Shown here in pieces: positions 1 to 64,000 of a DNA stretch of 64,000 nucleotides. The stretch spans positions 32,001 to 96,000 of the IMG/VR virus record IMGVR_UViG_3300014656_000017, one strand, 5' to 3'. The notes under the pieces were generated by a model. The model was not told the DNA's origin. It was given only the letters and a program-made list of their open reading frames with translations, and ran no database searches. Positions within the stretch are counted from its first letter, which is position 1. Every line of letters begins with the position of its first letter. This DNA is from a virus. The translations under genes were made by a program, and so were the position numbers.

Positions 1-186
1 CATAATATAATTGTTGAAAATGTAGGAACATTAAACGATTGGTATAATTATACCGTTCCAGATGCATGGAAGGTGACACTACAAATAAGAGAATTGATAA
101 ACGAAACACGTGATATTTTTATGGACGGTGTTGGTGGACATGACATTATTAGTACCAGTATGAAGACCAGAGTTGCGAGAGGCTAA
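1..186 (+). CDS. Partial (C-terminal) baseplate/tail-tube cap protein, T4 gp48/gp54-like
   Basis: Frame 1 is open from the window start to TAA at 184-186 (HNIIVENVG...VPDAWKVTLQIRELINE...); lies directly upstream of the gp53-like gene. Confidence 0.5.
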   Translation, partial: HNIIVENVGTLNDWYNYTVPDAWKVTLQIRELINETRDIFMDGVGGHDIISTSMKTRVARG

Positions 187-187
187 A

Positions 188-541
188 ATGAAACATAATG
201 ATATAAAAGATGTAAGCTATAAATTAACATATGAAAATTATGAAAATGTTTTTCCTGTTGAAATTGATGATTCTAATTATTATTTTTATAATATATTGAG
301 CGTTGTTAATTTTCCTCAAAGTTTAGATCCAACAAAATATTCAGAATATACTGTATTAACAAATGATACATGGCCTTTAATTGCATGGAAATTTTATGGA
401 AGTGTTAAATTATGGTGGGTGGTATGTGGAGCTAATCAAATTGTAAATCCTGTTGAACATCCTGTTCCTGGAACTAAATTAAAAATTATTAATACTAATC
501 AATTAAAAACATTATTAAACCACATCATAGGAGTTAAATAA
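188..541 (+). CDS. gp53: Baseplate wedge protein, T4 gp53-like (LysM-like fold)
   Basis: Motif DTWPLIAWKFYGSVKLWWVVCGANQIVNP...GTKLKI; ATG at 188 follows the upstream stop. Confidence 0.75.
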   Translation: MKHNDIKDVSYKLTYENYENVFPVEIDDSNYYFYNILSVVNFPQSLDPTKYSEYTVLTNDTWPLIAWKFYGSVKLWWVVCGANQIVNPVEHPVPGTKLKIINTNQLKTLLNHIIGVK

Positions 542-2149
542 ATGCCTCTAGGCGGATTAGATAATAATACAAAATCTTTTGGAAAAGATTTCGAGTATAC
601 AATAAAAGACACGGCTCCATCTAATGTTAAAGAAGAAGGAGTAGTAGTATATAATGAACAAGCATATAAATTAAGTTTTATATTTGATAACAGTCAACAA
701 GAAAAATATAATTTAAATCCTCAATATGTTGTTCAATGGTGTTTAGAAACAGATTTATTAACTTGGCCACTTAGAGGATATGTAATAGTGAGATCGCAAT
801 GGGAAGCATTTGAAAAAAGTGAAACGCCGGATTGGTTTTATCACATCCGATCTGATAGTAGAGATAAATTAACAATTAAGCTTGAAGTAAAGCCCATACC
901 TTTACAAGGAGTTCCTGATACAGATCCTGAAATATGGGATTTTGAAGTTAATGCTGTCATATATGATGTTGAAGATTTATCAACACCAAATAAAGAATTG
1001 AAAATGAAAAAGTTGTATTTTTGGGATGAAAAATTTCAATTTCTTCAAGAAAAAAGAATACAGTGGTGTACTGCAACTGGGAAAAGATATAAATCTCCAC
1101 AACCAAAAGATCCTATTGCACATGCATCGGATATAGATAAGTCAATGTTAACCGGGGAAGCTGTATGGTCTTTATTGGTCGAAGCTGGATATGAAGAATA
1201 TATAGATATTACTAAATGGAATTGGGGTAAGAGCAAAATCAATTATACAACTAAATCTAATTGGAGCATATGGGAAAACATACAATATATTTTGAAACAT
1301 CATATTAGCGATATCAATGACGACATTTGTATTTTGCAATGGAACCGAGGCAGAAAAAAGTGGACTTTGATGCCTTTCAATGAAATATTTGTCCAAGCAG
1401 GACATGCTTCACCAGGCCCTCTTCAAAGAGAACATTTGATTTTTGAAGATGGTGTTAGTGAATTAGGGGATAAAGAAACTCGCCGACAAGATGTTAAGCC
1501 GAGTCCATGGAAAGCTCCTTGGATCGATGATCCTACATGGGATATAGATATTAAAAGTGTAAATAATAGCACTATATTATCTTATAGGTTTTCACAAACA
1601 TCAGGATTAGATAGTAGTACAGCATGGAACACAAAACCTGTATATTCTCACTGGCACACTAAAAAACAATTTGATGTAGATGTAAGAGAAAATGAAATTG
1701 CTCAAATTAGAGACAATCATATTAAGCCTCAATATATAGAAGATAAATTATTATATGAAGAAATATATCCTGTAATGACATTAAACCAAACCAGAATGAC
1801 TGAATATAATATAGATCCACAGTTTTCTCCTGTAGTAACATTAGGATATGAAAATGATAGACCTATTAGAAGTTTATATGGTAAAGGTAAAGTGTTATAT
1901 TCTGCAATATTTTTAAATCAATGTATGACAGTTCGTCTTCTTGGAGCATCATATAGAACTGCGGGAACGTTTACAGGTGTTGATCGAACATATGAAAGTA
2001 GTGATACAGATTTTGATTATCAACTATGTGGACAATATTTGGTAACTAATGTAAAACACATATTTCAACTAAATAGATATGTAACAGATTTAACAATGGT
2101 TAAAATACATGCATATAAAACATTACAAGATAATGAGGACATACCCTAA
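542..2149 (+). CDS. Baseplate hub protein (gp27/GpD-like)
   Basis: 535 aa between gp53 and gp5; C-terminal CGQYLVTNVKHIF...TDLTMVK is typical of hub proteins. Confidence 0.6.
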   Translation: MPLGGLDNNTKSFGKDFEYTIKDTAPSNVKEEGVVVYNEQAYKLSFIFDNSQQEKYNLNPQYVVQWCLETDLLTWPLRGYVIVRSQWEAFEKSETPDWFYHIRSDSRDKLTIKLEVKPIPLQGVPDTDPEIWDFEVNAVIYDVEDLSTPNKELKMKKLYFWDEKFQFLQEKRIQWCTATGKRYKSPQPKDPIAHASDIDKSMLTGEAVWSLLVEAGYEEYIDITKWNWGKSKINYTTKSNWSIWENIQYILKHHISDINDDICILQWNRGRKKWTLMPFNEIFVQAGHASPGPLQREHLIFEDGVSELGDKETRRQDVKPSPWKAPWIDDPTWDIDIKSVNNSTILSYRFSQTSGLDSSTAWNTKPVYSHWHTKKQFDVDVRENEIAQIRDNHIKPQYIEDKLLYEEIYPVMTLNQTRMTEYNIDPQFSPVVTLGYENDRPIRSLYGKGKVLYSAIFLNQCMTVRLLGASYRTAGTFTGVDRTYESSDTDFDYQLCGQYLVTNVKHIFQLNRYVTDLTMVKIHAYKTLQDNEDIP

Positions 2150-3150
2150 TGAATAATTGTTTTCCAGAAGATGCAAAACATAAAATAAAAAAGACATTAG
2201 CTGTCATTAATCTTGCAGACGATTGTAGGCCAGACGGCCCAATTAAACCCGCTATAGGCGGGCCTCCTATAGTTAGAGAACCTGTTAGCGTTCCAATAAT
2301 TGTATCTCCGCCTGTGTCAGCAACGCCTGTATCACAACCATTGCCTTCACCTATTAGAAATATAGTAATTGATCCAACAGAAAAGGTTACTTTAAAACAA
2401 GAGTCTGTATCTTTTCCAAATCCAGGAAGAGGCAGCAATTTTGAAGCAGCTGAAATTATAAGCGGAGTAGATGATGTATTAGCACATTTAGCATCCACAC
2501 TTGCTTTTTATGCAGCTGAAATAGCAAAAGCAGAAGAAAATAAAGCTGAAACAATTGAAGGATTTATGTGGCAAATAGCAATTTATGTAGAATTGATGAT
2601 TGAAGCAGCAATAGCTGCAGGATTTCACGGAGTAGCTATGGTATTAGCTGCTGTATGGAAAGCTATATTAGTTGCATGGAGTGTTGTAAAAGCTGCAATG
2701 GCTGCAATTACCGCCTCAACCAATCTTACGGAACTTGCAACATGTGAAGTGCCCCATTTTCATACAGTAATTTTACCTCAATTGTCAAATTCATCAAATG
2801 AAGTCGCAGAAGCATTAAAGGCGTTTACAGAATCTATTACAGAACTTGCACAATCTGTAATAGATGATATAGGAAATATAATACTAGATATTGCTATTAT
2901 TATTTTTTGTGCTAAGAATATTGCTTTATTAACATTAATGTTAGCAAAACAATTAGAACAATATGATATTTTTATAGCCGATATGGGTGAGCGCATAGTT
3001 AATACAGAAGCTAGTGTATTAGCAGGTGTTGAAGAAATGTTAGTAGTTGATGAAGGTCGTGTTTTTGTACAAGAAAAAGAAGCTGTACAAGATGAAGTAT
3101 TGCAAGCTTCTGTTGAAGATTTAATAATTCATGTTGAGGTACCAGCATAA
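2149..3150 (+). CDS. Hypothetical baseplate-region protein with Pro-rich linker and long hydrophobic helices
   Basis: 333 aa ORF, translationally coupled to both neighbours (TAATG overlaps). Confidence 0.5.
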   Translation: MNNCFPEDAKHKIKKTLAVINLADDCRPDGPIKPAIGGPPIVREPVSVPIIVSPPVSATPVSQPLPSPIRNIVIDPTEKVTLKQESVSFPNPGRGSNFEAAEIISGVDDVLAHLASTLAFYAAEIAKAEENKAETIEGFMWQIAIYVELMIEAAIAAGFHGVAMVLAAVWKAILVAWSVVKAAMAAITASTNLTELATCEVPHFHTVILPQLSNSSNEVAEALKAFTESITELAQSVIDDIGNIILDIAIIIFCAKNIALLTLMLAKQLEQYDIFIADMGERIVNTEASVLAGVEEMLVVDEGRVFVQEKEAVQDEVLQASVEDLIIHVEVPA

Positions 3151-4220
3151 TGGACATTCATCCAAACATTATAATACACCAACAAAGTCTAGATGAATTA
3201 AAAGGCTTAGAAAAAATATCTTTATTAGAAGTTCCTGATTGTGAATCTAAACCAAATATAGACGCAGGTAATATTGATAAAATTAGAAATCAATTATTAC
3301 CTACTGATATTGATATACATACTACCTCTACTTATAAAGACGAAATAGTTCAAATGGTAAATCTTTTAAATTCACACTGCAAGGAATTATCTATTGATGA
3401 AATTATAAAAACAATTAAAGAAATACACGAAACATTGAATAATAAAAAGGCCTCCCTGATAAAGGGATGGACAAGATTATTAACCTCGTTACATCCGTTG
3501 ATTGATGATGAAATTAAAAATCTTCCATATTGGAAAACTTTATATTCTGAAATTATTGGAACTAATACTATTCTATACCATGCAGATATGAATAGTATAG
3601 ATATTATGTTTTGGAGTAAAAAACCTTTATCAAATGCTAAAACATGTAATATTGAATGGTCTTTATCTCCTAGTCAATCACCGTCTTATTTAAGAGATAG
3701 TGTTAGAGAAAAAATGGATTCAAAAGCTGTTGAGTTTTTACAAAATGCCGGGCAAGCTACTTCATCATGTTTGAGACGGAATATAATATTTGATGCTATT
3801 CAAACTACATTGCCTGAGACTGGTGGAGAGGTTCCTCAAAAAAGGCCTATATTAGAAGATGTTCCTCATGGTGTAAGTTTGGCCAATGATTGGTATCATC
3901 AAGTGTATAGAATAATAGATGGAGATGCTTCTAATAAAAATATGGGGCGGCATGATGCAATACATAAATTAAGCAGTGGCGGATATTTTGTACATTTACT
4001 AGTTAATCATTTAACTCCGTTATTAAATATTACCAAAGCAGAACGTAGAGCATATATTAATAAGAATCCACTGGGTGTTGAGGTTGACACCTTTCCATTT
4101 AAAGCTGATAAGGAATTGGAATATTGGAGTCTTGAAAACAATGATAGAGTATTGCCTGTTTCACAAACAGTTGACGATAATGTAATAAAACCTACTATTA
4201 ATGAGACAACACAAGCATGA
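3150..4220 (+). CDS. Hypothetical protein (baseplate module)
   Basis: 356 aa ORF coupled to neighbours; no motif recognised. Confidence 0.5.
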   Translation: MDIHPNIIIHQQSLDELKGLEKISLLEVPDCESKPNIDAGNIDKIRNQLLPTDIDIHTTSTYKDEIVQMVNLLNSHCKELSIDEIIKTIKEIHETLNNKKASLIKGWTRLLTSLHPLIDDEIKNLPYWKTLYSEIIGTNTILYHADMNSIDIMFWSKKPLSNAKTCNIEWSLSPSQSPSYLRDSVREKMDSKAVEFLQNAGQATSSCLRRNIIFDAIQTTLPETGGEVPQKRPILEDVPHGVSLANDWYHQVYRIIDGDASNKNMGRHDAIHKLSSGGYFVHLLVNHLTPLLNITKAERRAYINKNPLGVEVDTFPFKADKELEYWSLENNDRVLPVSQTVDDNVIKPTINETTQA

Positions 4221-6457
4221 ACGATATAAAACATAATGGCAATTATTTGGGCATAGTGGTTCAAAACAATGATCCTGAAAAAAGAGGTCGCGTTAAGGTT
4301 TTTGTTCCTCACATTAATATTGCTTTATATGAAAGCTGGAATAAAGATTTTGCTATGTTAAATGATAAGCATTTTGTATTTCCAGATGCAGCAACTAATC
4401 CTGATTTAGATAATGTATTAGAGTATTTAAAGAAAGCATTACCTTGGGCTGAAATAGCTCTTCCTTTGTTTGGTGGATCTGCATCAGGTCGATATAATGC
4501 TCATATGAAAGTGGGTACAACTTCAGATGCAAATTATTGGGATAAAGATAATACTAATTTTGGGTTTAGACCTTTAGTTAATTATGTGGGTGAAAACAGA
4601 ATTTCAGATGCCTTTCATGAAACTAAGGCAACACATAATAGATTAGTAAATCCAAATGCAAACCAATATGCGCCTTCAGATTATTCTAATTTAGCTCGCG
4701 GATCATTTACTATTCCAAATGTTGGTGCTCATGTTTGGGTGTTTTTCATTGAAGGAGATATTAATTATCCTGTAGTGTTTGCAGTTTCACAAGGACAGGA
4801 AGATTGGAAACGTATTTATTCTAAAAACAAAGAATTAGAAGATTTGAGCAATTTCATATCTCCAGATTATCCTGAATCATATGAAAATCTTTCTCCTGAA
4901 GATCAACCAACTTTTGATCATAATAAAAAGACCTTTAGAGCAAAACATGTATTCAATTCTAATAAACATTCTTTAGAATTTATAGATACAGATAAAGCTG
5001 AAGTATTAAAAATGACGCATTATGCTGGTTCATTTTTAGAAATGAATAATAATGTGACCACTAGATTTGCCCATGCTAACGATCAAACTCTTGTATTAGG
5101 AGATCAATTTTTAACAGTTCGTAAGAATCAAGGGATTTATATTGCCAATTATCAAGAAACTATTATTGATGGCGATAGATTTTTAAAACTGGGAGATTTT
5201 GAAAAGCGTAGAAAGATTGTACTTAAAATAATGGATATTTTAAAGGATGTACATAATTATAAAATGCTTTTTGAACTTATGAGAACAGAAGCTAATGATC
5301 CGTTTACGTCATCTGAACAAAAAAAGGAAGGATCAAAAGCAAAATGTCCTGTATGTCAAGGAGAGGGTACAAAATTTGATATGCCTTGTGTAACATGTGG
5401 AGAATCTGGAGAAAGTCCTTCTTCACAAGATGGTGACTGGGAATTAGATCAAGTTGCAAAATGGATAGATTCGTCGGTATCTTTAGATATATGGCAAGGT
5501 GGTGACCCAGGTGATGATTATGGAGGTCCAGAGGATGGTACATTTGGAAGCACTTCATATAGTGTAAAGAAGATAGTCGAAACAATTAGAAATGCACAAA
5601 AACAAATTATAGATGAAGAACTCGAGTCAGGTTTTGGTAATGGCGGAGATGATATTCAAACTGTTACAGGAAACGTTGTTACAACTATAGGTACTGTTTT
5701 TAATGACATGCCCAGCTTTCGTGTTGATGAAATAGGTAAAATTAGAAATCAGGGAGCCCATATCGGTAAAACAGGAACCTATGTTAGTATGGCTGAATGT
5801 CCTTTAGTTGAATATGTTGATGTTGATTCTCCACCTGGTGGAGATTGGGATATAACTGCAGCTAATAAATTTAGATTAAATGTGGGTAGTAATGGTATTC
5901 ATTTAAAGACTACAGGGGCAGTAGAAATATATGGCACTATAATGAATATTAATGCAGAATCTCTTAATGTATCATCTGAATGGGAATTATTGTTACAAGG
6001 TAAAAAGCGAGTTGAAATTCGTGGAGATATTATAAATATCCATCCTACAGAAGGTAAAAGAGGGTATGTGTTATTAGATGGTAATGTTGGTGTTAGAAAT
6101 AACTTAACTGTAGTTGGAGGTACACATCTAGAAGGTGAGTTGTCATATTTACACTCCACAACGCCCAAGAAAATGTATATGACAGAAATAGGTTATGGCC
6201 CGCTGCCACATACACATATATATTGGGCGCCGCCTTGGACCTTAGAAGAAGAAGGATGTCCTAAAGTTCGTGAAGATCAACAAGGATTAAATAAAAATGA
6301 ACCTGTTCCAAATCAGGGAGATTGTGGTGCAAAAGGCTTTTGGGTTCCTACAGGTACAGGAGAAGGAGCAGGTGGGCCTATTGAATCTGATGATGCTGGC
6401 GAAGAAGTTCCCGATAATTTAGAAGATGTTAATCCTGAACCGTGTGAAAATAAATAA
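4217..6457 (+). CDS. gp5: Baseplate central spike, T4 gp5/VgrG-like
   Basis: OB-fold N-terminus YLGIVVQNNDPEKRGRVKVFVP...PNVGAHVWVFF; beta-helix-type repeats (THYAGSFLEM, DQFLTV, DRFLKL); HTH motif near the C-terminus. Confidence 0.85.
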   Translation: MNDIKHNGNYLGIVVQNNDPEKRGRVKVFVPHINIALYESWNKDFAMLNDKHFVFPDAATNPDLDNVLEYLKKALPWAEIALPLFGGSASGRYNAHMKVGTTSDANYWDKDNTNFGFRPLVNYVGENRISDAFHETKATHNRLVNPNANQYAPSDYSNLARGSFTIPNVGAHVWVFFIEGDINYPVVFAVSQGQEDWKRIYSKNKELEDLSNFISPDYPESYENLSPEDQPTFDHNKKTFRAKHVFNSNKHSLEFIDTDKAEVLKMTHYAGSFLEMNNNVTTRFAHANDQTLVLGDQFLTVRKNQGIYIANYQETIIDGDRFLKLGDFEKRRKIVLKIMDILKDVHNYKMLFELMRTEANDPFTSSEQKKEGSKAKCPVCQGEGTKFDMPCVTCGESGESPSSQDGDWELDQVAKWIDSSVSLDIWQGGDPGDDYGGPEDGTFGSTSYSVKKIVETIRNAQKQIIDEELESGFGNGGDDIQTVTGNVVTTIGTVFNDMPSFRVDEIGKIRNQGAHIGKTGTYVSMAECPLVEYVDVDSPPGGDWDITAANKFRLNVGSNGIHLKTTGAVEIYGTIMNINAESLNVSSEWELLLQGKKRVEIRGDIINIHPTEGKRGYVLLDGNVGVRNNLTVVGGTHLEGELSYLHSTTPKKMYMTEIGYGPLPHTHIYWAPPWTLEEEGCPKVREDQQGLNKNEPVPNQGDCGAKGFWVPTGTGEGAGGPIESDDAGEEVPDNLEDVNPEPCENK

Positions 6458-6458
6458 G

Positions 6459-6725
6459 TTACTCTGATTTATCTTCTTCCATTAACATTCCAATTAGCAC
6501 TTTTTTAGCTAATTGCATAAGGCCGTCAAATTGACGTGGTGTTTTAGCTTGGCGCATAATTACGCGTTGTTCATCTATAGTGTGTCCAATAATAATAAAG
6601 TCATCTAAAAATTCAGAAGCTACTGTGTGCAATCCTTCAGCGTTTTGTCGATATTCTCGTGTTTCTTTTTCTACAATATCTTCATATTTTTTAAGCGATT
6701 CATTTAAAATTGTATTTGTATCCAT
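6459..6725 (-). CDS. Hypothetical protein (frame stays open upstream to an ATA at 6833)
   Basis: ORF track plus manual translation of the upstream frame. Confidence 0.55.
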   Translation of the reverse strand: MDTNTILNESLKKYEDIVEKETREYRQNAEGLHTVASEFLDDFIIIGHTIDEQRVIMRQAKTPRQFDGLMQLAKKVLIGMLMEEDKSE

Positions 6726-6875
6726 CTTACCATTCTTTATTGGTGCAGCTTTAGGTGCAGCAATCTTTTCATTTATAATTGCTTCTAATTTTGCTACGTC
6801 AGTAAGAGGAGTCTTTTTAGATTTCTTTTTTATATCACACCATCCTTGTAAATACTTAGGTATATTGTTTTAAAT

Positions 6876-7241
6876 TTATACTGCCTTCCTAGTATTTTCT
6901 GAGGGGGAGCTATATTGCTTTGCTTTATTATTAATACCAAATTGTACTAAGTATTCAATTAAAACTTCAATAGAACTTGTTTTAATTATGAATTTGCTTG
7001 TGATGAATTGTCCTCCGTCATATAGCTCGAAGTAAAAATCATCAATATCCGATTTTTTAATATTGTCTTTATTGGCATTTTGATAGCACGTGCAAAATAC
7101 AGAAGCACATCCAGGATCTATAACAACAGTCCACACTCTTGGATCTGTATATGAATAACTTCTAAACAAGTCATCTACCATATACCCACTATCTCTCATA
7201 CGCTTCTTAAAATAACCTAATGTCGTCAATTTATTGGCCAT
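6876..7241 (-). CDS. Hypothetical protein
   Basis: 121 aa ORF with SD (AGGAG) in the co-oriented block. Confidence 0.6.
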   Translation of the reverse strand: MANKLTTLGYFKKRMRDSGYMVDDLFRSYSYTDPRVWTVVIDPGCASVFCTCYQNANKDNIKKSDIDDFYFELYDGGQFITSKFIIKTSSIEVLIEYLVQFGINNKAKQYSSPSENTRKAV

Positions 7242-7515
7242 CTTTAGTCTCCTGGTTTATTATTCCTTCTATTACTTCGTAGTACCCTTTTGGTTTTTCT
7301 TGTAAATATACTTCTACATTTACTTCTGTATCATTTACTCTTATACATTTAACTATATAATCCGTTAACAAATGTTCTTCTTTAATAAAATGTAATACAG
7401 ATTCTAGATTATTAGCTACACACGATTCAAATTCAGGAGAGCTAATATCCATATTACACGTATTAACTGTTTTAGTAATAAGGCCTTGAATTGTTTTAAT
7501 ATAAGCTTTTTTCAT
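7231..7515 (-). CDS. Small protein resembling the tail-sheath C-terminal domain
   Basis: LESVLHFIKEEHLLTDYIVKC...VNVEVYLQ resembles the gp18 C-terminal pattern. Confidence 0.35.
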   Translation of the reverse strand: MKKAYIKTIQGLITKTVNTCNMDISSPEFESCVANNLESVLHFIKEEHLLTDYIVKCIRVNDTEVNVEVYLQEKPKGYYEVIEGIINQETKDGQ

Positions 7516-8259
7516 TTATTTAACATACGCAGGAATTATATATTTTAATATCCCTGTTTGTTTTTTAATTTCAAACAATATAATTTTATACGAATTGTTA
7601 ATTTTTATTTCAACATCTTCTTTATTATTTGATAACAATCTTAATATTTCTACGCTAAATGGTAGTGGAGTAGTTAATTCTATTCCTTGATAAGTAGGAG
7701 TAATGTTAAATGTAATATTATCTACCTGTTCAATCGCTTTGTCTGTAAGCTCAGCATAGATTACTTTATCTTTCGTAAAGAAATATACCTTATTTGATTC
7801 ATTGGCAAACATACTGCCTTTAAGAATTTCATTAATTTTAGAATTTGTTAAAGAAAATGAAGTATCGTATGTTAATTTGTTAATTTTATTAAGACTTAAT
7901 GTACATTTCTTAATAGCATCATCTAATACTAAATGCAATTTGAAACTTAAATTTGTAGAAGAGTATTTAATTGAACTATTATTGTCACCAATTTCAATTT
8001 CAAATTCGTCCGTTGGAATACATTCAAATACCCTGATAAGTTTTTTAACCCCTTTGATATTTAAACCAATAGAATCAGTATCTGATAATGTGTTATTATC
8101 CATTTGTGTTTCTGCATATAGAACTGTTGGCCCTGGATCAGCTGCAACCAAAGAATTAATAGTATTTTTAGTGACATTAATTGCACAATCATCAACTATT
8201 CTACTAATCGGGTTTAATATTTGATCAATGATTTGTTTTTTATTTATTTTCAGCTTCAC
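7516..8259 (-). CDS. gp45: DNA polymerase sliding clamp
   Basis: 247 aa, two-repeat clamp-like pattern, within the replication block. Confidence 0.65.
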   Translation of the reverse strand: MKLKINKKQIIDQILNPISRIVDDCAINVTKNTINSLVAADPGPTVLYAETQMDNNTLSDTDSIGLNIKGVKKLIRVFECIPTDEFEIEIGDNNSSIKYSSTNLSFKLHLVLDDAIKKCTLSLNKINKLTYDTSFSLTNSKINEILKGSMFANESNKVYFFTKDKVIYAELTDKAIEQVDNITFNITPTYQGIELTTPLPFSVEILRLLSNNKEDVEIKINNSYKIILFEIKKQTGILKYIIPAYVK

Positions 8260-8524
8260 TAATTTTACCTTCAGTTGATGGGGTGGGAAGAGGAGGCTGT
8301 GGTTGTTCAGATGATCTCAAAGGTGCCCTGGTTCTATTATTTCGATATACCATATTAATTACTCTTTTGCCTTTGTTAAAATCTGATTCTATTTTTTTTA
8401 TTGTGTCTAATATCTTTTTAATATCATTTTCAATTTTAGATATTTTTCGTTGTACATGTTCTTGAAATGCTTGAGGAGAAAGCTTTCCGATGTCTATAGT
8501 TTCTCTAATTTTATCAAATCTCAC
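8240..8524 (-). CDS. Hypothetical coiled-coil protein
   Basis: 94 aa ORF overlapping its neighbours. Confidence 0.45.
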   Translation of the reverse strand: MRFDKIRETIDIGKLSPQAFQEHVQRKISKIENDIKKILDTIKKIESDFNKGKRVINMVYRNNRTRAPLRSSEQPQPPLPTPSTEGKISEAENK

Positions 8525-8981
8525 TTTTTTTCTCTCTCTTTTTCTTACTGGTCAATTGTATTAATTTATCTTTAATTATTTTAACATCAATACTTAATAA
8601 ATCAAGCCTTTCCATTATAATATCTGCTGTAGTTTTTTCGTTAATCGATTTTTGTGCAAATTCAAATTCGAGTTGATTTGGATCTTTATTTAAATCTTTG
8701 TCTAATGAAACAGTTTTACCTTCTTCCATCTCTTTTATTCTATGTATAAAATTTGGAAGTACTGGTGGATTTAAAATTTCTGGTGGCAATGGTGGAGGTG
8801 CCACAAAAGGTCTTACACTGCTGCCATCAAGAGATATAGATTCTGTAGGCATTATTTCTTTGACCCCCGGCTTAAATGCTTTAATTTTATTGCGAGATGA
8901 TGGATCAGCCGAGGCATCTATAGCTGTTAAATGTGCCCCTAAAAATTCTACTAAATCTCTTTCTTCTTCTGATAATGGCAT
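8514..8981 (-). CDS. Hypothetical protein
   Basis: 155 aa ORF with a Pro-rich centre. Confidence 0.55.
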   Translation of the reverse strand: MPLSEEERDLVEFLGAHLTAIDASADPSSRNKIKAFKPGVKEIMPTESISLDGSSVRPFVAPPPLPPEILNPPVLPNFIHRIKEMEEGKTVSLDKDLNKDPNQLEFEFAQKSINEKTTADIIMERLDLLSIDVKIIKDKLIQLTSKKKREKKSEI

Positions 8982-8990
8982 ATTATACCC

Positions 8991-9824
8991 TTAACTTAAT
9001 AATCTTCCTGCATTTAATATTGCAACGGCAGTATGACTGTGAATTGATTCTTCATGATTAACAGTTATTACATAATCACTAATATGTTTATCTAACCATT
9101 TATCTAATTCATTTCCCAACTGCCGAACTACATCTTCAACAAACTTTGGATTCTCATACATTAATTCAGTTTGCCATTTTTCATCTTCTCTTTTTAAACC
9201 ATTAATAATAGGTGCAGATGCACATTTAATTATCATATCGTACAAATCTTCAATCCATACTATATCTGCTCCATCATTAATTTTTACTGTAATCTCTGCT
9301 GTGCTGCGCTGATTATGTGCTCCATGTTGTGAAATTTCTTTACTACACGGACAACATGAAGTATACGGAGCCCGAACGGTTATATACATAGAAACTTTAT
9401 CATTTTCCAATTTACCCTCTACAGCTGCATATAATTCAATATGCGATTTAATCTTGCTTACAGGGGCTTCTTGTACTAGATAATAAGGGAAATGTATTTT
9501 AATAAACGCATTTTCTTGTTTCAATTTCTTTTTAGTGGCATGTAAAAGTTCATGAACAAAATCATGTAATACCAAATCCTTATTGATTAGAAATTCTTCA
9601 ATAAGGATTCGGTATCTAGACATATTAGTTCCTTTTTCCCTTTTACTCAAGTCAGTATACATAGAAATATTAGCAGAACAAATATTAATTGTTCCATCTT
9701 TTCTTTGTACCTTTAACGGCACTTTAACTTCACGTATACCCACCTTTTTAATAGGTCTCTCAGGGAACCCAGTTGCTTGATTTTGAATATCTGGCAACTC
9801 ATGTCTATGTTTAATTTCGGGCAT
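8991..9824 (-). CDS. folE2: GTP cyclohydrolase IB (FolE2)
   Basis: LPDIQ, KVGI, KGTNMSR, CPCSKEIS..GAHNQRS, NPKFVED and ESIHSH motifs. Confidence 0.95.
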   Translation of the reverse strand: MPEIKHRHELPDIQNQATGFPERPIKKVGIREVKVPLKVQRKDGTINICSANISMYTDLSKREKGTNMSRYRILIEEFLINKDLVLHDFVHELLHATKKKLKQENAFIKIHFPYYLVQEAPVSKIKSHIELYAAVEGKLENDKVSMYITVRAPYTSCCPCSKEISQHGAHNQRSTAEITVKINDGADIVWIEDLYDMIIKCASAPIINGLKREDEKWQTELMYENPKFVEDVVRQLGNELDKWLDKHISDYVITVNHEESIHSHTAVAILNAGRLLS

Positions 9825-9834
9825 ATTTTATTCC

Positions 9835-10764
9835 TTATAGATTTTCAATATCATCTAATAGTTCTTTTAATTTATCTGAATCAGCAGTTGTTGTTGATTC
9901 ACTTGGTTCGCCTTCAACTGGAACATTAATAGACGGCTCAATGGTTTCATCACCATCTGTAATAGCTACCGTATCCGTACTTTTAGGAGCTGTTAGTTTA
10001 TTGGTAGTTCCTGATTTCTTATTGCTAGATTCGGCAACAATTGTAAAATCTGAAAACAAATGTTCTTGTAGCAATTCCTTCATTTCATCTGCAGACTTAG
10101 GCTCAACAAACTTTGTTAGATCAAAAATACTATCATAAATAGTTTTAATCTTTTGTGGTGTTAGTCCTTCAATTGGTCCTGGTGCAGTAAATCTAGAATT
10201 ATTATAGTTAGCAAATTTTCGTGTACCTTCTACAGTGCTTTCTACCTTAATTTTAAAATTACAACCATTCTCTGTCAAATCAAATACTTTTGATCCGAAT
10301 TCATCTGCATCACCACCCTCAATAGCTTCTGTAATCTTTTCGTGTAATCTTTTACCAAAACGAAGTACTTTAACAGTTCCCTCATTTTCTGAATTAGTAG
10401 GATCTGAAATTACATATACGTTCACCATATGTTTTTCCATACGTCGAATATTATATGCAACTTTCTTATCGTCTTCGTTCTTTGTTTTATACAGTTTAAA
10501 TCTGTTTTCGCAAATGATACACCTTTCATCAAATGTGGTTGGGCAAAAACTATCTACATACTGTCCTGTAGATGTGCTGCTCCACCCATGGTGAAAATAG
10601 TGGAAAAATGTTGCTTTTGGATCTTTGACATTTGGAATCAATCGAACCAAATAAGTATTACCTGGCTCCATCTTCAAAATATCACGATATGCGGACGAAT
10701 TATGCTTTGGATTATCTAACGACTCTTTAATACTATCAAACATACTTGTAATGTCTATATTCAT
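9835..10764 (-). CDS. gp32: Single-stranded DNA-binding protein
   Basis: VRLIP, H...CPTT...CIIC zinc site, DPTNSENEGTVK, FDLTENGCNFKIK, acidic tail. Confidence 0.9.
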   Translation of the reverse strand: MNIDITSMFDSIKESLDNPKHNSSAYRDILKMEPGNTYLVRLIPNVKDPKATFFHYFHHGWSSTSTGQYVDSFCPTTFDERCIICENRFKLYKTKNEDDKKVAYNIRRMEKHMVNVYVISDPTNSENEGTVKVLRFGKRLHEKITEAIEGGDADEFGSKVFDLTENGCNFKIKVESTVEGTRKFANYNNSRFTAPGPIEGLTPQKIKTIYDSIFDLTKFVEPKSADEMKELLQEHLFSDFTIVAESSNKKSGTTNKLTAPKSTDTVAITDGDETIEPSINVPVEGEPSESTTTADSDKLKELLDDIENL

Positions 10765-11439
10765 TTATTTATTTTCCTTTATTATACTTTCTATTTTTTT
10801 AATACCTTCTTTTACTAATATTTTTGCATTTTTTGAATTTATATATTTTGTTTTATATTTTACCCAATCATTCATCAAATCCCCCAAAAATAATTCCTTT
10901 TCATCCTCTGCGATTTTGATAATGATATCATATATTTCAGGGAATTCAACGAGTACATAAAAATTTATTTCATGTCTCTTTAATTGTTTCATCCATTCAT
11001 ATGTTATACCCGTCCTTGTATGTATATACTCTTTCACACTCAGTTTGTGCTTATAGCAAAACTCACCTATTACTTTTAACGATTGTTTAATCATTGTTAG
11101 CTGTTCGGGGGTATCTGGTGGTAGTTCCTGAAGATATTTCATATACATTGCAAACGCTTCAATTCCACCCATTCCCGCATAAAATTTTAAATCTACATAA
11201 TCTTCAGCGGGATGTAAAACAAAAGGGGCTTTAAAATATAACTCTGGATTAATGTGAGGATACTTGCTTAACATATTACTAATTCGTTTTATATTAAGCC
11301 TTTTATCATCTTCTAAATTATCAAAATCCTTGCGATAAGAAAACAATTTGTCGCGACTTTCTCGAGATACCCTTAAATATAAATTATACAATTGTTTTTC
11401 TTTAAAATTTAAATTGATTTTATTTGTGTTGTTGTCCAT
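10765..11439 (-). CDS. Putative helicase loader (gp59-like)
   Basis: 224 aa basic helical protein immediately upstream of gp32, matching T4 59-32 synteny and size. Confidence 0.45.
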   Translation of the reverse strand: MDNNTNKINLNFKEKQLYNLYLRVSRESRDKLFSYRKDFDNLEDDKRLNIKRISNMLSKYPHINPELYFKAPFVLHPAEDYVDLKFYAGMGGIEAFAMYMKYLQELPPDTPEQLTMIKQSLKVIGEFCYKHKLSVKEYIHTRTGITYEWMKQLKRHEINFYVLVEFPEIYDIIIKIAEDEKELFLGDLMNDWVKYKTKYINSKNAKILVKEGIKKIESIIKENK

Positions 11440-11734
11440 TACTGTTTCTTTTAGTTAATGCTATAGTTACTATTTTTGATTTACATAATGTAGGATATCT
11501 TTCAATAAGATTATTAACAAGTTCTTGAAAATTGTCAATGTCTGCTAATTGTAGTGCACAGTTTCTAAATGTAATACTTTGAATTAATGCTATTAATAGT
11601 TTTGCTTGATTAGTTTTTTTATTTTGTAATATAGATAATAAGGATCCAAGTTTTAATACAATCATATCTAGTTCTCGTTCAGCTAAATATTCTGGAGGGG
11701 ATAAATTGGTTTCTTCAATGTACGTAGTTATCAT
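11420..11734 (-). CDS. Hypothetical protein
   Basis: 104 aa ORF, coupled to neighbours. Confidence 0.5.
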   Translation of the reverse strand: MITTYIEETNLSPPEYLAERELDMIVLKLGSLLSILQNKKTNQAKLLIALIQSITFRNCALQLADIDNFQELVNNLIERYPTLCKSKIVTIALTKRNSNGQQHK

Positions 11735-12633
11735 TTTATTTCTTTTAATAATTTAGTAAATTCTAAAAATTTGCCAGTGATCTGTCCGCCAGCTGAATAT
11801 TCATGTCCTGCACCATCTGCTAATTTTTCAGCTAATAAATTTAATTTACATGTTGATTTTTTATTTCTTCTAAAACTAATATGTTGTGTTGAAGTATTAA
11901 CTACTATGGCAATATCTGGATTATATGTAGATAAAATATGATCACTAATATCGTTTACAGGTGAAGATTTATTAACAAATGTTGCTATAATATGATACTT
12001 GGTCCCTGATATAGAAATTTCTTTGTTTTCAAAAAGCTTTATATTTGCAAGAGTTTTATCTAATTGTTGTTTCCATAATTTGTAGATATTTTCTTGTTGT
12101 GCAGTAAAAGCTGTCATGCCTTTATCATACATTTCCATAAATGCTTTAAAGTTATTATGAGTGCTCCAAAATATTGAATTTAATTTTTTTGATTCTGGTA
12201 CAGATAATGTATAAGAATCATAATCATTACCAAGTGCTATTAAAATCTTTTGATTTTTATTCAGTTCTAAATTATATAACTTTTTAAATATTTTATAAGC
12301 AAGCAGACAAGCAGAGGGATATTCTTTAACAATAACAGTAGCTGTTTCATATTTTGCATTATCTACATGAGACTTATGATGATCAATAATAAAAACATTC
12401 GATTTATCAATTAAATCTTTATGATCACTAACGTCTAAATCTAAAATGAATATTTTGTCATAGTCTTCTATTTTATGTTTTAGAAGCCATTTTGTAAAGT
12501 CTATTCTAAATCCAAAACCTGCAATGCTATCATATTCTATATGTGCTTGAGGATGAGCCCATTTAGTCACCAGAGCAGACACCACACCATCTAAATCATT
12601 ATGACTAAATATAAATATACGGGGTATTTTCAT
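11731..12633 (-). CDS. DHH/DHHA1 family phosphoesterase
   Basis: SHNDLDG, ILDL, IIDHH and C-terminal GAGHEYSAGG motifs. Confidence 0.88.
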   Translation of the reverse strand: MKIPRIFIFSHNDLDGVVSALVTKWAHPQAHIEYDSIAGFGFRIDFTKWLLKHKIEDYDKIFILDLDVSDHKDLIDKSNVFIIDHHKSHVDNAKYETATVIVKEYPSACLLAYKIFKKLYNLELNKNQKILIALGNDYDSYTLSVPESKKLNSIFWSTHNNFKAFMEMYDKGMTAFTAQQENIYKLWKQQLDKTLANIKLFENKEISISGTKYHIIATFVNKSSPVNDISDHILSTYNPDIAIVVNTSTQHISFRRNKKSTCKLNLLAEKLADGAGHEYSAGGQITGKFLEFTKLLKEIK

Positions 12634-12671
12634 CTAAAATATTTATTAGTAATATGTTAAAAAATCAACTG

Positions 12672-14024
12672 CTATTTAATATCCAATTTTCCCAATACAC
12701 TATCTAATTCGCCCACTTCTTCAGTAGAAGAAAAGACATCATCTGTTTCACTAATAGTAAGAGTATCATAATCTATTTTGAATGATTGTTTTCCGAAATT
12801 TGGTCCAAATCTACTTTTCATCATTCCAATATTTAAAATTCCCAATTCTTTTTCTGCAGGAGTGCACCATATAGACATCATAGCATCTGCAGTATGAGAA
12901 ATGCCCATACTTTCACCTGTTGATTTAATAGATGGCGATTCTATAGCACCATATCCACTTCTATTTAATTGGAATGCACTGATAATAGGACACGAAAATA
13001 CATAACTTAGTGCTCTTAATTTTTCTGAAATATCTTTACCGTCTTCATATAGTGATCCATCACCTTTAGTGGATTCTAATAAAGTTAAATAATCTATGAT
13101 AATTACATCTGGGCGAAATTTCTTTTTATTCTTTAATTTTTGAATGTATGCTTTAATATGATTAGTTGTAATAGAACTGGGCGGAAATTCTTTAATGATC
13201 AGCTTTGAAGACATATGTTTTTGTGTAAACTCTTTAACAAATCCTCTCAATAAATTTGTTTCTTCTTTAAGTCTGTTTGTTGGGATTTGTGATAATTGAG
13301 TACTGATTCTTTTAGAATATAACAATTCTGACATTTCTAATGATATGATTACTGCATTTAGATCCTGTTCTACTACCTTTCCTGCTGCATTAGCTAATAC
13401 AATAGACTTTCCTATGTTAGTCTCGCCACCAAATAAATATAATGCTCGGCCAGACTGCATCCAGCCTCCTCCAAGCATTTTATTTAACCACTTATATCCT
13501 GTTGGGATAAATTTGTCAACAGTTGTAAGATCTGTTAAATGTTTTTCAATATCTTCAAAATAATCGTGACCTAAATTGTCAACTAAACTTATATTGCATG
13601 CCTTTTCAAACGTTTCTAGTATTTCATTAGTATCAGGGATGGCCTCTTTGTCCGATACTTTATTAACAGTTTCTTTGACTGCATAATATACTGCTTTCTC
13701 TTTAATAAATTGTTCTGTGTTGCGTAAAAGTTCATCTTGATTATATTGTGTGTCTAATGTTTTAAAATGTATCACTACATCTTTGTAAGCTTTTTTAAGA
13801 TCATCATTTATTAATTTAGATTTAATTTCTGTAGCATTAGGTAGAGATGAATGTTCTTTATAAAAGTCAAATATTATTTGAATGTAAGATCGGATATTAT
13901 CGTTTTTAATATATAATGGTTTTAATTCATCAATAATATTAGCTACGTAAATATCATTTAATGTGACATTTAACGCTACAACATATTCAAAAAAATCAGT
14001 ATCTATTTTGCGAGGCTCAGACAT
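12672..14024 (-). CDS. gp41: Replicative DnaB-family helicase
   Basis: GGETNIGKS Walker A, SLEMSE, IIIDYL, QLNRSGY, KSRFG. Confidence 0.93.
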   Translation of the reverse strand: MSEPRKIDTDFFEYVVALNVTLNDIYVANIIDELKPLYIKNDNIRSYIQIIFDFYKEHSSLPNATEIKSKLINDDLKKAYKDVVIHFKTLDTQYNQDELLRNTEQFIKEKAVYYAVKETVNKVSDKEAIPDTNEILETFEKACNISLVDNLGHDYFEDIEKHLTDLTTVDKFIPTGYKWLNKMLGGGWMQSGRALYLFGGETNIGKSIVLANAAGKVVEQDLNAVIISLEMSELLYSKRISTQLSQIPTNRLKEETNLLRGFVKEFTQKHMSSKLIIKEFPPSSITTNHIKAYIQKLKNKKKFRPDVIIIDYLTLLESTKGDGSLYEDGKDISEKLRALSYVFSCPIISAFQLNRSGYGAIESPSIKSTGESMGISHTADAMMSIWCTPAEKELGILNIGMMKSRFGPNFGKQSFKIDYDTLTISETDDVFSSTEEVGELDSVLGKLDIK

Positions 14025-14636
14025 TTATGTAGTTTGTTTATTTAGATTTTCAATTGACTCTACAAGTTTCTGCTGCAACATTTCAATAATCGTATCTTCT
14101 TCTTTTATTCTAACATTATATTCAACTACATTTTTAATAATCTGATCAGCTCTTTCTTTAACAGATCCTGTTACTATAATTGGATTTATTCTATAAGATT
14201 CAATATAGTCGTCATATAATTGTACAATAGCATTTCGATAATCTTGATTCATACTTCGCGAATCATCATCTATTAAGTCAAATTCTGGTTTAATATAAAA
14301 GTGTAAATCATATCTAAGATTTTCAAAAATTGCTTCAGCTATCCGTAAGGTTTCTTGAGTTATTTTTTCTGTTTGATACTGGTGTGTTGCATACACTAAT
14401 GCATCTAAAGAACATCGATCTAATACAGAATTCCTCCATACATAATTTTTTAAATGAACAGCTTCTACCATTAACTGTGCATTATCATCCCCTACATCAT
14501 TAAGTTTAAATCCTAATTCTTGAATACCTCTAATACTTTCAACAAAGGTATAATCTTTCAATTCTGGTCTAGTTCGAAGTTCATTAATTAGTGAAGTTTT
14601 TCCCGTTCCTTGAGCGCCTGAAATAGCTATTCTCAT
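14025..14636 (-). CDS. P-loop nucleotide monophosphate kinase-like protein (AAA_28/NadR-like)
   Basis: ISGAQGTGKTS, LDRCSLD, DDDSR, GSVKER. Confidence 0.8.
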   Translation of the reverse strand: MRIAISGAQGTGKTSLINELRTRPELKDYTFVESIRGIQELGFKLNDVGDDNAQLMVEAVHLKNYVWRNSVLDRCSLDALVYATHQYQTEKITQETLRIAEAIFENLRYDLHFYIKPEFDLIDDDSRSMNQDYRNAIVQLYDDYIESYRINPIIVTGSVKERADQIIKNVVEYNVRIKEEDTIIEMLQQKLVESIENLNKQTT

Positions 14637-15433
14637 ATATTCTCCTTATTATTAAACATTTTACGAAATAATCGTACATTATGCACGGCAGTTTCTATTT
14701 GTTCTAAAGAAAATTGATGTTCAAATAGTTCTACCATTTTAGTTGGATCTTTATCAATCGTCAATGTTGGCCATGAGTATTTAATGCCTAATAATCCTTG
14801 CACTATGGGGTTAGACGTGTCGATCGTATCGAACTTGCGGTATATGTCAGACGTCATAAATTCATTTGGCAACGCTGTTCCAAGCGCATGGTGAGGCTTG
14901 GTAAATCTAAGAATCCCCAATTTCTCCATTTCTGTAAGAAAATAGTGGCGACCTGATGCATATTTTTGCCAAATATTATCACCCGTTCCGTGCACTAAAT
15001 AATAATCTTGAATAAAGTTAATAGCTATTTTGTCTGCTTTGCTGTGCATGAAATTATAACAGACTGTCAAATCTTCAAAATTCTTGCCTTGAACAACACC
15101 AATTTTCTTACCAGGCAGATTACCATAGTTTTCATTCCACTTTTTATAATTTTCAATAGTTTTTTCAGCATCACCAAATACATCAGGAACTATATATTCT
15201 GTTGGTTTTAATTCAAGAATTTTTAATGCAAATAAATCGGAATTAAATGCCTCACCTAATTCAAAGACACTATTATCCAAAATAACTCTACGCCCCATTT
15301 TTAATGAATCTTTAAAGAACTCTGAATATTTTGGATAGTCGTTTAGTAAATGCACCAAACAATAATCATAATCATTAAAGCTTCTAGAAATATCTAAAAG
15401 TTGTAATGGAACTTCGTGGGAGATTTGTGTCAC
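14633..15433 (-). CDS. dpdA: TGT-fold 7-deazaguanine transglycosylase-like protein (DpdA-like, probably DpdA3 type)
   Basis: TIM-barrel TGT-like motifs ILDNS, VPDV, GVVQG, HHALG, DTIDTSNP; folE2, queD and queE are in the same window. Confidence 0.7.
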   Translation of the reverse strand: MTQISHEVPLQLLDISRSFNDYDYCLVHLLNDYPKYSEFFKDSLKMGRRVILDNSVFELGEAFNSDLFALKILELKPTEYIVPDVFGDAEKTIENYKKWNENYGNLPGKKIGVVQGKNFEDLTVCYNFMHSKADKIAINFIQDYYLVHGTGDNIWQKYASGRHYFLTEMEKLGILRFTKPHHALGTALPNEFMTSDIYRKFDTIDTSNPIVQGLLGIKYSWPTLTIDKDPTKMVELFEHQFSLEQIETAVHNVRLFRKMFNNKENI

Positions 15434-16539
15434 TTTTCTTCCTTTATATTATCTACTTCTTTTTTAATTTCTTCAACAGAACTACTAAACACAAACTCTT
15501 TCTTTAATACTTCTTCAAGTTTAGGTATAATAATATTATCCCATACATTTGCATCTTTTTCAAATGCTTTTCTATATCCTAAAGTATTACCATTACATTC
15601 ATAAGTTCTATCGCCTGTAATAACGCCTAGTCCATGAGCCAATTCAAACAACCCAGAGTATTTATCTACCCCTGTTTTAAAATTAAGGTAAATGTCTGTT
15701 GCTAGCATAGGTGGTAAAAATCTATTTTTAGCTGTAAGTGCATGCATTGTTATTCCGCCTACTTTCTTAGCTGCTGATAATATTTCTTCAGATTCAAATT
15801 CCTTTTCGTTCTTTTCTCGTTTAAATCCTAATTGAATAATTAGTGAAGAAAGATAAATTGGCGCTTTTCCTCCAGATTGATTTTTAATTGCAGACGGATA
15901 CATAGCAGCCGGATCATCATATTCATGGTTAGAAAATAGAATAGTGGTTTTAGCCTTAGCAGCTCTATAGGTTAAGGTTCTTAACATGCTTTTAATTTCT
16001 TTAGCTCTCAATCCCATATCTGCTGCTGATTTGTCTTCTTCAGCATCTTTAATTTCTTTACCACTGGCCAAATTACCCAAAGAATCTATAATAATCATAA
16101 ACTTCTTTTGCAGATTCTTTTCAAGGATTTTATTAAGAACCGCTAAAATTTGATTACGGGCACTATTTACAGTATTCACCGGATAGTGCTTAATTTGATC
16201 AGGATTGGCTCCTAAAGATCGTGCTGTAGCCGCATCTAATGCTACTTCTGAATCGAATACAATACCCCATCTTGTCGGATCTTCTTTTTGAAAGTTTCCT
16301 AATATCTTAGTCATAATCAAAGTTTTACCACAACCAGAAGGTCCTGATAATCCAATAATTCTTCCTTGTTGAATTCCTTTGAAACAGGAACCTGAAACAA
16401 TTGCATTCAGGGCATACGATCCTGTGTCCACCCAAGCATCTACAACAGACAATGCATTGTCTGATAAAATTGTGGCATCAGGATTCAGAGCATCCGCATC
16501 TTTAAACACATCATCATATATATTAGTCTTTTTAGCCAT
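15430..16539 (-). CDS. uvsX: RecA-like recombinase
   Basis: DTGSYALN, GPSGCGKT, FDSE, IIDSLG, ADMGLRAK, SGG, KNRF. Confidence 0.93.
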   Translation of the reverse strand: MAKKTNIYDDVFKDADALNPDATILSDNALSVVDAWVDTGSYALNAIVSGSCFKGIQQGRIIGLSGPSGCGKTLIMTKILGNFQKEDPTRWGIVFDSEVALDAATARSLGANPDQIKHYPVNTVNSARNQILAVLNKILEKNLQKKFMIIIDSLGNLASGKEIKDAEEDKSAADMGLRAKEIKSMLRTLTYRAAKAKTTILFSNHEYDDPAAMYPSAIKNQSGGKAPIYLSSLIIQLGFKREKNEKEFESEEILSAAKKVGGITMHALTAKNRFLPPMLATDIYLNFKTGVDKYSGLFELAHGLGVITGDRTYECNGNTLGYRKAFEKDANVWDNIIIPKLEEVLKKEFVFSSSVEEIKKEVDNIKEEK

Positions 16540-16562
16540 AAATATACTCCTTAATATTTTAT

Positions 16563-16590
16563 ATTATAAATGAAATTTTATAAAAAGCAA
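16563..16590 (-). promoter_or_regulatory. Sigma70-like promoter for uvsX
   Basis: TTGCTT-N16-TATAAT on the minus strand. Confidence 0.6.
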
Positions 16591-16591
16591 T

Positions 16592-16623
16592 AAAAAAGCC
16601 CTATTATTTCTAATAGGGCTTTT
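16592..16623. terminator. Intrinsic (probably bidirectional) terminator
   Basis: Perfect hairpin AAAAGCCCTATTA-TTTC-TAATAGGGCTTTT flanked by A and T tracts, just downstream of the 16636-17037 ORF. Confidence 0.85.
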
Positions 16624-16635
16624 CTGTAGAAACTA

Positions 16636-17037
16636 TTAATCGTCAAACAACTTAATTACGTTATCTCCAGCTGGAGCTACATTTCCTGCATTTTCAGGTA
16701 ATACTATTCCAGAAGGATCGAAGATGTTTGAAATTTGAGCATACAATCTAAAATCAAATCCACCAGCAAATTCAATTTGTGTAATTTGGTTTTTTTGATA
16801 ATTGAAATATACAGGTTCTGACTTATCCCCCATAAATTCTTTAAAAAATAACGGCAGCAATCTCAAGGCCATTTGACCAGTTGCTTGTCCAGTTACTTGA
16901 TTAAATTGAGGAACCACATCTACAACAACAGGGTTCTTAATAACCACAATAGTATCAGAAGACTTATCCTCTACTATTTCACCAATAATAGTACGTTGAA
17001 TACTATCTAAAAACGTCACAATATTTTTATTATCCAT
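16636..17037 (-). CDS. Hypothetical small beta-rich (Sm-like) protein
   Basis: 133 aa with SD AGGAG, own promoter and terminator; TIIGEI...IKNPV pattern. Confidence 0.55.
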   Translation of the reverse strand: MDNKNIVTFLDSIQRTIIGEIVEDKSSDTIVVIKNPVVVDVVPQFNQVTGQATGQMALRLLPLFFKEFMGDKSEPVYFNYQKNQITQIEFAGGFDFRLYAQISNIFDPSGIVLPENAGNVAPAGDNVIKLFDD

Positions 17038-17057
17038 ATTTTCTCCTATTTGTTATT

Positions 17058-17085
17058 ATCTTATTATATTATTTACTAATGTCAA
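17058..17085 (-). promoter_or_regulatory. Sigma70-like promoter
   Basis: TTGACA-N16-TAAGAT on the minus strand. Confidence 0.6.
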
Positions 17086-17088
17086 GGG

Positions 17089-20000
17089 TCAAACTTTAAA
17101 AAATTCGAACAAATCACACGTATATTCGTTTTTAAAATCAATCAATCTCCATCCAATACTAATAAATCTACTTTCTATTGCTCTAACTATATGCTTTTCA
17201 AACATCTTGTCATAATCAGGCTTAATAACAGATTCAAATTCTTTTGGAAATTTATCAGCGAATGCAATATTCTCAAATCCATACTTATTAGGCATTACAT
17301 ATATCCATTTAATTTTATTTCCAGAGCCAATAAAATCATATACGTTTTCTAATTTTAATGCTTTAATTAAATTGTTATGATTGATAGCTCCTTTAACATG
17401 CACTGGAGTTCCTTTAGCGTGTACTAATCCATTCATTCTGTTGTTATATTTATCAAACCCATTTATATTAGATCGTGATGCAATATCTTCATATGAAAGT
17501 TTTTTAAATTCTTCAAAAATTTGTTTATATACTTCTATTGTTTGTTCACGACTCTTAGTATAAATTATAGTTTCAACTACCTTTTTAATAAGATTTTTGC
17601 ACTCTTTTGAAATAGTGCTTTTAGCTACCTCTACTCCTACATATTTAATTTTATCAGTTGGAAGCGGAGTATCACCTTTACTCTTGTCTTTAATATGCAA
17701 AATGTAATATTTCTTTGCTTCATAAATGCCAGCTGAACATATATATTCTCTTTTAAATACAAATTGAGGATTTAAAGAATTGATAGCATTTTTAGCCCAT
17801 TCAATAATTTGTGTATTTAATACATTATTTAATTTTTTAACAATGTTGAAACTCTGTCTGCTTACTTCTCCTGTTTCGTCTAAAAGAGGAATTTTTAATT
17901 TCTTTAGAATAGGCTCTAAAGTTAGCACTGTGCTGTCCGTGTCATTATAAAATGTTATATTAGAATCTATACCGTATTCTGTTTTTGCAAAATTATCTAA
18001 AATATCATTAGCTGCTTTAATTGTTGCTTGTCCTGTTAAAGTAATACTACCAGAATGATCAATATCTGCTAAGGGAGCATATCTGTTAGCAAAACATCCA
18101 TACAAACTATTTAATATAGTCTTTAAAGTGTTTTGAATAATATCTAATCTGCCTAAAGCGGCAATGTTTTCATTGTATTTATCTGAACCCTTTTTTGTGT
18201 GAGATTGAGAATGATTAATTTTGTCTATCTCTTCCACACTCTTAACTCGTTCATCATAAAGGGATTGTACGAATTCTGGAACTATACCCAGTGTCTTTTG
18301 TGTATATAATACTTTAGCTTTAGATATAGATATTTTTTCTTTTTCTATGAAAGTTTTAAAGTTGTCTTTTGTAAGTGTGTGCATTTTTCCATTTACTAAT
18401 TTTAATTCAACTTCTGTATCAGACATAGATAAAATTTTACCTATTTTTGTCTCTGGTGAAATGTTCAAAGATATAATAGTATTAGGATATAGACTATTAG
18501 CATCGAATACAACAATACTTTCATATAATCCGGGCGTGATATCTCTAACAAATCCGCCGGCATAGGATCCCATTTCTTCATGCTTAAAGGTAGGTATAAT
18601 TTTATTATGTTTTAATGCCTGTTGTGCAATAGCTCCTGTTACTACTGTTACTTTACCTAGAGCAGATTCTAATGCAGCTAATCCTTTATAAGATATTGTT
18701 CTCATTAATTGAAGAAAACGAAGCTTTTGTTCTAATTTTACCAATAGCTCAACATCCCTAACATTATATTCGACAAATTTGTCCCAATTAGTATCAGCTA
18801 ATTTTGTAAGACTTGTAGCACTTACATTAACTTTACCTTCGCCTAATTCTAATTCACTAATATAATCCAAACTATAAGACTCTCTATCTCCTCTTGAAAA
18901 TGTTTTATATGCTTTCCAATAGTCAATACAGCTTATGCCGCCAATATACCACCGGCCTATTTCTTTACCAAATTGTTTTTCTACATTTTCGCGATATCTT
19001 ACTTGGCCTACCGGAGACAATTTATACACCCAATCTTCACCAATAACATTTTCAATTCTATTAATTATATAGGGTATATCAAAGCGTTCGCAATTGTGGG
19101 TCTTGATACCATTACAAATAAAATAATGTGTTTGTGTTTCTATGTCACACATTTCTACATTTTTGCCGGTTTTTTGTATATTTTTAATTTTAACCAACAT
19201 TCCGTTCTCGATTTTAAACCACTTAATTTTATTAGATATTATATTTTTTTTAATGTAATATTTTATATTTTTGAGTTTATTTTTTCTGTCTTGGTGCCAA
19301 ATATTTAAATCAGATATAAATTTTTTATTTTCATTAATAAAAGGAATCCCTGTATTATGCTTTGTTACAGAGGATATAACACCATTCCATAATAATAGTT
19401 GTTGCAAAATATTAATATTTGGAATATCATAACATTTATCATAATTACATACATTTAATTGTGTATCCGCAACATTACCATCACCGTCAATTAAACCGGA
19501 GTAAAATTCAATAAATTGATCATAAGACAACATTGAAATCATCGATATGTTTAATTGTTTTTTGTTTTCTGTATTATATATTAATGGCAATAATACTCCA
19601 AACTTGTTATTGCAAGATACTCTTTTATAAAAATTGTTATCACTTTGTTGTAATCTTGATAAAACTTTAATATTGGAGGGGCAATTTGTATCAATATTGT
19701 TATATATGGACGAATATTTTTCTACTAAATATTGGTGTTGGCTGCTGTACTGATTGGTAAAGGTTTTAAAATCAACACATCCATCTGTAAATGTATATCC
19801 TAAGAATCTTAATATATCACTAGATATAACTTCGTCTAAATTTATGTTTATAAATTTTTGTGTTAACAATATTGTTAATACTGTTTCGTTTTTTAAATAT
19901 TCTAATATCATATCATCAGATATATATTTTTGAAGATTTTTATAATCCCATCCCTTTCTTTTCCAAAATATCTTTCCCTGCCAATATTCTGTTGGTATAT

Positions 20001-21033
20001 TTATTGAATTTTTATATTGTTTTAAATGGTCTCTAATTTGAACGGATTTAATTTTAAAATTAAATCTGGTATAATTTTTTAAGCTGGTCCAGTTATCAAT
20101 AATATAGTTTCTATAATTTAATTGTTTGTTATTATTATCTCTAATAGGTATAAATACATATGAATCTTTGTTTTGTGTATTTATGTCTTTTACTTTAGTA
20201 TCTGTTAGAGTGGATAATAATGTATTTGAATTTTTGTATGCATTTTTGTTTTTAGAACATATCGGAAATATGTGTTCCTTCGAACATAAAATGCTGTGTC
20301 CTAATTCTGTTGTAAGGTTGTATTCTTCTTTAATTCCTGTATCTATATAATTATTTATATTATTTTGGAATTTTTCTGATGTAAAAAGGGGTATATTTTC
20401 ACATTTTTTTGATAAATTTACTATTTTATTAGTGCCCCATAAATATTGGTTTTTGGTGAGACAATACCATCCAGAAACTATATCAGGATAATCCTCTCGC
20501 CAAAATTTAACAAAAGCTCTTAACATTTCAGCTTCTGTTTGAAATTCATAATATTTGTGATCTGAAGCTAAAGATAAGTGTCGATGAGCTAGACCAAACG
20601 TATGATATATTTTAGATAAAGAATCGTATACCGTAATTAAGTTGATTGGATGCGCAGCCTTTTCAGGTTCAGGAAATTCAACAGAGTATGTTTCAATATC
20701 TAGAAAGAAAGTTTTAAGTGGATGTTTAGTAAATTCAGCAGAAGCATTTAATCCATTAAATTTGTCAATTAAATATTGATGTTCTGCTTTAAGATTATAA
20801 AATATTCGTTGAGTTCCGCAACTTTCAACATATCTACGCCTATCAAATTGACTCGGAAATGTTATTTTTCTTAAAGGAGTATTATAAATAGAAACAGCAT
20901 CTTTTTGTGTATTGCTTTCAATATAAATATAGGGATGATAATCCTCAATTTGTTCTATTCTATTGCCGCTTTCATCCCATGTCCACAAATGCATTTTTTG
21001 TGTTTTGGGATTATAAGAAATATTTCTATACAT
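17089..21033 (-). CDS. gp43: Family B DNA polymerase, intein-containing
   Basis: LDIET, FDIPY, FDANSLYP, KTILNSLYG, YNDTDS; ATG at 21033 has SD AAGGAG (the ORF track starts at 21075). Confidence 0.95.
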   Translation of the reverse strand: MYRNISYNPKTQKMHLWTWDESGNRIEQIEDYHPYIYIESNTQKDAVSIYNTPLRKITFPSQFDRRRYVESCGTQRIFYNLKAEHQYLIDKFNGLNASAEFTKHPLKTFFLDIETYSVEFPEPEKAAHPINLITVYDSLSKIYHTFGLAHRHLSLASDHKYYEFQTEAEMLRAFVKFWREDYPDIVSGWYCLTKNQYLWGTNKIVNLSKKCENIPLFTSEKFQNNINNYIDTGIKEEYNLTTELGHSILCSKEHIFPICSKNKNAYKNSNTLLSTLTDTKVKDINTQNKDSYVFIPIRDNNNKQLNYRNYIIDNWTSLKNYTRFNFKIKSVQIRDHLKQYKNSINIPTEYWQGKIFWKRKGWDYKNLQKYISDDMILEYLKNETVLTILLTQKFININLDEVISSDILRFLGYTFTDGCVDFKTFTNQYSSQHQYLVEKYSSIYNNIDTNCPSNIKVLSRLQQSDNNFYKRVSCNNKFGVLLPLIYNTENKKQLNISMISMLSYDQFIEFYSGLIDGDGNVADTQLNVCNYDKCYDIPNINILQQLLLWNGVISSVTKHNTGIPFINENKKFISDLNIWHQDRKNKLKNIKYYIKKNIISNKIKWFKIENGMLVKIKNIQKTGKNVEMCDIETQTHYFICNGIKTHNCERFDIPYIINRIENVIGEDWVYKLSPVGQVRYRENVEKQFGKEIGRWYIGGISCIDYWKAYKTFSRGDRESYSLDYISELELGEGKVNVSATSLTKLADTNWDKFVEYNVRDVELLVKLEQKLRFLQLMRTISYKGLAALESALGKVTVVTGAIAQQALKHNKIIPTFKHEEMGSYAGGFVRDITPGLYESIVVFDANSLYPNTIISLNISPETKIGKILSMSDTEVELKLVNGKMHTLTKDNFKTFIEKEKISISKAKVLYTQKTLGIVPEFVQSLYDERVKSVEEIDKINHSQSHTKKGSDKYNENIAALGRLDIIQNTLKTILNSLYGCFANRYAPLADIDHSGSITLTGQATIKAANDILDNFAKTEYGIDSNITFYNDTDSTVLTLEPILKKLKIPLLDETGEVSRQSFNIVKKLNNVLNTQIIEWAKNAINSLNPQFVFKREYICSAGIYEAKKYYILHIKDKSKGDTPLPTDKIKYVGVEVAKSTISKECKNLIKKVVETIIYTKSREQTIEVYKQIFEEFKKLSYEDIASRSNINGFDKYNNRMNGLVHAKGTPVHVKGAINHNNLIKALKLENVYDFIGSGNKIKWIYVMPNKYGFENIAFADKFPKEFESVIKPDYDKMFEKHIVRAIESRFISIGWRLIDFKNEYTCDLFEFFKV
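19093..20463 (-). mobile_element. Cis intein (457 aa) with LAGLIDADG homing endonuclease in the polymerase exonuclease domain
   Basis: SGWY|CLTKNQ...YFICNGIKTHN|CERFDIPY; FLGYTFTDG and FYSGLIDGDG motifs. Confidence 0.92.
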
Positions 21034-21052
21034 ACTAGCTCCTTTATTGACC

Positions 21053-21073
21053 GTGCGTGTTAAAGATGCGCAC
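21053..21073 (-). promoter_or_regulatory. 5'-UTR hairpin, candidate translational operator of the polymerase gene
   Basis: GUGCG-11 nt-CGCAC stem 8 nt upstream of the SD, in otherwise AT-rich DNA. Confidence 0.45.
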
Positions 21074-21089
21074 ACCCTTATTTTAATTA

Positions 21090-21117
21090 ATTATATAAAA
21101 TGCTATATAGAAATCAA
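21090..21117 (-). promoter_or_regulatory. Sigma70-like promoter for gp43
   Basis: TTGATT-N16-TATAAT. Confidence 0.6.
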
Positions 21118-21119
21118 GT

Positions 21120-22484
21120 TTATTTTTTTAATAATTGGTTTTCGAAAGGAACGGCTGCTTTTTCATCGGGATTTAATCGATATAAAGTTTTTCGATCCGG
21201 TGAGCCAATTTTTGTAAAGTATAATTCGTTAAATTCATCCAAATGATCATCTAACCACATTGTATCAGCATAAGCTCGTGCTTGTTTAGAATAGTTCATA
21301 TAAGTATCTTCATCTTTTAGAAGCAGTTTTAACTGATCAATCAAATCTGTCCCCTTATTAAATTTTAATGGGGCATCTTGATAAGTTACTAGATTTTGAA
21401 ACACTCCAGGAATTCCTAAACAAGCAGACTCTAAAAACTTAATATTGCTTTTAGCTTTGTTAAATGTAATATCTTGAAGAGGAGCAAATACAGCACTCAT
21501 TTTAGGCTCATAATATGCTTTCCATAAATCCATTAAAGGAAACCATTGAATAAATTCCATTTCTCCGCGATCAATAAAAGGTTTGCAAGGTAGTGGAAAG
21601 CATCCAACAAACACCCATTTAAAATCATTTCGTGTTTTAATAATCGCATCCACGACATGATGAAAATCATCTCGCTGATTTGTTTTATTTAATACATCAA
21701 TATGTGTACCCGATCCAACATAGGCAACTCGGGGTTTCTTTTTATTGTCTTGGTAATTCTTTAAAATTCTATCTGGTTCATAATGTTTATCCATCCACAT
21801 TTTAGCAGGATAATTAGGAACAACAGTAATATTTTTATTACCAGTCTTATGAGTATAGTAATCTTTCATGAACTGACAAGTTACACTAATCTCATCACTC
21901 ATCTTCATCATTTCAATACAACTGTTTAAAATTTGATCATTTTCAAATGCCACTTTACATCTATTAAAATCTGGAATATCGTCTTTGAAAATAATATCAT
22001 CAATTTCATATATAATTTTATAGTTATGATGTGATGCAATGCTTTTTAAAAATTTCACAAATTCTAATTGAACTGGAGTTGCTTGTCTCTGTAATCTAAC
22101 AGCTTTTATACCACCATAAAATCTAGGATCTAACACCATTGTAGTTAATCCGTTAATAACACATTTCTGGTTCATATTTAATAGCATTTCCGGAGCTATC
22201 ATTCTCCACCAGCCGCAGCCGGCATAATCCGCATAGTAATTAACAGCTCTGTTTAATCCTTGTCCTGGTATTTCAAGAGGAGGAGGAGTTCGAGATTGGG
22301 GTATTTGGTGAGCAATGTGAGGTACATATGCTTGCCCCACTGGTTTTCCCATAACATTCCCCATACTGTGATATTTTGTAGGTATAACTTGTTGAGCAAC
22401 ATAAGCTGGAGCCTGCTCCGGAACGGGATTTTTAAATTTAAGAGCCATTATCGATTCTCCTGGTGTATCCATTATATTTTTCAA
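21120..22484 (-). CDS. GT-B (GT4-like) glycosyltransferase
   Basis: GCGWWRM, YEIDD, APLQDITFNKAKSNIKFLE motifs; true start possibly at MALKF. Confidence 0.8.
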   Translation of the reverse strand: MKNIMDTPGESIMALKFKNPVPEQAPAYVAQQVIPTKYHSMGNVMGKPVGQAYVPHIAHQIPQSRTPPPLEIPGQGLNRAVNYYADYAGCGWWRMIAPEMLLNMNQKCVINGLTTMVLDPRFYGGIKAVRLQRQATPVQLEFVKFLKSIASHHNYKIIYEIDDIIFKDDIPDFNRCKVAFENDQILNSCIEMMKMSDEISVTCQFMKDYYTHKTGNKNITVVPNYPAKMWMDKHYEPDRILKNYQDNKKKPRVAYVGSGTHIDVLNKTNQRDDFHHVVDAIIKTRNDFKWVFVGCFPLPCKPFIDRGEMEFIQWFPLMDLWKAYYEPKMSAVFAPLQDITFNKAKSNIKFLESACLGIPGVFQNLVTYQDAPLKFNKGTDLIDQLKLLLKDEDTYMNYSKQARAYADTMWLDDHLDEFNELYFTKIGSPDRKTLYRLNPDEKAAVPFENQLLKK

Positions 22485-24237
22485 GATTTATAATTTCACC
22501 AGTAGCATGTTTGACTGCTTCTCTTTTATGGCTAATAATATAAATTGCTTCATTAAAATTACTAACTCTTTCTTGTAAAATCCCCATAACACATTCAATA
22601 CCTTTGTCGTCTAATGAACTATCTAATAGCTCATCATAGATCACTGTATTAATAGATACATTAGATTGGAGTCGACGAATATCAATAAAGGTAAATAACA
22701 TTGCTAGATCTATACGTTTCCTTTCTCCACCAGAAAAATTAAAATATGAACATTTTTGACCTCTTTCATTTAAAATGTTCTCTTCAAAATATTCATTAAA
22801 TGTGCAAACACAATTAGCATCTAATTTTTTGAGATAATAGTTCAATCGACCGTTCAACAATTTTAACATCTTTTTAACAATAAAACTTTTTACACCCTCT
22901 TCTGATACTACAAATTTAGCAACATCTAAAAGGTGCAACTTTTCTTTGTACTTATTTAGTTCAATATTTAATATTTCAACCCGTGTTTGTGCTTCATTTA
23001 TAAGTTCTATATATGTATCCTGTTCACCTTGTATTGTTTTTATATCTATTTCGGTTTGAGCACTCCAAATTTCTTTTTGTTTTATTTGTGTGGTGATTGT
23101 CTCATTTTCCATTTTAATTAATTCAAATTTATGTTTTTCATCAATTAAGATATCAATAATATTATTACATTTGTTCTTCTTGGTTTCAATTTCAGTTAGG
23201 GATTTATTAATTTCTATTAATGAATTATTAATGCTGTCAATTTCATTTTGATATTGTTTGATAATTTCTGTGTCTCGAGATTTATCTTTGGTGGTAAACG
23301 GCCTATTGCATGTAATACATATTCCACCTTTTTGCTCAATTTGATTGATCTTACCACTCAATTCTTTTGTTGTTAATATGTTTTGTATTTGTTGTGTAGT
23401 GATCTTTTTTTCTGTATCCGCAATATTTTTCTTTTTAGATTCTACAGTTCTTATTTTATCATCTAAAATATTATAGGTTTTAATATCTACATCTTTTATT
23501 GCATCTTTTAATGTTTTAATAGTTGTAATATTATCATCTAACCTAATTTGAAGATTGTTCACTCTATCAATTTTATTTTGATTATGAGCAAATTGTTGTT
23601 TTTTATATACTTCTAGTGACTGTTTAATTTCATTAGCTTTAACATTTTCAATATCATATTGTTTTTTTGCTTCATTTAAATCTTGTCTAATAACACTAAG
23701 CATATCCGTAAATAATGTGAGCTTAAATATGCCCTCAATAAAATTTTTCTTAGCTAAACCTTTTTTAGCTAAAAAGGGTTCTGTTTGATTTAGACTCATT
23801 ACAACACTTTGTTCAAACAAATCAGACCCTGCGCCCAATATCTCTTCAACTAATTCGGTTGTTTTGGCCATCGTACGAGAAATATCTACAGTATCTTTGA
23901 ACAATTGTACTCTAGAAGGATGTGTAGATCTTTGTAATACATATTCTGATTTAATCCCGTTTTCAATAACATCGAATAATAGAGATACTTCTCCACCCGA
24001 TTTATTATTCCAATTTATTAGATTTTCTTTTTTGATATCTCTAAGAGGCCTTCCAAAAAGAGAATAAAAAAACGCATCAGCTATTGCAGATTTACCTACA
24101 CCATTTCTACTATCTTCTTTGTCTTTATTGACACCCGTTATAATATTACACCCAATATTAAAATGAAGTTCTATGGGGTCTGAACCTATAGATAGAAAAT
24201 TTTTAATACTAAGTTTTTTAAAATAAATCTCTTTCAT
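22438..24237 (-). CDS. gp46: Recombination ATPase subunit (SbcC/Rad50-like)
   Basis: KNFLSIG, NGVGKS, CITC zinc hook, FSGGERKR, DELLD, ISH. Confidence 0.95.
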   Translation of the reverse strand: MKEIYFKKLSIKNFLSIGSDPIELHFNIGCNIITGVNKDKEDSRNGVGKSAIADAFFYSLFGRPLRDIKKENLINWNNKSGGEVSLLFDVIENGIKSEYVLQRSTHPSRVQLFKDTVDISRTMAKTTELVEEILGAGSDLFEQSVVMSLNQTEPFLAKKGLAKKNFIEGIFKLTLFTDMLSVIRQDLNEAKKQYDIENVKANEIKQSLEVYKKQQFAHNQNKIDRVNNLQIRLDDNITTIKTLKDAIKDVDIKTYNILDDKIRTVESKKKNIADTEKKITTQQIQNILTTKELSGKINQIEQKGGICITCNRPFTTKDKSRDTEIIKQYQNEIDSINNSLIEINKSLTEIETKKNKCNNIIDILIDEKHKFELIKMENETITTQIKQKEIWSAQTEIDIKTIQGEQDTYIELINEAQTRVEILNIELNKYKEKLHLLDVAKFVVSEEGVKSFIVKKMLKLLNGRLNYYLKKLDANCVCTFNEYFEENILNERGQKCSYFNFSGGERKRIDLAMLFTFIDIRRLQSNVSINTVIYDELLDSSLDDKGIECVMGILQERVSNFNEAIYIISHKREAVKHATGEIINLEKYNGYTRRIDNGS

Positions 24238-24446
24238 AACAAGTCTACAAATAAATCAGGGCGGGTTGTTAAAAAATTTGTTATTTCCTCTTCTGTTGCC
24301 AATCGAACTTTAATATAATCCACCCATATATCATTTTCAACACACAGTACACCTTTATAATCATCAAATTTTAATAAATCAGAAACATAATATGTTTTAT
24401 TATCAAATTTATTGACAATAAAACTTCCTCTTTTTATGTGTTTCAT
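24234..24446 (-). CDS. Hypothetical protein
   Basis: 70 aa ORF with ATGA overlap onto gp46. Confidence 0.5.
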   Translation of the reverse strand: MKHIKRGSFIVNKFDNKTYYVSDLLKFDDYKGVLCVENDIWVDYIKVRLATEEEITNFLTTRPDLFVDLL

Positions 24447-24453
24447 TCTTCGA

Positions 24454-24612
24454 TTATTTATGTCCTAATTTAGTAGCAAGCTCAGATAGCTTTACAATTT
24501 TAGCTAACACATCTATTGACGTTTCTGGGCATAATACTGCATACATAGACTTTAGATAATACTGTACTGCTTCTACAATTAACTGACTATTTTCATTTTT
24601 TTCTTCTGCCAT
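24454..24612 (-). CDS. Small hypothetical protein (52 aa, not in the ORF track)
   Basis: SD AAGGAG plus ATG; MAEEKNENSQLIVEAV...LGHK*. Confidence 0.55.
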   Translation of the reverse strand: MAEEKNENSQLIVEAVQYYLKSMYAVLCPETSIDVLAKIVKLSELATKLGHK

Positions 24613-24626
24613 TTTAGTTCTCCTTA
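24599..24626. repeat. 28-bp direct repeat, copy 1 (RBS plus start cassette)
   Basis: TAAGGAGAACTAAAATGGCAGAAGAAAA on the minus strand, identical to 25029-25056. Confidence 0.9.
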
Positions 24627-25042
24627 ATATATTTCCACAAATTTCTAAAACGTATTCTTGTTAATAGCCAATCAAACAAATTAAGTTTTTCATCATAATA
24701 TCTTAACATATATGTATTATGTATAGTATTATGTAAAATTTGATATACTATTATAAACTTATTTGTTTTAATAAAATCTTCGACATCTGTTAGAGTTGAA
24801 AATTTTAATGCACAGGCTTGGACCGCCTTTTTTCTAAAGTGTTTTATAACTATACCAACAGGGCATATTCCTTTAAGGAATTTCCCTTTAATCTGATTTG
24901 TTACATCAACATTTATTGTTGACGGGTCAATATCACTAATATCTATTTCTCCTTCTTTTAAAAAGGATTTCATATCGATAGGGGCTGCTGTTAATTGAAC
25001 AGTAACCATTGTGTATTTGTTTATTTTATTTTCTTCTGCCAT
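24614..25042 (-). CDS. Hypothetical protein flanked by direct repeats
   Basis: 142 aa ORF with a strong SD. Confidence 0.6.
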   Translation of the reverse strand: MAEENKINKYTMVTVQLTAAPIDMKSFLKEGEIDISDIDPSTINVDVTNQIKGKFLKGICPVGIVIKHFRKKAVQACALKFSTLTDVEDFIKTNKFIIVYQILHNTIHNTYMLRYYDEKLNLFDWLLTRIRFRNLWKYIKEN

Positions 25043-25056
25043 TTTAGTTCTCCTTA
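25029..25056. repeat. 28-bp direct repeat, copy 2
   Basis: Identical to 24599-24626. Confidence 0.9.
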
Positions 25057-25183
25057 TATTTTAATATAGTAATCTCCAAACTTTTCATTAATATATGTTC
25101 TGTTAAATGTAATTCCAATAGACTCTTGATCGTTTATAAACCACGTTTTGCTCCATCTATAAATCCTAGTATATTAAATTTCA

Positions 25184-25777
25184 TTAGACATATTCAAGCT
25201 CGCAATTGTTTCTAAACTCTTGAAGATTCATTGCATTTACATAACTAAACGCTGATTTTAATCCATGCTCTATCTCACGCAAGATATACTTAGCATGTCC
25301 TTTAAACGGAACCTTCAACATCTCACCCTCTACAAACTCATTCTTTAACCCTGAAGATACTTTATTTTCCATACTAGCTGAACCACCATACATCTTATAG
25401 TATCTTCTATCTACTAAATTAGTTCCTGGTTCTGGATATACATTTCCTGGAGTTTCTGTAGTACCTGCTAGTACAGCACCTACCATAACAGCATCTGCAT
25501 ACTTTAATGCTTTAGCAACATCACCAGAACTTGTAATACCTCCATCAGATATCATTTTAATGGGAAGCCCTTGTCTAACAATTTCATCATAACAAGAATG
25601 TAAGGCTCCTAATTGTGGATGGCCTACACCCGTACGTTGAGTTGTAACACAAACAGAATTATGAACAACCATTCCTTCTGCAATATATGAATGGGGGTCT
25701 CCAACCTCTAGGTCATAAACAGGCCCAGAGTATTTATATTTTTTAATATTAGTAATAGGAACAAGATTAAATTTCAT
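25184..25777 (-). CDS. guaC: Split intein C-part fused to the C-terminal half of an IMPDH/GMP reductase family enzyme
   Basis: MKFNLVP...VYDLEV..HSYIAEGMVVHN|SVCVTTQRTGVG, SDGGI, GDVAKAL, YGGSAS, VEG; SD GGAGG before the ATG at 25777. Confidence 0.88.
   Translation of the reverse strand: MKFNLVPITNIKKYKYSGPVYDLEVGDPHSYIAEGMVVHNSVCVTTQRTGVGHPQLGALHSCYDEIVRQGLPIKMISDGGITSSGDVAKALKYADAVMVGAVLAGTTETPGNVYPEPGTNLVDRRYYKMYGGSASMENKVSSGLKNEFVEGEMLKVPFKGHAKYILREIEHGLKSAFSYVNAMNLQEFRNNCELEYV
25658..25777 (-). mobile_element. Split intein IntC (40 aa)
   Basis: Block F VYDLEV and terminal HN followed by Ser+1. Confidence 0.9.
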
Positions 25778-26928
25778 TTCGCCTCCAAAAAATCTATGCA
25801 TTTCTTAATAATTATATCTTTATTTTTCTTATAGTCAAGTGAAAGAATTCTTAAACATTTAGCGCCAGGCAGCTCCTTTTTAATATTTGTCTCTCTAATT
25901 TTATCTTTTTGTACATCATGCCATTTTGGATCATCATACTCTACCCATTTGTTAAGATCTTTAATATAAAAATCTAATCTATAATACTTCCCGTTTTTCA
26001 GCTCTACTAAAAACTCATTATTTATATGATCGTTTCGTATACCATTATCATTGGTTGCAAAATATATATTTTTATATTTGTGTGATATATTTTTATAAAT
26101 TTCCCAAAAAATCTCTTGTGATATATTAGACCATCCATGAGTTTTTAGTTTTTTAAGTATTTGTTTATTTTTATATCTATAATCTTTCCACCTTTTTGTT
26201 CCATTTATTTTTCCATAAATTCTTATGAATTTTTCTAATGTTTGTGCTTTAGATTTTTTATATTGATTGTATATTTCTGTGCCTTTATGTATACCATATT
26301 TTTCAATATATTTTTCAATAGTATGTTTATTTTTAAGACGATTTTTATATTCTTTTACTTTTATATTTGCTTCCTCTATTGATAATCCTTTCTTAATCCA
26401 ATATTCCGGCAAAAAACAACTCACATATTTGTCAGGATACATTTTTTTATATATTCCGAATTTCAAGCCTGCATTTCTTGAGTTGTCACTTAAAATTTTT
26501 TGTGCTTCGTCTGATGTGTGTCCTCTTTTAATCCAGTATTCTGGACATCTACAACTTCCCGTTCGATACTTTTTCTTATTATTTGTATACCATTTGCGTA
26601 TTTTTGATCCTGCCTCCGCAAGAAACTGGCTTCTTTTATTTTCAATTTCTTCGCCTGTATACCCCTTATCAATCCAATATTCTTTACAATTCTTTAAACA
26701 TTTTCGGTGAATGCAATAATTGCAGTATTTTTTATATCCCAACACTCCATTAATATATTCTGTTGATTTATTACATACCTTACACACACCTTCGTTGGCT
26801 TTTTTAAAATGTGTATCGTAATAGTCCTTAATCTGTTTTTTGTTGAATTTGTGTTTATTAGATAAATGCTTACTGAAATTATACAAATTGCTGCTTTGTT
26901 TTTGACATAAAATACATATAGGTTGCAT
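25774..26928 (-). CDS. Free-standing homing endonuclease (Vsr-like/PD-(D/E)xK) with zinc fingers and repeated DNA-binding motifs
   Basis: C2H2 and CxxC N-terminus, 3x EYWIxxG, 2x EK(Y/F)IxxYG, C-terminal RLDFYIKDLNKWVEYDDPKWH; lies between the split-intein halves. Confidence 0.8.
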   Translation of the reverse strand: MQPICILCQKQSSNLYNFSKHLSNKHKFNKKQIKDYYDTHFKKANEGVCKVCNKSTEYINGVLGYKKYCNYCIHRKCLKNCKEYWIDKGYTGEEIENKRSQFLAEAGSKIRKWYTNNKKKYRTGSCRCPEYWIKRGHTSDEAQKILSDNSRNAGLKFGIYKKMYPDKYVSCFLPEYWIKKGLSIEEANIKVKEYKNRLKNKHTIEKYIEKYGIHKGTEIYNQYKKSKAQTLEKFIRIYGKINGTKRWKDYRYKNKQILKKLKTHGWSNISQEIFWEIYKNISHKYKNIYFATNDNGIRNDHINNEFLVELKNGKYYRLDFYIKDLNKWVEYDDPKWHDVQKDKIRETNIKKELPGAKCLRILSLDYKKNKDIIIKKCIDFLEAK

Positions 26929-26948
26929 ACTTATCCGCCTTCTATATA

Positions 26949-26956
26949 TATTTATG
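26949..26956 (-). promoter_or_regulatory. T4-type late promoter for the homing endonuclease
   Basis: CATAAATA 20 nt upstream of the ATG, same core as at 54464 and 60391. Confidence 0.5.
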
Positions 26957-27847
26957 CTAATTTGCTAATTTTTCTTGAGATTCTATCAAAAAATAATCAG
27001 TTGTTAATTGATCTGCAGGAACCCATTTGGCAAAAAGATGGATATTATCATCTGTAATTTTATTAACATCATTTTTATGAACAACATATATTTTATGATC
27101 ATTAGTGCACTTTAATGAATTGTTAATTTCAACCACTTCTTTACTATTATCAAATTTAAATGTTGTTGTAACTTCTTCGTATTTACCTGTATGAGTTAAT
27201 ACTATTTCACCTGGTTTAATGTCCTGTATTTTTCTTTGTCCTGTAGATGTTGTAATTTTTGTATCAGGTAAAAAACACCCACCCGCTATGCCAACTTTTG
27301 CTACATCAGCACCCCATTCATTTAAATCATAAACAGCTTCCGGTGTACAAACATTACCTGCAATTAAGCATATTTTAGACCTCTCTGATCGAGACCATTT
27401 AAACAATTCGCTTGTAATCCATAGTAACATTTTTTTTGTATGTTCATGATGACCATGAGCTACATCAATACAAAAGATTCGAGCACCAGCGCAATATAAT
27501 TCTGCAAACCTTTCTTTATCTTCTGCTTGTACACCAAGAGAAACACCAATGAGAGGTATATTATAATCATTATCAGGGGTTGTTACCCATCTATAATCAT
27601 CTCTTGCTTGTTGTATAGTATCAAATCTGTGTAAAATACCTAACCCACCAGCGTCCCACATTGTAGTTGCCATTTTAGGACCTGTAATATTTTTCATATT
27701 AGCAGAAATTACAGGAAGTTTTAAAATTACATTATTATGGATCTTGCTGGAAATGTCTACATCATTGCGACTAGCAATAGTGCTATAAACTGGTTTAATA
27801 ACTACATCACTAAAATGCTCTGAGTATTTATTGTTGTTCATATCCAC
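26957..27847 (-). CDS. guaC: N-terminal half of an IMPDH/GMP reductase family enzyme fused to split intein N-part
   Basis: FSDVVIKP, PVISANM, GGLGILHRF, IDVAHGH, AGNV, KVGIAGG|CFLPDTKI; no CBS domains. Confidence 0.88.
   Translation of the reverse strand: MDMNNNKYSEHFSDVVIKPVYSTIASRNDVDISSKIHNNVILKLPVISANMKNITGPKMATTMWDAGGLGILHRFDTIQQARDDYRWVTTPDNDYNIPLIGVSLGVQAEDKERFAELYCAGARIFCIDVAHGHHEHTKKMLLWITSELFKWSRSERSKICLIAGNVCTPEAVYDLNEWGADVAKVGIAGGCFLPDTKITTSTGQRKIQDIKPGEIVLTHTGKYEEVTTTFKFDNSKEVVEINNSLKCTNDHKIYVVHKNDVNKITDDNIHLFAKWVPADQLTTDYFLIESQEKLAN
26960..27277 (-). mobile_element. Split intein IntN (106 aa)
   Basis: Block A CFLPDTKI, block B CTNDHKIY, WVPADQL, then a stop codon. Confidence 0.9.
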
Positions 27848-28052
27848 ATTTCCTTTGAATACATTTATGATACCAAAATTTGGGGAACTTCCACCTGTAT
27901 TTTCTAGTCATATGGCTTTCACACTTTGGACAAAAACCAACTATGCAATCCAACGGGCTGTCAAAAAGTACGCGGTTAAGTGGTGGTTTCGGAGGCGCCG
28001 GCGGGTTTATGTGTTTTTCTGATCCATTTTTATTACATAGTATTATATTCAT
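27828..28052 (-). CDS. Small zinc-ribbon protein
   Basis: CPKC...CIQRKC; promoter directly upstream. Confidence 0.5.
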   Translation of the reverse strand: MNIILCNKNGSEKHINPPAPPKPPLNRVLFDSPLDCIVGFCPKCESHMTRKYRWKFPKFWYHKCIQRKCGYEQQ

Positions 28053-28059
28053 AAGACAA

Positions 28060-28087
28060 ATTATATAATGAATTTTAAAAAAAGCAA
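28060..28087 (-). promoter_or_regulatory. Sigma70-like promoter
   Basis: TTGCTT-N16-TATAAT. Confidence 0.6.
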
Positions 28088-28243
28088 GTTACTTTAAGGT
28101 CATTTTTATAGTAATTGATTCTTTGAAAATTGTCGATTCATAATTGGAGATTTGGCAAGATTCAAAATTGTAGTCTTTCGATTCGTAGCTGAAACTTTAT
28201 TCAATATAGTTAACCAAAGAAATATAATACTCACAATCTTCCT

Positions 28244-30202
28244 TTATTTAACAGGGCATACACCACTAGCACATTCGATTCCTTCAATATCCTCACCTGA
28301 AGATTTTATAATATGAATAGGCTGGAGTTTAGAGGTAAGCTCGGTATATTCTTCTTTAGTAATTTCTTGTAAAACAGGTTGCGCAAATCCATGATCACTA
28401 TGAAGCAAAAAACTAACTGATTTAATACTATTATCGTAATTATGTTTTAGCCATTCTTTTATTCCTGTTAGCTCTTCTTTTTTATAATACACAGTTACGC
28501 TAATAGAATTATCTGACCAAATAGTTTGAAGATTTTTAACCATCTCAAGCTGTTGAATAGCAGACATATCTTTTGCTAAAATGGTTTGTTCAGAAGACTC
28601 ACAAGGAAAAGAAACTACACAAGTATTATGATCATATGAACCATCAAAATTTAAAACGAATTCAATAGGATATCCTAAACTACGACAATATGCAACTAAT
28701 GGATCAGTAGCACCAATTCTCACTCTACGAATATAGTGTTGACTATAAGCAGGATGAATCCCAGGAGTGGAACCACTTAATAATGAAAGAGTTCCGCTTG
28801 GCTTACATGTAGAAAGCTTAATACTTTCATTCCATCCTCTTTCTTTACTCCATTGTTTATCAAATTTTCTAAGCTCTTTATAACATTCATCCAACCATTC
28901 TAATTTATCTATTGATTGACATATACCGGTCACTCCCAATCCTAATCTCATATTCTTATGTACTACTTTAGTTGTTTCCTCATGAATAAAGTTCATTGAA
29001 GCAACAGCTTTCTGTGTTTTATATAAAAGTTTAGCACAGGTAATAAGTTCTTCTTTTGAGGTAATATTGTTCAAATATAATTCCGCAAGATTACAACATT
29101 CTTTATCTGATAGAAAAATTTCAACGCACGGATTTGCGCCATCAACAGGATCTTTACATGGTTCACCTAAACGACCCATTTTTTGTGCTAATGGCAGATT
29201 AATAAAACCATAAGGCTCACCCTGTCCATTATACCCATCCCATACATCTCTCATAATGTGTGAATATTCATCTGCATAGATGGTATTATTAGACATAGCT
29301 CGCCAATTTGGAATATTGCCTAAATCCCATCGTTTAGCTCTAAGGAATAGATAATCATCTGGATCGCCAAGAGCAACCTCAGCACTTCTCCTCACATTGC
29401 CCGATACCACAAGCATTCCAATGATATTACAAATGTCTAAAACATCTATAGAACGTAACTTCTTTCCTTCTCTGCTTCTAAGAACATTTACAATTTTATC
29501 CATATTTTCAACAAGCAATTTCGGTCCACTTGCTTGACCACCAAAACTTCTAATATCTTCACCTTGACCTCTAACTAAGATAGTAGAATACGTAAATGAT
29601 TTTCCTTTAATAAAATATGCTTTTAAAATTTGTCTAAGCAATAAAATAAAACCTTCGCGGGAATCGGGTACAATAAAATTAGCATCTTTAGTTAATTCGT
29701 GTTTAATAAAAACATCTCTTTTAACTCTTGGCAATTCGTGAATATCTTCTGATTTTACAGAAAATCCAACACCGCCACCTAACATTAAATTCTCAAAAAG
29801 AAAACAGAAATCATCAATATTACGAATAGAAGTAAACCAGCAATTTAATAAACTGTTACCGCCAAACTTACGAACTACATTTGTACCTAACTGCCACAAC
29901 ATCCGCCCGGCATAATTACACTTTAAATTGAACATTAAATCATAAAGTTGTTCTGCTTCTTCTTTAGTGTAACCCGCTCCTATTTCTTGAGCGCCTTCAA
30001 TACTCCGCGCAATAGTTTCCCACCATTCTTCTGAAGTATCATCTTCTTTTTTACGCGCATAGGTTCTTTTGAAAACAATATACCCTAATCCGTTAAACCC
30101 CCAATTGGGTTGTTTGTTTTTATATTTGCTGAGAAAGTCTGGTGAAAAAGATTTAAACATTATTTTTAACTTGCTCCTCAATCCATTTATATGTTGGTTC
30201 AA
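28244..30202 (-). CDS. nrdJ: Class II (adenosylcobalamin-dependent) ribonucleotide reductase, monomeric RTPR type
   Basis: FKRTYAR, NCWF, GGGVGFS, GNVRRSAE, NPCVEI, CNLAE, KPSGT, C-terminal CASGVCP; true start probably MFKSF. Confidence 0.93.
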   Translation of the reverse strand: MNQHINGLRSKLKIMFKSFSPDFLSKYKNKQPNWGFNGLGYIVFKRTYARKKEDDTSEEWWETIARSIEGAQEIGAGYTKEEAEQLYDLMFNLKCNYAGRMLWQLGTNVVRKFGGNSLLNCWFTSIRNIDDFCFLFENLMLGGGVGFSVKSEDIHELPRVKRDVFIKHELTKDANFIVPDSREGFILLLRQILKAYFIKGKSFTYSTILVRGQGEDIRSFGGQASGPKLLVENMDKIVNVLRSREGKKLRSIDVLDICNIIGMLVVSGNVRRSAEVALGDPDDYLFLRAKRWDLGNIPNWRAMSNNTIYADEYSHIMRDVWDGYNGQGEPYGFINLPLAQKMGRLGEPCKDPVDGANPCVEIFLSDKECCNLAELYLNNITSKEELITCAKLLYKTQKAVASMNFIHEETTKVVHKNMRLGLGVTGICQSIDKLEWLDECYKELRKFDKQWSKERGWNESIKLSTCKPSGTLSLLSGSTPGIHPAYSQHYIRRVRIGATDPLVAYCRSLGYPIEFVLNFDGSYDHNTCVVSFPCESSEQTILAKDMSAIQQLEMVKNLQTIWSDNSISVTVYYKKEELTGIKEWLKHNYDNSIKSVSFLLHSDHGFAQPVLQEITKEEYTELTSKLQPIHIIKSSGEDIEGIECASGVCPVK

Positions 30203-31133
30203 TGCCTCTTACTAGTGGCCATTGTGATTTCCATCCTGTTGAATATATTTTGTTGTTACTAAAATTGCGAGATTGTACACCTACTGGACCATCTATATGA
30301 TTAATGATTATATCTTTATTTGCAATTTTTGCAATAGTGTATGCTAGTTCATCTACAGAAACATATTCAGGATTGCCTATGTTAGTAGGACCTTTTAAAT
30401 CAGAATGCATTAATCTGTAAATACCTTCAACCATATCTTCTACGTAAGTATATGATCTTACGGCAGTTCCATCACCCCAAACATCTATAGTTCCTTTATT
30501 ACCTTTTATTTCCGCAATTTTTCGACATAGTGCAGCTGGAGCCTTTTCTCTTCCACCTTTCCATGTTCCATACGGCCCATAACAATTTTGAAAACGTGCA
30601 ATACGTACAGAAATATTATATTTTCTTCCGTATGCTTCTACAACACGTTCTGAATATAATTTCTCGAAACCGTACTCATTATGAGGCATTGCTGGATAGG
30701 CTTGTACTTCATTCATTTCAGGTTCTCCTATTTTCATGTCACGGTATACACAAACAGAAGAAGAATAAAAATACCTTCCAGGTACTCCAGGTACTCCATA
30801 GTTTGCTGTACAAGCAGCATGTATCATATTAACATTAATAAGAACATTGTTTCGCATGATATCTGTTTCTGCGCTGTGAATGAATCCCATTCCGCCCATG
30901 TCAGCTGCTAAAGAATATATTTCATCATAAGGTTTCCAAAAAGGATTTAACATAGCCAAATCACAATTTTGTGGAATTCTTAAATCTAATAGTTTAAATT
31001 CGTCACAAGAAAGAGATCGATATTCTGGATTCTTAATATCTACACCTCGAACCCAATATCCTTGTTTTTTAAGATACTCTACCAAATGCCCGGCAATGAA
31101 ACCGCCGGCGCCAGTTACTAGTGCTGTTTTCAT
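30153..31133 (-). CDS. NAD-dependent epimerase, GDP-mannose 3',5'-epimerase-like
   Basis: TGAGGFIA, LAADMGGMGFI, SSSVCVY, YGFEK, GGREKAPAALCRK. Confidence 0.85.
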   Translation of the reverse strand: MKTALVTGAGGFIAGHLVEYLKKQGYWVRGVDIKNPEYRSLSCDEFKLLDLRIPQNCDLAMLNPFWKPYDEIYSLAADMGGMGFIHSAETDIMRNNVLINVNMIHAACTANYGVPGVPGRYFYSSSVCVYRDMKIGEPEMNEVQAYPAMPHNEYGFEKLYSERVVEAYGRKYNISVRIARFQNCYGPYGTWKGGREKAPAALCRKIAEIKGNKGTIDVWGDGTAVRSYTYVEDMVEGIYRLMHSDLKGPTNIGNPEYVSVDELAYTIAKIANKDIIINHIDGPVGVQSRNFSNNKIYSTGWKSQWPLVRGIEPTYKWIEEQVKNNV

Positions 31134-31141
31134 AGACTCCT

Positions 31142-31972
31142 TTACATATAATTACTAAGTTTAATATAATCTAAATATTCTTCAAGGAATATCTCTTTAA
31201 TTTGTTTATCTTCTATTTGCAAATCGTGAGGCTCTGTAAAAAACAATCCACTATCCTTTAATTCATCATACCAATAGTACATGTCAGACAACATTTGTTG
31301 AACAGGAATAGTTCCTAATCTAATTGCTTCAAAAAAACGCAAACATATAAATTTACCTACACCCAATGGACATAATGCATATTTATATTCACTGAGTGTT
31401 TGTAAATATTGCTGGTACGTTAATTTTCTATCTGTACTGATTATTTCTAATGGAATTTTACCATTAAGCTTTCTTAGCATATCTGCACGTTTACTATACT
31501 CGTTTTGGTTAAATCTCCCTAAAAATAATACAACATCTTTCTTAGGTTTCTTTTCAACATTAAACACCATACTCTTCGATAGGTAAAATTTATTAAGAAT
31601 TGTTTTATTCAATAAATTAGCATCGTCAATGTCTGCAACAAATTGCGTTACATTTTTAAATGAATTTACAGCATTTTGATTATCAATATTCCACGGAAAT
31701 GGAGAATTGTAAATTTTATCAAAGTTAAAAATGATAACTTTGACATTTTGTTCATTTACACTATTAATAAATTGTTTTGTACTCCACACGTCTCTGTTTG
31801 GATGAAAATGTTCATCTACAATATATAAATGCGAAATACCTTCTATATCATTTATTGTGTTAATATCTTTAAAGGCCTCATTTGGAAAAAAGTTTTTTAA
31901 TGCCATTCTATAATTTTGAAACATACTATGGCCTACTAATTCTAAACTGTCGTGACATAATAGTCCTATCAT
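31142..31972 (-). CDS. Glycosyltransferase-like protein (GT-B/exostosin-like C-terminus)
   Basis: YKYALCPLG...RFFEAIRLGTIPV. Confidence 0.65.
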   Translation of the reverse strand: MIGLLCHDSLELVGHSMFQNYRMALKNFFPNEAFKDINTINDIEGISHLYIVDEHFHPNRDVWSTKQFINSVNEQNVKVIIFNFDKIYNSPFPWNIDNQNAVNSFKNVTQFVADIDDANLLNKTILNKFYLSKSMVFNVEKKPKKDVVLFLGRFNQNEYSKRADMLRKLNGKIPLEIISTDRKLTYQQYLQTLSEYKYALCPLGVGKFICLRFFEAIRLGTIPVQQMLSDMYYWYDELKDSGLFFTEPHDLQIEDKQIKEIFLEEYLDYIKLSNYM

Positions 31973-32574
31973 GTTATTTCCTTCTGAGGATCTAAAAATA
32001 TAACGCCTTGTTTAGACCCTTCTGCTTTATTATTATACCTGTAAATTACATTATTTCCATATATATTTTTAAAGTATTTTTCGTAGTTTTTAAATGTGTA
32101 TGAAATATTATCATGAGTGTCATATCCATATTCAGGATGGTATGGATTATGAAAGTCGTGTATAACTAAATATGGCTTAATTGATAATTTGGCCATAAAC
32201 TCTAGTTCTCTTTGTAGTATCATTCCTCCACCCCAATGTGCATCTAAAAAGGCAAGGATTTTTTTATTTTTTAATCCATCTAAATTGTTTTCAAGCACTG
32301 TAGGGCTATCTCCCAAAAAAATATCAAAATATTCACATTTTTTCACTGCATTAGTTGTAATGGTTAAAAATTCTTCGTTTTTTTCAATTGCCATTACAGG
32401 AATTTTAAATTTAACCAAAAACTGGGTTGTATTTCCTAGATGCGTACCTGTTTCGATAATTAGATTTGGTTTAAATGTTGATACTATCTTAATAAATGCT
32501 TTTTGCAAATATGTATCCCCTTCAAATGCAATTTTATCTATCATACTATTTCCTGTTGTATTAAATTTTTCCAA
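31969..32574 (-). CDS. Class I SAM-dependent methyltransferase-like protein
   Basis: IIETGTHLG, GDS, FLDAH, IHD. Confidence 0.7.
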   Translation of the reverse strand: MEKFNTTGNSMIDKIAFEGDTYLQKAFIKIVSTFKPNLIIETGTHLGNTTQFLVKFKIPVMAIEKNEEFLTITTNAVKKCEYFDIFLGDSPTVLENNLDGLKNKKILAFLDAHWGGGMILQRELEFMAKLSIKPYLVIHDFHNPYHPEYGYDTHDNISYTFKNYEKYFKNIYGNNVIYRYNNKAEGSKQGVIFLDPQKEIT

Positions 32575-33422
32575 TATTCTAAATCCAATTTTTCATAATT
32601 ATATACTTTTTCCGTAATTTTTCTATAGGCACTTTTTAAAAATTCTTGATTTAACATTTTCCACGCACCTTCTTGTCGGGGTATTTTTAACATAGGCAGA
32701 TCATTAAACCCTTCATTATGAACACAGTCTACAACAATAGGTATAGAATTTAAATACAAACTTTCCCACATTCTGTGACTATCTGTTCCTCCGCCCATAG
32801 GACAGATATTAAAAACTGATTTTGAAATATCTCTCCAATAATCTTCTTGTGATCTGCCTCTAATCATTGGTATAAACTGAGTATCTTTAGCAACATGCAT
32901 TCTATTACAATGTGAAGTGTTTATGTCAAAATTTTTATACACTAAAAATTCTTTTTTGTTATTCTCTCTTCTTATTTTATCAAACAGATTTAAATTTCCA
33001 TGAGGCCATTGTGAATTAGCTACTCCAATTGGAATGGGTATTAATTTATCATGTCTGTATTCAACGTTTTGTGCAAACCATTTTTTAATTTTAGGATCAT
33101 CTAAATACTGTTTATATTTTTCAGAAATCCATGCATCTGAATTGTGTGTAACTAGTATAAAGTTATTTTTTAATAATGGATAAATTTTATTAAAGAAAAA
33201 GTCTAATATGTGTGTATATACAAATATTGATTTAGCTTTTTGTAACTCAAATGGAATATCAGTAGTATTAGATTCAAAAAAATGATAATTTGTTTTTGTA
33301 TTTTTAAGTTGATTTCTTAAAAGAGCTGAATCCCCATTGTCTTTGGCATTTAGAATAACAGTAAAATCTGTTAATTCTTGTATTTTTTCACCTGTTATAT
33401 AATTTATTTGTAAACTGTCCAT
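32541..33422 (-). CDS. Exostosin/GT47-like glycosyltransferase
   Basis: THNSD, WFAQN, PIPIG, ICPMGGGTDSHRMWESLYLNSIPIV. Confidence 0.7.
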   Translation of the reverse strand: MDSLQINYITGEKIQELTDFTVILNAKDNGDSALLRNQLKNTKTNYHFFESNTTDIPFELQKAKSIFVYTHILDFFFNKIYPLLKNNFILVTHNSDAWISEKYKQYLDDPKIKKWFAQNVEYRHDKLIPIPIGVANSQWPHGNLNLFDKIRRENNKKEFLVYKNFDINTSHCNRMHVAKDTQFIPMIRGRSQEDYWRDISKSVFNICPMGGGTDSHRMWESLYLNSIPIVVDCVHNEGFNDLPMLKIPRQEGAWKMLNQEFLKSAYRKITEKVYNYEKLDLEYWKNLIQQEIV

Positions 33423-34723
33423 AAGTCTCTTTCAGATAATGCTTTTTTTGTTATTTTAAAAATATATTTATATAATTTAAACGGAAGTGGTATTCTAATA
33501 AGCACAGGCGTAATAGGCCTAAAAATTTTTGGATAAGCTGTTATTAACGGCCACAGTTTATGTAATCTTTCTATTAAAATTTTTTTCTTAAGGTTTAAGG
33601 TAGACACTCCAAAAAATCCATCATCAACACTATCATCATCTGGAATGAATCCATCTTTTTTAGCCTTTAAATAAATTTGAGATCCTTTATAACATTGAAG
33701 TAAAGCACTCCATGAAGATGTAGGTTTACATTTAATATTAAAATCTAACGTTTCAAAGGCATCTGATAAAGAATTCTCAATAGGTAAACCAATAATATTT
33801 TGTAATCTAGTGCGTATATTGTAATTATTACATATTTGAATTGCTTGTTTAACTTGTTCTTTGTTTCCGACTCTGTTTAAAATTGTTTTTCTATTCTCAT
33901 CATTAGCAGATTCTAATGCCAAACTTATTATTGCACAACCAGCACTAGATAAAATTTTTGCTGCTTCATCTGTTATATCATTTGGATGAGCATTACATAT
34001 AAAAGGCAAGTTAATTTTTTTCTTGTATAATATTGCAAATTCTTTTAGCCATTCAATTGGCTTTATAAAACCATCATCCATTATATGAATCATTTTTAGA
34101 GGTTGCCACTTTTCTTTAAGTTCTAATGCTTCATTTATAACATCTTCAACATTTCTAATTCTTATAATATTTTTACATTGACCTTTATGTAATTTGTTCC
34201 ACCTATTATTAAAACAATACGAACAATTAAATTTACACCCTCGCCTTGTTATCATATTTTTAATTGGATTGTTTTTTATATCTGGATATGAATATATCAA
34301 TTTTCTATCTGGAAAAGGAATTTTATTTATATCTATAAGTATAAGATCTTTATATTTTTGGCCGTTTATAAAATCTAAAATTGAATTCTCTCCTTCACCT
34401 CTAATATAATTTTTTCCTTGAAAAATGTCAGGATCAAAGGTTGCAGCAGGACCACCATAAAGTGTTATATAGTTTAAATTGGGCAACTTGTTTTTAATTG
34501 TTGCATCCAGATCAAAATAATATTTTTCCGATCCAGAATATACAGAATAACATATATAATCTGGATTGATTTGTTGTACATAATAAAAAAAGCTATCGTT
34601 GTTGTATATATCCCGGCGCAACAAATATGTCAAATTTCCGGCGCTTTTCAATGAAGACAACAAATACATAATACCCAAATGTTCCATTTTCATTTCTTTT
34701 ACAATGAATAATATTTTTTTCAT
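33404..34723 (-). CDS. B12-binding radical SAM enzyme
   Basis: N-terminal HLGIMYL...GGPAAT...RGEGE cobalamin-binding domain; RGCKFNCSYC; DD and ES motifs. Confidence 0.88.
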   Translation of the reverse strand: MKKILFIVKEMKMEHLGIMYLLSSLKSAGNLTYLLRRDIYNNDSFFYYVQQINPDYICYSVYSGSEKYYFDLDATIKNKLPNLNYITLYGGPAATFDPDIFQGKNYIRGEGENSILDFINGQKYKDLILIDINKIPFPDRKLIYSYPDIKNNPIKNMITRRGCKFNCSYCFNNRWNKLHKGQCKNIIRIRNVEDVINEALELKEKWQPLKMIHIMDDGFIKPIEWLKEFAILYKKKINLPFICNAHPNDITDEAAKILSSAGCAIISLALESANDENRKTILNRVGNKEQVKQAIQICNNYNIRTRLQNIIGLPIENSLSDAFETLDFNIKCKPTSSWSALLQCYKGSQIYLKAKKDGFIPDDDSVDDGFFGVSTLNLKKKILIERLHKLWPLITAYPKIFRPITPVLIRIPLPFKLYKYIFKITKKALSERDLWTVYK

Positions 34724-35518
34724 TTAATCATCCACATTTGGTAATATACGATATGTGTCTAGTGTAATATGTGTTGTATTTTTGAAATGAGTAAATGAAT
34801 AATTAGTAGGAGGTATAAATCTTTCTGTGGCAAACATAAACAGATTTGTATTATTTTTATATATATTTTTAACTGTGCTTGCCAAACAAGATTGACCTGA
34901 AGTCACAGATATATAATTTTTACAAGAAAACATAACATCACAATAATGTTCTAAACTGTTCACATGATAGTCATTGTTAATATCTTTTATAAAGGGCAAT
35001 TTAGGTGCTACAGTATATTTACCATTATGTGTAATATTAACAGGATGATCTAATTTATATTTTTCTATGAGTTTATATACACATTTATTAAGATTGTCAA
35101 TATTACGTGGAATATCACAATTATAAAATTGTGTATAAAATGAATATGTGCAAAAATCAAAAACACTTGTATTTTCAAGTTCTTTAATAAACTTTGGTTT
35201 ATAATATATTTTACCATAATGAAATTTAGGCTCTAGTTTATAGGCGACTTGAATTTCTAAAAAATTATTCCAATTTCTGTTATGCTGATTTAAATGTTTA
35301 ATTGGTGTATCCATCCACCACATATCTGTACTGTCTTTTTTGCCTAACAAGTATGGGTTTTTGCCCCATATGAAATCGTATATTTCTTGATTGCGGCACG
35401 CATTTTGATTACTCAAATAGCATTTAATTCCTAAATTATGACACATTTCTGGTATAGGAGAATGAGTTAAATTGTCTCCCAACCCTCCCCACGGCTGATA
35501 TATTATTATTTCATCCAT
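34724..35518 (-). CDS. Glycosyltransferase-like protein (GT9/GT-B type)
   Basis: WGGLGDNL N-terminal loop; SGQSCLAS. Confidence 0.55.
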   Translation of the reverse strand: MDEIIIYQPWGGLGDNLTHSPIPEMCHNLGIKCYLSNQNACRNQEIYDFIWGKNPYLLGKKDSTDMWWMDTPIKHLNQHNRNWNNFLEIQVAYKLEPKFHYGKIYYKPKFIKELENTSVFDFCTYSFYTQFYNCDIPRNIDNLNKCVYKLIEKYKLDHPVNITHNGKYTVAPKLPFIKDINNDYHVNSLEHYCDVMFSCKNYISVTSGQSCLASTVKNIYKNNTNLFMFATERFIPPTNYSFTHFKNTTHITLDTYRILPNVDD

Positions 35519-35531
35519 TATATTTTATCCA

Positions 35532-37082
35532 TTACCACGTTAACAAAACATTATTAGAACACGTTTGAGGTGTTTCTTTTATGATATTATTTTTTATTCC
35601 TTTTTCTGATAAAAATACTGACAATTCATTAGCCGTGTATCCTCTTAAATTATTGTGTATAATATAACCATGTTTTGATTTTGATAAAACATTATCAATA
35701 TAAAAATCTTGAACCTCTTTAGTACATTCTGAAATGGCATAGTTACTAATAACCAAATCATATGTATTATTAAATACACAATTATTGTTTGTCCCAATTA
35801 TATAATTGGTTTGATCTGCTAAATTTAATGTATCCAAATACTTTTTAATCAAATTTATTACTTCTTCTAAATCAACAAAGGTATATAATTTAGGTTTGAA
35901 CAATTGTCTTAAAACCGTATATTGACCTCCATAACCAGCACCAATCTCTATAATATTTAAATCATTTAAATCGTGTAGATCTTTTAAATCTTTAAGCACC
36001 TTTATGTATCGTAAAGTAGTTGGTGAAAAGGTTCCAAAATTGTATTTATATTTTGTAGGATTGCCTATTATATCGTTTTTGCTAAATTTGTTTAAATTAT
36101 CACTGATATCTTTGTCATATTTAAAAGCTTCATAATATGCTAAGCCTTCTTCATATGATACATGTTCTAATATTTCTTTATATTGTGGCATATTTTTAAA
36201 GTTATTAAAATAAGTATTATTCTCACCGGCTTTTGCACATATTTGTTTATATGTTATAATATCTGATACTGAAGTTTTTTTTGTATAAAATTCTTGTAAT
36301 TTTTTGTTGTGAATATGTAGATTAAAAATGTTATATTCTTTATTGTTCATTATTAAAATGGGCCGATTGTTTTTAAATTCAACTGATATTTTGTTTTCAA
36401 TTAATTTTGATCCCACATATTTATCCGTTTCAGGTTTAGCACCACCAAGAAATTGTCCGTAAGAAGAGGGGTCAAAACAATAATTAAAGTTGTTGAAATT
36501 GTTATCTGAAGGCAATATTGGTAATATATCAATATATTTTTTGTGTTGATTGATGTAATTTAGTAATCGCATTTCATGTGGCATTCCGCCTACTTGTTTT
36601 TCAAGACTGTTTTCTCCTTGTATTATTAAATTAAGTAGTTGATTGTTAACCTCATATAAACTTTTATCGCTTTTAATGTAACTAAAACCAAACGAATAAT
36701 TTAACGGATCTGCACATGACATCAAAAAATCATGTTTTATTAATTCATTTTCTATTTTATTTATATTATCATATATTAATACATCATTATCAATATGAAT
36801 AATATTTTTTATATTGTATTGTTTTAAAAAAGCTTCAATATAAAAAATTCTTAACATAGCATTTCTAAATAACTCTCCCATAGGATCGTGTAAATAATAA
36901 TTACCAATATCTGGAACTGTTAATGTAGTAAGAGGTATATGTATAATTTGTTCATGGTGTTCAATATTAAAATTTGTTATAATATAAATTTTACTGCACG
37001 GATTTGTATAGAGTATTTGTTTTATACAATACTGTATATGTTTAGGCCATTTAGATCCCTTATGGAATAATACAAAGTTCAT
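35532..37082 (-). CDS. Fusion of a GT-A glycosyltransferase and a sugar O-methyltransferase
   Basis: N-half HIDNDV (DxD), FDPSSYGQFLGG, NLHIH; C-half SPTTLRY, IIEIGAGYGG, ISNYAISE. Confidence 0.72.
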   Translation of the reverse strand: MNFVLFHKGSKWPKHIQYCIKQILYTNPCSKIYIITNFNIEHHEQIIHIPLTTLTVPDIGNYYLHDPMGELFRNAMLRIFYIEAFLKQYNIKNIIHIDNDVLIYDNINKIENELIKHDFLMSCADPLNYSFGFSYIKSDKSLYEVNNQLLNLIIQGENSLEKQVGGMPHEMRLLNYINQHKKYIDILPILPSDNNFNNFNYCFDPSSYGQFLGGAKPETDKYVGSKLIENKISVEFKNNRPILIMNNKEYNIFNLHIHNKKLQEFYTKKTSVSDIITYKQICAKAGENNTYFNNFKNMPQYKEILEHVSYEEGLAYYEAFKYDKDISDNLNKFSKNDIIGNPTKYKYNFGTFSPTTLRYIKVLKDLKDLHDLNDLNIIEIGAGYGGQYTVLRQLFKPKLYTFVDLEEVINLIKKYLDTLNLADQTNYIIGTNNNCVFNNTYDLVISNYAISECTKEVQDFYIDNVLSKSKHGYIIHNNLRGYTANELSVFLSEKGIKNNIIKETPQTCSNNVLLTW

Positions 37083-37855
37083 ATTTTTATAAAATTTTTA
37101 TTAGGAATAAACAAATCTATATCATCTTTTTCAGGTGGTTCCTTCCACATGCTCTTACTTACTACAGGATAAAATATTTTCTCTTGATTTCCTAAAAATG
37201 CCGGCCACCATGAAAAGGTAGAATGTGAAATTAACAAATGTTTAGATTTTAGCATATATGCATAGTCTAACATTTCTGCTTCTGTATTAGCCACATCAAA
37301 CTTATTAACTCTTTGTGTGCTTAATACTTTAATACCTTCACTCATTAATTCTTGAATATATTTTGTTGTACAATCATCAGTTACAATTGACACTTTTGTA
37401 TACCCTAATGTTTTAATTGCATTTTTATAGAAATCATGGGATATAGTTATCCCAATGTCTACATAATCGGTCTCTCTTAAATGTATAACCAATTCATCTT
37501 CGTCTGGCTCGGCCATGCCCTCTTTTTCCCACCAAAAAAATTCACTTAAAAAATCTTTATAATCTATATAGTATTCTGCTTTTTGAAGAAAAGAATTAAC
37601 TACTACATCTCTCTCTGTGGTTAATAAATCGTTCATATCAACCCAATGATTGCCATATTTTCTGGTCGTAATGGGATTAGCTATAAAGCCTATTTGTGAT
37701 GGAAGACCAACGTCTTGCGATGTTTTGGGAAAGTTTGGAAGAGGCGCACAGAAACATTCACATCCTCTTTTTTGAGCTAGTATTCTACTAAAGGCATACA
37801 CAAACATTCTATTGCCCATTCTGCCCCAAGGATCATATTGTCCAATAACTTTAAT
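37079..37855 (-). CDS. Alpha-1,2-fucosyltransferase-like protein (GT11)
   Basis: GRMGNRMF, IHLRETDY, STFSWW; start extended to an ATT at 37855 (the ORF track starts at 37819). Confidence 0.8.
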   Translation of the reverse strand: MKVIGQYDPWGRMGNRMFVYAFSRILAQKRGCECFCAPLPNFPKTSQDVGLPSQIGFIANPITTRKYGNHWVDMNDLLTTERDVVVNSFLQKAEYYIDYKDFLSEFFWWEKEGMAEPDEDELVIHLRETDYVDIGITISHDFYKNAIKTLGYTKVSIVTDDCTTKYIQELMSEGIKVLSTQRVNKFDVANTEAEMLDYAYMLKSKHLLISHSTFSWWPAFLGNQEKIFYPVVSKSMWKEPPEKDDIDLFIPNKNFIKI

Positions 37856-38672
37856 AGTAGCATCCTCCCTCTACATTTTCAGGTTTTTCAGGAATTTCAT
37901 CTTTTGAGGGTCTTGTCCAAAAATCATTATAAAGAGTTTTAAATTGTTCTATATCATCCCATCTTCGCCCTCTTATACCAAATAGGATTTGTGTAGGACC
38001 GCCCATGTGAATTCCTATCTTGCCCATTTTCTTTGCATGTGCAGTTAATAAAATAGATGCCCCACCAGTTCCTATAATAGCTACATCATAATCAATTTTA
38101 TTCATTTCATTTTCAGCCCATTGTGCTGCTTCTAAAGTAGAATTAAATGGTGTTGAGGGATTGATAACTTTTGAATGAGGATATTTAATTGTTTTAAGTT
38201 CGAAATCTGGCAATATACCATTTGGCCATATTTTATCTTTTATCTTGTATTGCTTTTCTATAGAATTAGCGAAGGGACTTATAACTAGAACTTTTTTATC
38301 TTTTAATGAATGAGACCATGGTGGAGTTCTAAGATATGGTTCAATGTCTTGTAATTGTATAATATGAGATTTTATTTGTTGTATTATAGATTGCTCAAAG
38401 CCTGGTAATATTTTATTCCACAATGGGATAGCATCTAGTGTATATAATGCCTTTAAATATTCTGCTCCAAATTTATTATATTCTTCTTCACTAAAAGGAT
38501 ATATACCTGCAATATTAGTGCCTTCAAATTCTAAATCTGAAAATATTTTAAAATTCTTTTTATAATATGAAAACAATAGTTTCAATTCGACAACACCAAT
38601 TTTGCCTACAGCACACTTTTCGCCTGTTTTTAAATAATGACTGATAAAATTGTTGCCATCTACGAAATTCAT
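37851..38672 (-). CDS. Putative glycosyltransferase-associated protein (GT-D/DUF1792-like)
   Basis: GKIGVVE, KKVLVISPF, DVAIIGTG, GIHMGG, EGGCY. Confidence 0.55.
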   Translation of the reverse strand: MNFVDGNNFISHYLKTGEKCAVGKIGVVELKLLFSYYKKNFKIFSDLEFEGTNIAGIYPFSEEEYNKFGAEYLKALYTLDAIPLWNKILPGFEQSIIQQIKSHIIQLQDIEPYLRTPPWSHSLKDKKVLVISPFANSIEKQYKIKDKIWPNGILPDFELKTIKYPHSKVINPSTPFNSTLEAAQWAENEMNKIDYDVAIIGTGGASILLTAHAKKMGKIGIHMGGPTQILFGIRGRRWDDIEQFKTLYNDFWTRPSKDEIPEKPENVEGGCYY

Positions 38673-40084
38673 ATTTTATGTATCCAAGTATCCGTATTAC
38701 CCCAATGTGTATTAGTTCCTAATAGTTTGCTTATATGTTGAGGAAAACTTGTTTCATTTTGCAACAATTTCCACCTGTCATAAATGCCTTCATGCCCACC
38801 ATACCACATATTTTTAAATTTAACATCTTTTTCAAAATAAACTGCATAATGATTAAATCTAACCGGAATGAGAATTCCTAATCCATTGCCGTTAACCAAA
38901 CATGGAGGCTCATGTGACTTAAACATATCTTTCTTCCAATGCCATAATCTTCTATATGGAAGTGCTTTGCCTTCACCCCATTGCCCTCTTGCAAACAAAT
39001 TAGGGCCGACAAAATAATTACATAAAAATGCTCCTGTTTTGGCTTTATTTTGTGTTAAAATTTCTTCTGCTTTCTTAATATTTTCAATTGTCCATTGTTC
39101 ATCAACGTCTATTTCCCATACAAAAGCTTCATCTGCAAGTTTATTAATTTCTTCTGCAGCTTTATTAACTTGCTGATCTTTTCCTTCCCACATTTTATCG
39201 GCTAATACTAATATCAAATTATCATTCTTAGAAGATAGTTCAATTAGATATTCTCTAGTACCATCTACTGAAGCACCATTATTTTGATATTCATTGGACA
39301 TATTATTACACCAACTGGTGCTGCCTTGATTCTTTGATGCTCCTTCTATTACTACCCAATAATCAAAATTTTTAAGAATATATTCTGCATAATCGTTATG
39401 TTTTAAATGATGTACTCCATTTAAAACGATTGTAAATGCGATTCTTTTCAATTTCTTTTCCTTTATATATAATGCATCTCCCCAAGTAGTCATTCCATTC
39501 TCCGTATCCCATTCAATTTCTTTTCTTACAAATCCAAATTTGGCTAAAAATTCATCTAAGTCTTGAATTAGTGCACAATCTTTATACACTTCTTCTCTGT
39601 TAACTTCGGTGAATATATAGTCAATGTTTTTTAAAGTAGTAGTGGCCCCTTTTAAAATTTCGAGTTCGAATCCTTGTGCATCCATTACTAAACAGTTGTA
39701 TGATTCATCTAAATCATATCCATCTATTTCTTTAACACTAACTTTAGTTTTTTTAGGAAAACTAATGTGTGGATATTGTTGTAGATGTACTTTAGGCTCA
39801 AGTAAAGAATTTGATGCTCCGTTATTGTCTGTTTCCGTATACATAATACCAATATAAGAACGTGCTCCTAATGCTGCATTAATACATTTTATTTTAGGAA
39901 AGGGCTTAGCCGCTTCTTCCATCTTTTTAAAATTATTTTTGTCTGGCTCGAACAATATAGCATTTTTAAGTGTTGGAATAGAATTATATAGTGGAGCTTC
40001 TTGACCCACATGACCACCAGCATGGATAACTCCAGTTATGTGCATGTTATATTTTGAATATAAATATGGAAAGCTTAATTTCAT
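38669..40084 (-). CDS. Fusion of an FkbM-family methyltransferase and a GT-A-like domain
   Basis: IHAGGHVGQE, FEP, MDAQGFELEILKG, WGDALY; second domain VIEGAS...SVDGT...IDVDEQW. Confidence 0.78.
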   Translation of the reverse strand: MKLSFPYLYSKYNMHITGVIHAGGHVGQEAPLYNSIPTLKNAILFEPDKNNFKKMEEAAKPFPKIKCINAALGARSYIGIMYTETDNNGASNSLLEPKVHLQQYPHISFPKKTKVSVKEIDGYDLDESYNCLVMDAQGFELEILKGATTTLKNIDYIFTEVNREEVYKDCALIQDLDEFLAKFGFVRKEIEWDTENGMTTWGDALYIKEKKLKRIAFTIVLNGVHHLKHNDYAEYILKNFDYWVVIEGASKNQGSTSWCNNMSNEYQNNGASVDGTREYLIELSSKNDNLILVLADKMWEGKDQQVNKAAEEINKLADEAFVWEIDVDEQWTIENIKKAEEILTQNKAKTGAFLCNYFVGPNLFARGQWGEGKALPYRRLWHWKKDMFKSHEPPCLVNGNGLGILIPVRFNHYAVYFEKDVKFKNMWYGGHEGIYDRWKLLQNETSFPQHISKLLGTNTHWGNTDTWIHKI

Positions 40085-40704
40085 TGAGCAAACCTATTAA
40101 CTATGTTTTCATCAAATTTAATCATTTCTTTTAGTCCAGGACCGCCATGTGGATAAGTTGGTATATATTTATATCTCTTAACACAGGAAGGCCAATTGAT
40201 ATTTTTTCTTGACCCTCTTAATAACTTAGATGTTTCAACACTTCGATCATTATCTTCAATGATGAAAGTGCACGGCAATCTTAAATTTTGTACATATCTA
40301 ACGGCTTCGTAAAAATGACCACCGTCTTCACCACCGTCTCCAATAAAACACCATACTTTGTTTTTTGATCCTTTCAATTTAAGAGCTAATGCCACTCCAG
40401 CAGCAATACCAGCAGTTCCGGCTAATACAGACGAAGTTAGAAAGTTTAACTTCTTATCAAACACAAACATGCTATCTCCATTTCGTATTTTTTGTTCTAA
40501 TACTTTTGGATCTCCGCCTTTTAGCAAATAATGATAATGGGATCGATGAGTTGAAAAAACATAATCATCTGGTTTTATATCTTTAAATATGTGCAACAAC
40601 TGATCTTCATTTCCACCTGAAAAGTGTACCAAAAAAGGCAATTTGCCCTCTTTAAATACTTCCTTCATTTTGGTTTCAAAGTCTATTAATTCTTTTTTAG
40701 TCAT
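40081..40704 (-). CDS. TPP-dependent enzyme, E1-alpha-like diphosphate-binding subunit (short form)
   Basis: HFSGGNE, STHRSHYH, TPP motif GDGGEDGG...EDND. Confidence 0.85.
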   Translation of the reverse strand: MTKKELIDFETKMKEVFKEGKLPFLVHFSGGNEDQLLHIFKDIKPDDYVFSTHRSHYHYLLKGGDPKVLEQKIRNGDSMFVFDKKLNFLTSSVLAGTAGIAAGVALALKLKGSKNKVWCFIGDGGEDGGHFYEAVRYVQNLRLPCTFIIEDNDRSVETSKLLRGSRKNINWPSCVKRYKYIPTYPHGGPGLKEMIKFDENIVNRFAQ

Positions 40705-41768
40705 TAGACAAAGTTATCCCCATAAGCATTTAATAATTCGTGAATAAATATATTCTTATTATCATTCGCACAAAAACATTTGCAACATATTTGTGGGTTA
40801 AATTTATCAAAATGTTTTTTAGTTTCTTCACTAAACCATAATTGTTTAAATGATTGGTTTTTAATGGATCCTATTATTCCATCCGTAGAATATGCTTTGT
40901 TATGACAATTATACACAAAACTATCAGCGCCTATTACAGGAATGGTTTGCATAATATAACATCTATTATAGGGTCGTTTAAAACTTTCTGGCTCAATTTT
41001 GTATCCATCATATATTTTAAATTCACTGTTTTCATAAAACTTTTTTGTACACTCTAGTATATATGAAACTTCTTTAGTAATATTACGATGATATTCAACA
41101 TAATTATCTACTTGAACTGGAAAATATCTTATATTATTAATACCTATTTCTTTTAACAATTTTGTCATTTCATGTATATTGTCTACATTTTCTTTGGTTA
41201 TAATATAATTAACAGATAATTCACATACATCATTTTTGATTTTATTAAACTCTATAATGTTAGATATTATTTGATCAAACATTTTTTCATTTCCGCCGCG
41301 TGATTTGACAAAAGATTCTGCGTCGTAATAATCCATAGAAATTCTAATCCATTTAGCTTTAGATAAAACCTCCGCGCGCTTTCCATTCAATAATTGGGCA
41401 TTTGTTAATAGAGATAAATCTAGTCCATTGTCCAAAGTTCTTTGCATGGCTTCTGCTATATTAGGATGCATTAACGGTTCTCCACCGCCAGAATATGTTA
41501 CACATTTTGTTCCCATATCTTTTAAATCATCTAGTACTTCAAACAGTTTATCTTTGGGCAACATATCAGATTCATTCATTGTTTCATGCATATGAACATT
41601 TTTAGCTCTATAAATACAAAATGAACAACTATGGCAACATTTATTAATAGGCTTTATTCGTACGTAGATAGGAGGTGTTATTCGTCCATCTTTAAAGGAA
41701 TTAAGCTTTTCAGGAAACCATACTATTTTTTTGTTACTATATTTATTTGTTGTTTTTACCATACTCAA
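40704..41768 (-). CDS. Radical SAM enzyme with SPASM/Twitch domain
   Basis: CCHSCSFC, SGGGEP, C-terminal Cys cluster. Confidence 0.88.
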   Translation of the reverse strand: MSMVKTTNKYSNKKIVWFPEKLNSFKDGRITPPIYVRIKPINKCCHSCSFCIYRAKNVHMHETMNESDMLPKDKLFEVLDDLKDMGTKCVTYSGGGEPLMHPNIAEAMQRTLDNGLDLSLLTNAQLLNGKRAEVLSKAKWIRISMDYYDAESFVKSRGGNEKMFDQIISNIIEFNKIKNDVCELSVNYIITKENVDNIHEMTKLLKEIGINNIRYFPVQVDNYVEYHRNITKEVSYILECTKKFYENSEFKIYDGYKIEPESFKRPYNRCYIMQTIPVIGADSFVYNCHNKAYSTDGIIGSIKNQSFKQLWFSEETKKHFDKFNPQICCKCFCANDNKNIFIHELLNAYGDNFV

Positions 41769-41774
41769 TTCCTA

Positions 41775-42827
41775 TTAAATAAATTCATCATTATTTTCGG
41801 GGTGTTTAAGTCTGTCTAAATATCTATTAATTACGTCTAATCGACAGCAATAATTTTTGCACGTTTTAAATTTCAATTTATTAATTTGTGCAATTATATC
41901 TTTTCTTTTCTGACTTGTCCAAATTTCTTTAAACGTATTGTTATACAGATTACCATAAACATATTTTGAATTATAAAAAATAGAACAAGGTATAATATCT
42001 CCTTTAGCATCTATAATAACATAAAAATCAAAACCATGACATCCTGTATAATTTTTTTCTTGTGTAAGTCTTTCTGCACTTTTAACTCTAACCACTACAG
42101 TAAATTTATCATCTTCCAATTTTTCCAAATTTTCTTTTAATGTTTGGTGTGCAAATTTATATATTCCAGTAGAGTATGAACTCTTTGGATGGTTATGCGC
42201 TGGTTTTAATTGAAAATTATCAACACCAGCATTTTTACACCACAAGGCTAGCATTTCAGCTTCATTAATATTTTCATTCATTAAAATTAACTGTACGCCA
42301 ATATCAACCTTAAAATTGTTGGCCTTTTTAATTTCAACACAGTCTTTTATATTTTGTAATATAATATCGTAATTTTTTGGTGATATACCATGAATGAGTG
42401 CATGGGTTTCTGCCGTACCCGCATCTATACTAAATCGTAACCAAGAAAGATCTCCTAATATTTCTGTTGCCATTTTTTTATTAAAAAGAGATCCGTTTGT
42501 GGATATAGCTTGTCCCATTCCTAATTGTTTTCCATACTTTATAAATTCAACTAGATTCTTATGTAAGGTGGGTTCTCCTTCACCAGCATAGTAAACTGAT
42601 TTAACTCCCATTTCAGCCATTTCTTTTAATGTATTCATAAATACATCTTTATCTATTTCATTCTTTCCATGTGTAGACCAATCTAAAATGCAAAACTTAC
42701 ATTTATGATTGCATTTATTTGTTATGCCCACTTCTGCATGAAAGGGTACATATTCACCGTTCATCCACTTTATTAAACATTGAGGATGATACATCAGTTT
42801 ATGTGAATCACTATCTTTAACACTCAT
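41775..42827 (-). CDS. Radical SAM enzyme with SPASM/Twitch domain (paralog of the neighbour)
   Basis: CNHKCKFC, GEGEP, GDIIPC...GNL...FKEIW. Confidence 0.88.
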   Translation of the reverse strand: MSVKDSDSHKLMYHPQCLIKWMNGEYVPFHAEVGITNKCNHKCKFCILDWSTHGKNEIDKDVFMNTLKEMAEMGVKSVYYAGEGEPTLHKNLVEFIKYGKQLGMGQAISTNGSLFNKKMATEILGDLSWLRFSIDAGTAETHALIHGISPKNYDIILQNIKDCVEIKKANNFKVDIGVQLILMNENINEAEMLALWCKNAGVDNFQLKPAHNHPKSSYSTGIYKFAHQTLKENLEKLEDDKFTVVVRVKSAERLTQEKNYTGCHGFDFYVIIDAKGDIIPCSIFYNSKYVYGNLYNNTFKEIWTSQKRKDIIAQINKLKFKTCKNYCCRLDVINRYLDRLKHPENNDEFI

Positions 42828-43779
42828 TATTTTTCTCCTTGTTTATCCAGTATTTAACAAGATCTTTTAATGTATTTTTTAAACTATATTTTGGTTTCCA
42901 ATTTAAAAACCTCTTAACTTTTACACTATTTGGATGTACTGTCAACGTATCTATAGGTCTATAAAGTTTTTCATCTATTGTTAATTCAACATCTTTTAAT
43001 TTGAATTCATTTAACATAATCTTTATATAATGTTCTATATCATATGTTTTTGTTGCGCTTATGTTAAACACTTCTCCATTGTTTATTGCTCCGTTTAAAT
43101 GATTTGTCATTAGTTGATAATACACATCTACCATATCTCGTACATCTAAAACTGCTCGACTGGCTTTTATATTACCTACACGAATAATCTTATCTTGTTT
43201 GTTTAATATAATTTTAGCTATTTGTCTTGCATCAGAAGATATAGAAAATGTTGAAGGTCTGCCTGGACCTGTATGTGAAAATGGTCTAACAATAAAATTT
43301 TTCAATTTGGCGTTTTGTGATCTTTCTAAAATATACATATCAGCAGCAGCTTTAGATACCCCATAAGGATTGTTAGGTTGTAATGGACAATTTTCCTTTA
43401 TTTGTTCTTTCACATTTCCATACACATCGCCCGTAGAACACTGCATTATAATGCTTTGCGGGGCATTAGATAAAATGGATTCGCATAGATTTATAGTGCC
43501 TATAGTATTAGTGTTAAATGTAAGTAGAGGATCTTGAAATGCTAGTGGTATATGTGTTTGCGCTGCCAAATGAAAAATTCCGTCAAATGTGTTATTAGTT
43601 AAAATATTAACTATTTGTTGTTTATATGTTAAGTCACACCGGTGATAATTAATACCTGTAATAGGCTGAAATCCTTCAGTTTTATATGTACCATGAACTA
43701 TATGATTTTCAGCTAACAACTTTTGAGCTAAATGTTGTCCTGCAAAACCAGATACTCCTGTTATTAGAAATTTTAGCAT
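42817..43779 (-). CDS. NDP-sugar SDR, GDP-mannose 4,6-dehydratase / 4-keto-6-deoxy-mannose reductase (GMD/RMD)-like
   Basis: TGVSGFAG, HLAAQT, YGVSK, RPFSHTGPG, DVRD. Confidence 0.82.
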   Translation of the reverse strand: MLKFLITGVSGFAGQHLAQKLLAENHIVHGTYKTEGFQPITGINYHRCDLTYKQQIVNILTNNTFDGIFHLAAQTHIPLAFQDPLLTFNTNTIGTINLCESILSNAPQSIIMQCSTGDVYGNVKEQIKENCPLQPNNPYGVSKAAADMYILERSQNAKLKNFIVRPFSHTGPGRPSTFSISSDARQIAKIILNKQDKIIRVGNIKASRAVLDVRDMVDVYYQLMTNHLNGAINNGEVFNISATKTYDIEHYIKIMLNEFKLKDVELTIDEKLYRPIDTLTVHPNSVKVKRFLNWKPKYSLKNTLKDLVKYWINKEKNNEC

Positions 43780-44351
43780 TGTTCAGTATATAAATCCTTA
43801 TCTTCCACAATTAAACAACTTTCATCAGCATTATATATGGTTATAATATCATCTGCTCTCAAAGGCAGTTCAATAACTGGCATATCACACATCTCTCTAA
43901 ACGCTTTAGAAAAATTTTGTGTATGAGTGGCTCCAGTAAATAGTGGGTTTGCTTTATTTCCTACTACAGTTCTTATGATAACACGCGGATCAAATTCTCC
44001 GTGTGACATTTGTTTAATTTTATCTAAATGGTTTACAATAGCATCGGCGGCATGGATAACAAAATCAAATCTTTCAATATATACAACAGGTTTAAATCCT
44101 TCTAAGCTTAATCCAATAGCCATAGAAACAATAAGATTTTCTGCTACAGGTGTTTCTATTAATTGATTATCTGGAATATTCACAAGAGTTCCATTGGCTT
44201 TAGATCCATACTTCACATTATATCCAATAAACAATGTTTTTGGATCTTCAGCTAATATTTCCATTGAAGTTCTGATAGCGTCTTTATAGGTCATATATAG
44301 TCCATTTATTTTTAAGAGTTGGTTTTTCATCGGGTGGATATCGGCGCGCAT
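43773..44351 (-). CDS. TPP-dependent enzyme, E1-beta/transketolase pyrimidine-binding subunit (short form)
   Basis: ETPVAE, AIGLSLEG, GATHTQ; true start probably MTYKDAI. Confidence 0.82.
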   Translation of the reverse strand: MRADIHPMKNQLLKINGLYMTYKDAIRTSMEILAEDPKTLFIGYNVKYGSKANGTLVNIPDNQLIETPVAENLIVSMAIGLSLEGFKPVVYIERFDFVIHAADAIVNHLDKIKQMSHGEFDPRVIIRTVVGNKANPLFTGATHTQNFSKAFREMCDMPVIELPLRADDIITIYNADESCLIVEDKDLYTEQC

Positions 44352-44997
44352 ATCTGTGACTGTACAATTTATCTGTAATGTTTAAAGTGTCCGCAAGAAA
44401 CAAAAAACTGCTTTCTACTACATGAATTTCTTTCGCGTGTTCAATAATGTAACAGTAGTCGAATATATTATTTGTGTAATTTTCTTTAGCGTAAATGGTT
44501 GGAACATTTTGTGGTACAAGTTTTCTATTAATTATAAATTTACCTTTATAGTTATTTCCATTATCTTCGTGAAAAAATATATATTCTCCTTCTTTTACAT
44601 TGAATCTTTTAAAAAAAGATTTTTCTCTTTCCATGTCTCTGTCAAGATAAAAATCGGTCCATCTTTTTTCAAAATCGATATTATATTGCTTGTAGAAAGC
44701 TTGATCAAAGTTTATGTTATTGTCTCTAAACTCATACCCTATTTTTAACAATTTTTGTGGATTATTTAGTTTAATCCATTCTTCAGCTTGTGGTTCTTTT
44801 TGGACCATTAAATACTTAATATTTTTTAAATCCCTATACATCCACATTACAGAGGGAGCTTTAGATTGTTTAATAAACAAATTAATTTGATCATAATCTT
44901 TAATAAGATTTCTTATTAATCCGTTGCACACTATATTATCCCCAAGGTGGAGATGTGGATAAATGTATACATTGTTATACATTATAATTTCCCCCAT
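44284..44997 (-). CDS. Glycosyltransferase-like protein
   Basis: HLGDNIVCNG, FHED, IEHAKEIHVVESSF. Confidence 0.6.
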   Translation of the reverse strand: MGEIIMYNNVYIYPHLHLGDNIVCNGLIRNLIKDYDQINLFIKQSKAPSVMWMYRDLKNIKYLMVQKEPQAEEWIKLNNPQKLLKIGYEFRDNNINFDQAFYKQYNIDFEKRWTDFYLDRDMEREKSFFKRFNVKEGEYIFFHEDNGNNYKGKFIINRKLVPQNVPTIYAKENYTNNIFDYCYIIEHAKEIHVVESSFLFLADTLNITDKLYSHRYARRYPPDEKPTLKNKWTIYDL

Positions 44998-45763
44998 GCC
45001 TATAAGGAAGATCGGTGAACATATGAATCTTTTCTGGTGGGACTAATAAATTAACGCCAAAATATTTAATAGGAGCATCACCCCATCGCTTAATAAAAAT
45101 GTTTCCTGTTTTATCAATATAGTTGAAATAGTCCATATAGTTTTTTATAAACCACTGCACATTTGTAAGATCAAAATGTGTATGAAAAGTACCATTATAT
45201 TTCAATTCACCTATTTTAGGATTGTTTGGTTGATATTTTTTAACGGTTTCATATAATCCTTCTATTACATAATCATCATCTATTCCCTCTCCAACAGAAG
45301 CGTACAGATAATCTTTTTCTTGCATTACAGCAAACGGATCATATTTCATTTTATCATAAAAATATGAATCAGAATCTATTCTAAGCAAATATTGAGCCGC
45401 TTTTATTATAGGCAGTTCAAAAATTTTACCAGAATACAGTCTACACATATGCCTATAACCCATACTAAAAAATGCAGTCTTATCCCAATGTCCTTTAAAT
45501 TTAATTGGTATTTGATCAATAATATCTTTAGAATAATCGAGATCAAATTGTATTTCTTGGAAAATAAATTTAATGTTTGGAAACATTTGTTGTAGCCTTT
45601 TAATATTGTTTGCGGGGCCTCCCTCGTGTAAAATTATTACAGGATAGTCCCACGTGCTTAAAAAATTATTGTATAACAATTTAAGACTTGACACAATCCT
45701 ATATGCATGAAGAGGGTGATGATAGTATAAATAACAGATTGCGGCATTAGGTATAATTTTCAT
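44975..45763 (-). CDS. GT15 (Kre2/Mnt1-like) alpha-1,2-mannosyltransferase
   Basis: GYRHMCRLYSG, RIDSDS, GNIFIKRWGDAP, YRH. Confidence 0.85.
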   Translation of the reverse strand: MKIIPNAAICYLYYHHPLHAYRIVSSLKLLYNNFLSTWDYPVIILHEGGPANNIKRLQQMFPNIKFIFQEIQFDLDYSKDIIDQIPIKFKGHWDKTAFFSMGYRHMCRLYSGKIFELPIIKAAQYLLRIDSDSYFYDKMKYDPFAVMQEKDYLYASVGEGIDDDYVIEGLYETVKKYQPNNPKIGELKYNGTFHTHFDLTNVQWFIKNYMDYFNYIDKTGNIFIKRWGDAPIKYFGVNLLVPPEKIHMFTDLPYRHGGNYNV

Positions 45764-46483
45764 TTAATTATATATTATCCAATTTCTTTTAAGTGTAGGT
45801 TGAGCAAAAGGTTCAATATTTCTACTGTATTTATGAAGATATAATTTATTCCCAATGTCTAAAGAATCAATTAAAGGAGAGAAGCTACTAGGTATTACAT
45901 GAATTTCTTTTGCTCTTTCAATGATCGTTAAATAATCAAATATATTTGGGGTTAATCCTTTTTCTGAAAAAACTATTTTTGGAATTGATATTAACTTTTT
46001 GTCTACAATCATATTTCTGGCTACATCCTCGTGTACAAAGGCATATTCAGAATCGTCCAAGTTATATTTAATCTTTATTTTTTTATAAAATTGTTCTTCG
46101 CTAGGCAAATCTCTTATAACCTTAAACCCCTCCCACCGTTTACTAAAATCTACTCCCATCTTATAATAAAAACTAAAATCATAAACTCTACTAGATCTAT
46201 CAAAGGTTTGCATGCCTATCATGATATGAGGCAATTTTTTTTGATGAACGGTTAACATCATATTATATTCATTAAGAGTAGATATGCACTCTAAATTTTT
46301 AATGTCTCTATACATAAAAATGACAGAATCAATATGAGTGTGCATTACAAACAAGTAACATTTGTCAAATTTCGTACAGATAGCTCGAATGAGAGCATTG
46401 CACACTATAAAATCTCCTAATCCTTGGCTTTGACATATATAAATTTCTGGCATATTACATGATTCTTTTTCTTTTACTTTCAA
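45764..46483 (-). CDS. Glycosyltransferase-like protein, paralog of 44284-44997
   Basis: GLGDFIVCNA, MYRDIKN, VHED, IERAKEIHVIPSSF. Confidence 0.6.
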   Translation of the reverse strand: MKVKEKESCNMPEIYICQSQGLGDFIVCNALIRAICTKFDKCYLFVMHTHIDSVIFMYRDIKNLECISTLNEYNMMLTVHQKKLPHIMIGMQTFDRSSRVYDFSFYYKMGVDFSKRWEGFKVIRDLPSEEQFYKKIKIKYNLDDSEYAFVHEDVARNMIVDKKLISIPKIVFSEKGLTPNIFDYLTIIERAKEIHVIPSSFSPLIDSLDIGNKLYLHKYSRNIEPFAQPTLKRNWIIYN

Positions 46484-46489
46484 TCATAA

Positions 46490-47245
46490 TCAACTTCTAA
46501 ATTTATTACTTACAACCGACCAGTCCGGGACTTGTTTAATATATGCAGCTAACTTTAAAACATCCTTATCTCTTTCAGGGCCAAGGTCTTCCCACAATTT
46601 ATCACTAATTCTTTCTCTATTATCGCCTATCATTCTTTGCGCGGTTTTGTCTGGCGCAGTCTTTTTAATAGTCCAGTGATTGTGTTCTATTAATATATGT
46701 GGAATATATGTAATTCTTTTAAAAGCACTAAAAGTTTCCCACATCCAGCTATCAGAATAGTTTATTGGAAATTCGGGGCGGCACAAATATCCTAAAATCT
46801 CGTAATATTTTTTATGGATAAAAGCATTTACACACAGGCGCGGGCCATGATACCCATCATTACAATGTACCATTTTAATTTGGTCTGGAGGACAATTTTT
46901 ATCTGTAAATTCATTTAATATTTCTGAATCCCATGCAGGCGTTCTAAAAACCATATCGTCACCAATATATCCAAAGATATCGTGATCGACCTGTGCTACA
47001 GCTGCCAGTTGATTCCATATTCTATTAATTCCAATAAACTTGCCTTCATTATGTATTGGAACTATATGAACAAAAGGTATAGCACTAGATATTTTTTTGA
47101 CTATATCCTTTGTTGGATCATCGTCATCTATTCCAAAATATAAACTCACATTATTAATATCACTGACAGTAGTGATGATAGAACTTATCAAAGTAAGTTT
47201 TAAGTTGAGTCTTTCTCGACTGGGAACTAGCAATGCAATTTTCAT
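46490..47245 (-). CDS. GT-A (GT2-like) glycosyltransferase
   Basis: LVPSRER, DDDD, IGDD, IEHNH. Confidence 0.7.
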   Translation of the reverse strand: MKIALLVPSRERLNLKLTLISSIITTVSDINNVSLYFGIDDDDPTKDIVKKISSAIPFVHIVPIHNEGKFIGINRIWNQLAAVAQVDHDIFGYIGDDMVFRTPAWDSEILNEFTDKNCPPDQIKMVHCNDGYHGPRLCVNAFIHKKYYEILGYLCRPEFPINYSDSWMWETFSAFKRITYIPHILIEHNHWTIKKTAPDKTAQRMIGDNRERISDKLWEDLGPERDKDVLKLAAYIKQVPDWSVVSNKFRS

Positions 47246-48051
47246 AATATCTTTTTAGCATACTTCTTTTGTATATCTTCACAAATAGCTAATACCTTTT
47301 CAGGTGGTGTATCTGGAGTTTTAGTAGGAATGAATCCGTGCTTCTGAGCATACCATTGAGCTCCTTTTTGCATGCCCTCTGTCCATTCAGAGGTTTTTCG
47401 AATTACTGAATTGACTTCACTGCTTGCTAATTCATTAATATATTCATCACTATTAGCCAAATCAGCAAACCACCAAAATGGAGGATGTAATCCAGCTTTA
47501 ATAATTCTATATGTATGATCTACATGCTCCCAAGCATTTTGAAATCTTTCATCCATATATCCAATAGATTTAATAACACCTCTCAAATAATAACTAAAAG
47601 ATCCTACAGAATTTGGATTTAATCCAATCTCAATTCCATTCTCATAATCAACTATTTGTCTAGGATTCTTAACGCCATATTGTCCTGGTTTAAAGTTAGC
47701 AGGCCCGTGGTATGCAAAATTAAGGTGCCATATTCCAGAAGCCTCTGCTGCTTTGATATATGCATTAAAAACATCTGGATTTTTAATTAACATATCATCT
47801 TCTATTAAAAACAAATGCTGACATCCATCTTGAATCAAATATCTCAGTGCTTCGTTTTTAGAAATGCCTACACATTTATTAGAACTGTGTTGAATAACTT
47901 CTTTTACATTGCGTGTATAAACATCACTATCGTATGGCTTTCCATCATTGACTACTATTAATGTTTCTACACCAGGTATAGAAGCAAGACACTGTTTAAA
48001 GAAGTCTACTCTGTTACACGTTAGTATTGCTGCGCCAATTTTATTATTCAT
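47242..48051 (-). CDS. GT2 family glycosyltransferase
   Basis: ILTCNR, VVNDG, LIEDD, IGYMDERF..WEHVD. Confidence 0.85.
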   Translation of the reverse strand: MNNKIGAAILTCNRVDFFKQCLASIPGVETLIVVNDGKPYDSDVYTRNVKEVIQHSSNKCVGISKNEALRYLIQDGCQHLFLIEDDMLIKNPDVFNAYIKAAEASGIWHLNFAYHGPANFKPGQYGVKNPRQIVDYENGIEIGLNPNSVGSFSYYLRGVIKSIGYMDERFQNAWEHVDHTYRIIKAGLHPPFWWFADLANSDEYINELASSEVNSVIRKTSEWTEGMQKGAQWYAQKHGFIPTKTPDTPPEKVLAICEDIQKKYAKKIL

Positions 48052-48307
48052 TCTTTTTCTTCTTTGGTTTTTTAACAGTTTTCTTTTTTACTGCTTTCTT
48101 TTTTACTGCTTTATCTTTTGGATCTTTATCATCCTTGTGCTTTTCAATGTCTCTATCAGGTTTGCCCTTTTCTTTGACAGTTACCTTTCCAAGTACGATA
48201 CCTTCTTTTTTCATACTTTTCTTAAATTTTCCTGTATCAAAGTCAATAGCACCAATAATAGCATTCATTATGTTCTTATATTCGCCTTCTGGTTTTAGTT
48301 TAGCCAT
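48044..48307 (-). CDS. Small Lys-rich protein with histone-H1-like tail
   Basis: KAVKKKAVKKKTVKKPKKKK C-terminus; SD GGAG. Confidence 0.55.
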   Translation of the reverse strand: MAKLKPEGEYKNIMNAIIGAIDFDTGKFKKSMKKEGIVLGKVTVKEKGKPDRDIEKHKDDKDPKDKAVKKKAVKKKTVKKPKKKKNE

Positions 48308-49358
48308 TTTTTGTCTCCACTTTTTTATACACTTCTTGAAGATAGTTTGTTAGCTCTTCTTTCTTATCGAAGTTTTCTAAATTCTTAATAAACTCTTCAA
48401 TATCACCCTGAATATTTATACCTGAAAATACAAAATCAATCTCATCTATGACTTCAATATTTCCTATTGTACTATATTCTACTTTTAATTCCAATGGTTT
48501 AAGTAACGAGAACTTGTTAATCAGTGATTCTATCATTTGCGGATTTGCTTTTGCATCTACAATAAAAGATACAATATTGTCAGCAAATTCCTTTTTAATA
48601 GTACTTGTCAATTTTCCTACTGCTATTAGTTCTGATAGTCTTACCTTTCTATGTCGTGGTGATTGTAGATTGGGTATGAAATTTGCATTTTTAGTTGGTA
48701 TATCTAAAAGATAAATACCTTTTGGTGAATTAGCCTCTCCCCAGTTTTGTTCATACGGAGAACCTAAATATACAATAGTTCCATTAGAATATTTTCGAGC
48801 TTCAGTTAAATGAAAATGTCCTGTAATAATTAAATCTGCTTTTGTTAATAAATCATTAGAATTAATGCCGTATTCACAAATTCTTCTAGAATTCATTTTA
48901 AATGTCTTAATATCAAAATGTCCAAAAATAATATCACTATTAGGAATTTCATCTAACGGCGTATTCCATGGAACAAAGGTTAACATTTTTTCATGAGATG
49001 TAATAGTGGTCAATTTATCAATAACTGTTATATTTTCCCACTGATCTAATAAATCTAAAGAATGTACATCTGACCTTTTATTATAATAACAGTCATGATT
49101 TCCTACAAGCACAATAATATTAAAGCAATCTAATATTTCGAAAAATTTAGATAATTGTTGTAAAGTGGTCACAGGCACTTCATTTCGATCATCTAAAATA
49201 TCTCCTGCAATTATAATATCTTTGATATTGTTAGATAATAATGTTTCCTTTAGCCAGTGTGCAAAATTTAATATTATTTTATGCCATTGAGTAGAGGAGC
49301 CATGTAACCCTACATGCAAATCTGATATTAGTGCAACTTGTTCTTTAATTAGCTTCAT
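48300..49358 (-). CDS. gp47: Recombination nuclease subunit (SbcD/Mre11-like)
   Basis: SDLHVG, AGDILD, GNHD, GHF, TGHFH, YLGSP. Confidence 0.93.
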   Translation of the reverse strand: MKLIKEQVALISDLHVGLHGSSTQWHKIILNFAHWLKETLLSNNIKDIIIAGDILDDRNEVPVTTLQQLSKFFEILDCFNIIVLVGNHDCYYNKRSDVHSLDLLDQWENITVIDKLTTITSHEKMLTFVPWNTPLDEIPNSDIIFGHFDIKTFKMNSRRICEYGINSNDLLTKADLIITGHFHLTEARKYSNGTIVYLGSPYEQNWGEANSPKGIYLLDIPTKNANFIPNLQSPRHRKVRLSELIAVGKLTSTIKKEFADNIVSFIVDAKANPQMIESLINKFSLLKPLELKVEYSTIGNIEVIDEIDFVFSGINIQGDIEEFIKNLENFDKKEELTNYLQEVYKKVETKNG

Positions 49359-50139
49359 TTATAAGTCCTCTATCATCTCCATAATCATTATCATATGAAT
49401 CATGATACGTTCTGTGTTGTGCGGGCAATTCTCCGGAGCCGACCATATTATCAAAGGTTTCTGCTTGTAGTTCATCTAATGCTTTTCTTGCCCGTTTTTC
49501 TTTTTTGATTCTATTGCAAAATGCATGAAAGGCTATTTTTGTAAAATATGAAAAAGGATTTCCTTTCTTCGGTTTAAATTTTTTGGTGGTTAATGCTTCT
49601 AACATTTTTATTAGAGCATCGCCTGACATTTCTTCTCTATAAGAATAATTTACGAAATTAGGGGCATAAGCTAATCTGTTTGCAATTTGTTGAATAGAAT
49701 TAGCCAATTCATCTGTCATATTATTATCTTTATAGTATTGAACAATTTGGTTTTTTAATACTTCAGGATCTATATAATTATTAGATACTTTTGTGATAAT
49801 ATTTTTAATAACAAGCACAGGCATTACATATGTATGATTTGCAGAATATGCTGTTGCTCCTATTCCTAGTGTTGTTTTGCCTACTTGCTTTGGTCTAAAT
49901 GTATGAGCTACTTCAATTTTATCAATATCTTGTTTTCTATTAGTGATAATGGTTATTTTAGTATTGTCCCCAAAATCCCAGGCCATTTTTTTAACAGGGA
50001 CTGTTAAAGGCAAATGAATCAATCTAAAAAATACAGGACACGGAATAATAATTTCTTGAACACATTCTGACCATTCAAAATCTTCTGGACCCTTTCCTTG
50101 TATTTTAATTTCATGTTTCGCACACTGTTTTTGTTTCAT
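49345..50139 (-). CDS. gp55: Late-transcription sigma factor with N-terminal PKD-like domain
   Basis: C-half NYID...PNFVNYSYREEMSGDA...NPFSYFTKIAFHAFCNRIKKEK; N-half WDFGD...AHTF. Confidence 0.9.
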   Translation of the reverse strand: MKQKQCAKHEIKIQGKGPEDFEWSECVQEIIIPCPVFFRLIHLPLTVPVKKMAWDFGDNTKITIITNRKQDIDKIEVAHTFRPKQVGKTTLGIGATAYSANHTYVMPVLVIKNIITKVSNNYIDPEVLKNQIVQYYKDNNMTDELANSIQQIANRLAYAPNFVNYSYREEMSGDALIKMLEALTTKKFKPKKGNPFSYFTKIAFHAFCNRIKKEKRARKALDELQAETFDNMVGSGELPAQHRTYHDSYDNDYGDDRGLINEAN

Positions 50140-51619
50140 ATTTTATTTTCTCATTATCATAATGTCTAACTCGAACTTCTAAGTGCTTCCGCCCATAGTA
50201 TAGTTCGTCTGCTATATCAAATATAACCAATAGATTTTTCTTAGGATGTAATCTTAACCCTCTTCCAATACTTTGCAACAATGTAATTTTAGCCTTACCA
50301 CTTTGTGCAAAAAGCAAATAGTGAATATTCTTAACACTAATACCTGTAGAAAATATTTTAGTCATAGCAATACATACTATATTGTTCTTTGCTTCCATTA
50401 ATTTTTTAACAGATTCACGATCATTCATTTCTACAGAACCTCTAATAAAGTACACTTCTTTATTAGGAATATTGGTTTGTAGTGTTTTTTCTAGAAGTTC
50501 ACCATGATCTAATTTGTCTACCATAATTAAAATATTATTGTCTACCTTTTGAGCAAGTCGGGATATAATTTTATTTCTATATTCACTATTATAAATAAAC
50601 GCGCACTCTTGTAAATATCCTTTAGTTGGATCATCAGCATCTCGTTTTATGTGAGGTGGATGTTTATATTTAATATTAATCACTTGTGCAAATACAGGAG
50701 AAATAGCTCCACTCTTCTGCAACTCCGCTGAATTCACATCTAAAATTATAGGCCCAATTTTACCTATAATATTCCATGTATCAATTAAGCTTTCTGGTAG
50801 AGTTCCTGTTAGTCCAAATTTATGTGGAGTTTTAAAAATATCTACTGTCTCATTTATCAAATTAGCCTTTTTTAAGGTGTGTACTTCGTCTATGATAACT
50901 AAATCCACATCTGATAATTCTGTTAAATATTCATCTCTCTGTTGTTTCCATTCACTGTCTTTTTTACGTTTTGATTTTACTATTTTGCCATCTTTTCTAC
51001 AGTATTGATTAATACGAGCTTGTACAATTGGATAAGTGGCTAAAATGATAGGAGCTTTTTTAAATTCGTGATCGCCACTCCACTGACTTATGTTTTCTTT
51101 AGGTATACCATATTCTATTAAATCATTATATGTTTGTTCAATTAAATTGGGAGGTAATAGGACGAATGTGGTAGTAGGCTTAATAGCGCTAATAAGACCT
51201 GCCATTAAAAGAGTTTTTCCTCCAGCTGTGCCTATTACAAAAATACCTTTACCATATTTCAATCCCTCTAATATACCCTGTTCTTGAAAATCGCGGTAGG
51301 GAAGATTTAAAACAGGCACATCAACAGGTTCTGGTGTATATCCTGTTTCAATTTTATCTTTTAAAAGTGGAGTTGTAATTACATCATAGTCGATATCGCA
51401 ATTGATTAAATAGTCATGTATATCGTAATAAAGTCCTATATTGAATCTTCCTGTATCTGTGATAGCAAATAATCTCTTTGGAATATGCGATCCTTGAAAT
51501 TTAGACAGTTTAGCTAGAGGGTTAGGTACAGAAAAATAGTGTCTGATATTATTTAAAAAATCAGATGTTATTATTCCCTTACTATATCTAGTATCCCAGT
51601 CTAATATTACTTTAGGCAT
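50111..51619 (-). CDS. uvsW: SF2 DNA helicase
   Basis: TAGGKT, IIDEVH, GLTGT, STGIS, QSIGRGLR. Confidence 0.92.
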   Translation of the reverse strand: MPKVILDWDTRYSKGIITSDFLNNIRHYFSVPNPLAKLSKFQGSHIPKRLFAITDTGRFNIGLYYDIHDYLINCDIDYDVITTPLLKDKIETGYTPEPVDVPVLNLPYRDFQEQGILEGLKYGKGIFVIGTAGGKTLLMAGLISAIKPTTTFVLLPPNLIEQTYNDLIEYGIPKENISQWSGDHEFKKAPIILATYPIVQARINQYCRKDGKIVKSKRKKDSEWKQQRDEYLTELSDVDLVIIDEVHTLKKANLINETVDIFKTPHKFGLTGTLPESLIDTWNIIGKIGPIILDVNSAELQKSGAISPVFAQVINIKYKHPPHIKRDADDPTKGYLQECAFIYNSEYRNKIISRLAQKVDNNILIMVDKLDHGELLEKTLQTNIPNKEVYFIRGSVEMNDRESVKKLMEAKNNIVCIAMTKIFSTGISVKNIHYLLFAQSGKAKITLLQSIGRGLRLHPKKNLLVIFDIADELYYGRKHLEVRVRHYDNEKIKYETKTVCET

Positions 51620-52020
51620 TAACTAAGCTCTGCTCTTTTTATCTCTATTATATTCTTTATATCAAATGTAGACGACTTTAATATTTGTTCAGCTTTTTCT
51701 AAATATTCAATTAATATATCACAATCTGTTATTTTAGAATCGATTTTTTGCACAACCTCGTGTTGCTCTGCATGAAGCATTAAACTTCGATCAGAAAGAG
51801 TAACAATTTGTTTATCTTTGTTTTTAGTGATTAAATTAATAATAGCTTCTTTCCTTAACTCTTTTAGTTTGTTTCTTTCAATTTTTTGTTCAATTAATCT
51901 AGACACCCATTTGTGTTTGATAGCGGGTAGCTTCATTTGTGTGTCTTTTAAGTTAATATCATCCAATTGCAGATCTTCTTTAAGTTCTGCGTTATACTTC
52001 TCAAATAGATTTTTATCCAT
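51619..52020 (-). CDS. uvsY: Recombination mediator protein
   Basis: 133 aa helical protein ending FDIKNIIE, adjacent to uvsW. Confidence 0.8.
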   Translation of the reverse strand: MDKNLFEKYNAELKEDLQLDDINLKDTQMKLPAIKHKWVSRLIEQKIERNKLKELRKEAIINLITKNKDKQIVTLSDRSLMLHAEQHEVVQKIDSKITDCDILIEYLEKAEQILKSSTFDIKNIIEIKRAELS

Positions 52021-52077
52021 AGTAGATTCCTATATGTAATAAGTATAAGTAATTATTGAGGAAAGGCAACTAAAATT

Positions 52078-52743
52078 ATGAAAAAAGTAAATGAAACAAC
52101 AACAGCCGGTGTATTTGGACCATCACAAAATCATGCAGAGACACCAGGATTTAGTGGCGACTTTTATGCTCCCGGAGATGCTCGTAATTTGTGGGGTGCT
52201 GAAAATCTAAAAGGTAAAAAGAAAAAGAAAAGAAGTAAAAAAATTCCCCTGTATAGAAGGACATTTAATGAACTAATCAATTCTTCAACAGAGTCTAAAA
52301 AATCACCTTTAATGGAATGCGCCGTTAAATCTGAGCAAAAAGAATATTGCAATATTCTAAAATCAATACTGGAAAAATCAAATGTTAGATATATAATAGA
52401 TGATGATGGAGTGGTGTTATTTTGGGAAAGTGATATTGGTGTTAAAAAAGTAATTGATAAATTACAAACTATTATAACAGAAGAACCTTTCGAGGATGAA
52501 AAAATTGCAGTGATAATCGGAGAGGCAAATGAAATTACATTAAAATCTCCTAAAAAGGATTATAATGAATATGATCAAAAGGAATTTGAAATGGGTATAG
52601 AAGTTGAAAAAGAACATACCAATGATATTGAGATAGCTAAAAACATCACAGCAAACCATTTAGATGAATTTCCTACTTATTATACAGCCTTGAAACAAAT
52701 GGAGGATAAATTAAAACAACATGAGCAACGCAAACAAAAATAA
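52078..52743 (+). CDS. Hypothetical protein with C-terminal DUF5661-like motif
   Basis: MGIEVEKEHT...NHLDEFPTYYTAL. Confidence 0.6.
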   Translation: MKKVNETTTAGVFGPSQNHAETPGFSGDFYAPGDARNLWGAENLKGKKKKKRSKKIPLYRRTFNELINSSTESKKSPLMECAVKSEQKEYCNILKSILEKSNVRYIIDDDGVVLFWESDIGVKKVIDKLQTIITEEPFEDEKIAVIIGEANEITLKSPKKDYNEYDQKEFEMGIEVEKEHTNDIEIAKNITANHLDEFPTYYTALKQMEDKLKQHEQRKQK

Positions 52744-53269
52744 AGGTAAAGGTTGGGAAAGAGAATTAGCTAAGCACTTGTCTAAAGTGACTGGTAAGTC
52801 CTTTACTCGTGTCCCAAACAGTGGAGCTTTTGTTGGTGGTAAAAATTTCTTCCGAACTGAAACACTCTCTAAGGAACAAATAGGCATGTTTGAAGGTGAT
52901 TTAATTACACCAAAAGAATGGGATCATGTTAGATTTGAATGCAAGTTTTATAAGAAGATGGCTTGGGCTAAATTGTTTGCACCAGAAGGCGAAAGCCAAA
53001 TGAATAAGTGGATTGAACAAGTCTCACAAGGAACCCGGCCTTATTGGTTCCTTTGCTTTAAGATTAATAACATTGGAAGATTTGTTCTATTTTTAGATAA
53101 TGTAAAATACATTTACCAAAATTCTCTTTATTATTTTATTCCACCAAAAACTGATAATATATCAACTACACATTATCCACCTTGTAAAATAGTATCAATG
53201 GATACCTTCTTTGAACTAAATAAAGATATAATAGAGGGATTAAAAAATGACACAGATAATCGGAACTAA
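52721..53269 (+). CDS. Holliday junction resolvase-like PD-(D/E)xK nuclease
   Basis: KGKGWERE, RVPNSGA, GDL, FECK. Confidence 0.75.
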   Translation: MSNANKNKGKGWERELAKHLSKVTGKSFTRVPNSGAFVGGKNFFRTETLSKEQIGMFEGDLITPKEWDHVRFECKFYKKMAWAKLFAPEGESQMNKWIEQVSQGTRPYWFLCFKINNIGRFVLFLDNVKYIYQNSLYYFIPPKTDNISTTHYPPCKIVSMDTFFELNKDIIEGLKNDTDNRN

Positions 53270-53906
53270 CAGAGATAGTAAATGTATGTATTGTGATGCG
53301 AAATCTTATGGCAACGGATGTCCATATTCCCCACATAAACGACACGTTCATGGAGATGATCCAAAAAGATGTATTTATTGTGGATCTGCCTCTTTTGGTA
53401 TTGGATGCCCATATAATCCATTTGGAAGAGTTCATATTCATGGTGTAGAATATAATCAAATGATGAAAGAATCTGCTTACAATAGCTATACTGTTGGAAT
53501 ATTCTTACACAGATTGATTCAACCAATAAAAGAAATGGAAGCATATAAAATTGGTTTGATAGACGATGAAGGTAAAAAATTAAGAGAAAGTGTAAATGCA
53601 GAAGACAGTATTGCATTAACACCACTTGATTCACTTATATTGAAAGTAAGAAGATTAATAGGTGAAGATAAATTGGAGCTATTAAATGCTAATGTTTTAT
53701 TTGATCTTGTTAATAAAGAACCGTCAACACAAAAATTTGATACCAAGTTATATGAAAATGAAGTAAAACTAAAACAAAGAATAAACACTCTTGTGCAAGA
53801 TTATAAAAATATTATTGCAGATGGAATAAATAGTGGATTATCCTCAAGTACAATAGAAAATATAGTAATTGAAGGATTTCTTAATGACACAACAAAAACT
53901 GAATGA
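53247..53906 (+). CDS. T4 gp30.3-like protein with two N-terminal Cys/His repeats
   Basis: 2x CxYC-x8-CPYxP-x3/4-HxH; AYKIGLIDDEGKKLR core. Confidence 0.55.
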   Translation: MTQIIGTNRDSKCMYCDAKSYGNGCPYSPHKRHVHGDDPKRCIYCGSASFGIGCPYNPFGRVHIHGVEYNQMMKESAYNSYTVGIFLHRLIQPIKEMEAYKIGLIDDEGKKLRESVNAEDSIALTPLDSLILKVRRLIGEDKLELLNANVLFDLVNKEPSTQKFDTKLYENEVKLKQRINTLVQDYKNIIADGINSGLSSSTIENIVIEGFLNDTTKTE

Positions 53907-54456
53907 TATTATAGAGACACCAGAATTTAAAATAGTTCTTTTTGATCAAATACTCGAAAAGTCTCAAAATGATTTAGTCAAAGAAATTAGTCTCTCAATT
54001 CATCAAAATATTATATTATATATACAAAGTTTAGACCAAGATATAAAACGACTACTTCTTCACTTCATAACTATCAATATTTTCAACAAGATACAAGAAT
54101 TAAATGGATCAGACAAGATATTGTTTGTACAACCAACCTTCAAAGATCACATAATGAAAGAGTTTGTTGAAGCTCGAAAGACCACTAAAGTATATAATTT
54201 TGTTTTCAATACTCTTTTATTGTTAAGCAAAAGGGTTCCTTTTCCAATGTATGTTTCAAGAAACGTTATAGATTTGAACAATATGTCAGCAGGTGAAACT
54301 AAAGAATTGATTCATAAACTCCAAGGCAAAATTAACAAGTTTAAAAATTCTAATATGTCCAGTAAACTTCTTAAAAAATTTACACAAAAGAAAGGATTAA
54401 TATATCTAGAAAAGGAATATTTACAATCTAAAGAGTTTAAAAAGCTTTTTTATTAA
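53869..54456 (+). CDS. Hypothetical protein
   Basis: 195 aa ORF (start probably MTQQK at 53884). Confidence 0.55.
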   Translation: MKDFLMTQQKLNDIIETPEFKIVLFDQILEKSQNDLVKEISLSIHQNIILYIQSLDQDIKRLLLHFITINIFNKIQELNGSDKILFVQPTFKDHIMKEFVEARKTTKVYNFVFNTLLLLSKRVPFPMYVSRNVIDLNNMSAGETKELIHKLQGKINKFKNSNMSSKLLKKFTQKKGLIYLEKEYLQSKEFKKLFY

Positions 54457-54460
54457 TGAT

Positions 54461-54477
54461 TTTCATAAATATTTAAA
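54461..54477 (+). promoter_or_regulatory. T4-type late promoter
   Basis: TTTCATAAATATTTAAA, identical to 60388-60404; resembles the T4 late consensus TATAAATA. Confidence 0.7.
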
Positions 54478-54488
54478 GGAGAAATACT

Positions 54489-54836
54489 ATGAGTAAATTT
54501 GATGATGTTATTAAGAATAAGTTAGAACAGTTAGATGAGATTGCACCAGTCCAGTCTCAAGGCATCCCGCAGCAAGCTCCGCAACAAGCAGGAGCAGCTC
54601 CACAGCAACCTGTAGATATAGCGGCTATGATTAAAAAGCCCACGTTTGCACAAAACTTAAATGGGTTTTTAGATAGTTTAAAGCAGACAGATGCTCAGGC
54701 CTATGAACAAGTTATACAAGCTCTAAATGCGGACCAACAGGCGCAACAGCAAGTACAACCACAACAGGGCCAAACACAACAGACATCACCTCAACAGGGC
54801 TCTTCGGGTATGGACAGTCAGCAATTTACTACATAA
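54489..54836 (+). CDS. Gln-rich hypothetical protein (putative internal head protein)
   Basis: Strong SD, late promoter, MSKFDDVI...LDE leader. Confidence 0.6.
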   Translation: MSKFDDVIKNKLEQLDEIAPVQSQGIPQQAPQQAGAAPQQPVDIAAMIKKPTFAQNLNGFLDSLKQTDAQAYEQVIQALNADQQAQQQVQPQQGQTQQTSPQQGSSGMDSQQFTT

Positions 54837-54854
54837 GCTAGATGGGAGTTATAT

Positions 54855-55403
54855 ATGAACACATTATTTGGATCAAAGCTAAGTGAGGCATATAAAATAT
54901 TATTAGAACAAGATATGCCATCGTCACCCGGACCAACAGCACCTCCGATGGGTCCAGATACTGGTGCAGGTCCAATAGATGTGGCACCCGGTGATACTCC
55001 TAGTGCACTTCCTGGTCAAGATGGCGCACCACCTAGTGCAGGAGATATGGAAGATGATGTTAAACGAGACACAGATGCTGTTGCCTATACTGAAAATATG
55101 TTAGCTACATTGGTTGATCCTGAAAAAGGTATTACTCCTGAAATGTTTGCTCAGTATTTAAATACGTTTGATATAGCATCAACAAAAGTTAAAGACAAAG
55201 AAGGCTTTGCTAAGTTTTATAGTAACTTCTATAATAAGCTTAGAAATGTAGTAGAAACAAAAGAAGAAATGAAAAGACTGTTTGCAACTTTCTTAGGATC
55301 TGCTAAGAATGTATTAACCCACCAAGAACAAACACCAGACAATGCAGGTGGTGGCATTGGAAAAGATAGTCATCAAGGACCTACGGGGCCTGGCGTTAGA
55401 TAA
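54855..55403 (+). CDS. Pro/Gly-rich hypothetical protein (putative internal head protein)
   Basis: 182 aa; leader ending ILLE. Confidence 0.6.
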   Translation: MNTLFGSKLSEAYKILLEQDMPSSPGPTAPPMGPDTGAGPIDVAPGDTPSALPGQDGAPPSAGDMEDDVKRDTDAVAYTENMLATLVDPEKGITPEMFAQYLNTFDIASTKVKDKEGFAKFYSNFYNKLRNVVETKEEMKRLFATFLGSAKNVLTHQEQTPDNAGGGIGKDSHQGPTGPGVR

Positions 55404-56593
55404 TGCAACTATCTGAAACATATAAACTCGTAAGAGAAGGCAAAGACTTTCCAAAAGAAGAGGAAGTTCAAGAAGAGCCTTTTAAGACATTACGAGATGT
55501 GTATGAAGATGTTAACATTATAGCCCGCGGAGATATTGGAGATGAGAAATTTGATTTCTCTGGAGTAACTAATAATAAAAGATATGTTCAATATATTCAA
55601 CGATTAGTGGCACCTGAATTAGATAAAATAACTACTATATTGCGAGCTGAAAGAGGATGGGGTGTTATTGGAGATAATAATATTGATTCTTTTATATTGT
55701 TATACTTACTTCCTGTGTTTAATAATAATGCAGGCAATATATTAAATGTATTAAACCAATCAACAAACGTAGATTTTCCAATAAACGACTTATTAAAAAA
55801 CACTAACACTCCCTTGACAGAAATATTTAAACCTCCACAAGATATCAATTTTCACGATTTAATTCAGCTTGAAATGCCAAATGTACATGTAAAACAAAAA
55901 TTTAATACAGGTGGATTTGAAGTTATGTTCACTTTACTAACAAACGCTCAAAAAAGTCACAGTGAAGGAGATATTACTTTTGGTTCTTCTAAAATGGAAA
56001 TAAAGGGATTTTTATCCAGAAGCAGAGCTTCTGGTGCTCGAATTATTATAAACGATTTAAATTATATTTTAAATAAGAAAAAAATAATGCTTAAAGCATT
56101 ATTTAATGTATTTAAAAACAGTGGTATAAATTATATGTTTATTGGTATTAAAGATTCTGTAGATGAATATGTTACGTTAAATATTGAAGAGCTATCAGGC
56201 AAAGAAGAAAGAAATATTTTGATAGAACTTAAAAACAAAAATGTAATGTTTTTTAAAAATCCAAAAGAGACATACATTAGAGTTACATTAACTGCACCAG
56301 GTTTACAATCAAATAAAAATGCTGTATATAATGAATATGCAAATCTTGTTAAAACATGTGAAAAAGGTATACAAACTATTATTAATAATCAGCATGTATT
56401 GGACACAACCCTTATAGGCCAATTATCAAAACTTAAAAATATAATTAAAAATTCCAACAATACAAGTAAGGACATAGACATAATTCAGTTACAAATAAAT
56501 AATATTATTAGAGATCATCCGAGAAAGGGAAACGAACTTAGGTGGATAAAAGATATACCAGATAAATTGAAATTATATAATCTACAACAATGA
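55403..56593 (+). CDS. Hypothetical protein with possible PD-(D/E)xK nuclease motif
   Basis: GGFE...EGDITFGSSKMEIKG. Confidence 0.5.
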   Translation: MQLSETYKLVREGKDFPKEEEVQEEPFKTLRDVYEDVNIIARGDIGDEKFDFSGVTNNKRYVQYIQRLVAPELDKITTILRAERGWGVIGDNNIDSFILLYLLPVFNNNAGNILNVLNQSTNVDFPINDLLKNTNTPLTEIFKPPQDINFHDLIQLEMPNVHVKQKFNTGGFEVMFTLLTNAQKSHSEGDITFGSSKMEIKGFLSRSRASGARIIINDLNYILNKKKIMLKALFNVFKNSGINYMFIGIKDSVDEYVTLNIEELSGKEERNILIELKNKNVMFFKNPKETYIRVTLTAPGLQSNKNAVYNEYANLVKTCEKGIQTIINNQHVLDTTLIGQLSKLKNIIKNSNNTSKDIDIIQLQINNIIRDHPRKGNELRWIKDIPDKLKLYNLQQ

Positions 56594-57879
56594 AAAACTT
56601 TGACATACTAATTAATCAGTTTCATGAAGGGATTAAACCACATTCCCCAACACCTTTAATGCCTATTGAAGGCAAAACACTTATATTTTTTGATACAGAG
56701 ACTACAGGATTAAATCCATTTACCAGTCAGATTACTGAAATAGCAGCTATGGCAGTAGAAGGAAGTACAAATACAACATTAGACATTTTTCATAGAAAGA
56801 TAATGTTACTACAAGAATTGAAGGCTAAATTGTCTAATGATACTGTATATGAAAACTATTATGAATTGAATAGTAAATTTAAAAATATAGAGCGCAATTT
56901 AGATTTTTTAAAAAAAGAAATTGCGGAAGCTAAATATAACAAAATGATTGTTTCGGGTATAGTTATGAGTCTCCAAAATACTCCAGCCATGCAAGGGCTG
57001 GATATTATAAAAAGTATAGCCAAGTTTGTATTAATCGGAGAATTTAATCCTCTTCGAATTGAGTTTAGAGGCTTGCGTCAAAAGAGAAAATATTTAAAAA
57101 TTAACAGAGGCGCCAAAGATTTGTTTTTGAATATGGTTTATCGTAATTGGCTTGTACCTACAACACCCCCTTTGCCTGAAATAGAAAATAAACCAAAAAG
57201 TGGTAAGTTGAGTTTAAGGGATGTATTAGATAAAACTCAGTATTCAAAAGAAGATGCAGATATTGAAGAAGTACAAGCTATTAATGAATTTAGAGAATTT
57301 GTACAAAAACAAAAGAATCCAATATTAATAGCTCACAATGCATCTTTTGATATGAAGATGGTTAACACGAGAGCAAAAAATTATAATGTGCCACAAATAA
57401 ATGCTCCTGTATATGACACTATTGCCTTTGCTCGTATTTTCTATATTCCTTTATTACAACATTTGGAAAATGGTGGCGATGCTAATGCTAAAACTATTTT
57501 AGATGGATTAACACAAAAAATTACTAAGAAAGGAAAAAGATATAATATTAGTGCTGTTCTATCTAAGATGGCAGCAGCTAACAATATCGAAATTAATCCA
57601 GAAGATCTACAAAGAGAATATTCACAATTAGTGTCTCGATATAATTTTGATATAGATCAAACATATCATACAGCCATATATGATGTGTTTATTTTAGCAA
57701 AAGTGTTTGCGGTAGTAAACGATTATGTAGATAAAAATCTTACACCAGAAGTTCAATCTTCTCCTTCTTTTATGTCTATATCAGACCCTGCATATAAAAG
57801 ACATTTGAGAATGGTCAATCCAGCGCAACATAAAAAGCCTAAGCCTAAAAAGAAAGTCGAAGTTCCAATAATTCCATAA
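56590..57879 (+). CDS. DEDDh 3'-5' exonuclease with large insertion
   Basis: FDTETTG, AHNASFD, HTAIYD. Confidence 0.85.
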   Translation: MKNFDILINQFHEGIKPHSPTPLMPIEGKTLIFFDTETTGLNPFTSQITEIAAMAVEGSTNTTLDIFHRKIMLLQELKAKLSNDTVYENYYELNSKFKNIERNLDFLKKEIAEAKYNKMIVSGIVMSLQNTPAMQGLDIIKSIAKFVLIGEFNPLRIEFRGLRQKRKYLKINRGAKDLFLNMVYRNWLVPTTPPLPEIENKPKSGKLSLRDVLDKTQYSKEDADIEEVQAINEFREFVQKQKNPILIAHNASFDMKMVNTRAKNYNVPQINAPVYDTIAFARIFYIPLLQHLENGGDANAKTILDGLTQKITKKGKRYNISAVLSKMAAANNIEINPEDLQREYSQLVSRYNFDIDQTYHTAIYDVFILAKVFAVVNDYVDKNLTPEVQSSPSFMSISDPAYKRHLRMVNPAQHKKPKPKKKVEVPIIP

Positions 57880-57885
57880 TTCTTC

Positions 57886-57913
57886 TTGACTTCTTCTTGA
57901 AATATATTATTAT
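57886..57913 (+). promoter_or_regulatory. Sigma70-like promoter for queD-queE
   Basis: TTGACT-N16-TATTAT. Confidence 0.6.
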
Positions 57914-57930
57914 ATACAAAAAGGAGAAAT

Positions 57931-58500
57931 ATGCCGCAGGACAAATGGGTTATAGGAAAACAGTTTGATTTTTGTTACTCACACAGAGTTTGGTCACAAA
58001 AGCTTAATGAAAAATTTAGTTTAGACTCTGGGTGTGCTTGTAGACATTTACATGGACACCAAGGAACTATTATTGTAAAGTTGTCTTCTATTGGATTAAA
58101 AGACGGAATGGTTACAGATTTTAAACACCTCAATTTCTTTAAAAAGTTTGTAGATGATGTCTTAGATCATAAGTTTATTTTAGATATAGAAGATCCTTTG
58201 TTTCATACTTTAGTACCAGAATATAAAGGACAGGATATTCCAATTAAATGGAATGAAGGAAATTGGACAGGTGTATATGGAATTGTTGATCCTAACTTCT
58301 TTAAATTCATCACAGAACCACATATGATTGAATTGTATGAAAGTTTTGTATTTGTAAGATTTGTGCCTACTTCTGAAAACTTGTGCAGGTGGTTCTATGA
58401 TCTTTTAGAAGATAAGATAGAAGAATTAGATGCATATATTGAATCAGTTCAATTTTTTGAAACCCCAAAATCACAATGTACGTTTAGTAAGGATATATAA
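57931..58500 (+). CDS. queD: 6-carboxy-5,6,7,8-tetrahydropterin synthase
   Basis: FCYSHRV, CRHLHGH, LDHKF, PTSEN, ETPK. Confidence 0.93.
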   Translation: MPQDKWVIGKQFDFCYSHRVWSQKLNEKFSLDSGCACRHLHGHQGTIIVKLSSIGLKDGMVTDFKHLNFFKKFVDDVLDHKFILDIEDPLFHTLVPEYKGQDIPIKWNEGNWTGVYGIVDPNFFKFITEPHMIELYESFVFVRFVPTSENLCRWFYDLLEDKIEELDAYIESVQFFETPKSQCTFSKDI

Positions 58501-58713
58501 ATGAAAAAGATAGCACTAGAAGATATTGCGACTGTATTTGTCACTGATTTTGTAAAGATGTTTAAGGAATATTTACAAGGCAGCACTAGTTGGCCGAATA
58601 GGGCATGGGCTAGAAACATTCCTTTTCTTAAAATGAACTATGTTCGAAGACGCGAGCTGATTGACAAATTGCTAAGTAGCCCTAATTACTTTGGAGATAA
58701 AAAATGGTTTTAG
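58501..58713 (+). CDS. Hypothetical protein between queD and queE
   Basis: 70 aa ORF abutting queD and overlapping queE. Confidence 0.5.
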   Translation: MKKIALEDIATVFVTDFVKMFKEYLQGSTSWPNRAWARNIPFLKMNYVRRRELIDKLLSSPNYFGDKKWF

Positions 58714-59447
58714 GAGAAGCACCATTCTATACGATTCAAGGGGAAGGCATGTCTGTGGGTGTTCCTTCTGTGTTTATTAGATTCGCAGGATGCAATTTGC
58801 ATTGTGGATTAAATGGATTATTAGAAGCTGGAGAGGCTTCTTGGAAATGTGATTCTGCTGCCCAATGGAAAAATGGAGTGGAATATACAAATGAACAGCT
58901 TGAACAAAAAATTATAGAATTTGGATGTTTAAAGCAAGTATTAGAAGGGTATGTACATTTAGTATGGACAGGAGGAGAACCTGCTCTACCTCGCGCTTCT
59001 AAAGAGATTGTATCTTTTGTAAAGTATATGGAAAACAAATATCCTGATAGTTTTATTTTTAATGAAATTGAAACTAATGGAACTGTTAAATTTTCTAAAG
59101 AACTAAACGAAGTTATAAATCAAATCAATTGTTCGCCCAAATTAGCTAATTCAGGCATGTCTGAAAGTATGAGAATAGTTCCGGCGGCTCTTAATAATAT
59201 TAAATTGCATACTAATCATTGGTGGAAGTTTGTAGTATCTTCTGAAACAGATATTAAAGAAATTGAAAAAAGTTTTATCATTCCGTATAAGCTAAATTTC
59301 AATAGAATAATTTTAATGCCTGCTGCTTCCAATAGAGTTGAATTACAAGATGTTAGTTTAAATATGGTTGAATGGTGTAAGAAATATGGTTATAGAATGT
59401 GCTCACGATTACAGGTGATTTTATGGGATAAATTGACTGGAGTATAA
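58704..59447 (+). CDS. queE: 7-carboxy-7-deazaguanine synthase (radical SAM)
   Basis: FYTIQGEG, FIRFAGCNLHC...CDS, TGGEP, ETNG, SPKL, RLQV. Confidence 0.92.
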   Translation: MVLGEAPFYTIQGEGMSVGVPSVFIRFAGCNLHCGLNGLLEAGEASWKCDSAAQWKNGVEYTNEQLEQKIIEFGCLKQVLEGYVHLVWTGGEPALPRASKEIVSFVKYMENKYPDSFIFNEIETNGTVKFSKELNEVINQINCSPKLANSGMSESMRIVPAALNNIKLHTNHWWKFVVSSETDIKEIEKSFIIPYKLNFNRIILMPAASNRVELQDVSLNMVEWCKKYGYRMCSRLQVILWDKLTGV

Positions 59448-59448
59448 T

Positions 59449-59544
59449 ATGAAGTGGATATGGTTAAAAATTACTTTAATCAGAGAATGGATTATTAAAT
59501 ATTTGTGCAAGAATGCAGAATTTAAAGAAACGGAGAAACATTAA
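59449..59544 (+). CDS. Possible 31-aa peptide
   Basis: GGAG SD then MKWIWLKITLIREWIIKYLCKNAEFKETEKH*. Confidence 0.3.
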   Translation: MKWIWLKITLIREWIIKYLCKNAEFKETEKH

Positions 59545-59570
59545 CCATCCCAATAAACGATTTTTCTCAA

Positions 59571-59598
59571 TTGACATTTAAAGAAGTTGAGATATTAT
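59571..59598 (+). promoter_or_regulatory. Sigma70-like promoter
   Basis: TTGACA-N16-TATTAT. Confidence 0.65.
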
Positions 59599-59671
59599 AT
59601 AATAATAAAGATATCGTGTGGTTAGACAGATATCTTGAAAAATATTTAAACTTATATGGAGGTAAACTATT

Positions 59672-60361
59672 ATGTTGATTAGTGTTTCAGGATGCCAAAA
59701 TATTGGCAAAACCACATTTTGTAAAGACTTTATTAAACAGTGGCCTATGTACACCACTCCCACTGAAAGATATACAAACTTGGTTAAAGAAGGTAAAGTT
59801 AAGTTAAACAAAGAAGGTTCTGAAGAAAGTCAACTAGCTGTGTTAAATCACTTGTGCGATCAAGTCATCAATCAGCCTAAAGATGTTAATGTTATTTTAG
59901 ATCGTGGCGTTTTGGATAATCTAATATACACTTTGCATTTAAATCATAATAAGAAGGTGAGCGATAAGTTTGTTCAGAAGACTATTGATATTGTTAAGAA
60001 TACTTTGATTTTTTATGATTTAATATTTTTCTTGCCTATTACTAAATACTCACCTGTAAATATAGAAGAAGCACCAAATCGAAATATTGATCCTGTTTAT
60101 AGAGATGAAGTTGATGTTTTGTTTAAGGCCCTAATGAATCGGTATGTTAAACATGATATAGTCTATTTTCCTTTTGATCATGAGAAAGGATGCCCAGGAA
60201 TAGTAGAAATTTTTGGGAATAGAGAACAACGAATTCAAGTAGCAAAAATGTATATAGATACAGATGGTCAACTCTATGATGCTTCTAAATCTTTGATTAC
60301 TTCTGAGGATGAAGACCCAGAAACACAAAAAATAGCAGAACAGCTAAAATTAATTAGATAA
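59672..60361 (+). CDS. P-loop nucleotide monophosphate kinase-like protein (paralog of 14025-14636)
   Basis: VSGCQNIGKTT, LDRGVLD, YDLIF, GNREQR. Confidence 0.8.
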   Translation: MLISVSGCQNIGKTTFCKDFIKQWPMYTTPTERYTNLVKEGKVKLNKEGSEESQLAVLNHLCDQVINQPKDVNVILDRGVLDNLIYTLHLNHNKKVSDKFVQKTIDIVKNTLIFYDLIFFLPITKYSPVNIEEAPNRNIDPVYRDEVDVLFKALMNRYVKHDIVYFPFDHEKGCPGIVEIFGNREQRIQVAKMYIDTDGQLYDASKSLITSEDEDPETQKIAEQLKLIR

Positions 60362-60387
60362 TTGTATAATACAATTTTTCTGTCAAA

Positions 60388-60404
60388 TTTCATAAATATT
60401 TAAA
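60388..60404 (+). promoter_or_regulatory. T4-type late promoter
   Basis: TTTCATAAATATTTAAA, identical to 54461-54477. Confidence 0.7.
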
Positions 60405-60426
60405 AGAATAATTAGGAGATCTATCT

Positions 60427-61737
60427 ATGCAATTTGATAAACTATGCAGTATTATTGTTAATGAGGGCAGGTTGTCCAAGTCGGATAAGTTCGCAAAATT
60501 AGTGATTGGTAACACCGAACCTACATTTTCACAAAATGATATTTTAATAAATCCACAAGATCCAACCAGCGGAACTGTGTTTGATAAGATTCAGCAACAG
60601 ACCAATATTCAAGGTTGGGAAGGCAAGGGCGACAATTCATTAAGGCGCCAATTACGCAGATTAAATTGGGTTGCATATAAACTTATTAAAAAATTCAAGA
60701 ATCGCACAGAAGGTGCTATTAATATTGATGCACTGAATACTGCTATTAAAAACACATTAGAAGAGTATCAAATTAAAGTATTAGGCAAAAGACCTGAACA
60801 GATTCATCAGACCTATACAACCCGTGAAGCCCGTGTAATTGGCAATTTATTATTGCCTCCAACAGGACACACACCTAATGCTAAAAGTGTATTTATAGTT
60901 CCTGGTATGGATCCACATGCTACTGTGGCAGATGCTAATAGGCCTGTCATTGCTAAAGTTAGAAATCGTTTGACAGGTAAAATAGATGTTAAGCCACCTG
61001 TAACAGCACAAGAATTAGTAGCCCGTTTTCAAACCATGGCCGACTTTGCTGAGGAAATTTTGGATACAGATCTAACTCAAATCATTAAAGATATTGTAAG
61101 CGGTCAAGATTATGTCCCAGAAGATGAACCTGAATTTGAAGAAGGTCCTGATTCCTTTGAAGGCGAAGGAGAGGGCGAAGAGGTTATGCCTAGTGAAACA
61201 CCTGTGGAAGAAGAACCTGTAGGCGAAGCAGTGGAAGGGGAAGATCCTTCAATTGTCCCTGAGGAGCCTATCGAGGCACCTGCTGAAGTGCCTATCAATC
61301 GGGGCCCAACAGGAGTTACACTAAGAGATATTATAAATCATCCAAGAATTAAAGGATTGTTTAATCCTAAGGCAGTTAAATTGGCGGTTAAAGGTTTAGT
61401 AAATGCTGGTGAATTAGATGAAGATCTATATGGCAATTTGGTTATTGGTAAAATAGAATCTTTTGGATCTAAAGTCAGAGGGGATGTTGGATCTGCTATT
61501 GAACCAGATGCTGAAGAATTAGATTTAGCGGCAAGCAAATTTGGCGATGAAGAAGCTGCTGCTATAGCTCCTACCGTTCCTGAAGATGAAGAAAACATTG
61601 AAGGTGATCTACCAGATGTTCCATCTACAGACTATCCATTGCCTGAAGATGAACCTGATACAGAAGAAGAGGAAGAACCTGAGGAAGAGCCAGAGTCAGA
61701 GCCTGAAGAAGAGGAAGAGAAAGATTGGTGGAAGTAA
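60427..61737 (+). CDS. Hypothetical protein with long acidic Glu/Pro tracts (putative internal head protein)
   Basis: SD AGGAG, late promoter, MQFDKLCSIIVNE leader. Confidence 0.65.
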   Translation: MQFDKLCSIIVNEGRLSKSDKFAKLVIGNTEPTFSQNDILINPQDPTSGTVFDKIQQQTNIQGWEGKGDNSLRRQLRRLNWVAYKLIKKFKNRTEGAINIDALNTAIKNTLEEYQIKVLGKRPEQIHQTYTTREARVIGNLLLPPTGHTPNAKSVFIVPGMDPHATVADANRPVIAKVRNRLTGKIDVKPPVTAQELVARFQTMADFAEEILDTDLTQIIKDIVSGQDYVPEDEPEFEEGPDSFEGEGEGEEVMPSETPVEEEPVGEAVEGEDPSIVPEEPIEAPAEVPINRGPTGVTLRDIINHPRIKGLFNPKAVKLAVKGLVNAGELDEDLYGNLVIGKIESFGSKVRGDVGSAIEPDAEELDLAASKFGDEEAAAIAPTVPEDEENIEGDLPDVPSTDYPLPEDEPDTEEEEEPEEEPESEPEEEEEKDWWK

Positions 61738-61738
61738 T

Positions 61739-62806
61739 ATGGGCACATTTGAAAAAGAATCAAAACAAATACTAAATGAGTCTGGTTGGACAGATTCTAT
61801 TAAAATTGCCGTACAACAATTAGGTAAAAATTTCCCACGAGTGGCTCAATCTTTTAAAGCATTTGATGTAAATGCAATGAAAAAATATGGGATAGATAAA
61901 CAATATTATCCACAAGTGCGTAAAGGATCTGGAATGGTTAACAAATCTGTTACAGAAGCACTGCGCGATTTTCAAGTAGCAATTAAAAAAGTAAAGTACA
62001 CTAATATTTTTGATATGACTCCTGGTCAAATGCCACTAAAACCTGAAAAACCTGAAGACCTAGATACTACAGGCACATATTCTATTGCGAACCGTGCCCC
62101 AACTTATACATCAAGACTGATAGGTGCCTCTCCCCCAGGACATCCTGATGTAACAACAAAAGCGTGGACTTACACCTCAAATACTAACATCCCCCCACAT
62201 AACGAGTCTGTGTCAAACAACTTTAATGACGAATATTATATATTGTTAAATGCTACTTCTAAACCATTAATAAACGTGACACAACAAAGTAGAGTAAAAC
62301 AAGAAAAAGAACAAGCTGAAAAAATATGGATTCAAATTGAAGAATTGGGTATTAAAGTTATAGCTCCACATGATGAAAGTTTTAATATCACTGGTGATTT
62401 TGAAGAAATTAAAGTAACGCACCCAAACATATTAAACAATGTTATAGAAGGTGGAATTACCCAAGCCTTTAGAAATAAAGGAGGCGTATCTACAATAGAC
62501 ATTTTGAATAAACGTATTGAAGGACAATGGAGTACATACTCCAAAGCCAGTGATAAGAACAGGTCACAAAAACCTGATGTTGCGTTTAAAGGGTCCAAGT
62601 TTTCCGAAAATGATGCGGGACTTTTTCATAATACAGTAATGGTGCCGTATTTTATAGATACAAACATATTAGTTTATATGAAACCTGTTGATTTTAGTGT
62701 TGTATCTGCTGGCGGATGGGCAGCTAAAGGATTAGGATGGTTGGGAGCCGGAGCAATTAATGCTGTAAATCAAATGGCATCAAAAACACCAACGGTGAAA
62801 TTATAA
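61739..62806 (+). CDS. Hypothetical protein (putative virion protein)
   Basis: ATG at 61739 follows the upstream stop; MGTFEKESKQILNE leader; Gly/Ala hydrophobic C-terminus. Confidence 0.6.
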   Translation: MGTFEKESKQILNESGWTDSIKIAVQQLGKNFPRVAQSFKAFDVNAMKKYGIDKQYYPQVRKGSGMVNKSVTEALRDFQVAIKKVKYTNIFDMTPGQMPLKPEKPEDLDTTGTYSIANRAPTYTSRLIGASPPGHPDVTTKAWTYTSNTNIPPHNESVSNNFNDEYYILLNATSKPLINVTQQSRVKQEKEQAEKIWIQIEELGIKVIAPHDESFNITGDFEEIKVTHPNILNNVIEGGITQAFRNKGGVSTIDILNKRIEGQWSTYSKASDKNRSQKPDVAFKGSKFSENDAGLFHNTVMVPYFIDTNILVYMKPVDFSVVSAGGWAAKGLGWLGAGAINAVNQMASKTPTVKL

Positions 62807-62807
62807 T

Positions 62808-63185
62808 ATGAAAAAATTTAAAAAACTATATGAATCATTAAACACTATTAAGAAAGTAGTTATTATGCGATACCCAAAGCAAATAGCACTTAGTGAAGAT
62901 TTTAAGAAAGCACTTGCATCTGAGATAGCGCGTTTTAATACTTTGCAAGAATCTAAACAGCCTATTATCAATGTTGCTGAAAAATTCCTAAAGGCACTTC
63001 GATTTCATGTATTAGAGTTAATGGAAAAGAAAATTAAAGGAGACAAAAAAAGCTTGTCTCAAAGAGATTTTTTAAATAGTGTTCGAAAACCTGGCATTCC
63101 TGCAGAAAAAATTATAGAACCCAAGAAAGGCAAAGCTTATGACCGTCGGAAAGAAAAGAGAGAGTGGAAGAAGGAGATTGAGTAA
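62808..63185 (+). CDS. Basic hypothetical protein
   Basis: 125 aa; KPG...KKGKAYDRRKEK tail. Confidence 0.55.
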   Translation: MKKFKKLYESLNTIKKVVIMRYPKQIALSEDFKKALASEIARFNTLQESKQPIINVAEKFLKALRFHVLELMEKKIKGDKKSLSQRDFLNSVRKPGIPAEKIIEPKKGKAYDRRKEKREWKKEIE

Positions 63186-63187
63186 TG
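63171..63187 (+). repeat. 17-bp direct repeat, copy 1 (RBS plus start)
   Basis: AAGGAGATTGAGTAATG, repeated at 63576-63592. Confidence 0.8.
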
Positions 63188-63574
63188 AATAAAAGATCTG
63201 AAAACTGTATAATGTATGAAACATATATGTGTAGTACATTATTAGAATCATTAGAAGATGGGGTTATAAAAGACTTGGGACCTACTGCTAATCAAGCTAT
63301 AGATAAAGATGCAGAACAGGGTAATATGATGGATGCTTTTAGAACAATGGATGGAATATTAGAAGGTGTACCTGTTGCAAAACTAAACTCAAAGCGCTTA
63401 CATGTATTTAAAGAGAATGGATTGATAGATTTTGATGAAACAGGAGATGTGTATTTTACTCAACAAGGTATTAATTGGTTATCTCTTCTCTTTCCTGAAA
63501 TTTATAAAATGTATGTTCATAAAAACCCTAGGTTGCAGAAATTTAAACAACTAAAAGCGACTGGTGAGGCTTGA
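63185..63574 (+). CDS. Hypothetical protein flanked by direct repeats (possible winged-helix C-terminus)
   Basis: 129 aa; FKENGLID...YFTQQG. Confidence 0.55.
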   Translation: MNKRSENCIMYETYMCSTLLESLEDGVIKDLGPTANQAIDKDAEQGNMMDAFRTMDGILEGVPVAKLNSKRLHVFKENGLIDFDETGDVYFTQQGINWLSLLFPEIYKMYVHKNPRLQKFKQLKATGEA

Positions 63575-63575
63575 A

Positions 63576-63592
63576 AAGGAGATTGAGTAATG
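63576..63592 (+). repeat. 17-bp direct repeat, copy 2
   Basis: Identical to 63171-63187. Confidence 0.8.
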
Positions 63593-63841
63593 GATAATTT
63601 TAATGTATTAGTTGAAGAAATACAAAGTAACGCTCAGAAAAGTTTAACACCTGAACAAATGAAAGTATGGATAGATAAGGCCACCCCCTATGAAATAATG
63701 GAAAAATGGAGATTTGAACCTGCCGGATCTCCATGGTGTACTGGTGAAGTTGGGGAGTATCTTGGCAAGAAATGGATTGAGATGCGAAAAAATATTACCC
63801 CTGCTGAATATGTTCAAATGAGTAAAGCTTTAACTCGGTAA
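63590..63841 (+). CDS. Hypothetical protein
   Basis: 83 aa ORF with a strong SD. Confidence 0.6.
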   Translation: MDNFNVLVEEIQSNAQKSLTPEQMKVWIDKATPYEIMEKWRFEPAGSPWCTGEVGEYLGKKWIEMRKNITPAEYVQMSKALTR

Positions 63842-64000
63842 AGTTTTTAATTTTAATAGCGCTTCCATTCCAGTAAACGAGTTTTTAATAAAGAAGTTCG
63901 GTGATATCTTATTTATTATTTATCATCAGCTCAAATACCATGCTTCCACAATCCCATATTCTGTCATATCCGTTGTTTTGCATATTTTGCCATTCAGATA
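63830..64000 (-). CDS. Partial (C-terminal) Hef-like homing endonuclease
   Basis: Manual translation gives SEWQNMQNNGYDRIWDCGSMVFE..., the typical C-terminus of T4-like Hef endonucleases. Confidence 0.65.

Follow-up and report, generated by a model that had tools for sequence, protein, structure and literature searches.

The bacterial DpdA/DpdB/DpdC system and the phage enzymes DpdA1 and DpdA2 belong to the tRNA-guanine transglycosylase (TGT) superfamily, draw preQ0-type bases from a common precursor pathway, work on DNA that has already been replicated and modify 0.1–30 % of G. To our knowledge, every characterised TGT-superfamily enzyme, bacterial DpdA and phage DpdA1/2 included, acts on a polynucleotide, and full replacement of G among 7-deazaguanine phages is confined to those with the DpdA3 subfamily. 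We know of no reconstitution of a DpdA3 enzyme. Complete (100 %) replacement of G in DpdA3 phages was reported by Cui, Hutinet et al. 2023 (PMC10516641), who defined the subfamily, found DpdA3 alone to be inactive in E. coli, detected the ADG nucleoside in the cytoplasm of infected cells and argue for post-replicative insertion in every DpdA subfamily.

The DNA studied here is a 64,000-nucleotide window (positions 32,001 to 96,000) of the 110,908-bp IMG/VR virus record IMGVR_UViG_3300014656_000017, from an uncultured T4-like phage, and very probably carries a genome-modification system of the DpdA3 type that uses 7-deazaguanine. The record represents about 49 % of the genome, so absences from it are weak evidence; the region gave no megablast match among deposited phages. 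With the published DpdA3 phages CP220, immuto and phiST the locus shares an orthologous DpdA3 and base supply by FolE/QueD/QueE(/QueC), and with CP220 and immuto also the same kinase gene adjacent to DpdA3. It differs in the use of FolE2 for FolE, in the distribution of the deazaguanine genes across four sites, in the placement of dpdA3 and kinase within a uvsX-gp41 operon, in a second kinase paralog near queE, and in the lack of QueF and DpdN in the available half genome.

The gene for FolE2 (GTP cyclohydrolase IB; 8991..9824, minus strand) abuts gp32 (9835–10764). Further along, the minus strand harbours genes for a DHH/DHHA1 phosphoesterase (11731..12633), a gp41-like DnaB helicase (12672..14024), the AAA_28 nucleoside/nucleotide-kinase-like DpdA3 partner K1 (14025..14636), the DpdA3-type 7-deazaguanine transglycosylase of 266 aa (14633..15433) and UvsX recombinase (15430..16539). 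FolE2, DpdA3 and K1 belong with uvsX and gp41 to one translationally coupled operon: uvsX ends in an overlap with the start codon of dpdA3 (GTGA), dpdA3 in turn ends in an overlap with the start codon of K1 (ATGA), ahead of which stands the ribosome-binding site AAGGAG, and the helicase start immediately follows the K1 stop codon (TAAATG). At a distance of 43 kb, the plus strand carries queD (6-carboxytetrahydropterin synthase; 57931..58500) and queE (QueE-like radical SAM enzyme, CDG synthase; 58704..59447), directly followed by the second, distant AAA_28 kinase paralog K2 (59672..60361). The fourth site, that of queC, is located 3.7 kb past the window end (99701–100510 of the record). A preliminary description, made from the letters of the window, had placed folE2 beside gp32, a TGT-fold gene and a P-loop kinase between uvsX and gp41, a DHH gene after gp41 and queD/queE about 43 kb off, and this layout was found throughout.

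The product of 14633–15433 has no Pfam or NCBIfam match. Its AF2 model (pLDDT 94.9) nevertheless bears out the TGT barrel that had been suspected: it folds as a TGT-type (beta/alpha)8 barrel, the top 50 PDB matches in Foldseek are all tRNA-guanine transglycosylases (E about 1e-9), and VIA aligns 229–239 residues with solved TGT structures at Z 17.1 and an rmsd of 3.1–3.5 Å. Comparison with type members assigns the protein to DpdA3 as published (Cui, Hutinet et al. 2023, PMC10516641), with 44 % identity to CP220 gp056 and 40 % to DpdA (gp206) of Flavobacterium phage immuto in tblastn, a match to phrog_19058 (1e-58) and structural similarity to phiST CGPG_00065 (BFVD M4SLA5; E 9e-18, TM 0.86/0.88). 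The protein is a minimal TGT barrel lacking the zinc subdomain. DpdA1/DpdA2 and bacterial DpdA are larger (317 aa for DpdA1 of phage 9g), and no profile similarity of significance connects them to DpdA3 beyond the LDSG/LDNS motif. In 55 sequences, D53 (LDNS), D84, Q115 (VQG) and D205 (DTSNP) vary hardly or not at all; D53 and D205, both invariant, may correspond to the catalytic TGT residues D102 and D280, by a resemblance of motifs rather than by residue-level structural alignment. Net charge was dropped as an indicator of DNA binding, the DpdA3 family (median pI 5.36) and the DNA-acting DpdA1 of phage 9g (pI 5.64) both being acidic. That the protein modifies tRNA in the manner of queuosine or archaeosine enzymes, tuning translation and leaving DNA untouched, would accord with its fold, yet is very improbable: the protein has no tRNA-binding zinc subdomain, its gene is embedded among replication genes, and its close family occurs in phages whose DNA has been shown by experiment to be fully modified.

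The precursor pathway departs from the common pattern at its entry. FolE2 matches PF02649 over its full length (3e-71) and exceeds the cutoff of the FolE2 equivalog NF010200 (237.3 versus 215 bits), and no FolE type IA was found in the 110.9-kb record. As stated in the preliminary description, FolE type IA is the form in most described phage clusters. Among 80 related loci it occurs in 20, FolE2 in 3, and no more than 3 of the 50,697 deposited phage records contain a FolE2 homolog. FolE2 replacing FolE is a rare variant of such clusters and shows that a zinc-independent cyclohydrolase can serve as the basis of the pathway. QueD (PTPS 6e-27) is the sole PTPS match in the 110.9-kb record, which yielded no second PTPS (DpdL); its motif C-R-H-L-H-G-H is of the QueD type CxxxHGH and not of the DpdL type LxxxHRHxF as these are defined in PMC10516641. 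QueE has Fer4_12 and Radical_SAM matches, and five NCBIfam QueE models recognise it (1e-11 to 4e-18), all under their equivalog cutoffs. The window itself contains neither QueC nor QueF, as had been stated and as the search confirmed. Extending the search to the 110.9-kb record recovered QueC (PF06508 2.6e-45; TIGR00364 127 bits, under its cutoff of 150), which has no GATase domain and hence is not Gat-QueC; QueF, Formyl_trans_N (DpdN) and DpdL were not found in this half of the genome. Among the 80 related loci, QueF occurs in 70 and DpdN in 37. Of the proposal that a CDG-derived base replaces G, the genes support a 7-deazaguanine DNA-modification system but not CDG itself: with QueC just outside the window, preQ0 or ADG, or a base derived from them, would be expected.

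A deazaguanine system of this type is not new in kind; the new result is its association with a kinase, which Cui, Hutinet et al. 2023 (PMC10516641) never mention. In 78 of 80 IMG/VR loci, the strand that encodes DpdA3 carries a K1 homolog (E 1e-39 to 1e-69) 0–1.5 kb further downstream; of the two loci without it, one offers just 210 bp of downstream sequence. The link is kept in all 15 clusters formed at 60 % identity. Starting reciprocally from the kinase, DpdA3 was recovered in 76 of 80 loci; three of the four others are cut off by a contig end, which leaves 76 of 77 informative loci. This pairing is far beyond chance. Start and stop codons of the pair overlap in most loci, and the pair is also present in CP220, immuto, CC_R7 and Bacillus phage BSTP12, with K1 being 32 % identical to the kinases CP220 gp057 and immuto gp203. 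In phiST and MA9V-3, an unrelated P-loop kinase of the AAA_18 family is located directly upstream of DpdA3 instead. PMC10516641 describes phiST CGPG_00066 as having no homologs in other phages with the 7-deazaguanine pathway.

Inherited gene order offers another account of such a pairing, namely that the kinase is a general dNMP kinase, counterpart of T4 gp1, which stands beside dpdA3 with no specific functional link. The 80 loci do derive mostly from related T4-like phages, in which synteny by descent would be expected, and CP220 has a second AAA_28 paralog adjoining dUTPase in a general nucleotide-metabolism context. We nonetheless consider this account unlikely. Apart from a distant Streptomyces-phage clade, no other deposited phage (50,697 records, among them thousands of other T4-like phages) has a K1 homolog; the pair persists in unrelated phage groups, with differing neighbours and in either order; the coding ends overlap in most loci; and phiST and MA9V-3 fill the same position with a different kinase family. 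Phage 9g, which has DpdA1 and only partial modification, yielded neither a K1-type nor an AAA_18-type kinase over the first 50 kb of its 56.7 kb. The coupling between kinase and transglycosylase is both tight and specific. Gene 95 of Streptomyces phage Karimac, which adjoins a distant AAA_28 kinase, was considered as a hidden DpdA3 and rejected; it encodes an FkbM methyltransferase domain, and hhalign gave the comparison a probability of 0.1.

K1 (Pfam AAA_28 2e-17, phrog_2107) belongs to the fold group of the NadR-RNK, dNK and TMPK nucleoside/nucleotide kinases, its role towards such a substrate being putative. Against the PDB, the kinase profile retrieved only small-molecule kinases, among them NadR ribosylnicotinamide kinase (1.3e-6), deoxynucleoside kinase (7e-6), thymidylate kinase (8e-6) and deoxyguanosine kinase (5e-4). 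The features typical of this group, namely a Walker A loop, a DR motif and a LID arginine, are present: the conserved motifs comprise GxxGxGK[TS], a D73-R74 pair (R74 invariant, D73 nearly so) and the invariant R127 and R162. K2 (AAA_28 5.5e-8) shows a weak dNK match, 25 % identity to K1 (E 4e-10) and a match to the kinase HMM at 1e-45; two kinase paralogs are likewise carried by CP220 and CC_R7. Since its nearest solved relatives are nucleoside/nucleotide kinases, K1 favours a pre-replicative route at the nucleotide level, without proving it. The coupling to an NMP kinase and the exchange at the nucleotide level had been put forward together in the preliminary description; the coupling and the kinase fold group are borne out by the 78 of 80 loci and the profile comparison, and the nucleotide-level exchange is a reasonable inference from them.

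Homology indicates that FolE2, QueD, QueE and QueC convert GTP to preQ0 or ADG, and that DpdA3, in which both catalytic-type aspartate motifs are present, swaps guanine for the preQ0/ADG base. In the route that we propose, this swap would take place on deoxyguanosine in free form, as nucleotide or nucleoside, and not in completed DNA. K1, translated together with DpdA3, would then phosphorylate the product towards the dNTP, perhaps with a contribution from its paralog K2, and the phage gp43 polymerase would incorporate the modified base into DNA, leading to full replacement. This would parallel the hydroxymethylcytosine pathway of phage T4, which consists of gp56 dCTPase, gp42 dCMP hydroxymethylase and gp1 dNMP kinase. 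The logic proposed is alike, a modifying enzyme acting on the monophosphate and a dedicated kinase together yielding complete replacement via the polymerase; the enzymes are unrelated, however, base exchange here being attributed to a TGT-fold enzyme, and no dGTPase was identified in the record. For the whole statement, the DpdA3 system including its pre-replicative step, we see the balance as even. Slightly below even, and put forward tentatively, is the broader proposition that DpdA3 is the first TGT-superfamily enzyme to exchange the base of free deoxyguanosine, as nucleotide or nucleoside, and that, with an obligate kinase, it supplies 7-deaza-dGTP analogues before replication. Full substitution in the genomes of CP220, phiST, immuto and a very large group of uncultured T4-like phages would then be the work of the polymerase and not, as published, of base swapping after replication.

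The same gene set can be read along the lines of the published mechanism, with DpdA3 exchanging guanine on replicated DNA and the kinase-like protein serving as an accessory, either as an ATP-using partner like DpdB for bacterial DpdA or in the supply or salvage of guanine nucleotides for FolE2. We regard this reading as a serious possibility, though a somewhat doubtful one. It agrees with the work of all known TGT/DpdA enzymes on polymers and with the proposal of Cui et al. 2023 (PMC10516641) for all DpdA subfamilies, and the replisome-gene setting of the operon would also suit an enzyme at the fork. The partner, on the other hand, has the fold and motifs of a nucleoside/nucleotide kinase and not those of a DNA-dependent ATPase or of the ParB-like DpdB, and is replaceable by a different small kinase family. 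DpdA3 furthermore lacks the TGT zinc subdomain, and swapping every G after replication would be demanding. The failure of DpdA3 alone in E. coli would be explained by a missing partner on the post-replicative reading as well; the kinase is probably the component that these reconstitutions lacked.

NTP pyrophosphohydrolases recurring as neighbours of DpdA3 also speak against an exchange on replicated DNA. NTP-hydrolase neighbours comprise MazG in phiST, PRA-PH in immuto, an HD protein in CP220 and a DCD-like protein in MA9V-3. In the Z-genome (2-aminoadenine) phages, PurZ, MazZ and DatZ bring about a pre-replicative purine replacement in which MazG-type and HD-type NTP hydrolases shape the pool. 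The MazG-like, PRA-PH and HD proteins flanking DpdA3 in phiST, immuto and CP220 resemble this arrangement; chemistry and enzymes differ, and in the 110.9-kb record, about half of the genome, no match to MazG or HD (a dGTP-removing enzyme) was obtained, which counts weakly against the pre-replicative route. Long forms among the 150 best DpdA3 representatives are DpdA3-DpdN fusions, which fit either a pre- or a post-replicative exchange, homing-endonuclease remnants or DUF3310. A DpdA3-kinase fusion was found neither among these representatives nor in 160 loci nor in a search with the kinase alignment for longer forms; this absence counts against the pre-replicative route, the negatives being weak.

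A kinase partner that is nearly constant, that a second family of small kinases can replace and that often has an NTP pyrophosphohydrolase beside it makes the pre-replicative route a testable alternative to post-replicative insertion. If true, it would represent a new enzymatic route to 7-deaza-dNTPs and, the DpdA3 family comprising 501 clusters in metagenomes (50 % identity, E below 1e-30), would apply to many environmental T4-like phages. The DHH/DHHA1 phosphoesterase (DHH 7e-10, DHHA1 1e-3, phrog_4771), for which a part in sanitising the dGTP pool had been considered, was rejected as a component of the system, a homolog occurring in only one of the 80 DpdA3 loci; we know of no DHH-family dGTPase, and the protein is probably a replisome or nuclease accessory outside the modification system.

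The window (bases 32001–96000 of a 110,908-bp IMG/VR virus record; CheckV completeness ~49 %) has a G+C content of ~30 %, and megablast against 50,697 deposited phages yielded no match. The minus strand carries a T4-type replication block between 21 kb and 7.5 kb, which comprises, in this order, genes for an intein-bearing family B DNA polymerase of the gp43 type (17089–21075; 1328 aa, intein-splicing region at about residues 233–661), a 133-aa ORF, UvsX (15430–16539), a 266-aa ORF (14633–15433), a 203-aa P-loop protein assigned to AAA_28/phrog_2107 (14025–14636; termed K1), a gp41-like helicase (12672–14024), a DHH/DHHA1 protein (11731–12633), two small ORFs without assignment, gp32 (9835–10764), FolE2 (8991–9824) and the sliding clamp (7516–8259). 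The junctions between uvsX and the 266-aa ORF (GTGA), between the latter and K1 (ATGA, preceded by AAGGAG) and between K1 and gp41 (TAAATG) imply that these four genes are translationally coupled. Genes for QueD (57931–58500; QueD-type CxxxHGH motif present) and a QueE-like radical SAM enzyme (58704–59447) are located 43 kb from the block on the plus strand, directly followed by a distant AAA_28 paralog (59672–60361; termed K2). Every element of the preliminary description, i.e., folE2 near gp32, a TGT-fold gene and a P-loop kinase between uvsX and gp41, and a DHH gene after gp41, proved real, and the remote position of queD and queE (about 43 kb) was borne out.

The 266-aa ORF has no Pfam or NCBIfam match, and its family profile matched nothing among PDB sequences. 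AlphaFold, run on an alignment, gave a confident model (pLDDT 94.9); the best 50 Foldseek matches of this model in the PDB are without exception tRNA-guanine transglycosylases (TGT; E about 1e-9), and VIA-align yielded Z 17.1 and an rmsd of 3.1–3.5 Å over 229–239 residues against bacterial TGT and the catalytic domain of archaeosine TGT. The protein phiST CGPG_00065, with which the DpdA3 subfamily was founded (Cui, Hutinet et al. 2023, PMC10516641), ranks second among the viral models matched (E 9e-18, TM 0.86/0.88). The protein shares 44 % identity with CP220 gp056 and 40 % with the annotated DpdA of Flavobacterium phage immuto. From sequence and model, the TGT-fold protein is assigned to DpdA3; the tRNA-modifying role that its structural matches bring to mind is very improbable. 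Residues D53 (LDNS), D84, G112, G116 and D205 (DTSNP) are invariant among 55 homologs, and Q115, flanked by G112 and G116 in GVVQG, is nearly so. The D53, D84, Q115 and D205 motifs may correspond to the TGT motifs around D102, D156, Q203 and D280, which they resemble. Since the protein ends ~60 residues past D205 and possesses only two cysteines, it lacks the zinc subdomain of TGT. This is a very large family (2598 word-search hits; 501 clusters at 50 % identity with E <= 1e-30) and includes two natural fusions, P0163 and P0169 (447 aa), of DpdA3 (residues 1–268) with DpdN formyltransferase (residues about 271–444). Searches for DpdA3-kinase fusions, which covered the 150 best family representatives and the 160 loci fetched through either protein, detected none, a weak negative.

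Neither queC nor queF is present in the window, as previously described, but QueC (PF06508, 2.6e-45; without amidotransferase domain) is encoded 3.7 kb past the window end (record positions 99701–100510). The 110,908-bp record as a whole yielded no QueF, DpdN-type formyltransferase, second PTPS (DpdL), FolE type IA, MazG or HD protein; since half of the genome is missing from it, these absences are weak evidence. Assignment to a DpdA3-type 7-deazaguanine DNA-modification system is secure. The predicted base is expected to be preQ0 or ADG. Because the QueC match falls short of the equivalog cutoff, the two are indistinguishable; should the missing genome half encode more enzymes, the base could also be a further derivative. 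A DUF366 protein (PF04017, 6.6e-21) is encoded ~0.8 kb after QueC (L006, the phage's own record beyond the window: 5498–6100 (+), i.e., record positions 101297–101899); no homolog was found among 80 loci retrieved by DpdA3 similarity. The same stretch codes for a TPM-domain phosphatase (PF04536, 1.8e-45; L006:10363–11175 (+)) whose C-terminal tail is hydrophobic or of low complexity.

Across these 80 loci, QueF was detected in 70, DpdN in 37, FolE type IA in 20 and FolE2 in three, the latter three sharing the gene order of the window; the commonest order in metagenomic loci is FolE, DpdA3, (DpdN), kinase, QueF. FolE2 is also rare among deposited phages, with homologs in only 3 of 50,697 records, and the literature searched, PMC10516641 included, contained no mention of FolE2 within a phage deazaguanine cluster. 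The DHH protein, formerly suggested to act in dGTP-pool sanitising, has a homolog in only one of the 80 loci and is therefore not counted into the system. This kind of system is already known. Four features set the present instance apart as a variant, namely FolE2, the dispersed layout embedded in the replisome operon, two kinase paralogs, and QueC without QueF or DpdN, the last as seen in a record ~49 % complete. The new point is the kinase partner of DpdA3.

Searches of the PDB with a 30-sequence K1 profile matched the ribosylnicotinamide kinase domain of NadR (1.3e-6), deoxynucleoside kinase (7e-6), thymidylate kinase (8e-6) and deoxyguanosine kinase (5e-4), other matches being mostly short and confined to the P-loop. 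The Walker A loop, N46, Q54, D73-R74, D78, Y82, R127 and R162 are invariant or nearly invariant, a pattern typical of acceptor-binding kinases of the NadR/dNK/TMPK fold group that would suit a nucleoside or a monophosphate acceptor alike. K2 is 25 % identical to K1 (E 4e-10). This pair is mirrored in the Campylobacter phages CP220 and CC_R7, each with two AAA_28 paralogs; the second lies between the topoisomerase gene and dUTPase in CP220 (gp006–gp007, fetched stretch L174:3908–4911) and at W03:6557–7078 in the CC_R7 stretch.

A kinase HMM matched in 78 of the 80 DpdA3 loci (E 1e-39 to 1e-69, except three ORFs truncated by contig end or frameshift), on the same strand as DpdA3 in all 78 and downstream in all but one. 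The kinase overlaps or abuts DpdA3 in ~45 of them and is separated by one small gene, DpdN formyltransferase, in ~25; in one of the two loci without a match, the downstream sequence amounts to just 210 bp. Retention holds after clustering of DpdA3 at 90 % (44/46), 70 % (19/20) and 60 % identity (15/15). Reciprocally, DpdA3 was located within 4 kb of the kinase in 76 of 80 loci fetched through kinase similarity, three of the four exceptions having <400 bp of upstream sequence. K1 is 32 % identical to CP220 gp057 and immuto gp203, the genes following DpdA3. The pairing extends beyond the T4-like group of the window: Campylobacter phage CC_R7 displays the order QueC, DpdA3 (28 % identical), kinase, DNA polymerase, and Bacillus phage BSTP12 the order kinase-like P-loop protein (hhalign E 3e-5), DpdA3-like protein (hhalign probability 98.5 %), Pol I. 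The BSTP12 DpdA3-like TGT barrel (gene 038; weak DUF6610 match) is annotated as 'NadR trifunctional protein', with the kinase-like gene 039 upstream and Pol I directly after it (L091, the BSTP12 stretch: 3381–4729).

K1 homologs are restricted to 110 of the 50,697 phage records (17 Campylobacter, 4 Flavobacterium and 89 Streptomyces phages, the last a distant clade); none occurs among the many QueC-bearing Vibrio, Escherichia, Pseudomonas and other phages in this collection, and neither a K1-type nor an AAA_18-type kinase was found in the first 50 kb of phage 9g (DpdA1, partial modification). In Karimac, representing the Streptomyces clade, the AAA_28 kinase has no DpdA3 beside it; its upstream neighbour is an FkbM methyltransferase. 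The two genes overlap (genes 95–96, stretch L089:5210–6621) with MazG close by, and may form a different nucleotide-level modification module. Given the persistence of the pair across unrelated phage groups and the scarcity of K1 homologs elsewhere, a general dNMP kinase standing beside dpdA3 through mere synteny is an unlikely explanation.

In phiST and Chryseobacterium phage MA9V-3, an AAA_18/AAA_33 P-loop kinase is encoded directly upstream of DpdA3; the two are 32 % identical (E 1e-18), show no detectable similarity to K1, and hhalign detected no relation to it. The phiST protein, CGPG_00066 (AAA_18 kinase-like; L090:4520–4999), was described as an unknown protein without homologs in other phages with the 7-deazaguanine pathway (PMC10516641); MA9V-3 has a homolog (L087:5507–5977) in the same position. 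The words 'kinase' and 'ATPase' are absent from that paper, and the DpdA3-kinase association was not found in the searchable literature.

Taken with moderate confidence, the favoured route is pre-replicative: DpdA3 would swap the base while the deoxyguanosine nucleotide or nucleoside is still free, K1, perhaps with K2, would phosphorylate the product, and gp43 would put it into DNA. Arguing for this are the near-obligate coupling to a small-molecule kinase, specific in both directions, the replacement of K1 by an unrelated kinase family in one clade, the lost zinc subdomain and recurrent NTP-hydrolase-type neighbours. Each of the four cultured lineages examined has such a neighbour near DpdA3: phiST has MazG, immuto a PRA-PH (MazG-like) protein and additionally a phosphoribosyltransferase, CP220 an HD domain in fusion with an AAA_33 kinase, and MA9V-3 a protein of the dCTP-deaminase/dUTPase fold. 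Such neighbours parallel the NTP hydrolases that form part of the T4 hmC and Z-genome pathways. Published facts likewise fit: modification in DpdA3 phages is 100 %, DpdA3 by itself showed no activity in E. coli, and infected cells contained the ADG nucleoside (PMC10516641). Somewhat less probable is the main rival, the published model, in which bases are exchanged on DNA after replication, the kinase-like protein being an accessory; it gains from the action of all characterised superfamily members on polymers.

An intein-split gene of the IMPDH/GMP-reductase family, without CBS domain, is located at 25184–27847 (-), its N part (26957–27847) carrying a Hint domain and its C part (25184–25801) an intein C-terminal region, with a 384-aa ORF in between. 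NCBIfam does not separate IMP dehydrogenase from GMP reductase here; both activities would bear on the pool of guanine nucleotides that feeds or competes with the deazaguanine pathway.

Follow-up and report, generated by a model that had tools for sequence, protein, structure and literature searches.

A phage-encoded glycan biosynthesis cluster in an uncultured T4-like phage, with virion protein as a tentative acceptor

Gene content and setting of the cluster

We analyzed a 64,000-nucleotide window (positions 32,001 to 96,000 of IMG/VR record IMGVR_UViG_3300014656_000017) from an uncultured, T4-like phage. The contig is 49% complete, and the major capsid gene lies outside it. Between positions 30153 and 48051 of the window, we found 20 minus-strand open reading frames (ORFs) with spacings of −68 to +31 nt (Table 1). 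A preliminary description of this DNA had noted the same tight, co-oriented packing but counted 19 genes. It had also placed the cluster between gp47 and gp46; the gp47 side is correct, with a single 87-aa ORF intervening, but the other flank is a ribonucleotide reductase (RNR) gene, and the gp46/SbcC-like gene lies 5.9 kb past the cluster end. Cluster genes overlap and share orientation with phage core genes on either side. Together with genes for a helicase, gp55, and gp47, they appear to form one long predicted transcription unit, and no late-promoter-like motif was found inside the cluster.

Table 1. Predicted genes of the cluster, in order of transcription, and flanking phage genes
Position	Strand	Assignment	Basis
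48300..49358	-	gp47/SbcD-like recombination nuclease subunit (flank)	phrog_100 3.2e-60
47242..48051	-	GT-A (GT2-like) glycosyltransferase, first gene of cluster	phrog_2456 3.1e-26, phrog_1579 2e-22
46490..47245	-	PHROG family 14945 glycosyltransferase	phrog_14945 2.1e-33
45764..46483	-	Compact GT9-like (GT-B) glycosyltransferase	38% identity to paralog 44284-44997, E 1e-49
44975..45763	-	GT15-family (Kre2/Mnt1-type alpha-1,2-mannosyltransferase-like) enzyme	PF01793 1e-30 (107.7 bits vs cut-off 25)
44284..44997	-	Compact GT9-like (GT-B) glycosyltransferase	AF2 + Foldseek
43773..44351	-	Miniature E1-beta-like thiamine subunit, pyrimidine-binding domain only, 192 aa	PF02779 28.4 bits
42817..43779	-	RMD/GMD-family short-chain dehydrogenase	PF16363 1.3e-58
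41775..42827	-	Radical SAM/SPASM enzyme	PF04055 62.9 bits, PF13186 38.4 bits
40704..41768	-	Radical SAM/SPASM enzyme	PF04055 63.2 bits, PF13186 24.6 bits
40081..40704	-	Miniature E1-alpha-like thiamine subunit, diphosphate-binding domain only, 207 aa	PF00676 59.1 bits
38669..40084	-	FkbM-type methyltransferase (N-terminal) + GT2-like glycosyltransferase (C-terminal) fusion	N-domain PF05050 46.8 bits (cut-off 22.7), TIGR01444 53.9 bits (cut-off 37.7)
37851..38672	-	GT-D-fold-like glycosyltransferase, weak assignment	PF22882 24.6 bits vs cut-off 27
37079..37819	-	GT11-like (alpha-1,2-fucosyltransferase family), borderline	PF01531 23.6 bits vs cut-off 23.9
35532..37082	-	GT-A glycosyltransferase domain (aa 1-270, GT8-like fold) + NanM-type sugar O-methyltransferase fusion	C-domain TIGR04371 59.8 bits vs cut-off 44
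34724..35518	-	GT9-like glycosyltransferase, virus-dominated family	ESM Atlas
33404..34723	-	B12-binding radical SAM enzyme (class B)	PF04055 66.1 bits
32541..33422	-	GT47/RXYLT1-like glycosyltransferase	PF24785 27.0 bits = cut-off 27
31969..32574	-	Small SAM-methyltransferase-like protein, weak assignment	PF04989 0.0031
31142..31972	-	GT47-like glycosyltransferase, weak assignment	PF03016 25.2 bits vs cut-off 33.4
30153..31133	-	GDP-mannose 3',5'-epimerase homolog, last gene of cluster	phmmer vs PDB 2c59 (Arabidopsis) 7.3e-82
28244..30202	-	Ribonucleotide reductase (flank, not gp46)	phrog_367 2.8e-134
22438..24237	-	gp46/SbcC-like subunit	phrog_77 1.4e-86

About 11 glycosyltransferase (GT)-like domains had been reported; we find 12, identified strongly, by fold, or at or below Pfam cut-offs. 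The strongest profile matches are to GT15 (1e-30), phrog_14945 (2e-33), and phrog_2456 (3e-26). The GT15 enzyme carries a YRHMC motif and has relatives on at least 125 IMG/VR contigs; the 50,697 deposited phage records yielded none. The first gene of the cluster, which also matches rhamnosyltransferase TIGR01556 weakly, is found in 24 related loci, and homologs of its neighbor 46490-47245 are encoded by Streptomyces and Pelagibacter phages. Protein 44284-44997, encoded immediately 5' of the thiamine beta subunit gene, belongs to a family of 1642 representatives; its AF2 model (pLDDT 95.7) retrieved TibC (4rap, E 1e-5) in Foldseek, followed by GT9 3tov, WaaF 1psw, and WaaC 2h1h. Based on this model, the paralog 45764-46483 likely shares the GT9-like fold. 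Protein 34724-35518, which had no match in Pfam, PHROG, or NCBIfam, was linked by ESM Atlas features (score 0.97) with a cluster in which 57% of members have PF01075, and by structure with a GT9 cluster (TM 0.65).

The FkbM-GT2 fusion, in which the GT2 domain matches PF00535 weakly (17.6 bits), is kept in 15 related loci. The N-terminal domain of 35532-37082, a stand-alone protein in 39 homologs, has an invariant H-x-D-N-D, and its AF2 model (pLDDT 96.2) resembles the retaining GT-A enzymes LH3, XXYLT1, LgtC, and glycogenin (Foldseek, E about 1e-7). Related loci also keep 37851-38672 (14 loci, 39-49% identity; NF040628 3.9e-5), the GT11-like gene (38 loci), and 32541-33422 (16 loci; weak PF03016 match), and 31142-31972 is 43-44% identical to genes in loci L059, L098, and L102.

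We recovered both sugar-nucleotide short-chain dehydrogenases (SDRs), the two-part thiamine enzyme, and the three radical SAM enzymes of the preliminary description. Motif inspection found the catalytic motifs of the cluster enzymes intact, including CX3CX2C in all three radical SAM proteins. The GDP-mannose 3',5'-epimerase (GME) homolog aligns with the Arabidopsis enzyme over residues 6-324 and is 46% identical to genes of 37 cyanomyophage records. The second SDR has GxxGxxG, YGVSK, and "STGDVYG" motifs; in the PDB it matches GDP-6-deoxy-D-mannose reductase 6x3b (1.5e-40), GDP-heptose 4,6-dehydratase 7us5, and RMD 2pk3 best, and it is probably a 4-keto reductase with a GDP-sugar substrate. 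The thiamine beta subunit matches pyruvate dehydrogenase (PDH) E1 beta NF006667 (1.4e-17) over profile positions 4-158 of 327. The alpha subunit, which aligns with residues 44-209 of human PDH E1 alpha, carries a GDG-X26-ND motif, and over 1375 homologs are 55-72% identical to it.

The two radical SAM/SPASM paralogs are 26% identical; 41775-42827 has a CNHKCKFC motif and C-terminal cysteines, and MoaA and BlsE are the most distant PDB relatives of 40704-41768. The remaining radical SAM enzyme has a CKFNCSYC motif, a match to B12-binding PF02310 below its cut-off (22.9 bits), and HpnJ and PhpK as nearest NCBIfam families; it is a probable C-methyltransferase. Three methyltransferase domains are predicted, as earlier reported, two firmly (FkbM and NanM-type) and one weakly (31969-32574, with further weak matches to RsmA at 1.7e-4 and rhamnosyl O-methyltransferase NF045824 at 0.0028). 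In agreement with the earlier view that the cluster lacks a flippase or membrane protein, none of the 20 proteins has a predicted transmembrane segment, and priming transferases (PF02397, PF00953) and Wzx flippase (PF01943) are absent from the contig and from relatives of 93% and 100% completeness.

A glycosyltransferase core and a thiamine/radical-SAM module

Gene order across relatives indicates that the cluster is a composite of a GT core common to T4-like relatives and an inserted, mobile thiamine/radical-SAM tailoring block. About ten uncultured relatives share the colinear core without the thiamine block at 36-57% identity, in the order 47242, 44975, 46490, 38669, 37851, 37079, (34724, 35532), 32541, 31142 (genes named by start position). 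Here and in the T4-like relatives alike, the cluster always lies amid replication and nucleotide-metabolism genes, between gp47 and RNR in this phage and at uvsX-gp41 in loci L150-L164.

In its SDRs and its GT2 and GT9-like enzymes the cluster resembles bacterial polysaccharide loci, as it would if such a locus had been misassembled onto phage DNA or captured very recently. We consider either origin extremely improbable. The G+C content (0.27-0.33) and strand skew equal those of the flanks, so a chimeric assembly is not indicated, and the overlaps with the phage core genes that flank the cluster also argue against one. Megablast against deposited phage records returned no match. The preliminary description had raised near identity to a bacterial lipopolysaccharide (LPS) or capsule locus as grounds for rejecting its reading; we instead reject recent bacterial capture, because the best homologs, unnamed metagenome sequences, are just 50-72% identical, viral sequences dominate several of the GT families (giant viruses included), and the colinear core of relatives is flanked by phage genes.

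The thiamine/radical-SAM block is a widespread phage module, present on at least 513 IMG/VR contigs. Of 85 loci, 84 encode both thiamine subunits, and 40704-41768 is the ortholog of the radical SAM gene placed between them in other phages (median 46% identity, about 55 loci). Next to the subunits, 52 loci have a radical SAM enzyme and 25 a Zn-dependent alcohol dehydrogenase, never both, a pattern consistent with an "oxidise, then add carbon" scheme. Of 80 loci, 42 place the module downstream of the gene for a major head protein, at a distance of 2.1-4.7 kb; they span three lineages whose head proteins are unrelated (phrog_283/P22 coat, phrog_771/264, and phrog_1005); about 40 of the 42 come from one related phage group, and the independent observations therefore number about three. 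GTs lie alongside in every head-adjacent case, including a domain homologous to 46490-47245 (in locus L005 it is the C-terminal domain of the capsid-adjacent GT, at 24% identity), and this adjacency concerns the thiamine module and that one GT domain and does not extend to the GT core. In Streptomyces phage Coruscant, homologs of 46490-47245 adjoin RNR and ThyX, not capsid genes.

Proposed pathway and candidate acceptors

We propose that the cluster encodes a cytoplasmic pathway that would turn GDP-mannose-type sugars from the host pool into a methylated oligosaccharide, probably with C-branches, and assemble it on a soluble acceptor. The likeliest acceptor would be one or several virion proteins; we give this reading as a whole a probability of about 0.45. 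The cytoplasmic, GDP-sugar-based character, already put forward in the preliminary description, is supported by the sequences: all 20 proteins are predicted to be soluble, and a GDP-sugar basis is suggested because the closest solved relatives of both SDRs are GDP-sugar enzymes. GT15 and GT11 are families with GDP-sugar donors.

The GME homolog would yield GDP-L-galactose or GDP-L-gulose. A radical SAM enzyme may generate a keto or radical sugar intermediate, to which the thiamine enzyme could add a two-carbon unit from pyruvate, and the RMD-like SDR would then reduce the product. C-methyl groups would come from the B12-radical SAM enzyme and O-methyl groups from the SAM methyltransferases, and the GTs would build the chain stepwise. 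E1 alpha/beta pairs give deoxysugars a C2 branch that derives from pyruvate (PMC4802897). A GT+GT+methyltransferase fusion, A064R of PBCV-1, makes capsid glycan (PMC7019647), and mycobacteriophages bear glycans on the capsid and tail tube (as cited in PMC12619734).

The phage itself had been named earlier as the acceptor, a claim that has indirect support. The best support for the virion, which we advance tentatively, is that the module and the 46490-47245 homolog immediately follow the major head gene in three further lineages, but here the cluster sits in a replication and nucleotide-metabolism setting, and its lack of a late-promoter-like motif also speaks against this acceptor. A free or small-molecule-linked glycoside, or a glycosylated nonvirion protein of phage or host (e.g., for takeover or inactivation of a host factor), is quite improbable as the product. 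All cluster enzymes are soluble, protein-glycosylating enzymes are found among TibC-like and GT8-like folds, and natural-product sugar tailoring typically employs B12-radical SAM enzymes, E1-type thiamine pairs, and O-methyltransferases. However, the 20 ORFs include no aglycone-forming genes (PKS, NRPS, or RiPP precursor), twelve GTs suggest a long chain instead of a small glycoside, and the module beside capsid genes elsewhere points toward the virion.

That the glycan, whole or in part, sits on a modified base of phage DNA and blocks host nucleases seems improbable to us. DNA of T4 carries glucosyl-hmC against host nucleases. The genomic setting in all T4-like carriers would suit such a role, and in the closest relatives the GT core directly follows genes for a QueE-like radical SAM enzyme and an AAA_28 NTPase and precedes a DUF366 gene. 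For 7-deazaguanine synthesis, this phage has FolE2, QueD, and a QueE-like enzyme. As precedents, the account in PMC9023294 gives a thymidine adduct of roughly 1 kDa for DNA of phage YerA41, and viral GTs decorate DNA with diverse glycans (Pyle 2024, as cited in PMC12619734). Against this, a thymidylate-synthase-family hydroxymethylase was not found on the contig or in GT-core relatives 93% and 100% complete, and Pfam scans matched none of the 20 proteins to T4 alpha- or beta-glucosyltransferase families. The que genes of this phage are not linked to the cluster, being encoded about 10 kb from it on the other strand; a literature search found no glycosylated 7-deazaguanine in DNA; and twelve GT domains with C- and O-methylation far exceed the needs of any known DNA glycan.

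Comparison with known phage glycan clusters

GDP-mannose-based sugar and GT clusters have been described in cyanomyophages S-SCSM1, S-SCSM2R, and P-SSM2 and in pelagimyophages, so the earlier suggestion of an undescribed system is not supported; these clusters are interpreted as modifying the host surface, the standard reading for such marine T4-like phages (PMC9602691; PMC12801897; PMC7029224). Applied here, the enzymes would modify lipid-linked O-antigen, LPS-core, or capsule intermediates of the host at the cytoplasmic face, with host priming enzyme, flippase, and ligase completing the process, and the altered cell surface might block superinfection or trap fewer progeny phage. We regard this as unlikely, although several features agree with it: GT9-like, GT11-like, and GT2-like families are typical for LPS synthesis, the cluster is apparently cotranscribed with early or middle replication genes, and a GME-led GT cluster lies near RNR in S-CAM9. 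O-antigen GTs are also soluble or peripheral, and the absence of membrane proteins is therefore compatible with a lipid-linked host acceptor.

That absence, extending to priming transferase and flippase on the contig and in near-complete relatives, nevertheless counts against envelope remodelling, as does the demand that twelve GTs suit a host intermediate and yield a product still accepted by host export machinery. Several GT families are virus-dominated, unlike recent copies of bacterial LPS genes, the tailoring module occurs within head-gene modules of other phages, and the published host-surface reading is itself putative. We retain virion protein as the preferred candidate acceptor. The marine-phage GDP-sugar/GT clusters are similar to the one described here but smaller, as is that of cyanophage S-CAM9, which is headed by a GME homolog and is likewise near RNR.

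Position and gene content of the cluster

The source contig (110,908 bp in IMG/VR, the window being its bases 32001 to 96000; CheckV completeness estimate, 49%) derives from a deep-branching T4-like myophage. Its gp47 shares at most 28% identity with any counterpart in 50,697 deposited phage records, and the 18-kb region gave zero megablast matches to those records and thus has no DNA-level similarity to them. The preliminary description placed 19 genes between gp47 and gp46. A multigene, co-oriented cluster is indeed present at 30153 to 48051, but we found 20 minus-strand ORFs, and the position was only loosely right, as the downstream neighbor is a ribonucleotide reductase (RNR) gene and gp46 lies 5.9 kb beyond. 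Spacing between the ORFs ranges from -68 to +31 nt. The G+C content of the cluster is that of its flanks, and we consider an artefact highly improbable.

Features surrounding the cluster in the source phage and module-bearing loci of other phages (genes of the source phage in window coordinates)
Feature	Position	Strand	Remark
DnaB-like helicase	12672-14024	-	core gene
UvsX	15430-16539	-	core gene
DNA polymerase	17089-21075	-	core gene
gp46/SbcC	22438-24237	-	core gene
RNR	28244-30202	-	core gene; downstream neighbor of cluster
gp47/SbcD	48300-49358	-	core gene
gp55 late sigma	49345-50139	-	core gene
Helicase	50111-51619	-	core gene
GT + thiamine module after major head gene	L005:4702-10615		head proteins of the three loci unrelated
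GT + thiamine module after major head gene	L057:4281-13587		as above
GT + thiamine module after major head gene	L070:3825-9468		as above

The DNA polymerase ORF encodes 1,328 aa and matches the PHROG polymerase from residue 657, in two stretches, so that a long N-terminal extension is present or else an element has been inserted. In gp55, the late sigma match starts at residue 117 of 264, leaving ∼115 additional N-terminal residues before the sigma core. A “dehydrogenase” (phrog_9582) occurs in two pieces, N-terminal (26957-27847) and C-terminal (25184-25801), separated by a basic 384-aa ORF (25774-26928), and the gene (25184-27847) looks as if it were interrupted by a mobile endonuclease or a split intein. 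A further 454-aa glycosyltransferase (GT; 21120-22484; phrog_7162, 1.5e-18) lies outside the cluster, between gp46 and DNA polymerase.

On the minus strand from 52020 to 28244, all intergenic gaps are ≤31 nt, and no late-promoter-like motifs were found inside the cluster, so the cluster is probably cotranscribed with helicase, gp55, and gp47. The TATAAATA late-promoter motif was not enriched; the CATAAATAT(TTAAA) motif occurs upstream of two late genes on the plus strand and a single gene on the minus strand but of none in the cluster, a weak indication that concerns timing only. Joint transcription of this kind does not separate the acceptor hypotheses considered below.

We counted 12 GT-like domains (about 11 had been described), five of them on weaker Pfam assignments: two GT47/RXYLT1-like, one GT11-like, one GT-D-like, and the GT2 domain of 38669 (cluster genes are named by start). 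The GT15 gene matches PF01793 over profile positions 66 to 323 of 325 (1e-30; 107.7 bits against a cut-off of 25), and its product carries the YRHMC motif, which we take to be the site of the catalytic Tyr of GT15. Firm assignments were also obtained for two PHROG glycosyltransferases and for both halves of an E1-type thiamine enzyme, and FkbM and NanM-type methyltransferase domains score over curated cut-offs. Cluster motifs are intact in three radical SAM enzymes; the products of 40704-41768 and 41775-42827 combine the CX3CX2C motif with the C-terminal auxiliary-cluster cysteine domain of radical SAM/SPASM proteins.

The RMD/GMD-family SDR is likewise firmly assigned, and its three best solved relatives are all GDP-sugar enzymes. 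The product of the 30153 gene matches Arabidopsis GDP-mannose 3',5'-epimerase (GME; 2c59) at 7e-82 and 278 bits, the next family, GDP-fucose synthase, reaching only 78 bits; this full-length homology to a characterized GME clearly exceeds that to other SDR families and makes the GME homolog a firm assignment as well. As no cluster protein reached an NCBIfam equivalog cut-off, exact substrate names are not justified, GME homology excepted.

Structures were modeled for two proteins without a match in any HMM library. For the product of 44284-44997, the model (pLDDT, 95.7) shows a compact GT-B fold of the GT9-like type, an assignment that came from a fold search in which the protein heptosyltransferase TibC was the best match, with WaaF and WaaC close behind. 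Its family comprises 1,642 representatives, and 45764-46483 encodes a paralog (38% identity). Profiles of this family and of a positionally equivalent 254-aa family of other phages had zero matches among PDB sequences, and hhalign matched the two families to each other weakly (35% probability). The N-terminal 270 residues encoded by 35532-37082 (pLDDT, 96.2) form a GT-A fold like that of retaining GT8-type enzymes, with an invariant H-x-D-N-D motif. The product of 34724-35518 is GT9-like based on the ESM Atlas.

Modular make-up and association with head genes

Searching viral contigs with the single GT15 sequence returned no relatives, whereas an alignment-based search retrieved at least 125 loci; none of the 50,697 deposited phage records contained GT15. 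Comparison of all contig ORFs with 78 viral loci retrieved by the GT15 alignment (tblastn) resolved two groups. At least 10 closest relatives (L094, L096 to L098, L100, L102, L108, L112, L113, and L115) have a colinear core in the order 47242, 44975, 46490, 38669, 37851, 37079, (34724, 35532), 32541, 31142, at 36 to 57% identity. The record behind L094 is 93% complete. A more distant group (L150, L153, L162, and L164) has a smaller version of the cluster in the uvsX-gp41 interval. Based on the gene contexts of both groups, the cluster always occupies plastic regions of the replication module, at a variable exact site. In the closest relatives, homologs of 58704-59447 (QueE-like radical SAM) and 59672-60361 (AAA_28 NTPase) lie directly 5' of the core, and a DUF366 gene follows it. 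The source phage also encodes a DUF366 protein, at 101297-101899 of the whole contig (L088:5297-5899; 6.6e-21); a literature search on DUF366 matched solely papers on DUF3669.

None of the at least 10 closest relatives contains the thiamine/radical SAM block, which consists of a miniature split E1-type alpha subunit (40081-40704), a beta subunit (43773-44351), and radical SAM/SPASM genes. The block is also missing from the whole records behind five of these loci, including one record of 93% and one of 100% completeness, in a search whose positive control worked. The cluster is clearly modular, a composite of a GT core common to relatives and the thiamine/radical SAM block.

The 207-aa alpha subunit is unusually conserved, with >1,375 homologs at 55 to 72% identity. 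It is carried by at least 513 IMG/VR contigs and, among the matches listed from a scan of 185,579 species genomes, by at least four small MAG/SAG contigs. The beta subunit accompanies it in 84 of 85 loci. The module partner is a radical SAM/SPASM ortholog of 40704-41768 in 52 loci, where the subunits are split, and a Zn-dependent alcohol dehydrogenase in 25 loci, where they are mostly fused; the two partners never occurred together among the loci compared. That either of two oxidoreductases takes this place is in keeping with a pathway that would begin with oxidation of a sugar hydroxyl, by the radical SAM enzyme or the alcohol dehydrogenase, and continue with addition of carbon by the thiamine enzyme. 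The same arrangement, in the order GT9-like gene, thiamine beta, radical SAM, thiamine alpha, and SDR, is found at ∼10789-19565 of LR756501.1 (L002), a 735-kb uncultured megaphage that is the largest known phage genome.

In three lineages of other phages, the module lies beside head genes. Approximately 40 related contigs of 20 to 35 kb (e.g., L005) have one common gene order: terminase, portal, major head protein (phrog_283/P22 coat), a 577-aa double GT, the 254-aa protein, thiamine beta, radical SAM, and thiamine alpha, followed by head-tail and tape-measure genes. In L005, the major head gene occupies 4702-5592 and the GT gene 5907-7640, and the thiamine/radical SAM genes extend to 10615. 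One PHROG contains both the product of 46490-47245 and the C-terminal domain of the double GT, which align at 24% identity. Two further lineages have unrelated head proteins, one comprising L057, L050, and L077 (phrog_771/264 head) and the other L070 (phrog_1005 head); in both, the module comes straight behind the head gene and is accompanied by GTs, methyltransferases, and a PfkB-like kinase. Across these three head-adjacent lineages, the partner is the radical SAM enzyme or the Zn-dependent alcohol dehydrogenase with the PfkB-like kinase. Of 80 loci, 42 have a recognized head gene at a distance of 2.1 to 4.7 kb on the upstream side of the module; they correspond to about three independent observations (lineages). 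A counter-example comes from Streptomyces phage Coruscant, in which 46490 homologs adjoin RNR and ThyX.

We regard the combination of head gene, GTs, and thiamine module as a candidate compact capsid-glycosylation cassette, and the head-gene association is the strongest evidence available that the sugar of the module reaches virions. Tentatively, we suggest that the miniature module makes a new branched sugar that many uncultured phages use for capsid glycosylation, a reading that falls somewhat short of even odds. The miniature thiamine enzyme family would then represent a new carbon-carbon bond-forming step of sugar biosynthesis. Given that hundreds of viral contigs contain the block, which in small phages lies straight behind the capsid gene, virion glycosylation, if true, would make glycan coats on phage particles common in aquatic viromes, with a bearing on adsorption, grazing, stability, and recognition.

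Candidate acceptors of the glycan

Virion proteins are our preferred acceptor for the product of the cluster (probability, roughly 0.45), based on the capsid association of the module and on parallels with giant-virus capsid glycosylation, including the GT-methyltransferase fusion of PBCV-1 A064R. A scan for Ser/Thr-rich acceptor segments returned one Ser-rich ORF only, outside the window at 106162-106974 of the whole contig (L088 10162-10974). This 270-aa ORF lies downstream of a helicase and has a stretch rich in Ser and Pro, with Ser+Thr making up 50% of 30 residues; it may encode a target of glycosylation or be no more than a spurious frame.

Modification of the host envelope, the reading given in publications on similar clusters, is possible but doubtful. 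Soluble GTs are compatible with it, and the cluster shares with O-antigen and capsule loci the combination of NDP-sugar tailoring genes and several GTs in one operon. However, neither the contig nor its near-complete relatives encode a priming transferase or a flippase. Initiating phosphoglycosyltransferases of the WbaP/PglC (PF02397) and WecA (PF00953) types were absent from the whole contig and from four related records, including one of 93% and one of 100% completeness, in searches whose controls gave matches. PF01943 was likewise unmatched in the contig and relatives, and none of the 20 cluster proteins has a membrane-helix-like hydrophobic 19-residue window, bearing out the earlier view that a flippase and membrane proteins are lacking. 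Furthermore, several of the GT families are virus-dominated rather than bacterial, and some fall in clusters with Nucleocytoviricota proteins.

The location of the cluster within the replication module, and the proximity of 7-deazaguanine genes to the GT core in relatives, are suggestive of DNA as the acceptor. Nevertheless, we consider DNA an unlikely acceptor: thymidylate synthase family PF00303, to which pyrimidine hydroxymethylases belong, is absent from the source contig (49% complete) and from two relatives (93% and 100%) that have the GT core; Pfam scans run on the complete set of 20 proteins (E ≤ 0.01) matched neither the T4 alpha- nor the beta-glucosyltransferase family; and twelve GTs far exceed the need of any known DNA glycan. 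Some other product altogether is similarly improbable, if not slightly more so.

Genes for 7-deazaguanine synthesis are scattered in the window (8991-9824, 57931-58500, 58704-59447, 59672-60361, and 14025-14636). FolE2 (PF02649, 3e-71), QueD/PTPS (6e-27), and the QueE-like radical SAM enzyme were confirmed; two AAA_28 NTPase paralogs are also present. QueC was not seen in the window, and a DpdA-like gene was not confirmed, as Pfam found no TGT/DpdA; the base may therefore be of the carboxy-deazaguanine type. The flanking of the GT core by the QueE-like and AAA_28 NTPase genes and by DUF366 in the closest relatives, together with the uvsX-gp41 location of the distant group's cluster, a slot in which the source phage has a paralogous AAA_28 gene, raises the idea that the oligosaccharide is built, wholly or in part, on phage DNA via a 7-deazaguanine base. 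Such a glycosylated deazapurine would be a DNA hypermodification of a kind undescribed so far. We judge this very unlikely, and glycosylation of capsids with a branched sugar is the more probable reading.

Comparison with known systems

Like the T4 alpha- and beta-glucosyltransferase genes near genes 55 and 47, the cluster sits in the replication module beside gp47 and gp55. It also resembles phage DNA glycosylation systems (T4 and the oligosaccharide-thymidine of YerA41) in its soluble GTs and in its probable expression with early/middle genes, but it far exceeds any of them in GTs and tailoring enzymes.

In mycobacteriophages, capsid and tail-tube proteins carry C-terminal glycans (Freeman et al. 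2023, as cited in PMC12619734). According to that account, phage-encoded GTs and methyltransferases modify the structural proteins from within the structural operon, a layout to which the thiamine/GT modules of L005, L057, and L070 can be likened. The cluster of the source phage, in contrast, lies between gp47 and RNR in the window, outside the structural module, and the mycobacteriophage systems as cited there use two to a few GTs and common host NDP-sugars, compared with 20 genes here, including de novo sugar tailoring.

The PBCV-1 Vp54 glycan and Mimivirus fibril systems similarly comprise virus-encoded, soluble, cytoplasmic GTs and sugar-tailoring enzymes, and O-methylated deoxy sugars would be a further likeness to giant-virus glycosylation. 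Fusions recur as well: A064R is GT+GT+methyltransferase, 38669 is methyltransferase+GT, and 35532 is GT+methyltransferase. Unlike giant viruses, ours is a tailed phage of a prokaryotic host with a glycan predicted from its genes, and homology to giant-virus proteins is at the fold or cluster level only. We know of no giant-virus counterpart of the thiamine/radical SAM block.

The E1 alpha/beta pairs Plm8/9 and AviB1/2 put a pyruvate-derived C2 branch on keto-deoxysugars, with YerE as a functional analogue (PMC4802897). As in these members of the pyruvate dehydrogenase E1 family, the phage alpha (diphosphate-binding) and beta (pyrimidine-binding) subunits are separate and belong to a sugar-tailoring set beside an NDP-keto-sugar SDR; matches to PF00676 and PF02779 are over cut-offs, and the GDG-X26-ND motif is intact. 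However, the phage subunits have 207 and 192 aa (∼320 to 370 aa each in Plm8/9 and AviB1/2) and match only E1-alpha residues 44 to 209 and E1-beta profile positions 4 to 158 of 327, alpha being without its C-terminal part and beta (about 325 aa in full E1) without the transketolase-C domain. As the phage subunits are so much shorter, we put forward C2-branching chemistry for them only as a prediction, by analogy. The phage pair also differs in always accompanying a radical SAM enzyme or a Zn-dependent alcohol dehydrogenase and in its GDP-linked rather than dTDP-linked context.

That large T4-like marine phages possess “LPS-like” sugar genes, of putative role, is long established. The preliminary description of the cluster as a candidate undescribed system needs to be withdrawn to this extent, as GDP-mannose-based sugar/GT clusters are documented in such phages (PMC9602691, PMC12801897, PMC7029224). 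S-SCSM1 encodes GMD, GDP-fucose synthase, GME, fucosyltransferases, and five GTs (PMC9602691); the 13 GTs found genome-wide in S-SCSM2R were described as possibly the largest set in any marine phage (PMC12801897); and pelagimyophages have GT-rich variable regions that include radical SAM cassettes (PMC7029224). GME homologs (46% identity) were found in 37 cyanomyophage records. The sugar or “cell-wall modification” clusters of cyanomyophages (S-SCSM1 ORF121-135, S-SCSM2R, P-SSM2, and S-CAM9) and those of pelagimyophages share with ours a T4-like marine or aquatic myophage background, a co-oriented run of soluble genes, often near RNR, GDP-mannose chemistry, GT11/fucosyltransferase-type and GT2 enzymes, and radical SAM cassettes. 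Compared with these published clusters, whose roles are likewise predicted, ours is larger and chemically richer, with its 12 GT-like domains in one 18-kb operon and, in addition, three GT9-like proteins, GT15, a B12-radical SAM enzyme, and the miniature thiamine enzyme with two SPASM radical SAM enzymes. It ranks with the largest and chemically richest clusters of this kind, and the new points of the present analysis are its build from modules and the link between capsid genes and the thiamine/radical SAM module.

Follow-up and report, generated by a model that had tools for sequence, protein, structure and literature searches.

The five genes at positions 40081–44351 of the analyzed window, a 64,000-nucleotide stretch of a T4-like phage record of 110.9 kb (estimated completeness, 49%), appear to be two sugar-tailoring cassettes. 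They are nested in one translationally coupled operon, within a phage glycan island of about 18 kb. In the first cassette a miniature thiamine enzyme would extend or branch a heptose-type sugar, and the second would be a separate redox pair. We place the probability of this explanation as a whole at about one half. The most likely product of the five genes is an uncommon sugar of heptose type, destined for a glycan made by the phage. A literature search did not find the cassette in any paper.

All five open reading frames are co-directional on the minus strand, at the positions and in the order (β, SDR, rSAM, rSAM, α) given in the first-pass annotation. Overlaps of 7 nt (β and SDR), 11 nt (SDR and the first radical SAM gene, rSAM1), 1 nt (the second, rSAM2, and α) and 4 nt (α and the next gene) connect them, and a gap of 6 nt separates rSAM1 and rSAM2. 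The annotation regarded the genes as one unit. Its view that thiamine and radical SAM enzymes tailor a sugar is supported by our analysis, but the single unit is not: SDR-rSAM1 and β-rSAM2-α each occur alone elsewhere.

The α subunit (40081–40704, minus strand) is a mini E1-α of 207 residues and contains the thiamine diphosphate-binding PP domain only. Its match to E1_dh is limited to the N-terminal half, spanning positions 6–168 of 300 in the profile. It aligns with residues 68–208 of a 368-residue E1-α chain (1w85_A), and the C-terminal half is missing. The thiamine diphosphate/Mg2+ motif GDG-X(24-27)-N is present as G122-D123-G124...E150-D151-N152. Among 18 diverse homologs, G122, D123, E150, D151, N152, R54 and H186 are invariant, and G124, H53, H56 and H58 are nearly invariant. 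More than 1,300 homologs have a comparable length, and many homologs are named ‘pyruvate dehydrogenase E1 component alpha subunit’ in public sources.

The β subunit (43773–44351, minus strand) is a mini E1-β that consists of the thiamine Pyr domain only. The Transket_pyr and pyruvate dehydrogenase E1-β models match it with the N-terminal half of the profile alone, and it aligns with residues 6–180 of the 339-residue E1-β chain 2bp7_B. The catalytic E71 and the active-site H143 align with the equivalent residues in 2bp7_B and are 100% conserved in 79 distinct homologs, in which the other conserved residues reach at least 99%. The first-pass annotation correctly noted that a C-terminal domain, which binds E2, is absent, and its length of about 175–190 residues can be corrected. 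E1-β chains in the PDB and the family phrog_34187 align only from residue 17–20. The true start is thus most likely M20 at window position 44294, which predicts a protein of 173 residues.

The phrog_34187 family comprises fused mini α-β proteins of phages. The α subunit matches its positions 9–194 (244.6 bits) and the β subunit positions 234–405 (192 bits), together covering the full length of the profile. Fused members in S-SM2 (SSM2_198) and P-TIM68 show 48–53% identity. Another fusion protein, P0236, combines a thiamine Pyr domain with an rSAM1-like enzyme.

Context lends good support to sugar tailoring by the thiamine and radical SAM enzymes, because the parts of α and β that deal with E2 are lost, E2 and lipoyl genes are absent, and homologs are located amid glycan genes. 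Profiles for E2 (PF00198) and the lipoyl domain (PF00364) gave zero matches across the 110.9-kb record (about 49% complete), and they did match control genomes. For E2, this extends to the whole record the earlier remark that the window lacks E2/E3 genes. Glycosyltransferase or sugar-pathway genes are found in every annotated locus around the homologs, and E2/E3 genes in none. These observations agree with the first-pass annotation, which rejected a pyruvate dehydrogenase auxiliary gene. They also make it very improbable that the genes stand among sugar genes by chance and serve either host central metabolism, as E1 of pyruvate or acetoin dehydrogenase, or peptide maturation by radical SAM enzymes (RiPP). 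The public names of the α homologs would fit the former, and the latter would fit the SPASM Pfam domain, which is common in peptide maturases. However, the radical SAM enzymes contain only four auxiliary cysteines, and their closest folds include the sugar-acting DesII and BlsE.

Neighborhood analysis indicated that α, β and rSAM2 form a cassette with the GT9-like gene upstream. This cassette of GT9-like transferase, β, rSAM2 and α recurs in phage and metagenome DNA (about 160 loci) and on two chromosomes of DPANN archaea. Its genes stay together on viral, metagenome and archaeal chromosomal DNA in several different orders, and the cassette is an uncharacterized module that is widespread in phages and present in some archaea. 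The commonest phage version contains a GT9-like gene, β, rSAM2, α and GT2, with neither a kinase nor a nucleotidyltransferase. A classical FabG-like SDR is repeatedly located beside the cassette, which fits a reductive step on an added acetyl group.

The partner of the thiamine enzyme was counted in the 81 loci that had 2.5 kb or more of flank on each side. It is a radical SAM enzyme only in 53 loci and a Zn-alcohol dehydrogenase only in 26; two loci contain neither and none contains both, with many of these loci being close relatives or one contig present in two collections. The α subunits of the two kinds of loci interleave on the α tree. This exclusivity shows alternation of the partners, and is not proof of identical chemistry. 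A parallel exists in aminoglycoside pathways, which alternate between the radical SAM enzyme BtrN and the Zn-alcohol dehydrogenase NeoA.

The radical SAM proteins rSAM1 (41775–42827) and rSAM2 (40704–41768), both on the minus strand, are full-length paralogs with 26% identity (E 3e-33). The start codon of rSAM2 is TTG at 41768 or ATG at 41762. They had been described as paralogous rSAM-SPASM enzymes. The paralogy stands, and both have Radical_SAM and SPASM Pfam matches, but the C-terminal region contains four conserved cysteines only. The core CX3CX2C motif is present in both and the seven-Cys SPASM motif in neither. The invariant cysteines are C263, C281, C323 and C328 in the C-terminal region of rSAM1, and C44/C48/C51 and C270/C288/C329/C333 in rSAM2. 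Judged by this pattern, both enzymes are Twitch/BtrN-like rather than full seven-Cys SPASM proteins. The spacing of the four cysteines resembles that of the auxiliary cluster in BtrN.

An AlphaFold2 model of rSAM2 (pLDDT 88.4) is most similar in Foldseek to DesII (8hzv, 1e-16) and BlsE (7vob, TM 0.66/0.70). By sequence, rSAM1 matches BlsE and BtrN in the PDB, and matches across the two paralogs include BlsE, BtrN, DesII and MoaA. The identity to DesII, BtrN and BlsE is just 13–18%, and all scores against NCBIfam equivalogs are far below the cut-off. To our knowledge, none of DesII, BtrN and BlsE has a thiamine-enzyme partner. The fold likeness of the model to DesII and BlsE does not fix the reaction of rSAM2.

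The two paralogs belong to different clades. Clade A, which includes rSAM2, consists of 20 rows (aLRT 99), 17 of which are within 2.5 kb of α/β. Orthologs of rSAM2 (42–55% identity) are located between or beside β and α in many loci. Subclade B1 (8 rows, aLRT 99) includes rSAM1, and all of its rows adjoin an SDR. The window rSAM1 is the only one of them found with α/β.

The gene upstream of β (44284–44997, minus strand) probably encodes a compact GT9-like, heptosyltransferase-like glycosyltransferase. It has zero Pfam matches, including to PF01075 (GT9), and the assignment is based on its AlphaFold2 model (pLDDT 89.5). The best fold matches are the GT9 enzymes TibC (4rb4/4rap), 3tov, WaaF (1psw) and WaaC. 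GT9 enzymes occupy more than the top 20 Foldseek matches (E about 1e-5, TMq 0.5–0.6), and the nearest named Atlas cluster is also GT9. Unlike these enzymes (about 320–400 residues), the phage protein has about 240 residues, about 100 fewer. A paralog with 38% identity is located at 45764–46483, and orthologs are directly upstream of β in six other loci (L152, L155, L157, L169, L173 and L191).

Neighboring genes point to heptose chemistry over GDP-6-deoxymannose, because of the GT9-like folds, the heptose-7-phosphate-kinase-like genes and the archaeal ADP-heptose pathways. The fold upstream of β, with the protein heptosyltransferase TibC as its top match, resembles systems in which HldE, GmhA, GmhB and HldD make ADP-heptose for GT9 enzymes such as WaaC and WaaF. 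A gene similar to RfaE domain I, a heptose-7-phosphate-kinase-like protein, adjoins the fused α-β gene in many phage loci. GT9 heptosyltransferase-like genes flank the cassette in both archaeal chromosomes. One chromosome encodes the full HldD/HldE/GmhA/GmhB set, and the other an RfaE-kinase-like gene and a HAD phosphatase near the cassette. No heptose-synthesis gene is encoded in the window, nor is a nucleotidyltransferase, kinase or classical SDR found there.

These observations suggest a pathway for the first cassette. The rSAM2 protein, as a DesII/BtrN-like Twitch enzyme, would create a carbonyl by oxidation or dehydration at a hydroxyl-bearing carbon of an activated sugar, probably one of heptose type. 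In other lineages an NAD-type Zn-alcohol dehydrogenase would take its place. The stripped-down α2β2-type thiamine enzyme would then decarboxylate pyruvate and join the resulting two carbons onto this carbonyl, so that a higher sugar with a branch or a longer chain is formed. The adjoining heptosyltransferase-like enzyme may move this sugar onto the phage-specified glycan. The substrate, C2 donor and product are all taken from context.

Similar chemistry has been proposed for the E1 α/β-like pairs AviB1/AviB2 (avilamycin) and Pau11/Pau12 (paulomycin), which would attach a pyruvate-derived acetyl branch at C-4 of a deoxysugar (PMC4753412). As in these systems, the phage pair is located in a sugar cluster without E2/E3, and a ketoreductase is often present. 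Compared by description, the phage-type subunits are about half the size (207 and about 173 residues), pair almost invariably with either a Zn-alcohol dehydrogenase or a radical SAM enzyme of Twitch type, and occur in a phage or archaeal glycan context of heptose type instead of an actinomycete antibiotic deoxysugar pathway. A second comparison is YerE, the thiamine-dependent flavoprotein by which the yersiniose pathway gives CDP-3,6-dideoxy-4-keto-glucose a C2 branch (PMC4753412). The reaction proposed here is of the same type: within a surface-glycan pathway, a keto-sugar would gain a two-carbon unit derived from pyruvate. YerE belongs to the decarboxylase (acetolactate-synthase-like) class of flavoenzymes and consists of one chain. 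Unlike its chain of TPP_enzyme_N/M/C domains, the window proteins match E1_dh and Transket_pyr; TPP_enzyme_C matches α weakly (28.8 bits), and the TPP_enzyme_N and TPP_enzyme_M domains are absent. A 4,6-dehydratase and RfbH, which together produce an acceptor of the YerE type, are also encoded in the archaeal locus with HldD/HldE/GmhA/GmhB. If these two provide a 4-keto sugar at that locus, the role proposed for the radical SAM enzyme there would fall away.

The kinase-like gene directly beside the thiamine enzyme in many loci is a counterpoint, since the enzyme could then act on a sugar phosphate, as DXS and transketolase do, and not on a nucleotide sugar. We regard as possible but doubtful an alternative in which the mini thiamine enzyme uses sugar phosphates or sugar acids. 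It would either transfer ketol or acyl groups in the manner of transketolase and DXS, or simply decarboxylate a 2-oxoacid such as an ulosonic acid phosphate. The skeleton would be built or trimmed first and the sugar activated afterwards, by the RfaE-like kinase together with a phosphatase and a nucleotidyltransferase, and the oxidoreductase partner would make or consume the aldehyde or keto acid. Models of DXS and transketolase do match α, but the best sequence matches of α and β are E1 α and β, not transketolase. The archaeal chromosome with the kinase-like gene and nearby HAD phosphatase would suit this chemistry, as would the GmhA-like isomerases, nucleotidyltransferases and class II aldolase near α/β homologs in cyanophage loci. 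Pairing of a decarboxylase with a Zn-alcohol dehydrogenase is a classical arrangement and also counts in its favor. On the other hand, the commonest phage version has neither kinase nor nucleotidyltransferase, and the closest folds of rSAM2 act on nucleotide-linked sugars.

The second cassette consists of rSAM1 and the extended SDR (42817–43779, minus strand; GDP_Man_Dehyd, 199.5 bits). The description of the SDR as GMD/RMD-like holds. Its best PDB matches are P. aeruginosa RMD (6x3b, 1.5e-40), C. jejuni GDP-D-glycero-D-manno-heptose 4,6-dehydratase (7us5, 1.6e-39) and a further RMD (2pk3), with E values of 1e-36 to 1e-40; RMD is a GDP-6-deoxy-D-lyxo-4-hexulose reductase. However, it scores under every NCBIfam equivalog cut-off (117.5 bits against 415 for gmd). 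The Rossmann GxxGxxG (TGVSGFAG) and catalytic YxxxK (PYGVSKAAA) motifs are present and align with RMD and the heptose dehydratase. The segment STGDVYG aligns with SSGDVYG in RMD 6x3b and SSSEVYG in the heptose dehydratase, so the SDR has STGD in place of the dehydratase Ser/Thr-x-Glu acid/base. A 4-keto sugar would thus not obviously come from this enzyme.

Unlike in RMD and the 7us5 enzyme, the conserved partner of this SDR is a radical SAM enzyme. SDR orthologs (42–47% identity) are directly upstream of rSAM1 orthologs in L089–L101. The pair exists without any thiamine enzyme, including in the closest relatives of the phage: L089 and L090 contain the same gp47...gp46 island with SDR-rSAM1 and without α, β and rSAM2. 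In the window the pair is placed between β and rSAM2, a gene order absent among the approximately 160 related loci, and a window-type SDR is near α/β in none of the 81 loci. The conserved association of the SDR is with rSAM1 rather than with the thiamine enzyme.

These results render unlikely a single five-gene pathway, in which GDP-4-keto-6-deoxymannose is supplied or handled by the SDR, receives a two-carbon branch at its keto carbon from the mini-E1, after the pattern of yersiniose and eurekanate synthesis, and is further oxidized or epimerized by both radical SAM enzymes. The tight overlaps and shared direction of the genes would fit it, as would the GDP-sugars used by the nearest solved relatives of the SDR. 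In addition, α-β occurs with two radical SAM paralogs in eight other loci (L084, L086, L170, L179, L183, L184, L186 and L196), and the move of SDR-rSAM1 into the thiamine cassette could reflect selection for co-expression. Against it, the subclade of rSAM1 is otherwise without thiamine partners, and neither GMD nor a nucleotidyltransferase is found in the 110.9-kb record. In our preferred reading of two nested cassettes, the RMD-like SDR and rSAM1 would act as an independent pair on a nucleotide sugar, which would first undergo radical oxidation or deoxygenation and then ketoreduction. Such a pairing of an SDR with a radical SAM enzyme is closer to the dehydratase-reductase logic of AprD4/AprD3 than to the GMD/RMD route.

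The window forms part of a single 110.9-kb viral contig with an estimated completeness of 49%. The phage is distantly T4-like and encodes an intein-containing family-B DNA polymerase, gp46/gp47-like SbcC/SbcD, a helicase and a class II RNR. A minus-strand run of glycosyltransferases, methyltransferases and sugar enzymes lies between gp47 (48300-49358) and gp46 (22438-24237). The five ORFs of the first-pass annotation are present in it at exactly the positions claimed. Domain searches identified them, all on the minus strand, as beta (43773-44351; Transket_pyr, N-terminal half of E1-beta), an extended SDR (42817-43779), the radical SAM enzymes rSAM1 (41775-42827) and rSAM2 (40704-41768), and alpha (40081-40704; E1_dh, N-terminal half of E1-alpha). 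Neighboring genes overlap by 1-11 nt or are spaced by 6 nt, so the five are very probably co-translated. rSAM1 and rSAM2 are full-length paralogs with 26% identity (E 3e-33). No nucleotidyltransferase, kinase or Zn-alcohol dehydrogenase (Zn-ADH) gene is found in the window, and the sugar must therefore be supplied from host nucleotide sugars. DNA glycosylation was considered as the target of the island and set aside. The record contains no ThyA/dCMP-hydroxymethylase-like gene, which weighs little in a record that is about half complete.

Alpha and beta are much shorter than the E1 subunits that they resemble. The alignment of alpha is confined to residues 68-208 of the 368-aa Geobacillus E1-alpha, and that of beta to residues 6-180 of the 339-aa E1-beta. 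The limits of the beta alignment indicate that its true start is M20 (44294). The cofactor motif in alpha (G122, D123, E150, D151 and N152) is invariant in 18 diverse homologs. The catalytic glutamate E71 and the conserved histidine H143 in beta are retained in 79 distinct sequences. Judged by these motifs, the thiamine enzyme is apparently a functional, stripped-down E1. The parts that serve E2 are absent from both subunits, and no E2 or lipoyl domain is found in the 110.9-kb record at its estimated 49% completeness. On these observations, the reading as a pyruvate dehydrogenase auxiliary gene was rejected.

Both subunits match phrog_34187, a PHROG of unknown function with a 405-position fused alpha-beta profile. 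Its members include SSM2_198 of cyanophage S-SM2 and the P-TIM68 homolog of this protein. The family is large, with more than 1,300 homologs of comparable length. Besides phages from marine and fresh waters, it includes the cultured cyanophages S-SM2 and P-TIM68, a 735-kb megaphage and chromosomes of DPANN archaea. It is not restricted to viruses, as four of 201 Nanoarchaeota-phylum genomes match at 293 bits or above, and two of these matches lie on 329-kb and 969-kb contigs. A scan of genome contigs gave at least four matches, and all those listed are on short MAG or SAG contigs. In the unannotated megaphage record (LR756501.1:322599-324811), alpha (56% identity) and beta (52% identity) are about 1.1 kb apart, a gap of the right size for an rSAM2-type gene. 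On a 194-kb phage contig (L050:7451-8606 and 11253-12392; also L191), alpha/beta occurs as two pairs separated by about 3 kb. The second pair is only about 40% identical to the window alpha and groups with a deep alpha clade.

The radical SAM enzymes had been assigned to the SPASM type. Pfam reports this domain, yet each paralog has only four conserved C-terminal cysteines, and the assignment does not hold. The spacing of the four cysteines resembles that of the single auxiliary cluster of BtrN, and the sequences place both rSAM1 and rSAM2 in the Twitch type. The AlphaFold model of rSAM2 (pLDDT 88.4) is nearest to DesII (E 1e-16), and BlsE (TM 0.66/0.70), SuiB, PqqE and anSME are further close matches. 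In agreement with the fold, sequence searches with the radical SAM proteins matched BlsE, BtrN, MoaA and DesII. The substrates of DesII and BlsE are nucleotide-linked sugars. A reading of the radical SAM genes as RiPP (peptide-maturation) genes was rejected, given the four auxiliary cysteines and the sugar-acting enzymes among the nearest folds.

The loci onto which the window proteins were mapped comprised 80 viral and 80 metagenome loci containing alpha, 29 viral loci retrieved with an rSAM1 alignment, four genome loci and two archaeal chromosomal regions. Four recurrent arrangements were distinguished. The first consists of a small GT9-like gene, beta, rSAM2 and alpha; one podovirus-like lineage also has a 561-aa GT2 gene directly upstream of this unit and a P22-like coat gene farther upstream. 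The second consists of alpha, beta and rSAM2. In the third, a Zn-ADH adjoins alpha-beta, whether fused or split, and the gene that usually comes next encodes an RfaE-domain-I-like kinase or a classical FabG-like SDR. In the fourth, two radical SAM paralogs of other subtypes flank alpha-beta. Among the 81 loci with at least 2.5 kb on each side of alpha/beta, 53 have a radical SAM gene without Zn-ADH, 26 have Zn-ADH without a radical SAM gene, two have neither and none has both, counts that overstate independence because many loci are close relatives and some contigs occur in both collections. The either/or pattern of the partner is clear despite this redundancy. The two partner types are interleaved on the alpha tree (FastTree, 67 sequences; deep branches indicative only), where parsimony gives 7 to 15 changes, with 1 to 4 forced by well-supported branches. 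In the freshwater podovirus-like loci (L003-L044, for example L010:2700-8615), the coat gene is about 400 bp upstream of the GT2 gene, which is followed by the GT9-like gene and beta-rSAM2-alpha. This adjacency suggests that the cassette serves capsid glycosylation there.

The earlier view of a single five-gene unit was not borne out, because the SDR and rSAM1 lie outside the conserved core. An SDR of the window type (at least 35% identity) is found near alpha/beta in none of 81 loci, and the SDR-rSAM1 pair stands on its own in L089-L101 (42-69% identity). One of these loci, L090, has a recognisably homologous gp47...gp46 glycan island and another, L089, a partial copy; alpha, beta and rSAM2 are absent from both. 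In a tree of 67 radical SAM proteins (quick PMSF; deep branches indicative only), rSAM2 belongs to a clade of 20 (aLRT 99), 17 of which are within 2.5 kb of alpha/beta. rSAM1 belongs to a separate subclade of eight (aLRT 99), all adjoining the SDR, and the window is the only member with a thiamine enzyme. The order GT9-like, beta, rSAM2, alpha is found in L152, L155 and L169 and is likely ancestral. With this order elsewhere and an independent SDR-rSAM1 pair, the window looks like such a cassette into which SDR-rSAM1 has been inserted between beta and rSAM2. Its gene order was not seen in any other compared locus, and the nested arrangement is specific to the window.

The two cassettes may still be functionally linked. 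Sister lineages of rSAM1 in the radical SAM tree flank alpha-beta in other loci, and in the 513-aa database protein P0236 a second type of thiamine Pyr domain, DXS/transketolase-like, is fused to an rSAM1-like enzyme. A gene of its own encodes this Pyr type close to rSAM1-like genes in several viral loci (L104, L106, L107, L111 and L160), so a second family of mini thiamine enzymes with partners of the radical SAM type may exist. P0011, an alpha homolog, and P0131, an rSAM1 homolog, seem to lie on the same 63.6-kb contig. When viral contigs were scanned with single sequences, two loci were recovered for rSAM2 and none for rSAM1, whose loci needed an alignment-based scan. In L100, a 4,6-dehydratase-like gene and an aminotransferase fragment precede SDR-rSAM1. 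That the genes form two cassettes serving a glycan pathway is highly probable, and much firmer than the full account of the chemistry given below.

The acceptor first proposed was GDP-4-keto-6-deoxymannose. The best solved relatives of the SDR are P. aeruginosa RMD, C. jejuni GDP-D-glycero-D-manno-heptose 4,6-dehydratase and a second RMD, and its score is under all equivalog cut-offs. It looks more reductase- than dehydratase-like, since STGD occupies the position of SSSE in the heptose dehydratase. Directly upstream of beta, the gene at 44284-44997 has no Pfam match. Its model (pLDDT 89.5) is nearest to GT9 heptosyltransferases, with the protein heptosyltransferase TibC at the top, and its Atlas leads agree with GT9. 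In phage loci, the kinase adjoining the fused enzyme resembles heptose-7-phosphate kinase most closely. On the 329- and 969-kb DPANN chromosomal contigs, a classical SDR, an rSAM2-type enzyme and a fused alpha-beta are close together. The cassette on the 329-kb contig adjoins a GT9 heptosyltransferase-II-like gene and a complete HldD / HldE-II / HldE-I+GmhA / GmhB set, with dTDP-glucose 4,6-dehydratase and RfbH genes upstream. That on the 969-kb contig adjoins an RfaE-kinase-like gene, a HAD phosphatase and a GT9 gene. The GT9-like fold, the kinase and the archaeal heptose genes point to heptose-type chemistry as the recurrent theme, not GDP-6-deoxymannose.

Several smaller observations concern these genes. 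Two compact GT9-like paralogs (45764-46483 and 44284-44997; 38% identity) flank a gene resembling GT15, a eukaryote-type alpha-mannosyltransferase family (44975-45763). Structural relatives of the compact family include giant-virus DUF6165 proteins. Comparison of the 44284-44997 family with another upstream-gene family, c3, by hhalign was not significant (probability 3.5%), an 'hLGDN' N-terminal motif alone being shared; what connects the two families is a set of Atlas leads, together with the GT9-like fold found for one. On one of the two DPANN chromosomes (L207:13039-19219), the genes for a dTDP-glucose 4,6-dehydratase and an RfbH-type 3-dehydrase lie upstream of the cassette and share its strand. 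Enzymes of these types make the acceptor of YerE in the yersiniose pathway.

We propose a route for a cassette whose anatomy, intact motifs, loss of E2-serving parts, conservation, either/or partner, independence from SDR-rSAM1 and heptose-type context were computed directly. The partner, rSAM2 here and Zn-ADH elsewhere, would create a carbonyl on an activated sugar. The mini-E1 would decarboxylate pyruvate and add the C2 unit to this carbonyl. A ketoreductase, if present, would reduce the new acetyl group, and the GT9-like enzyme would transfer the product. SDR-rSAM1 would provide a separate step of radical oxidation or deoxygenation and ketoreduction, with a logic comparable to DesII or AprD4/AprD3. 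We put the probability of this account as a whole, composite cassette and C2 carboligation together, at about 0.5. In its main rival, the thiamine enzyme would act at an earlier stage, with sugar phosphates or ulosonic acids as substrates and with chemistry like that of DXS, transketolase or a decarboxylase; the kinase genes adjoining the enzyme favor this reading.

For the C2 carboligation that we propose, addition of a pyruvate-derived unit has been shown for YerE and proposed for AviB1/AviB2 and Pau11/Pau12 (PMC4753412). The window proteins differ from true E1 in having neither E2-related parts nor an E2, and from the YerE class in their fold family. They would work like the AviB/Pau E1-like branching enzymes, to which they may be related. 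No description of a sugar cassette combining a mini-E1 with a radical SAM enzyme was found in full-text literature searches; the phage-genomics literature mentions LPS and radical SAM genes no more than in passing. More speculatively, the mini-E1 and its Twitch radical SAM or Zn-ADH partner might form a new oxygen-independent two-enzyme system for C-C bond formation on heptose-type activated sugars. Its product would be a branched or nine-carbon higher sugar undescribed in any glycan, for virion decoration or host-surface remodelling. Phages would share the system with DPANN archaea, and in this phage it would additionally be coupled to a deoxygenation pair of a second radical SAM enzyme and the SDR, giving a doubly tailored sugar. 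If the proposed chemistry is true, no smaller E1-type thiamine enzyme would be known, and this one would be the first shown to be obligatorily tied to a radical SAM or Zn-ADH partner for a sugar C-C bond. Characterization would annotate many proteins miscalled 'pyruvate dehydrogenase E1', and it would establish a new sugar of phage and archaeal glycans. Work on the question could avoid anaerobic conditions by using the Zn-ADH version, which occurs in cultured cyanophages.

Intein sequences occur in two regions of the window (17089-21075; 25184-27847): one belongs to DNA polymerase B, and the others are Hint/intein pieces in an IMPDH/GMP-reductase-like gene present as two ORFs with a 384-aa ORF between them. 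In another locus, paralogous ORFs are located on either side of a fused alpha-beta gene (L053:1145-1849 and L053:3050-3694), and the upstream one matches group I intron (GIY-YIG-type) homing endonucleases.
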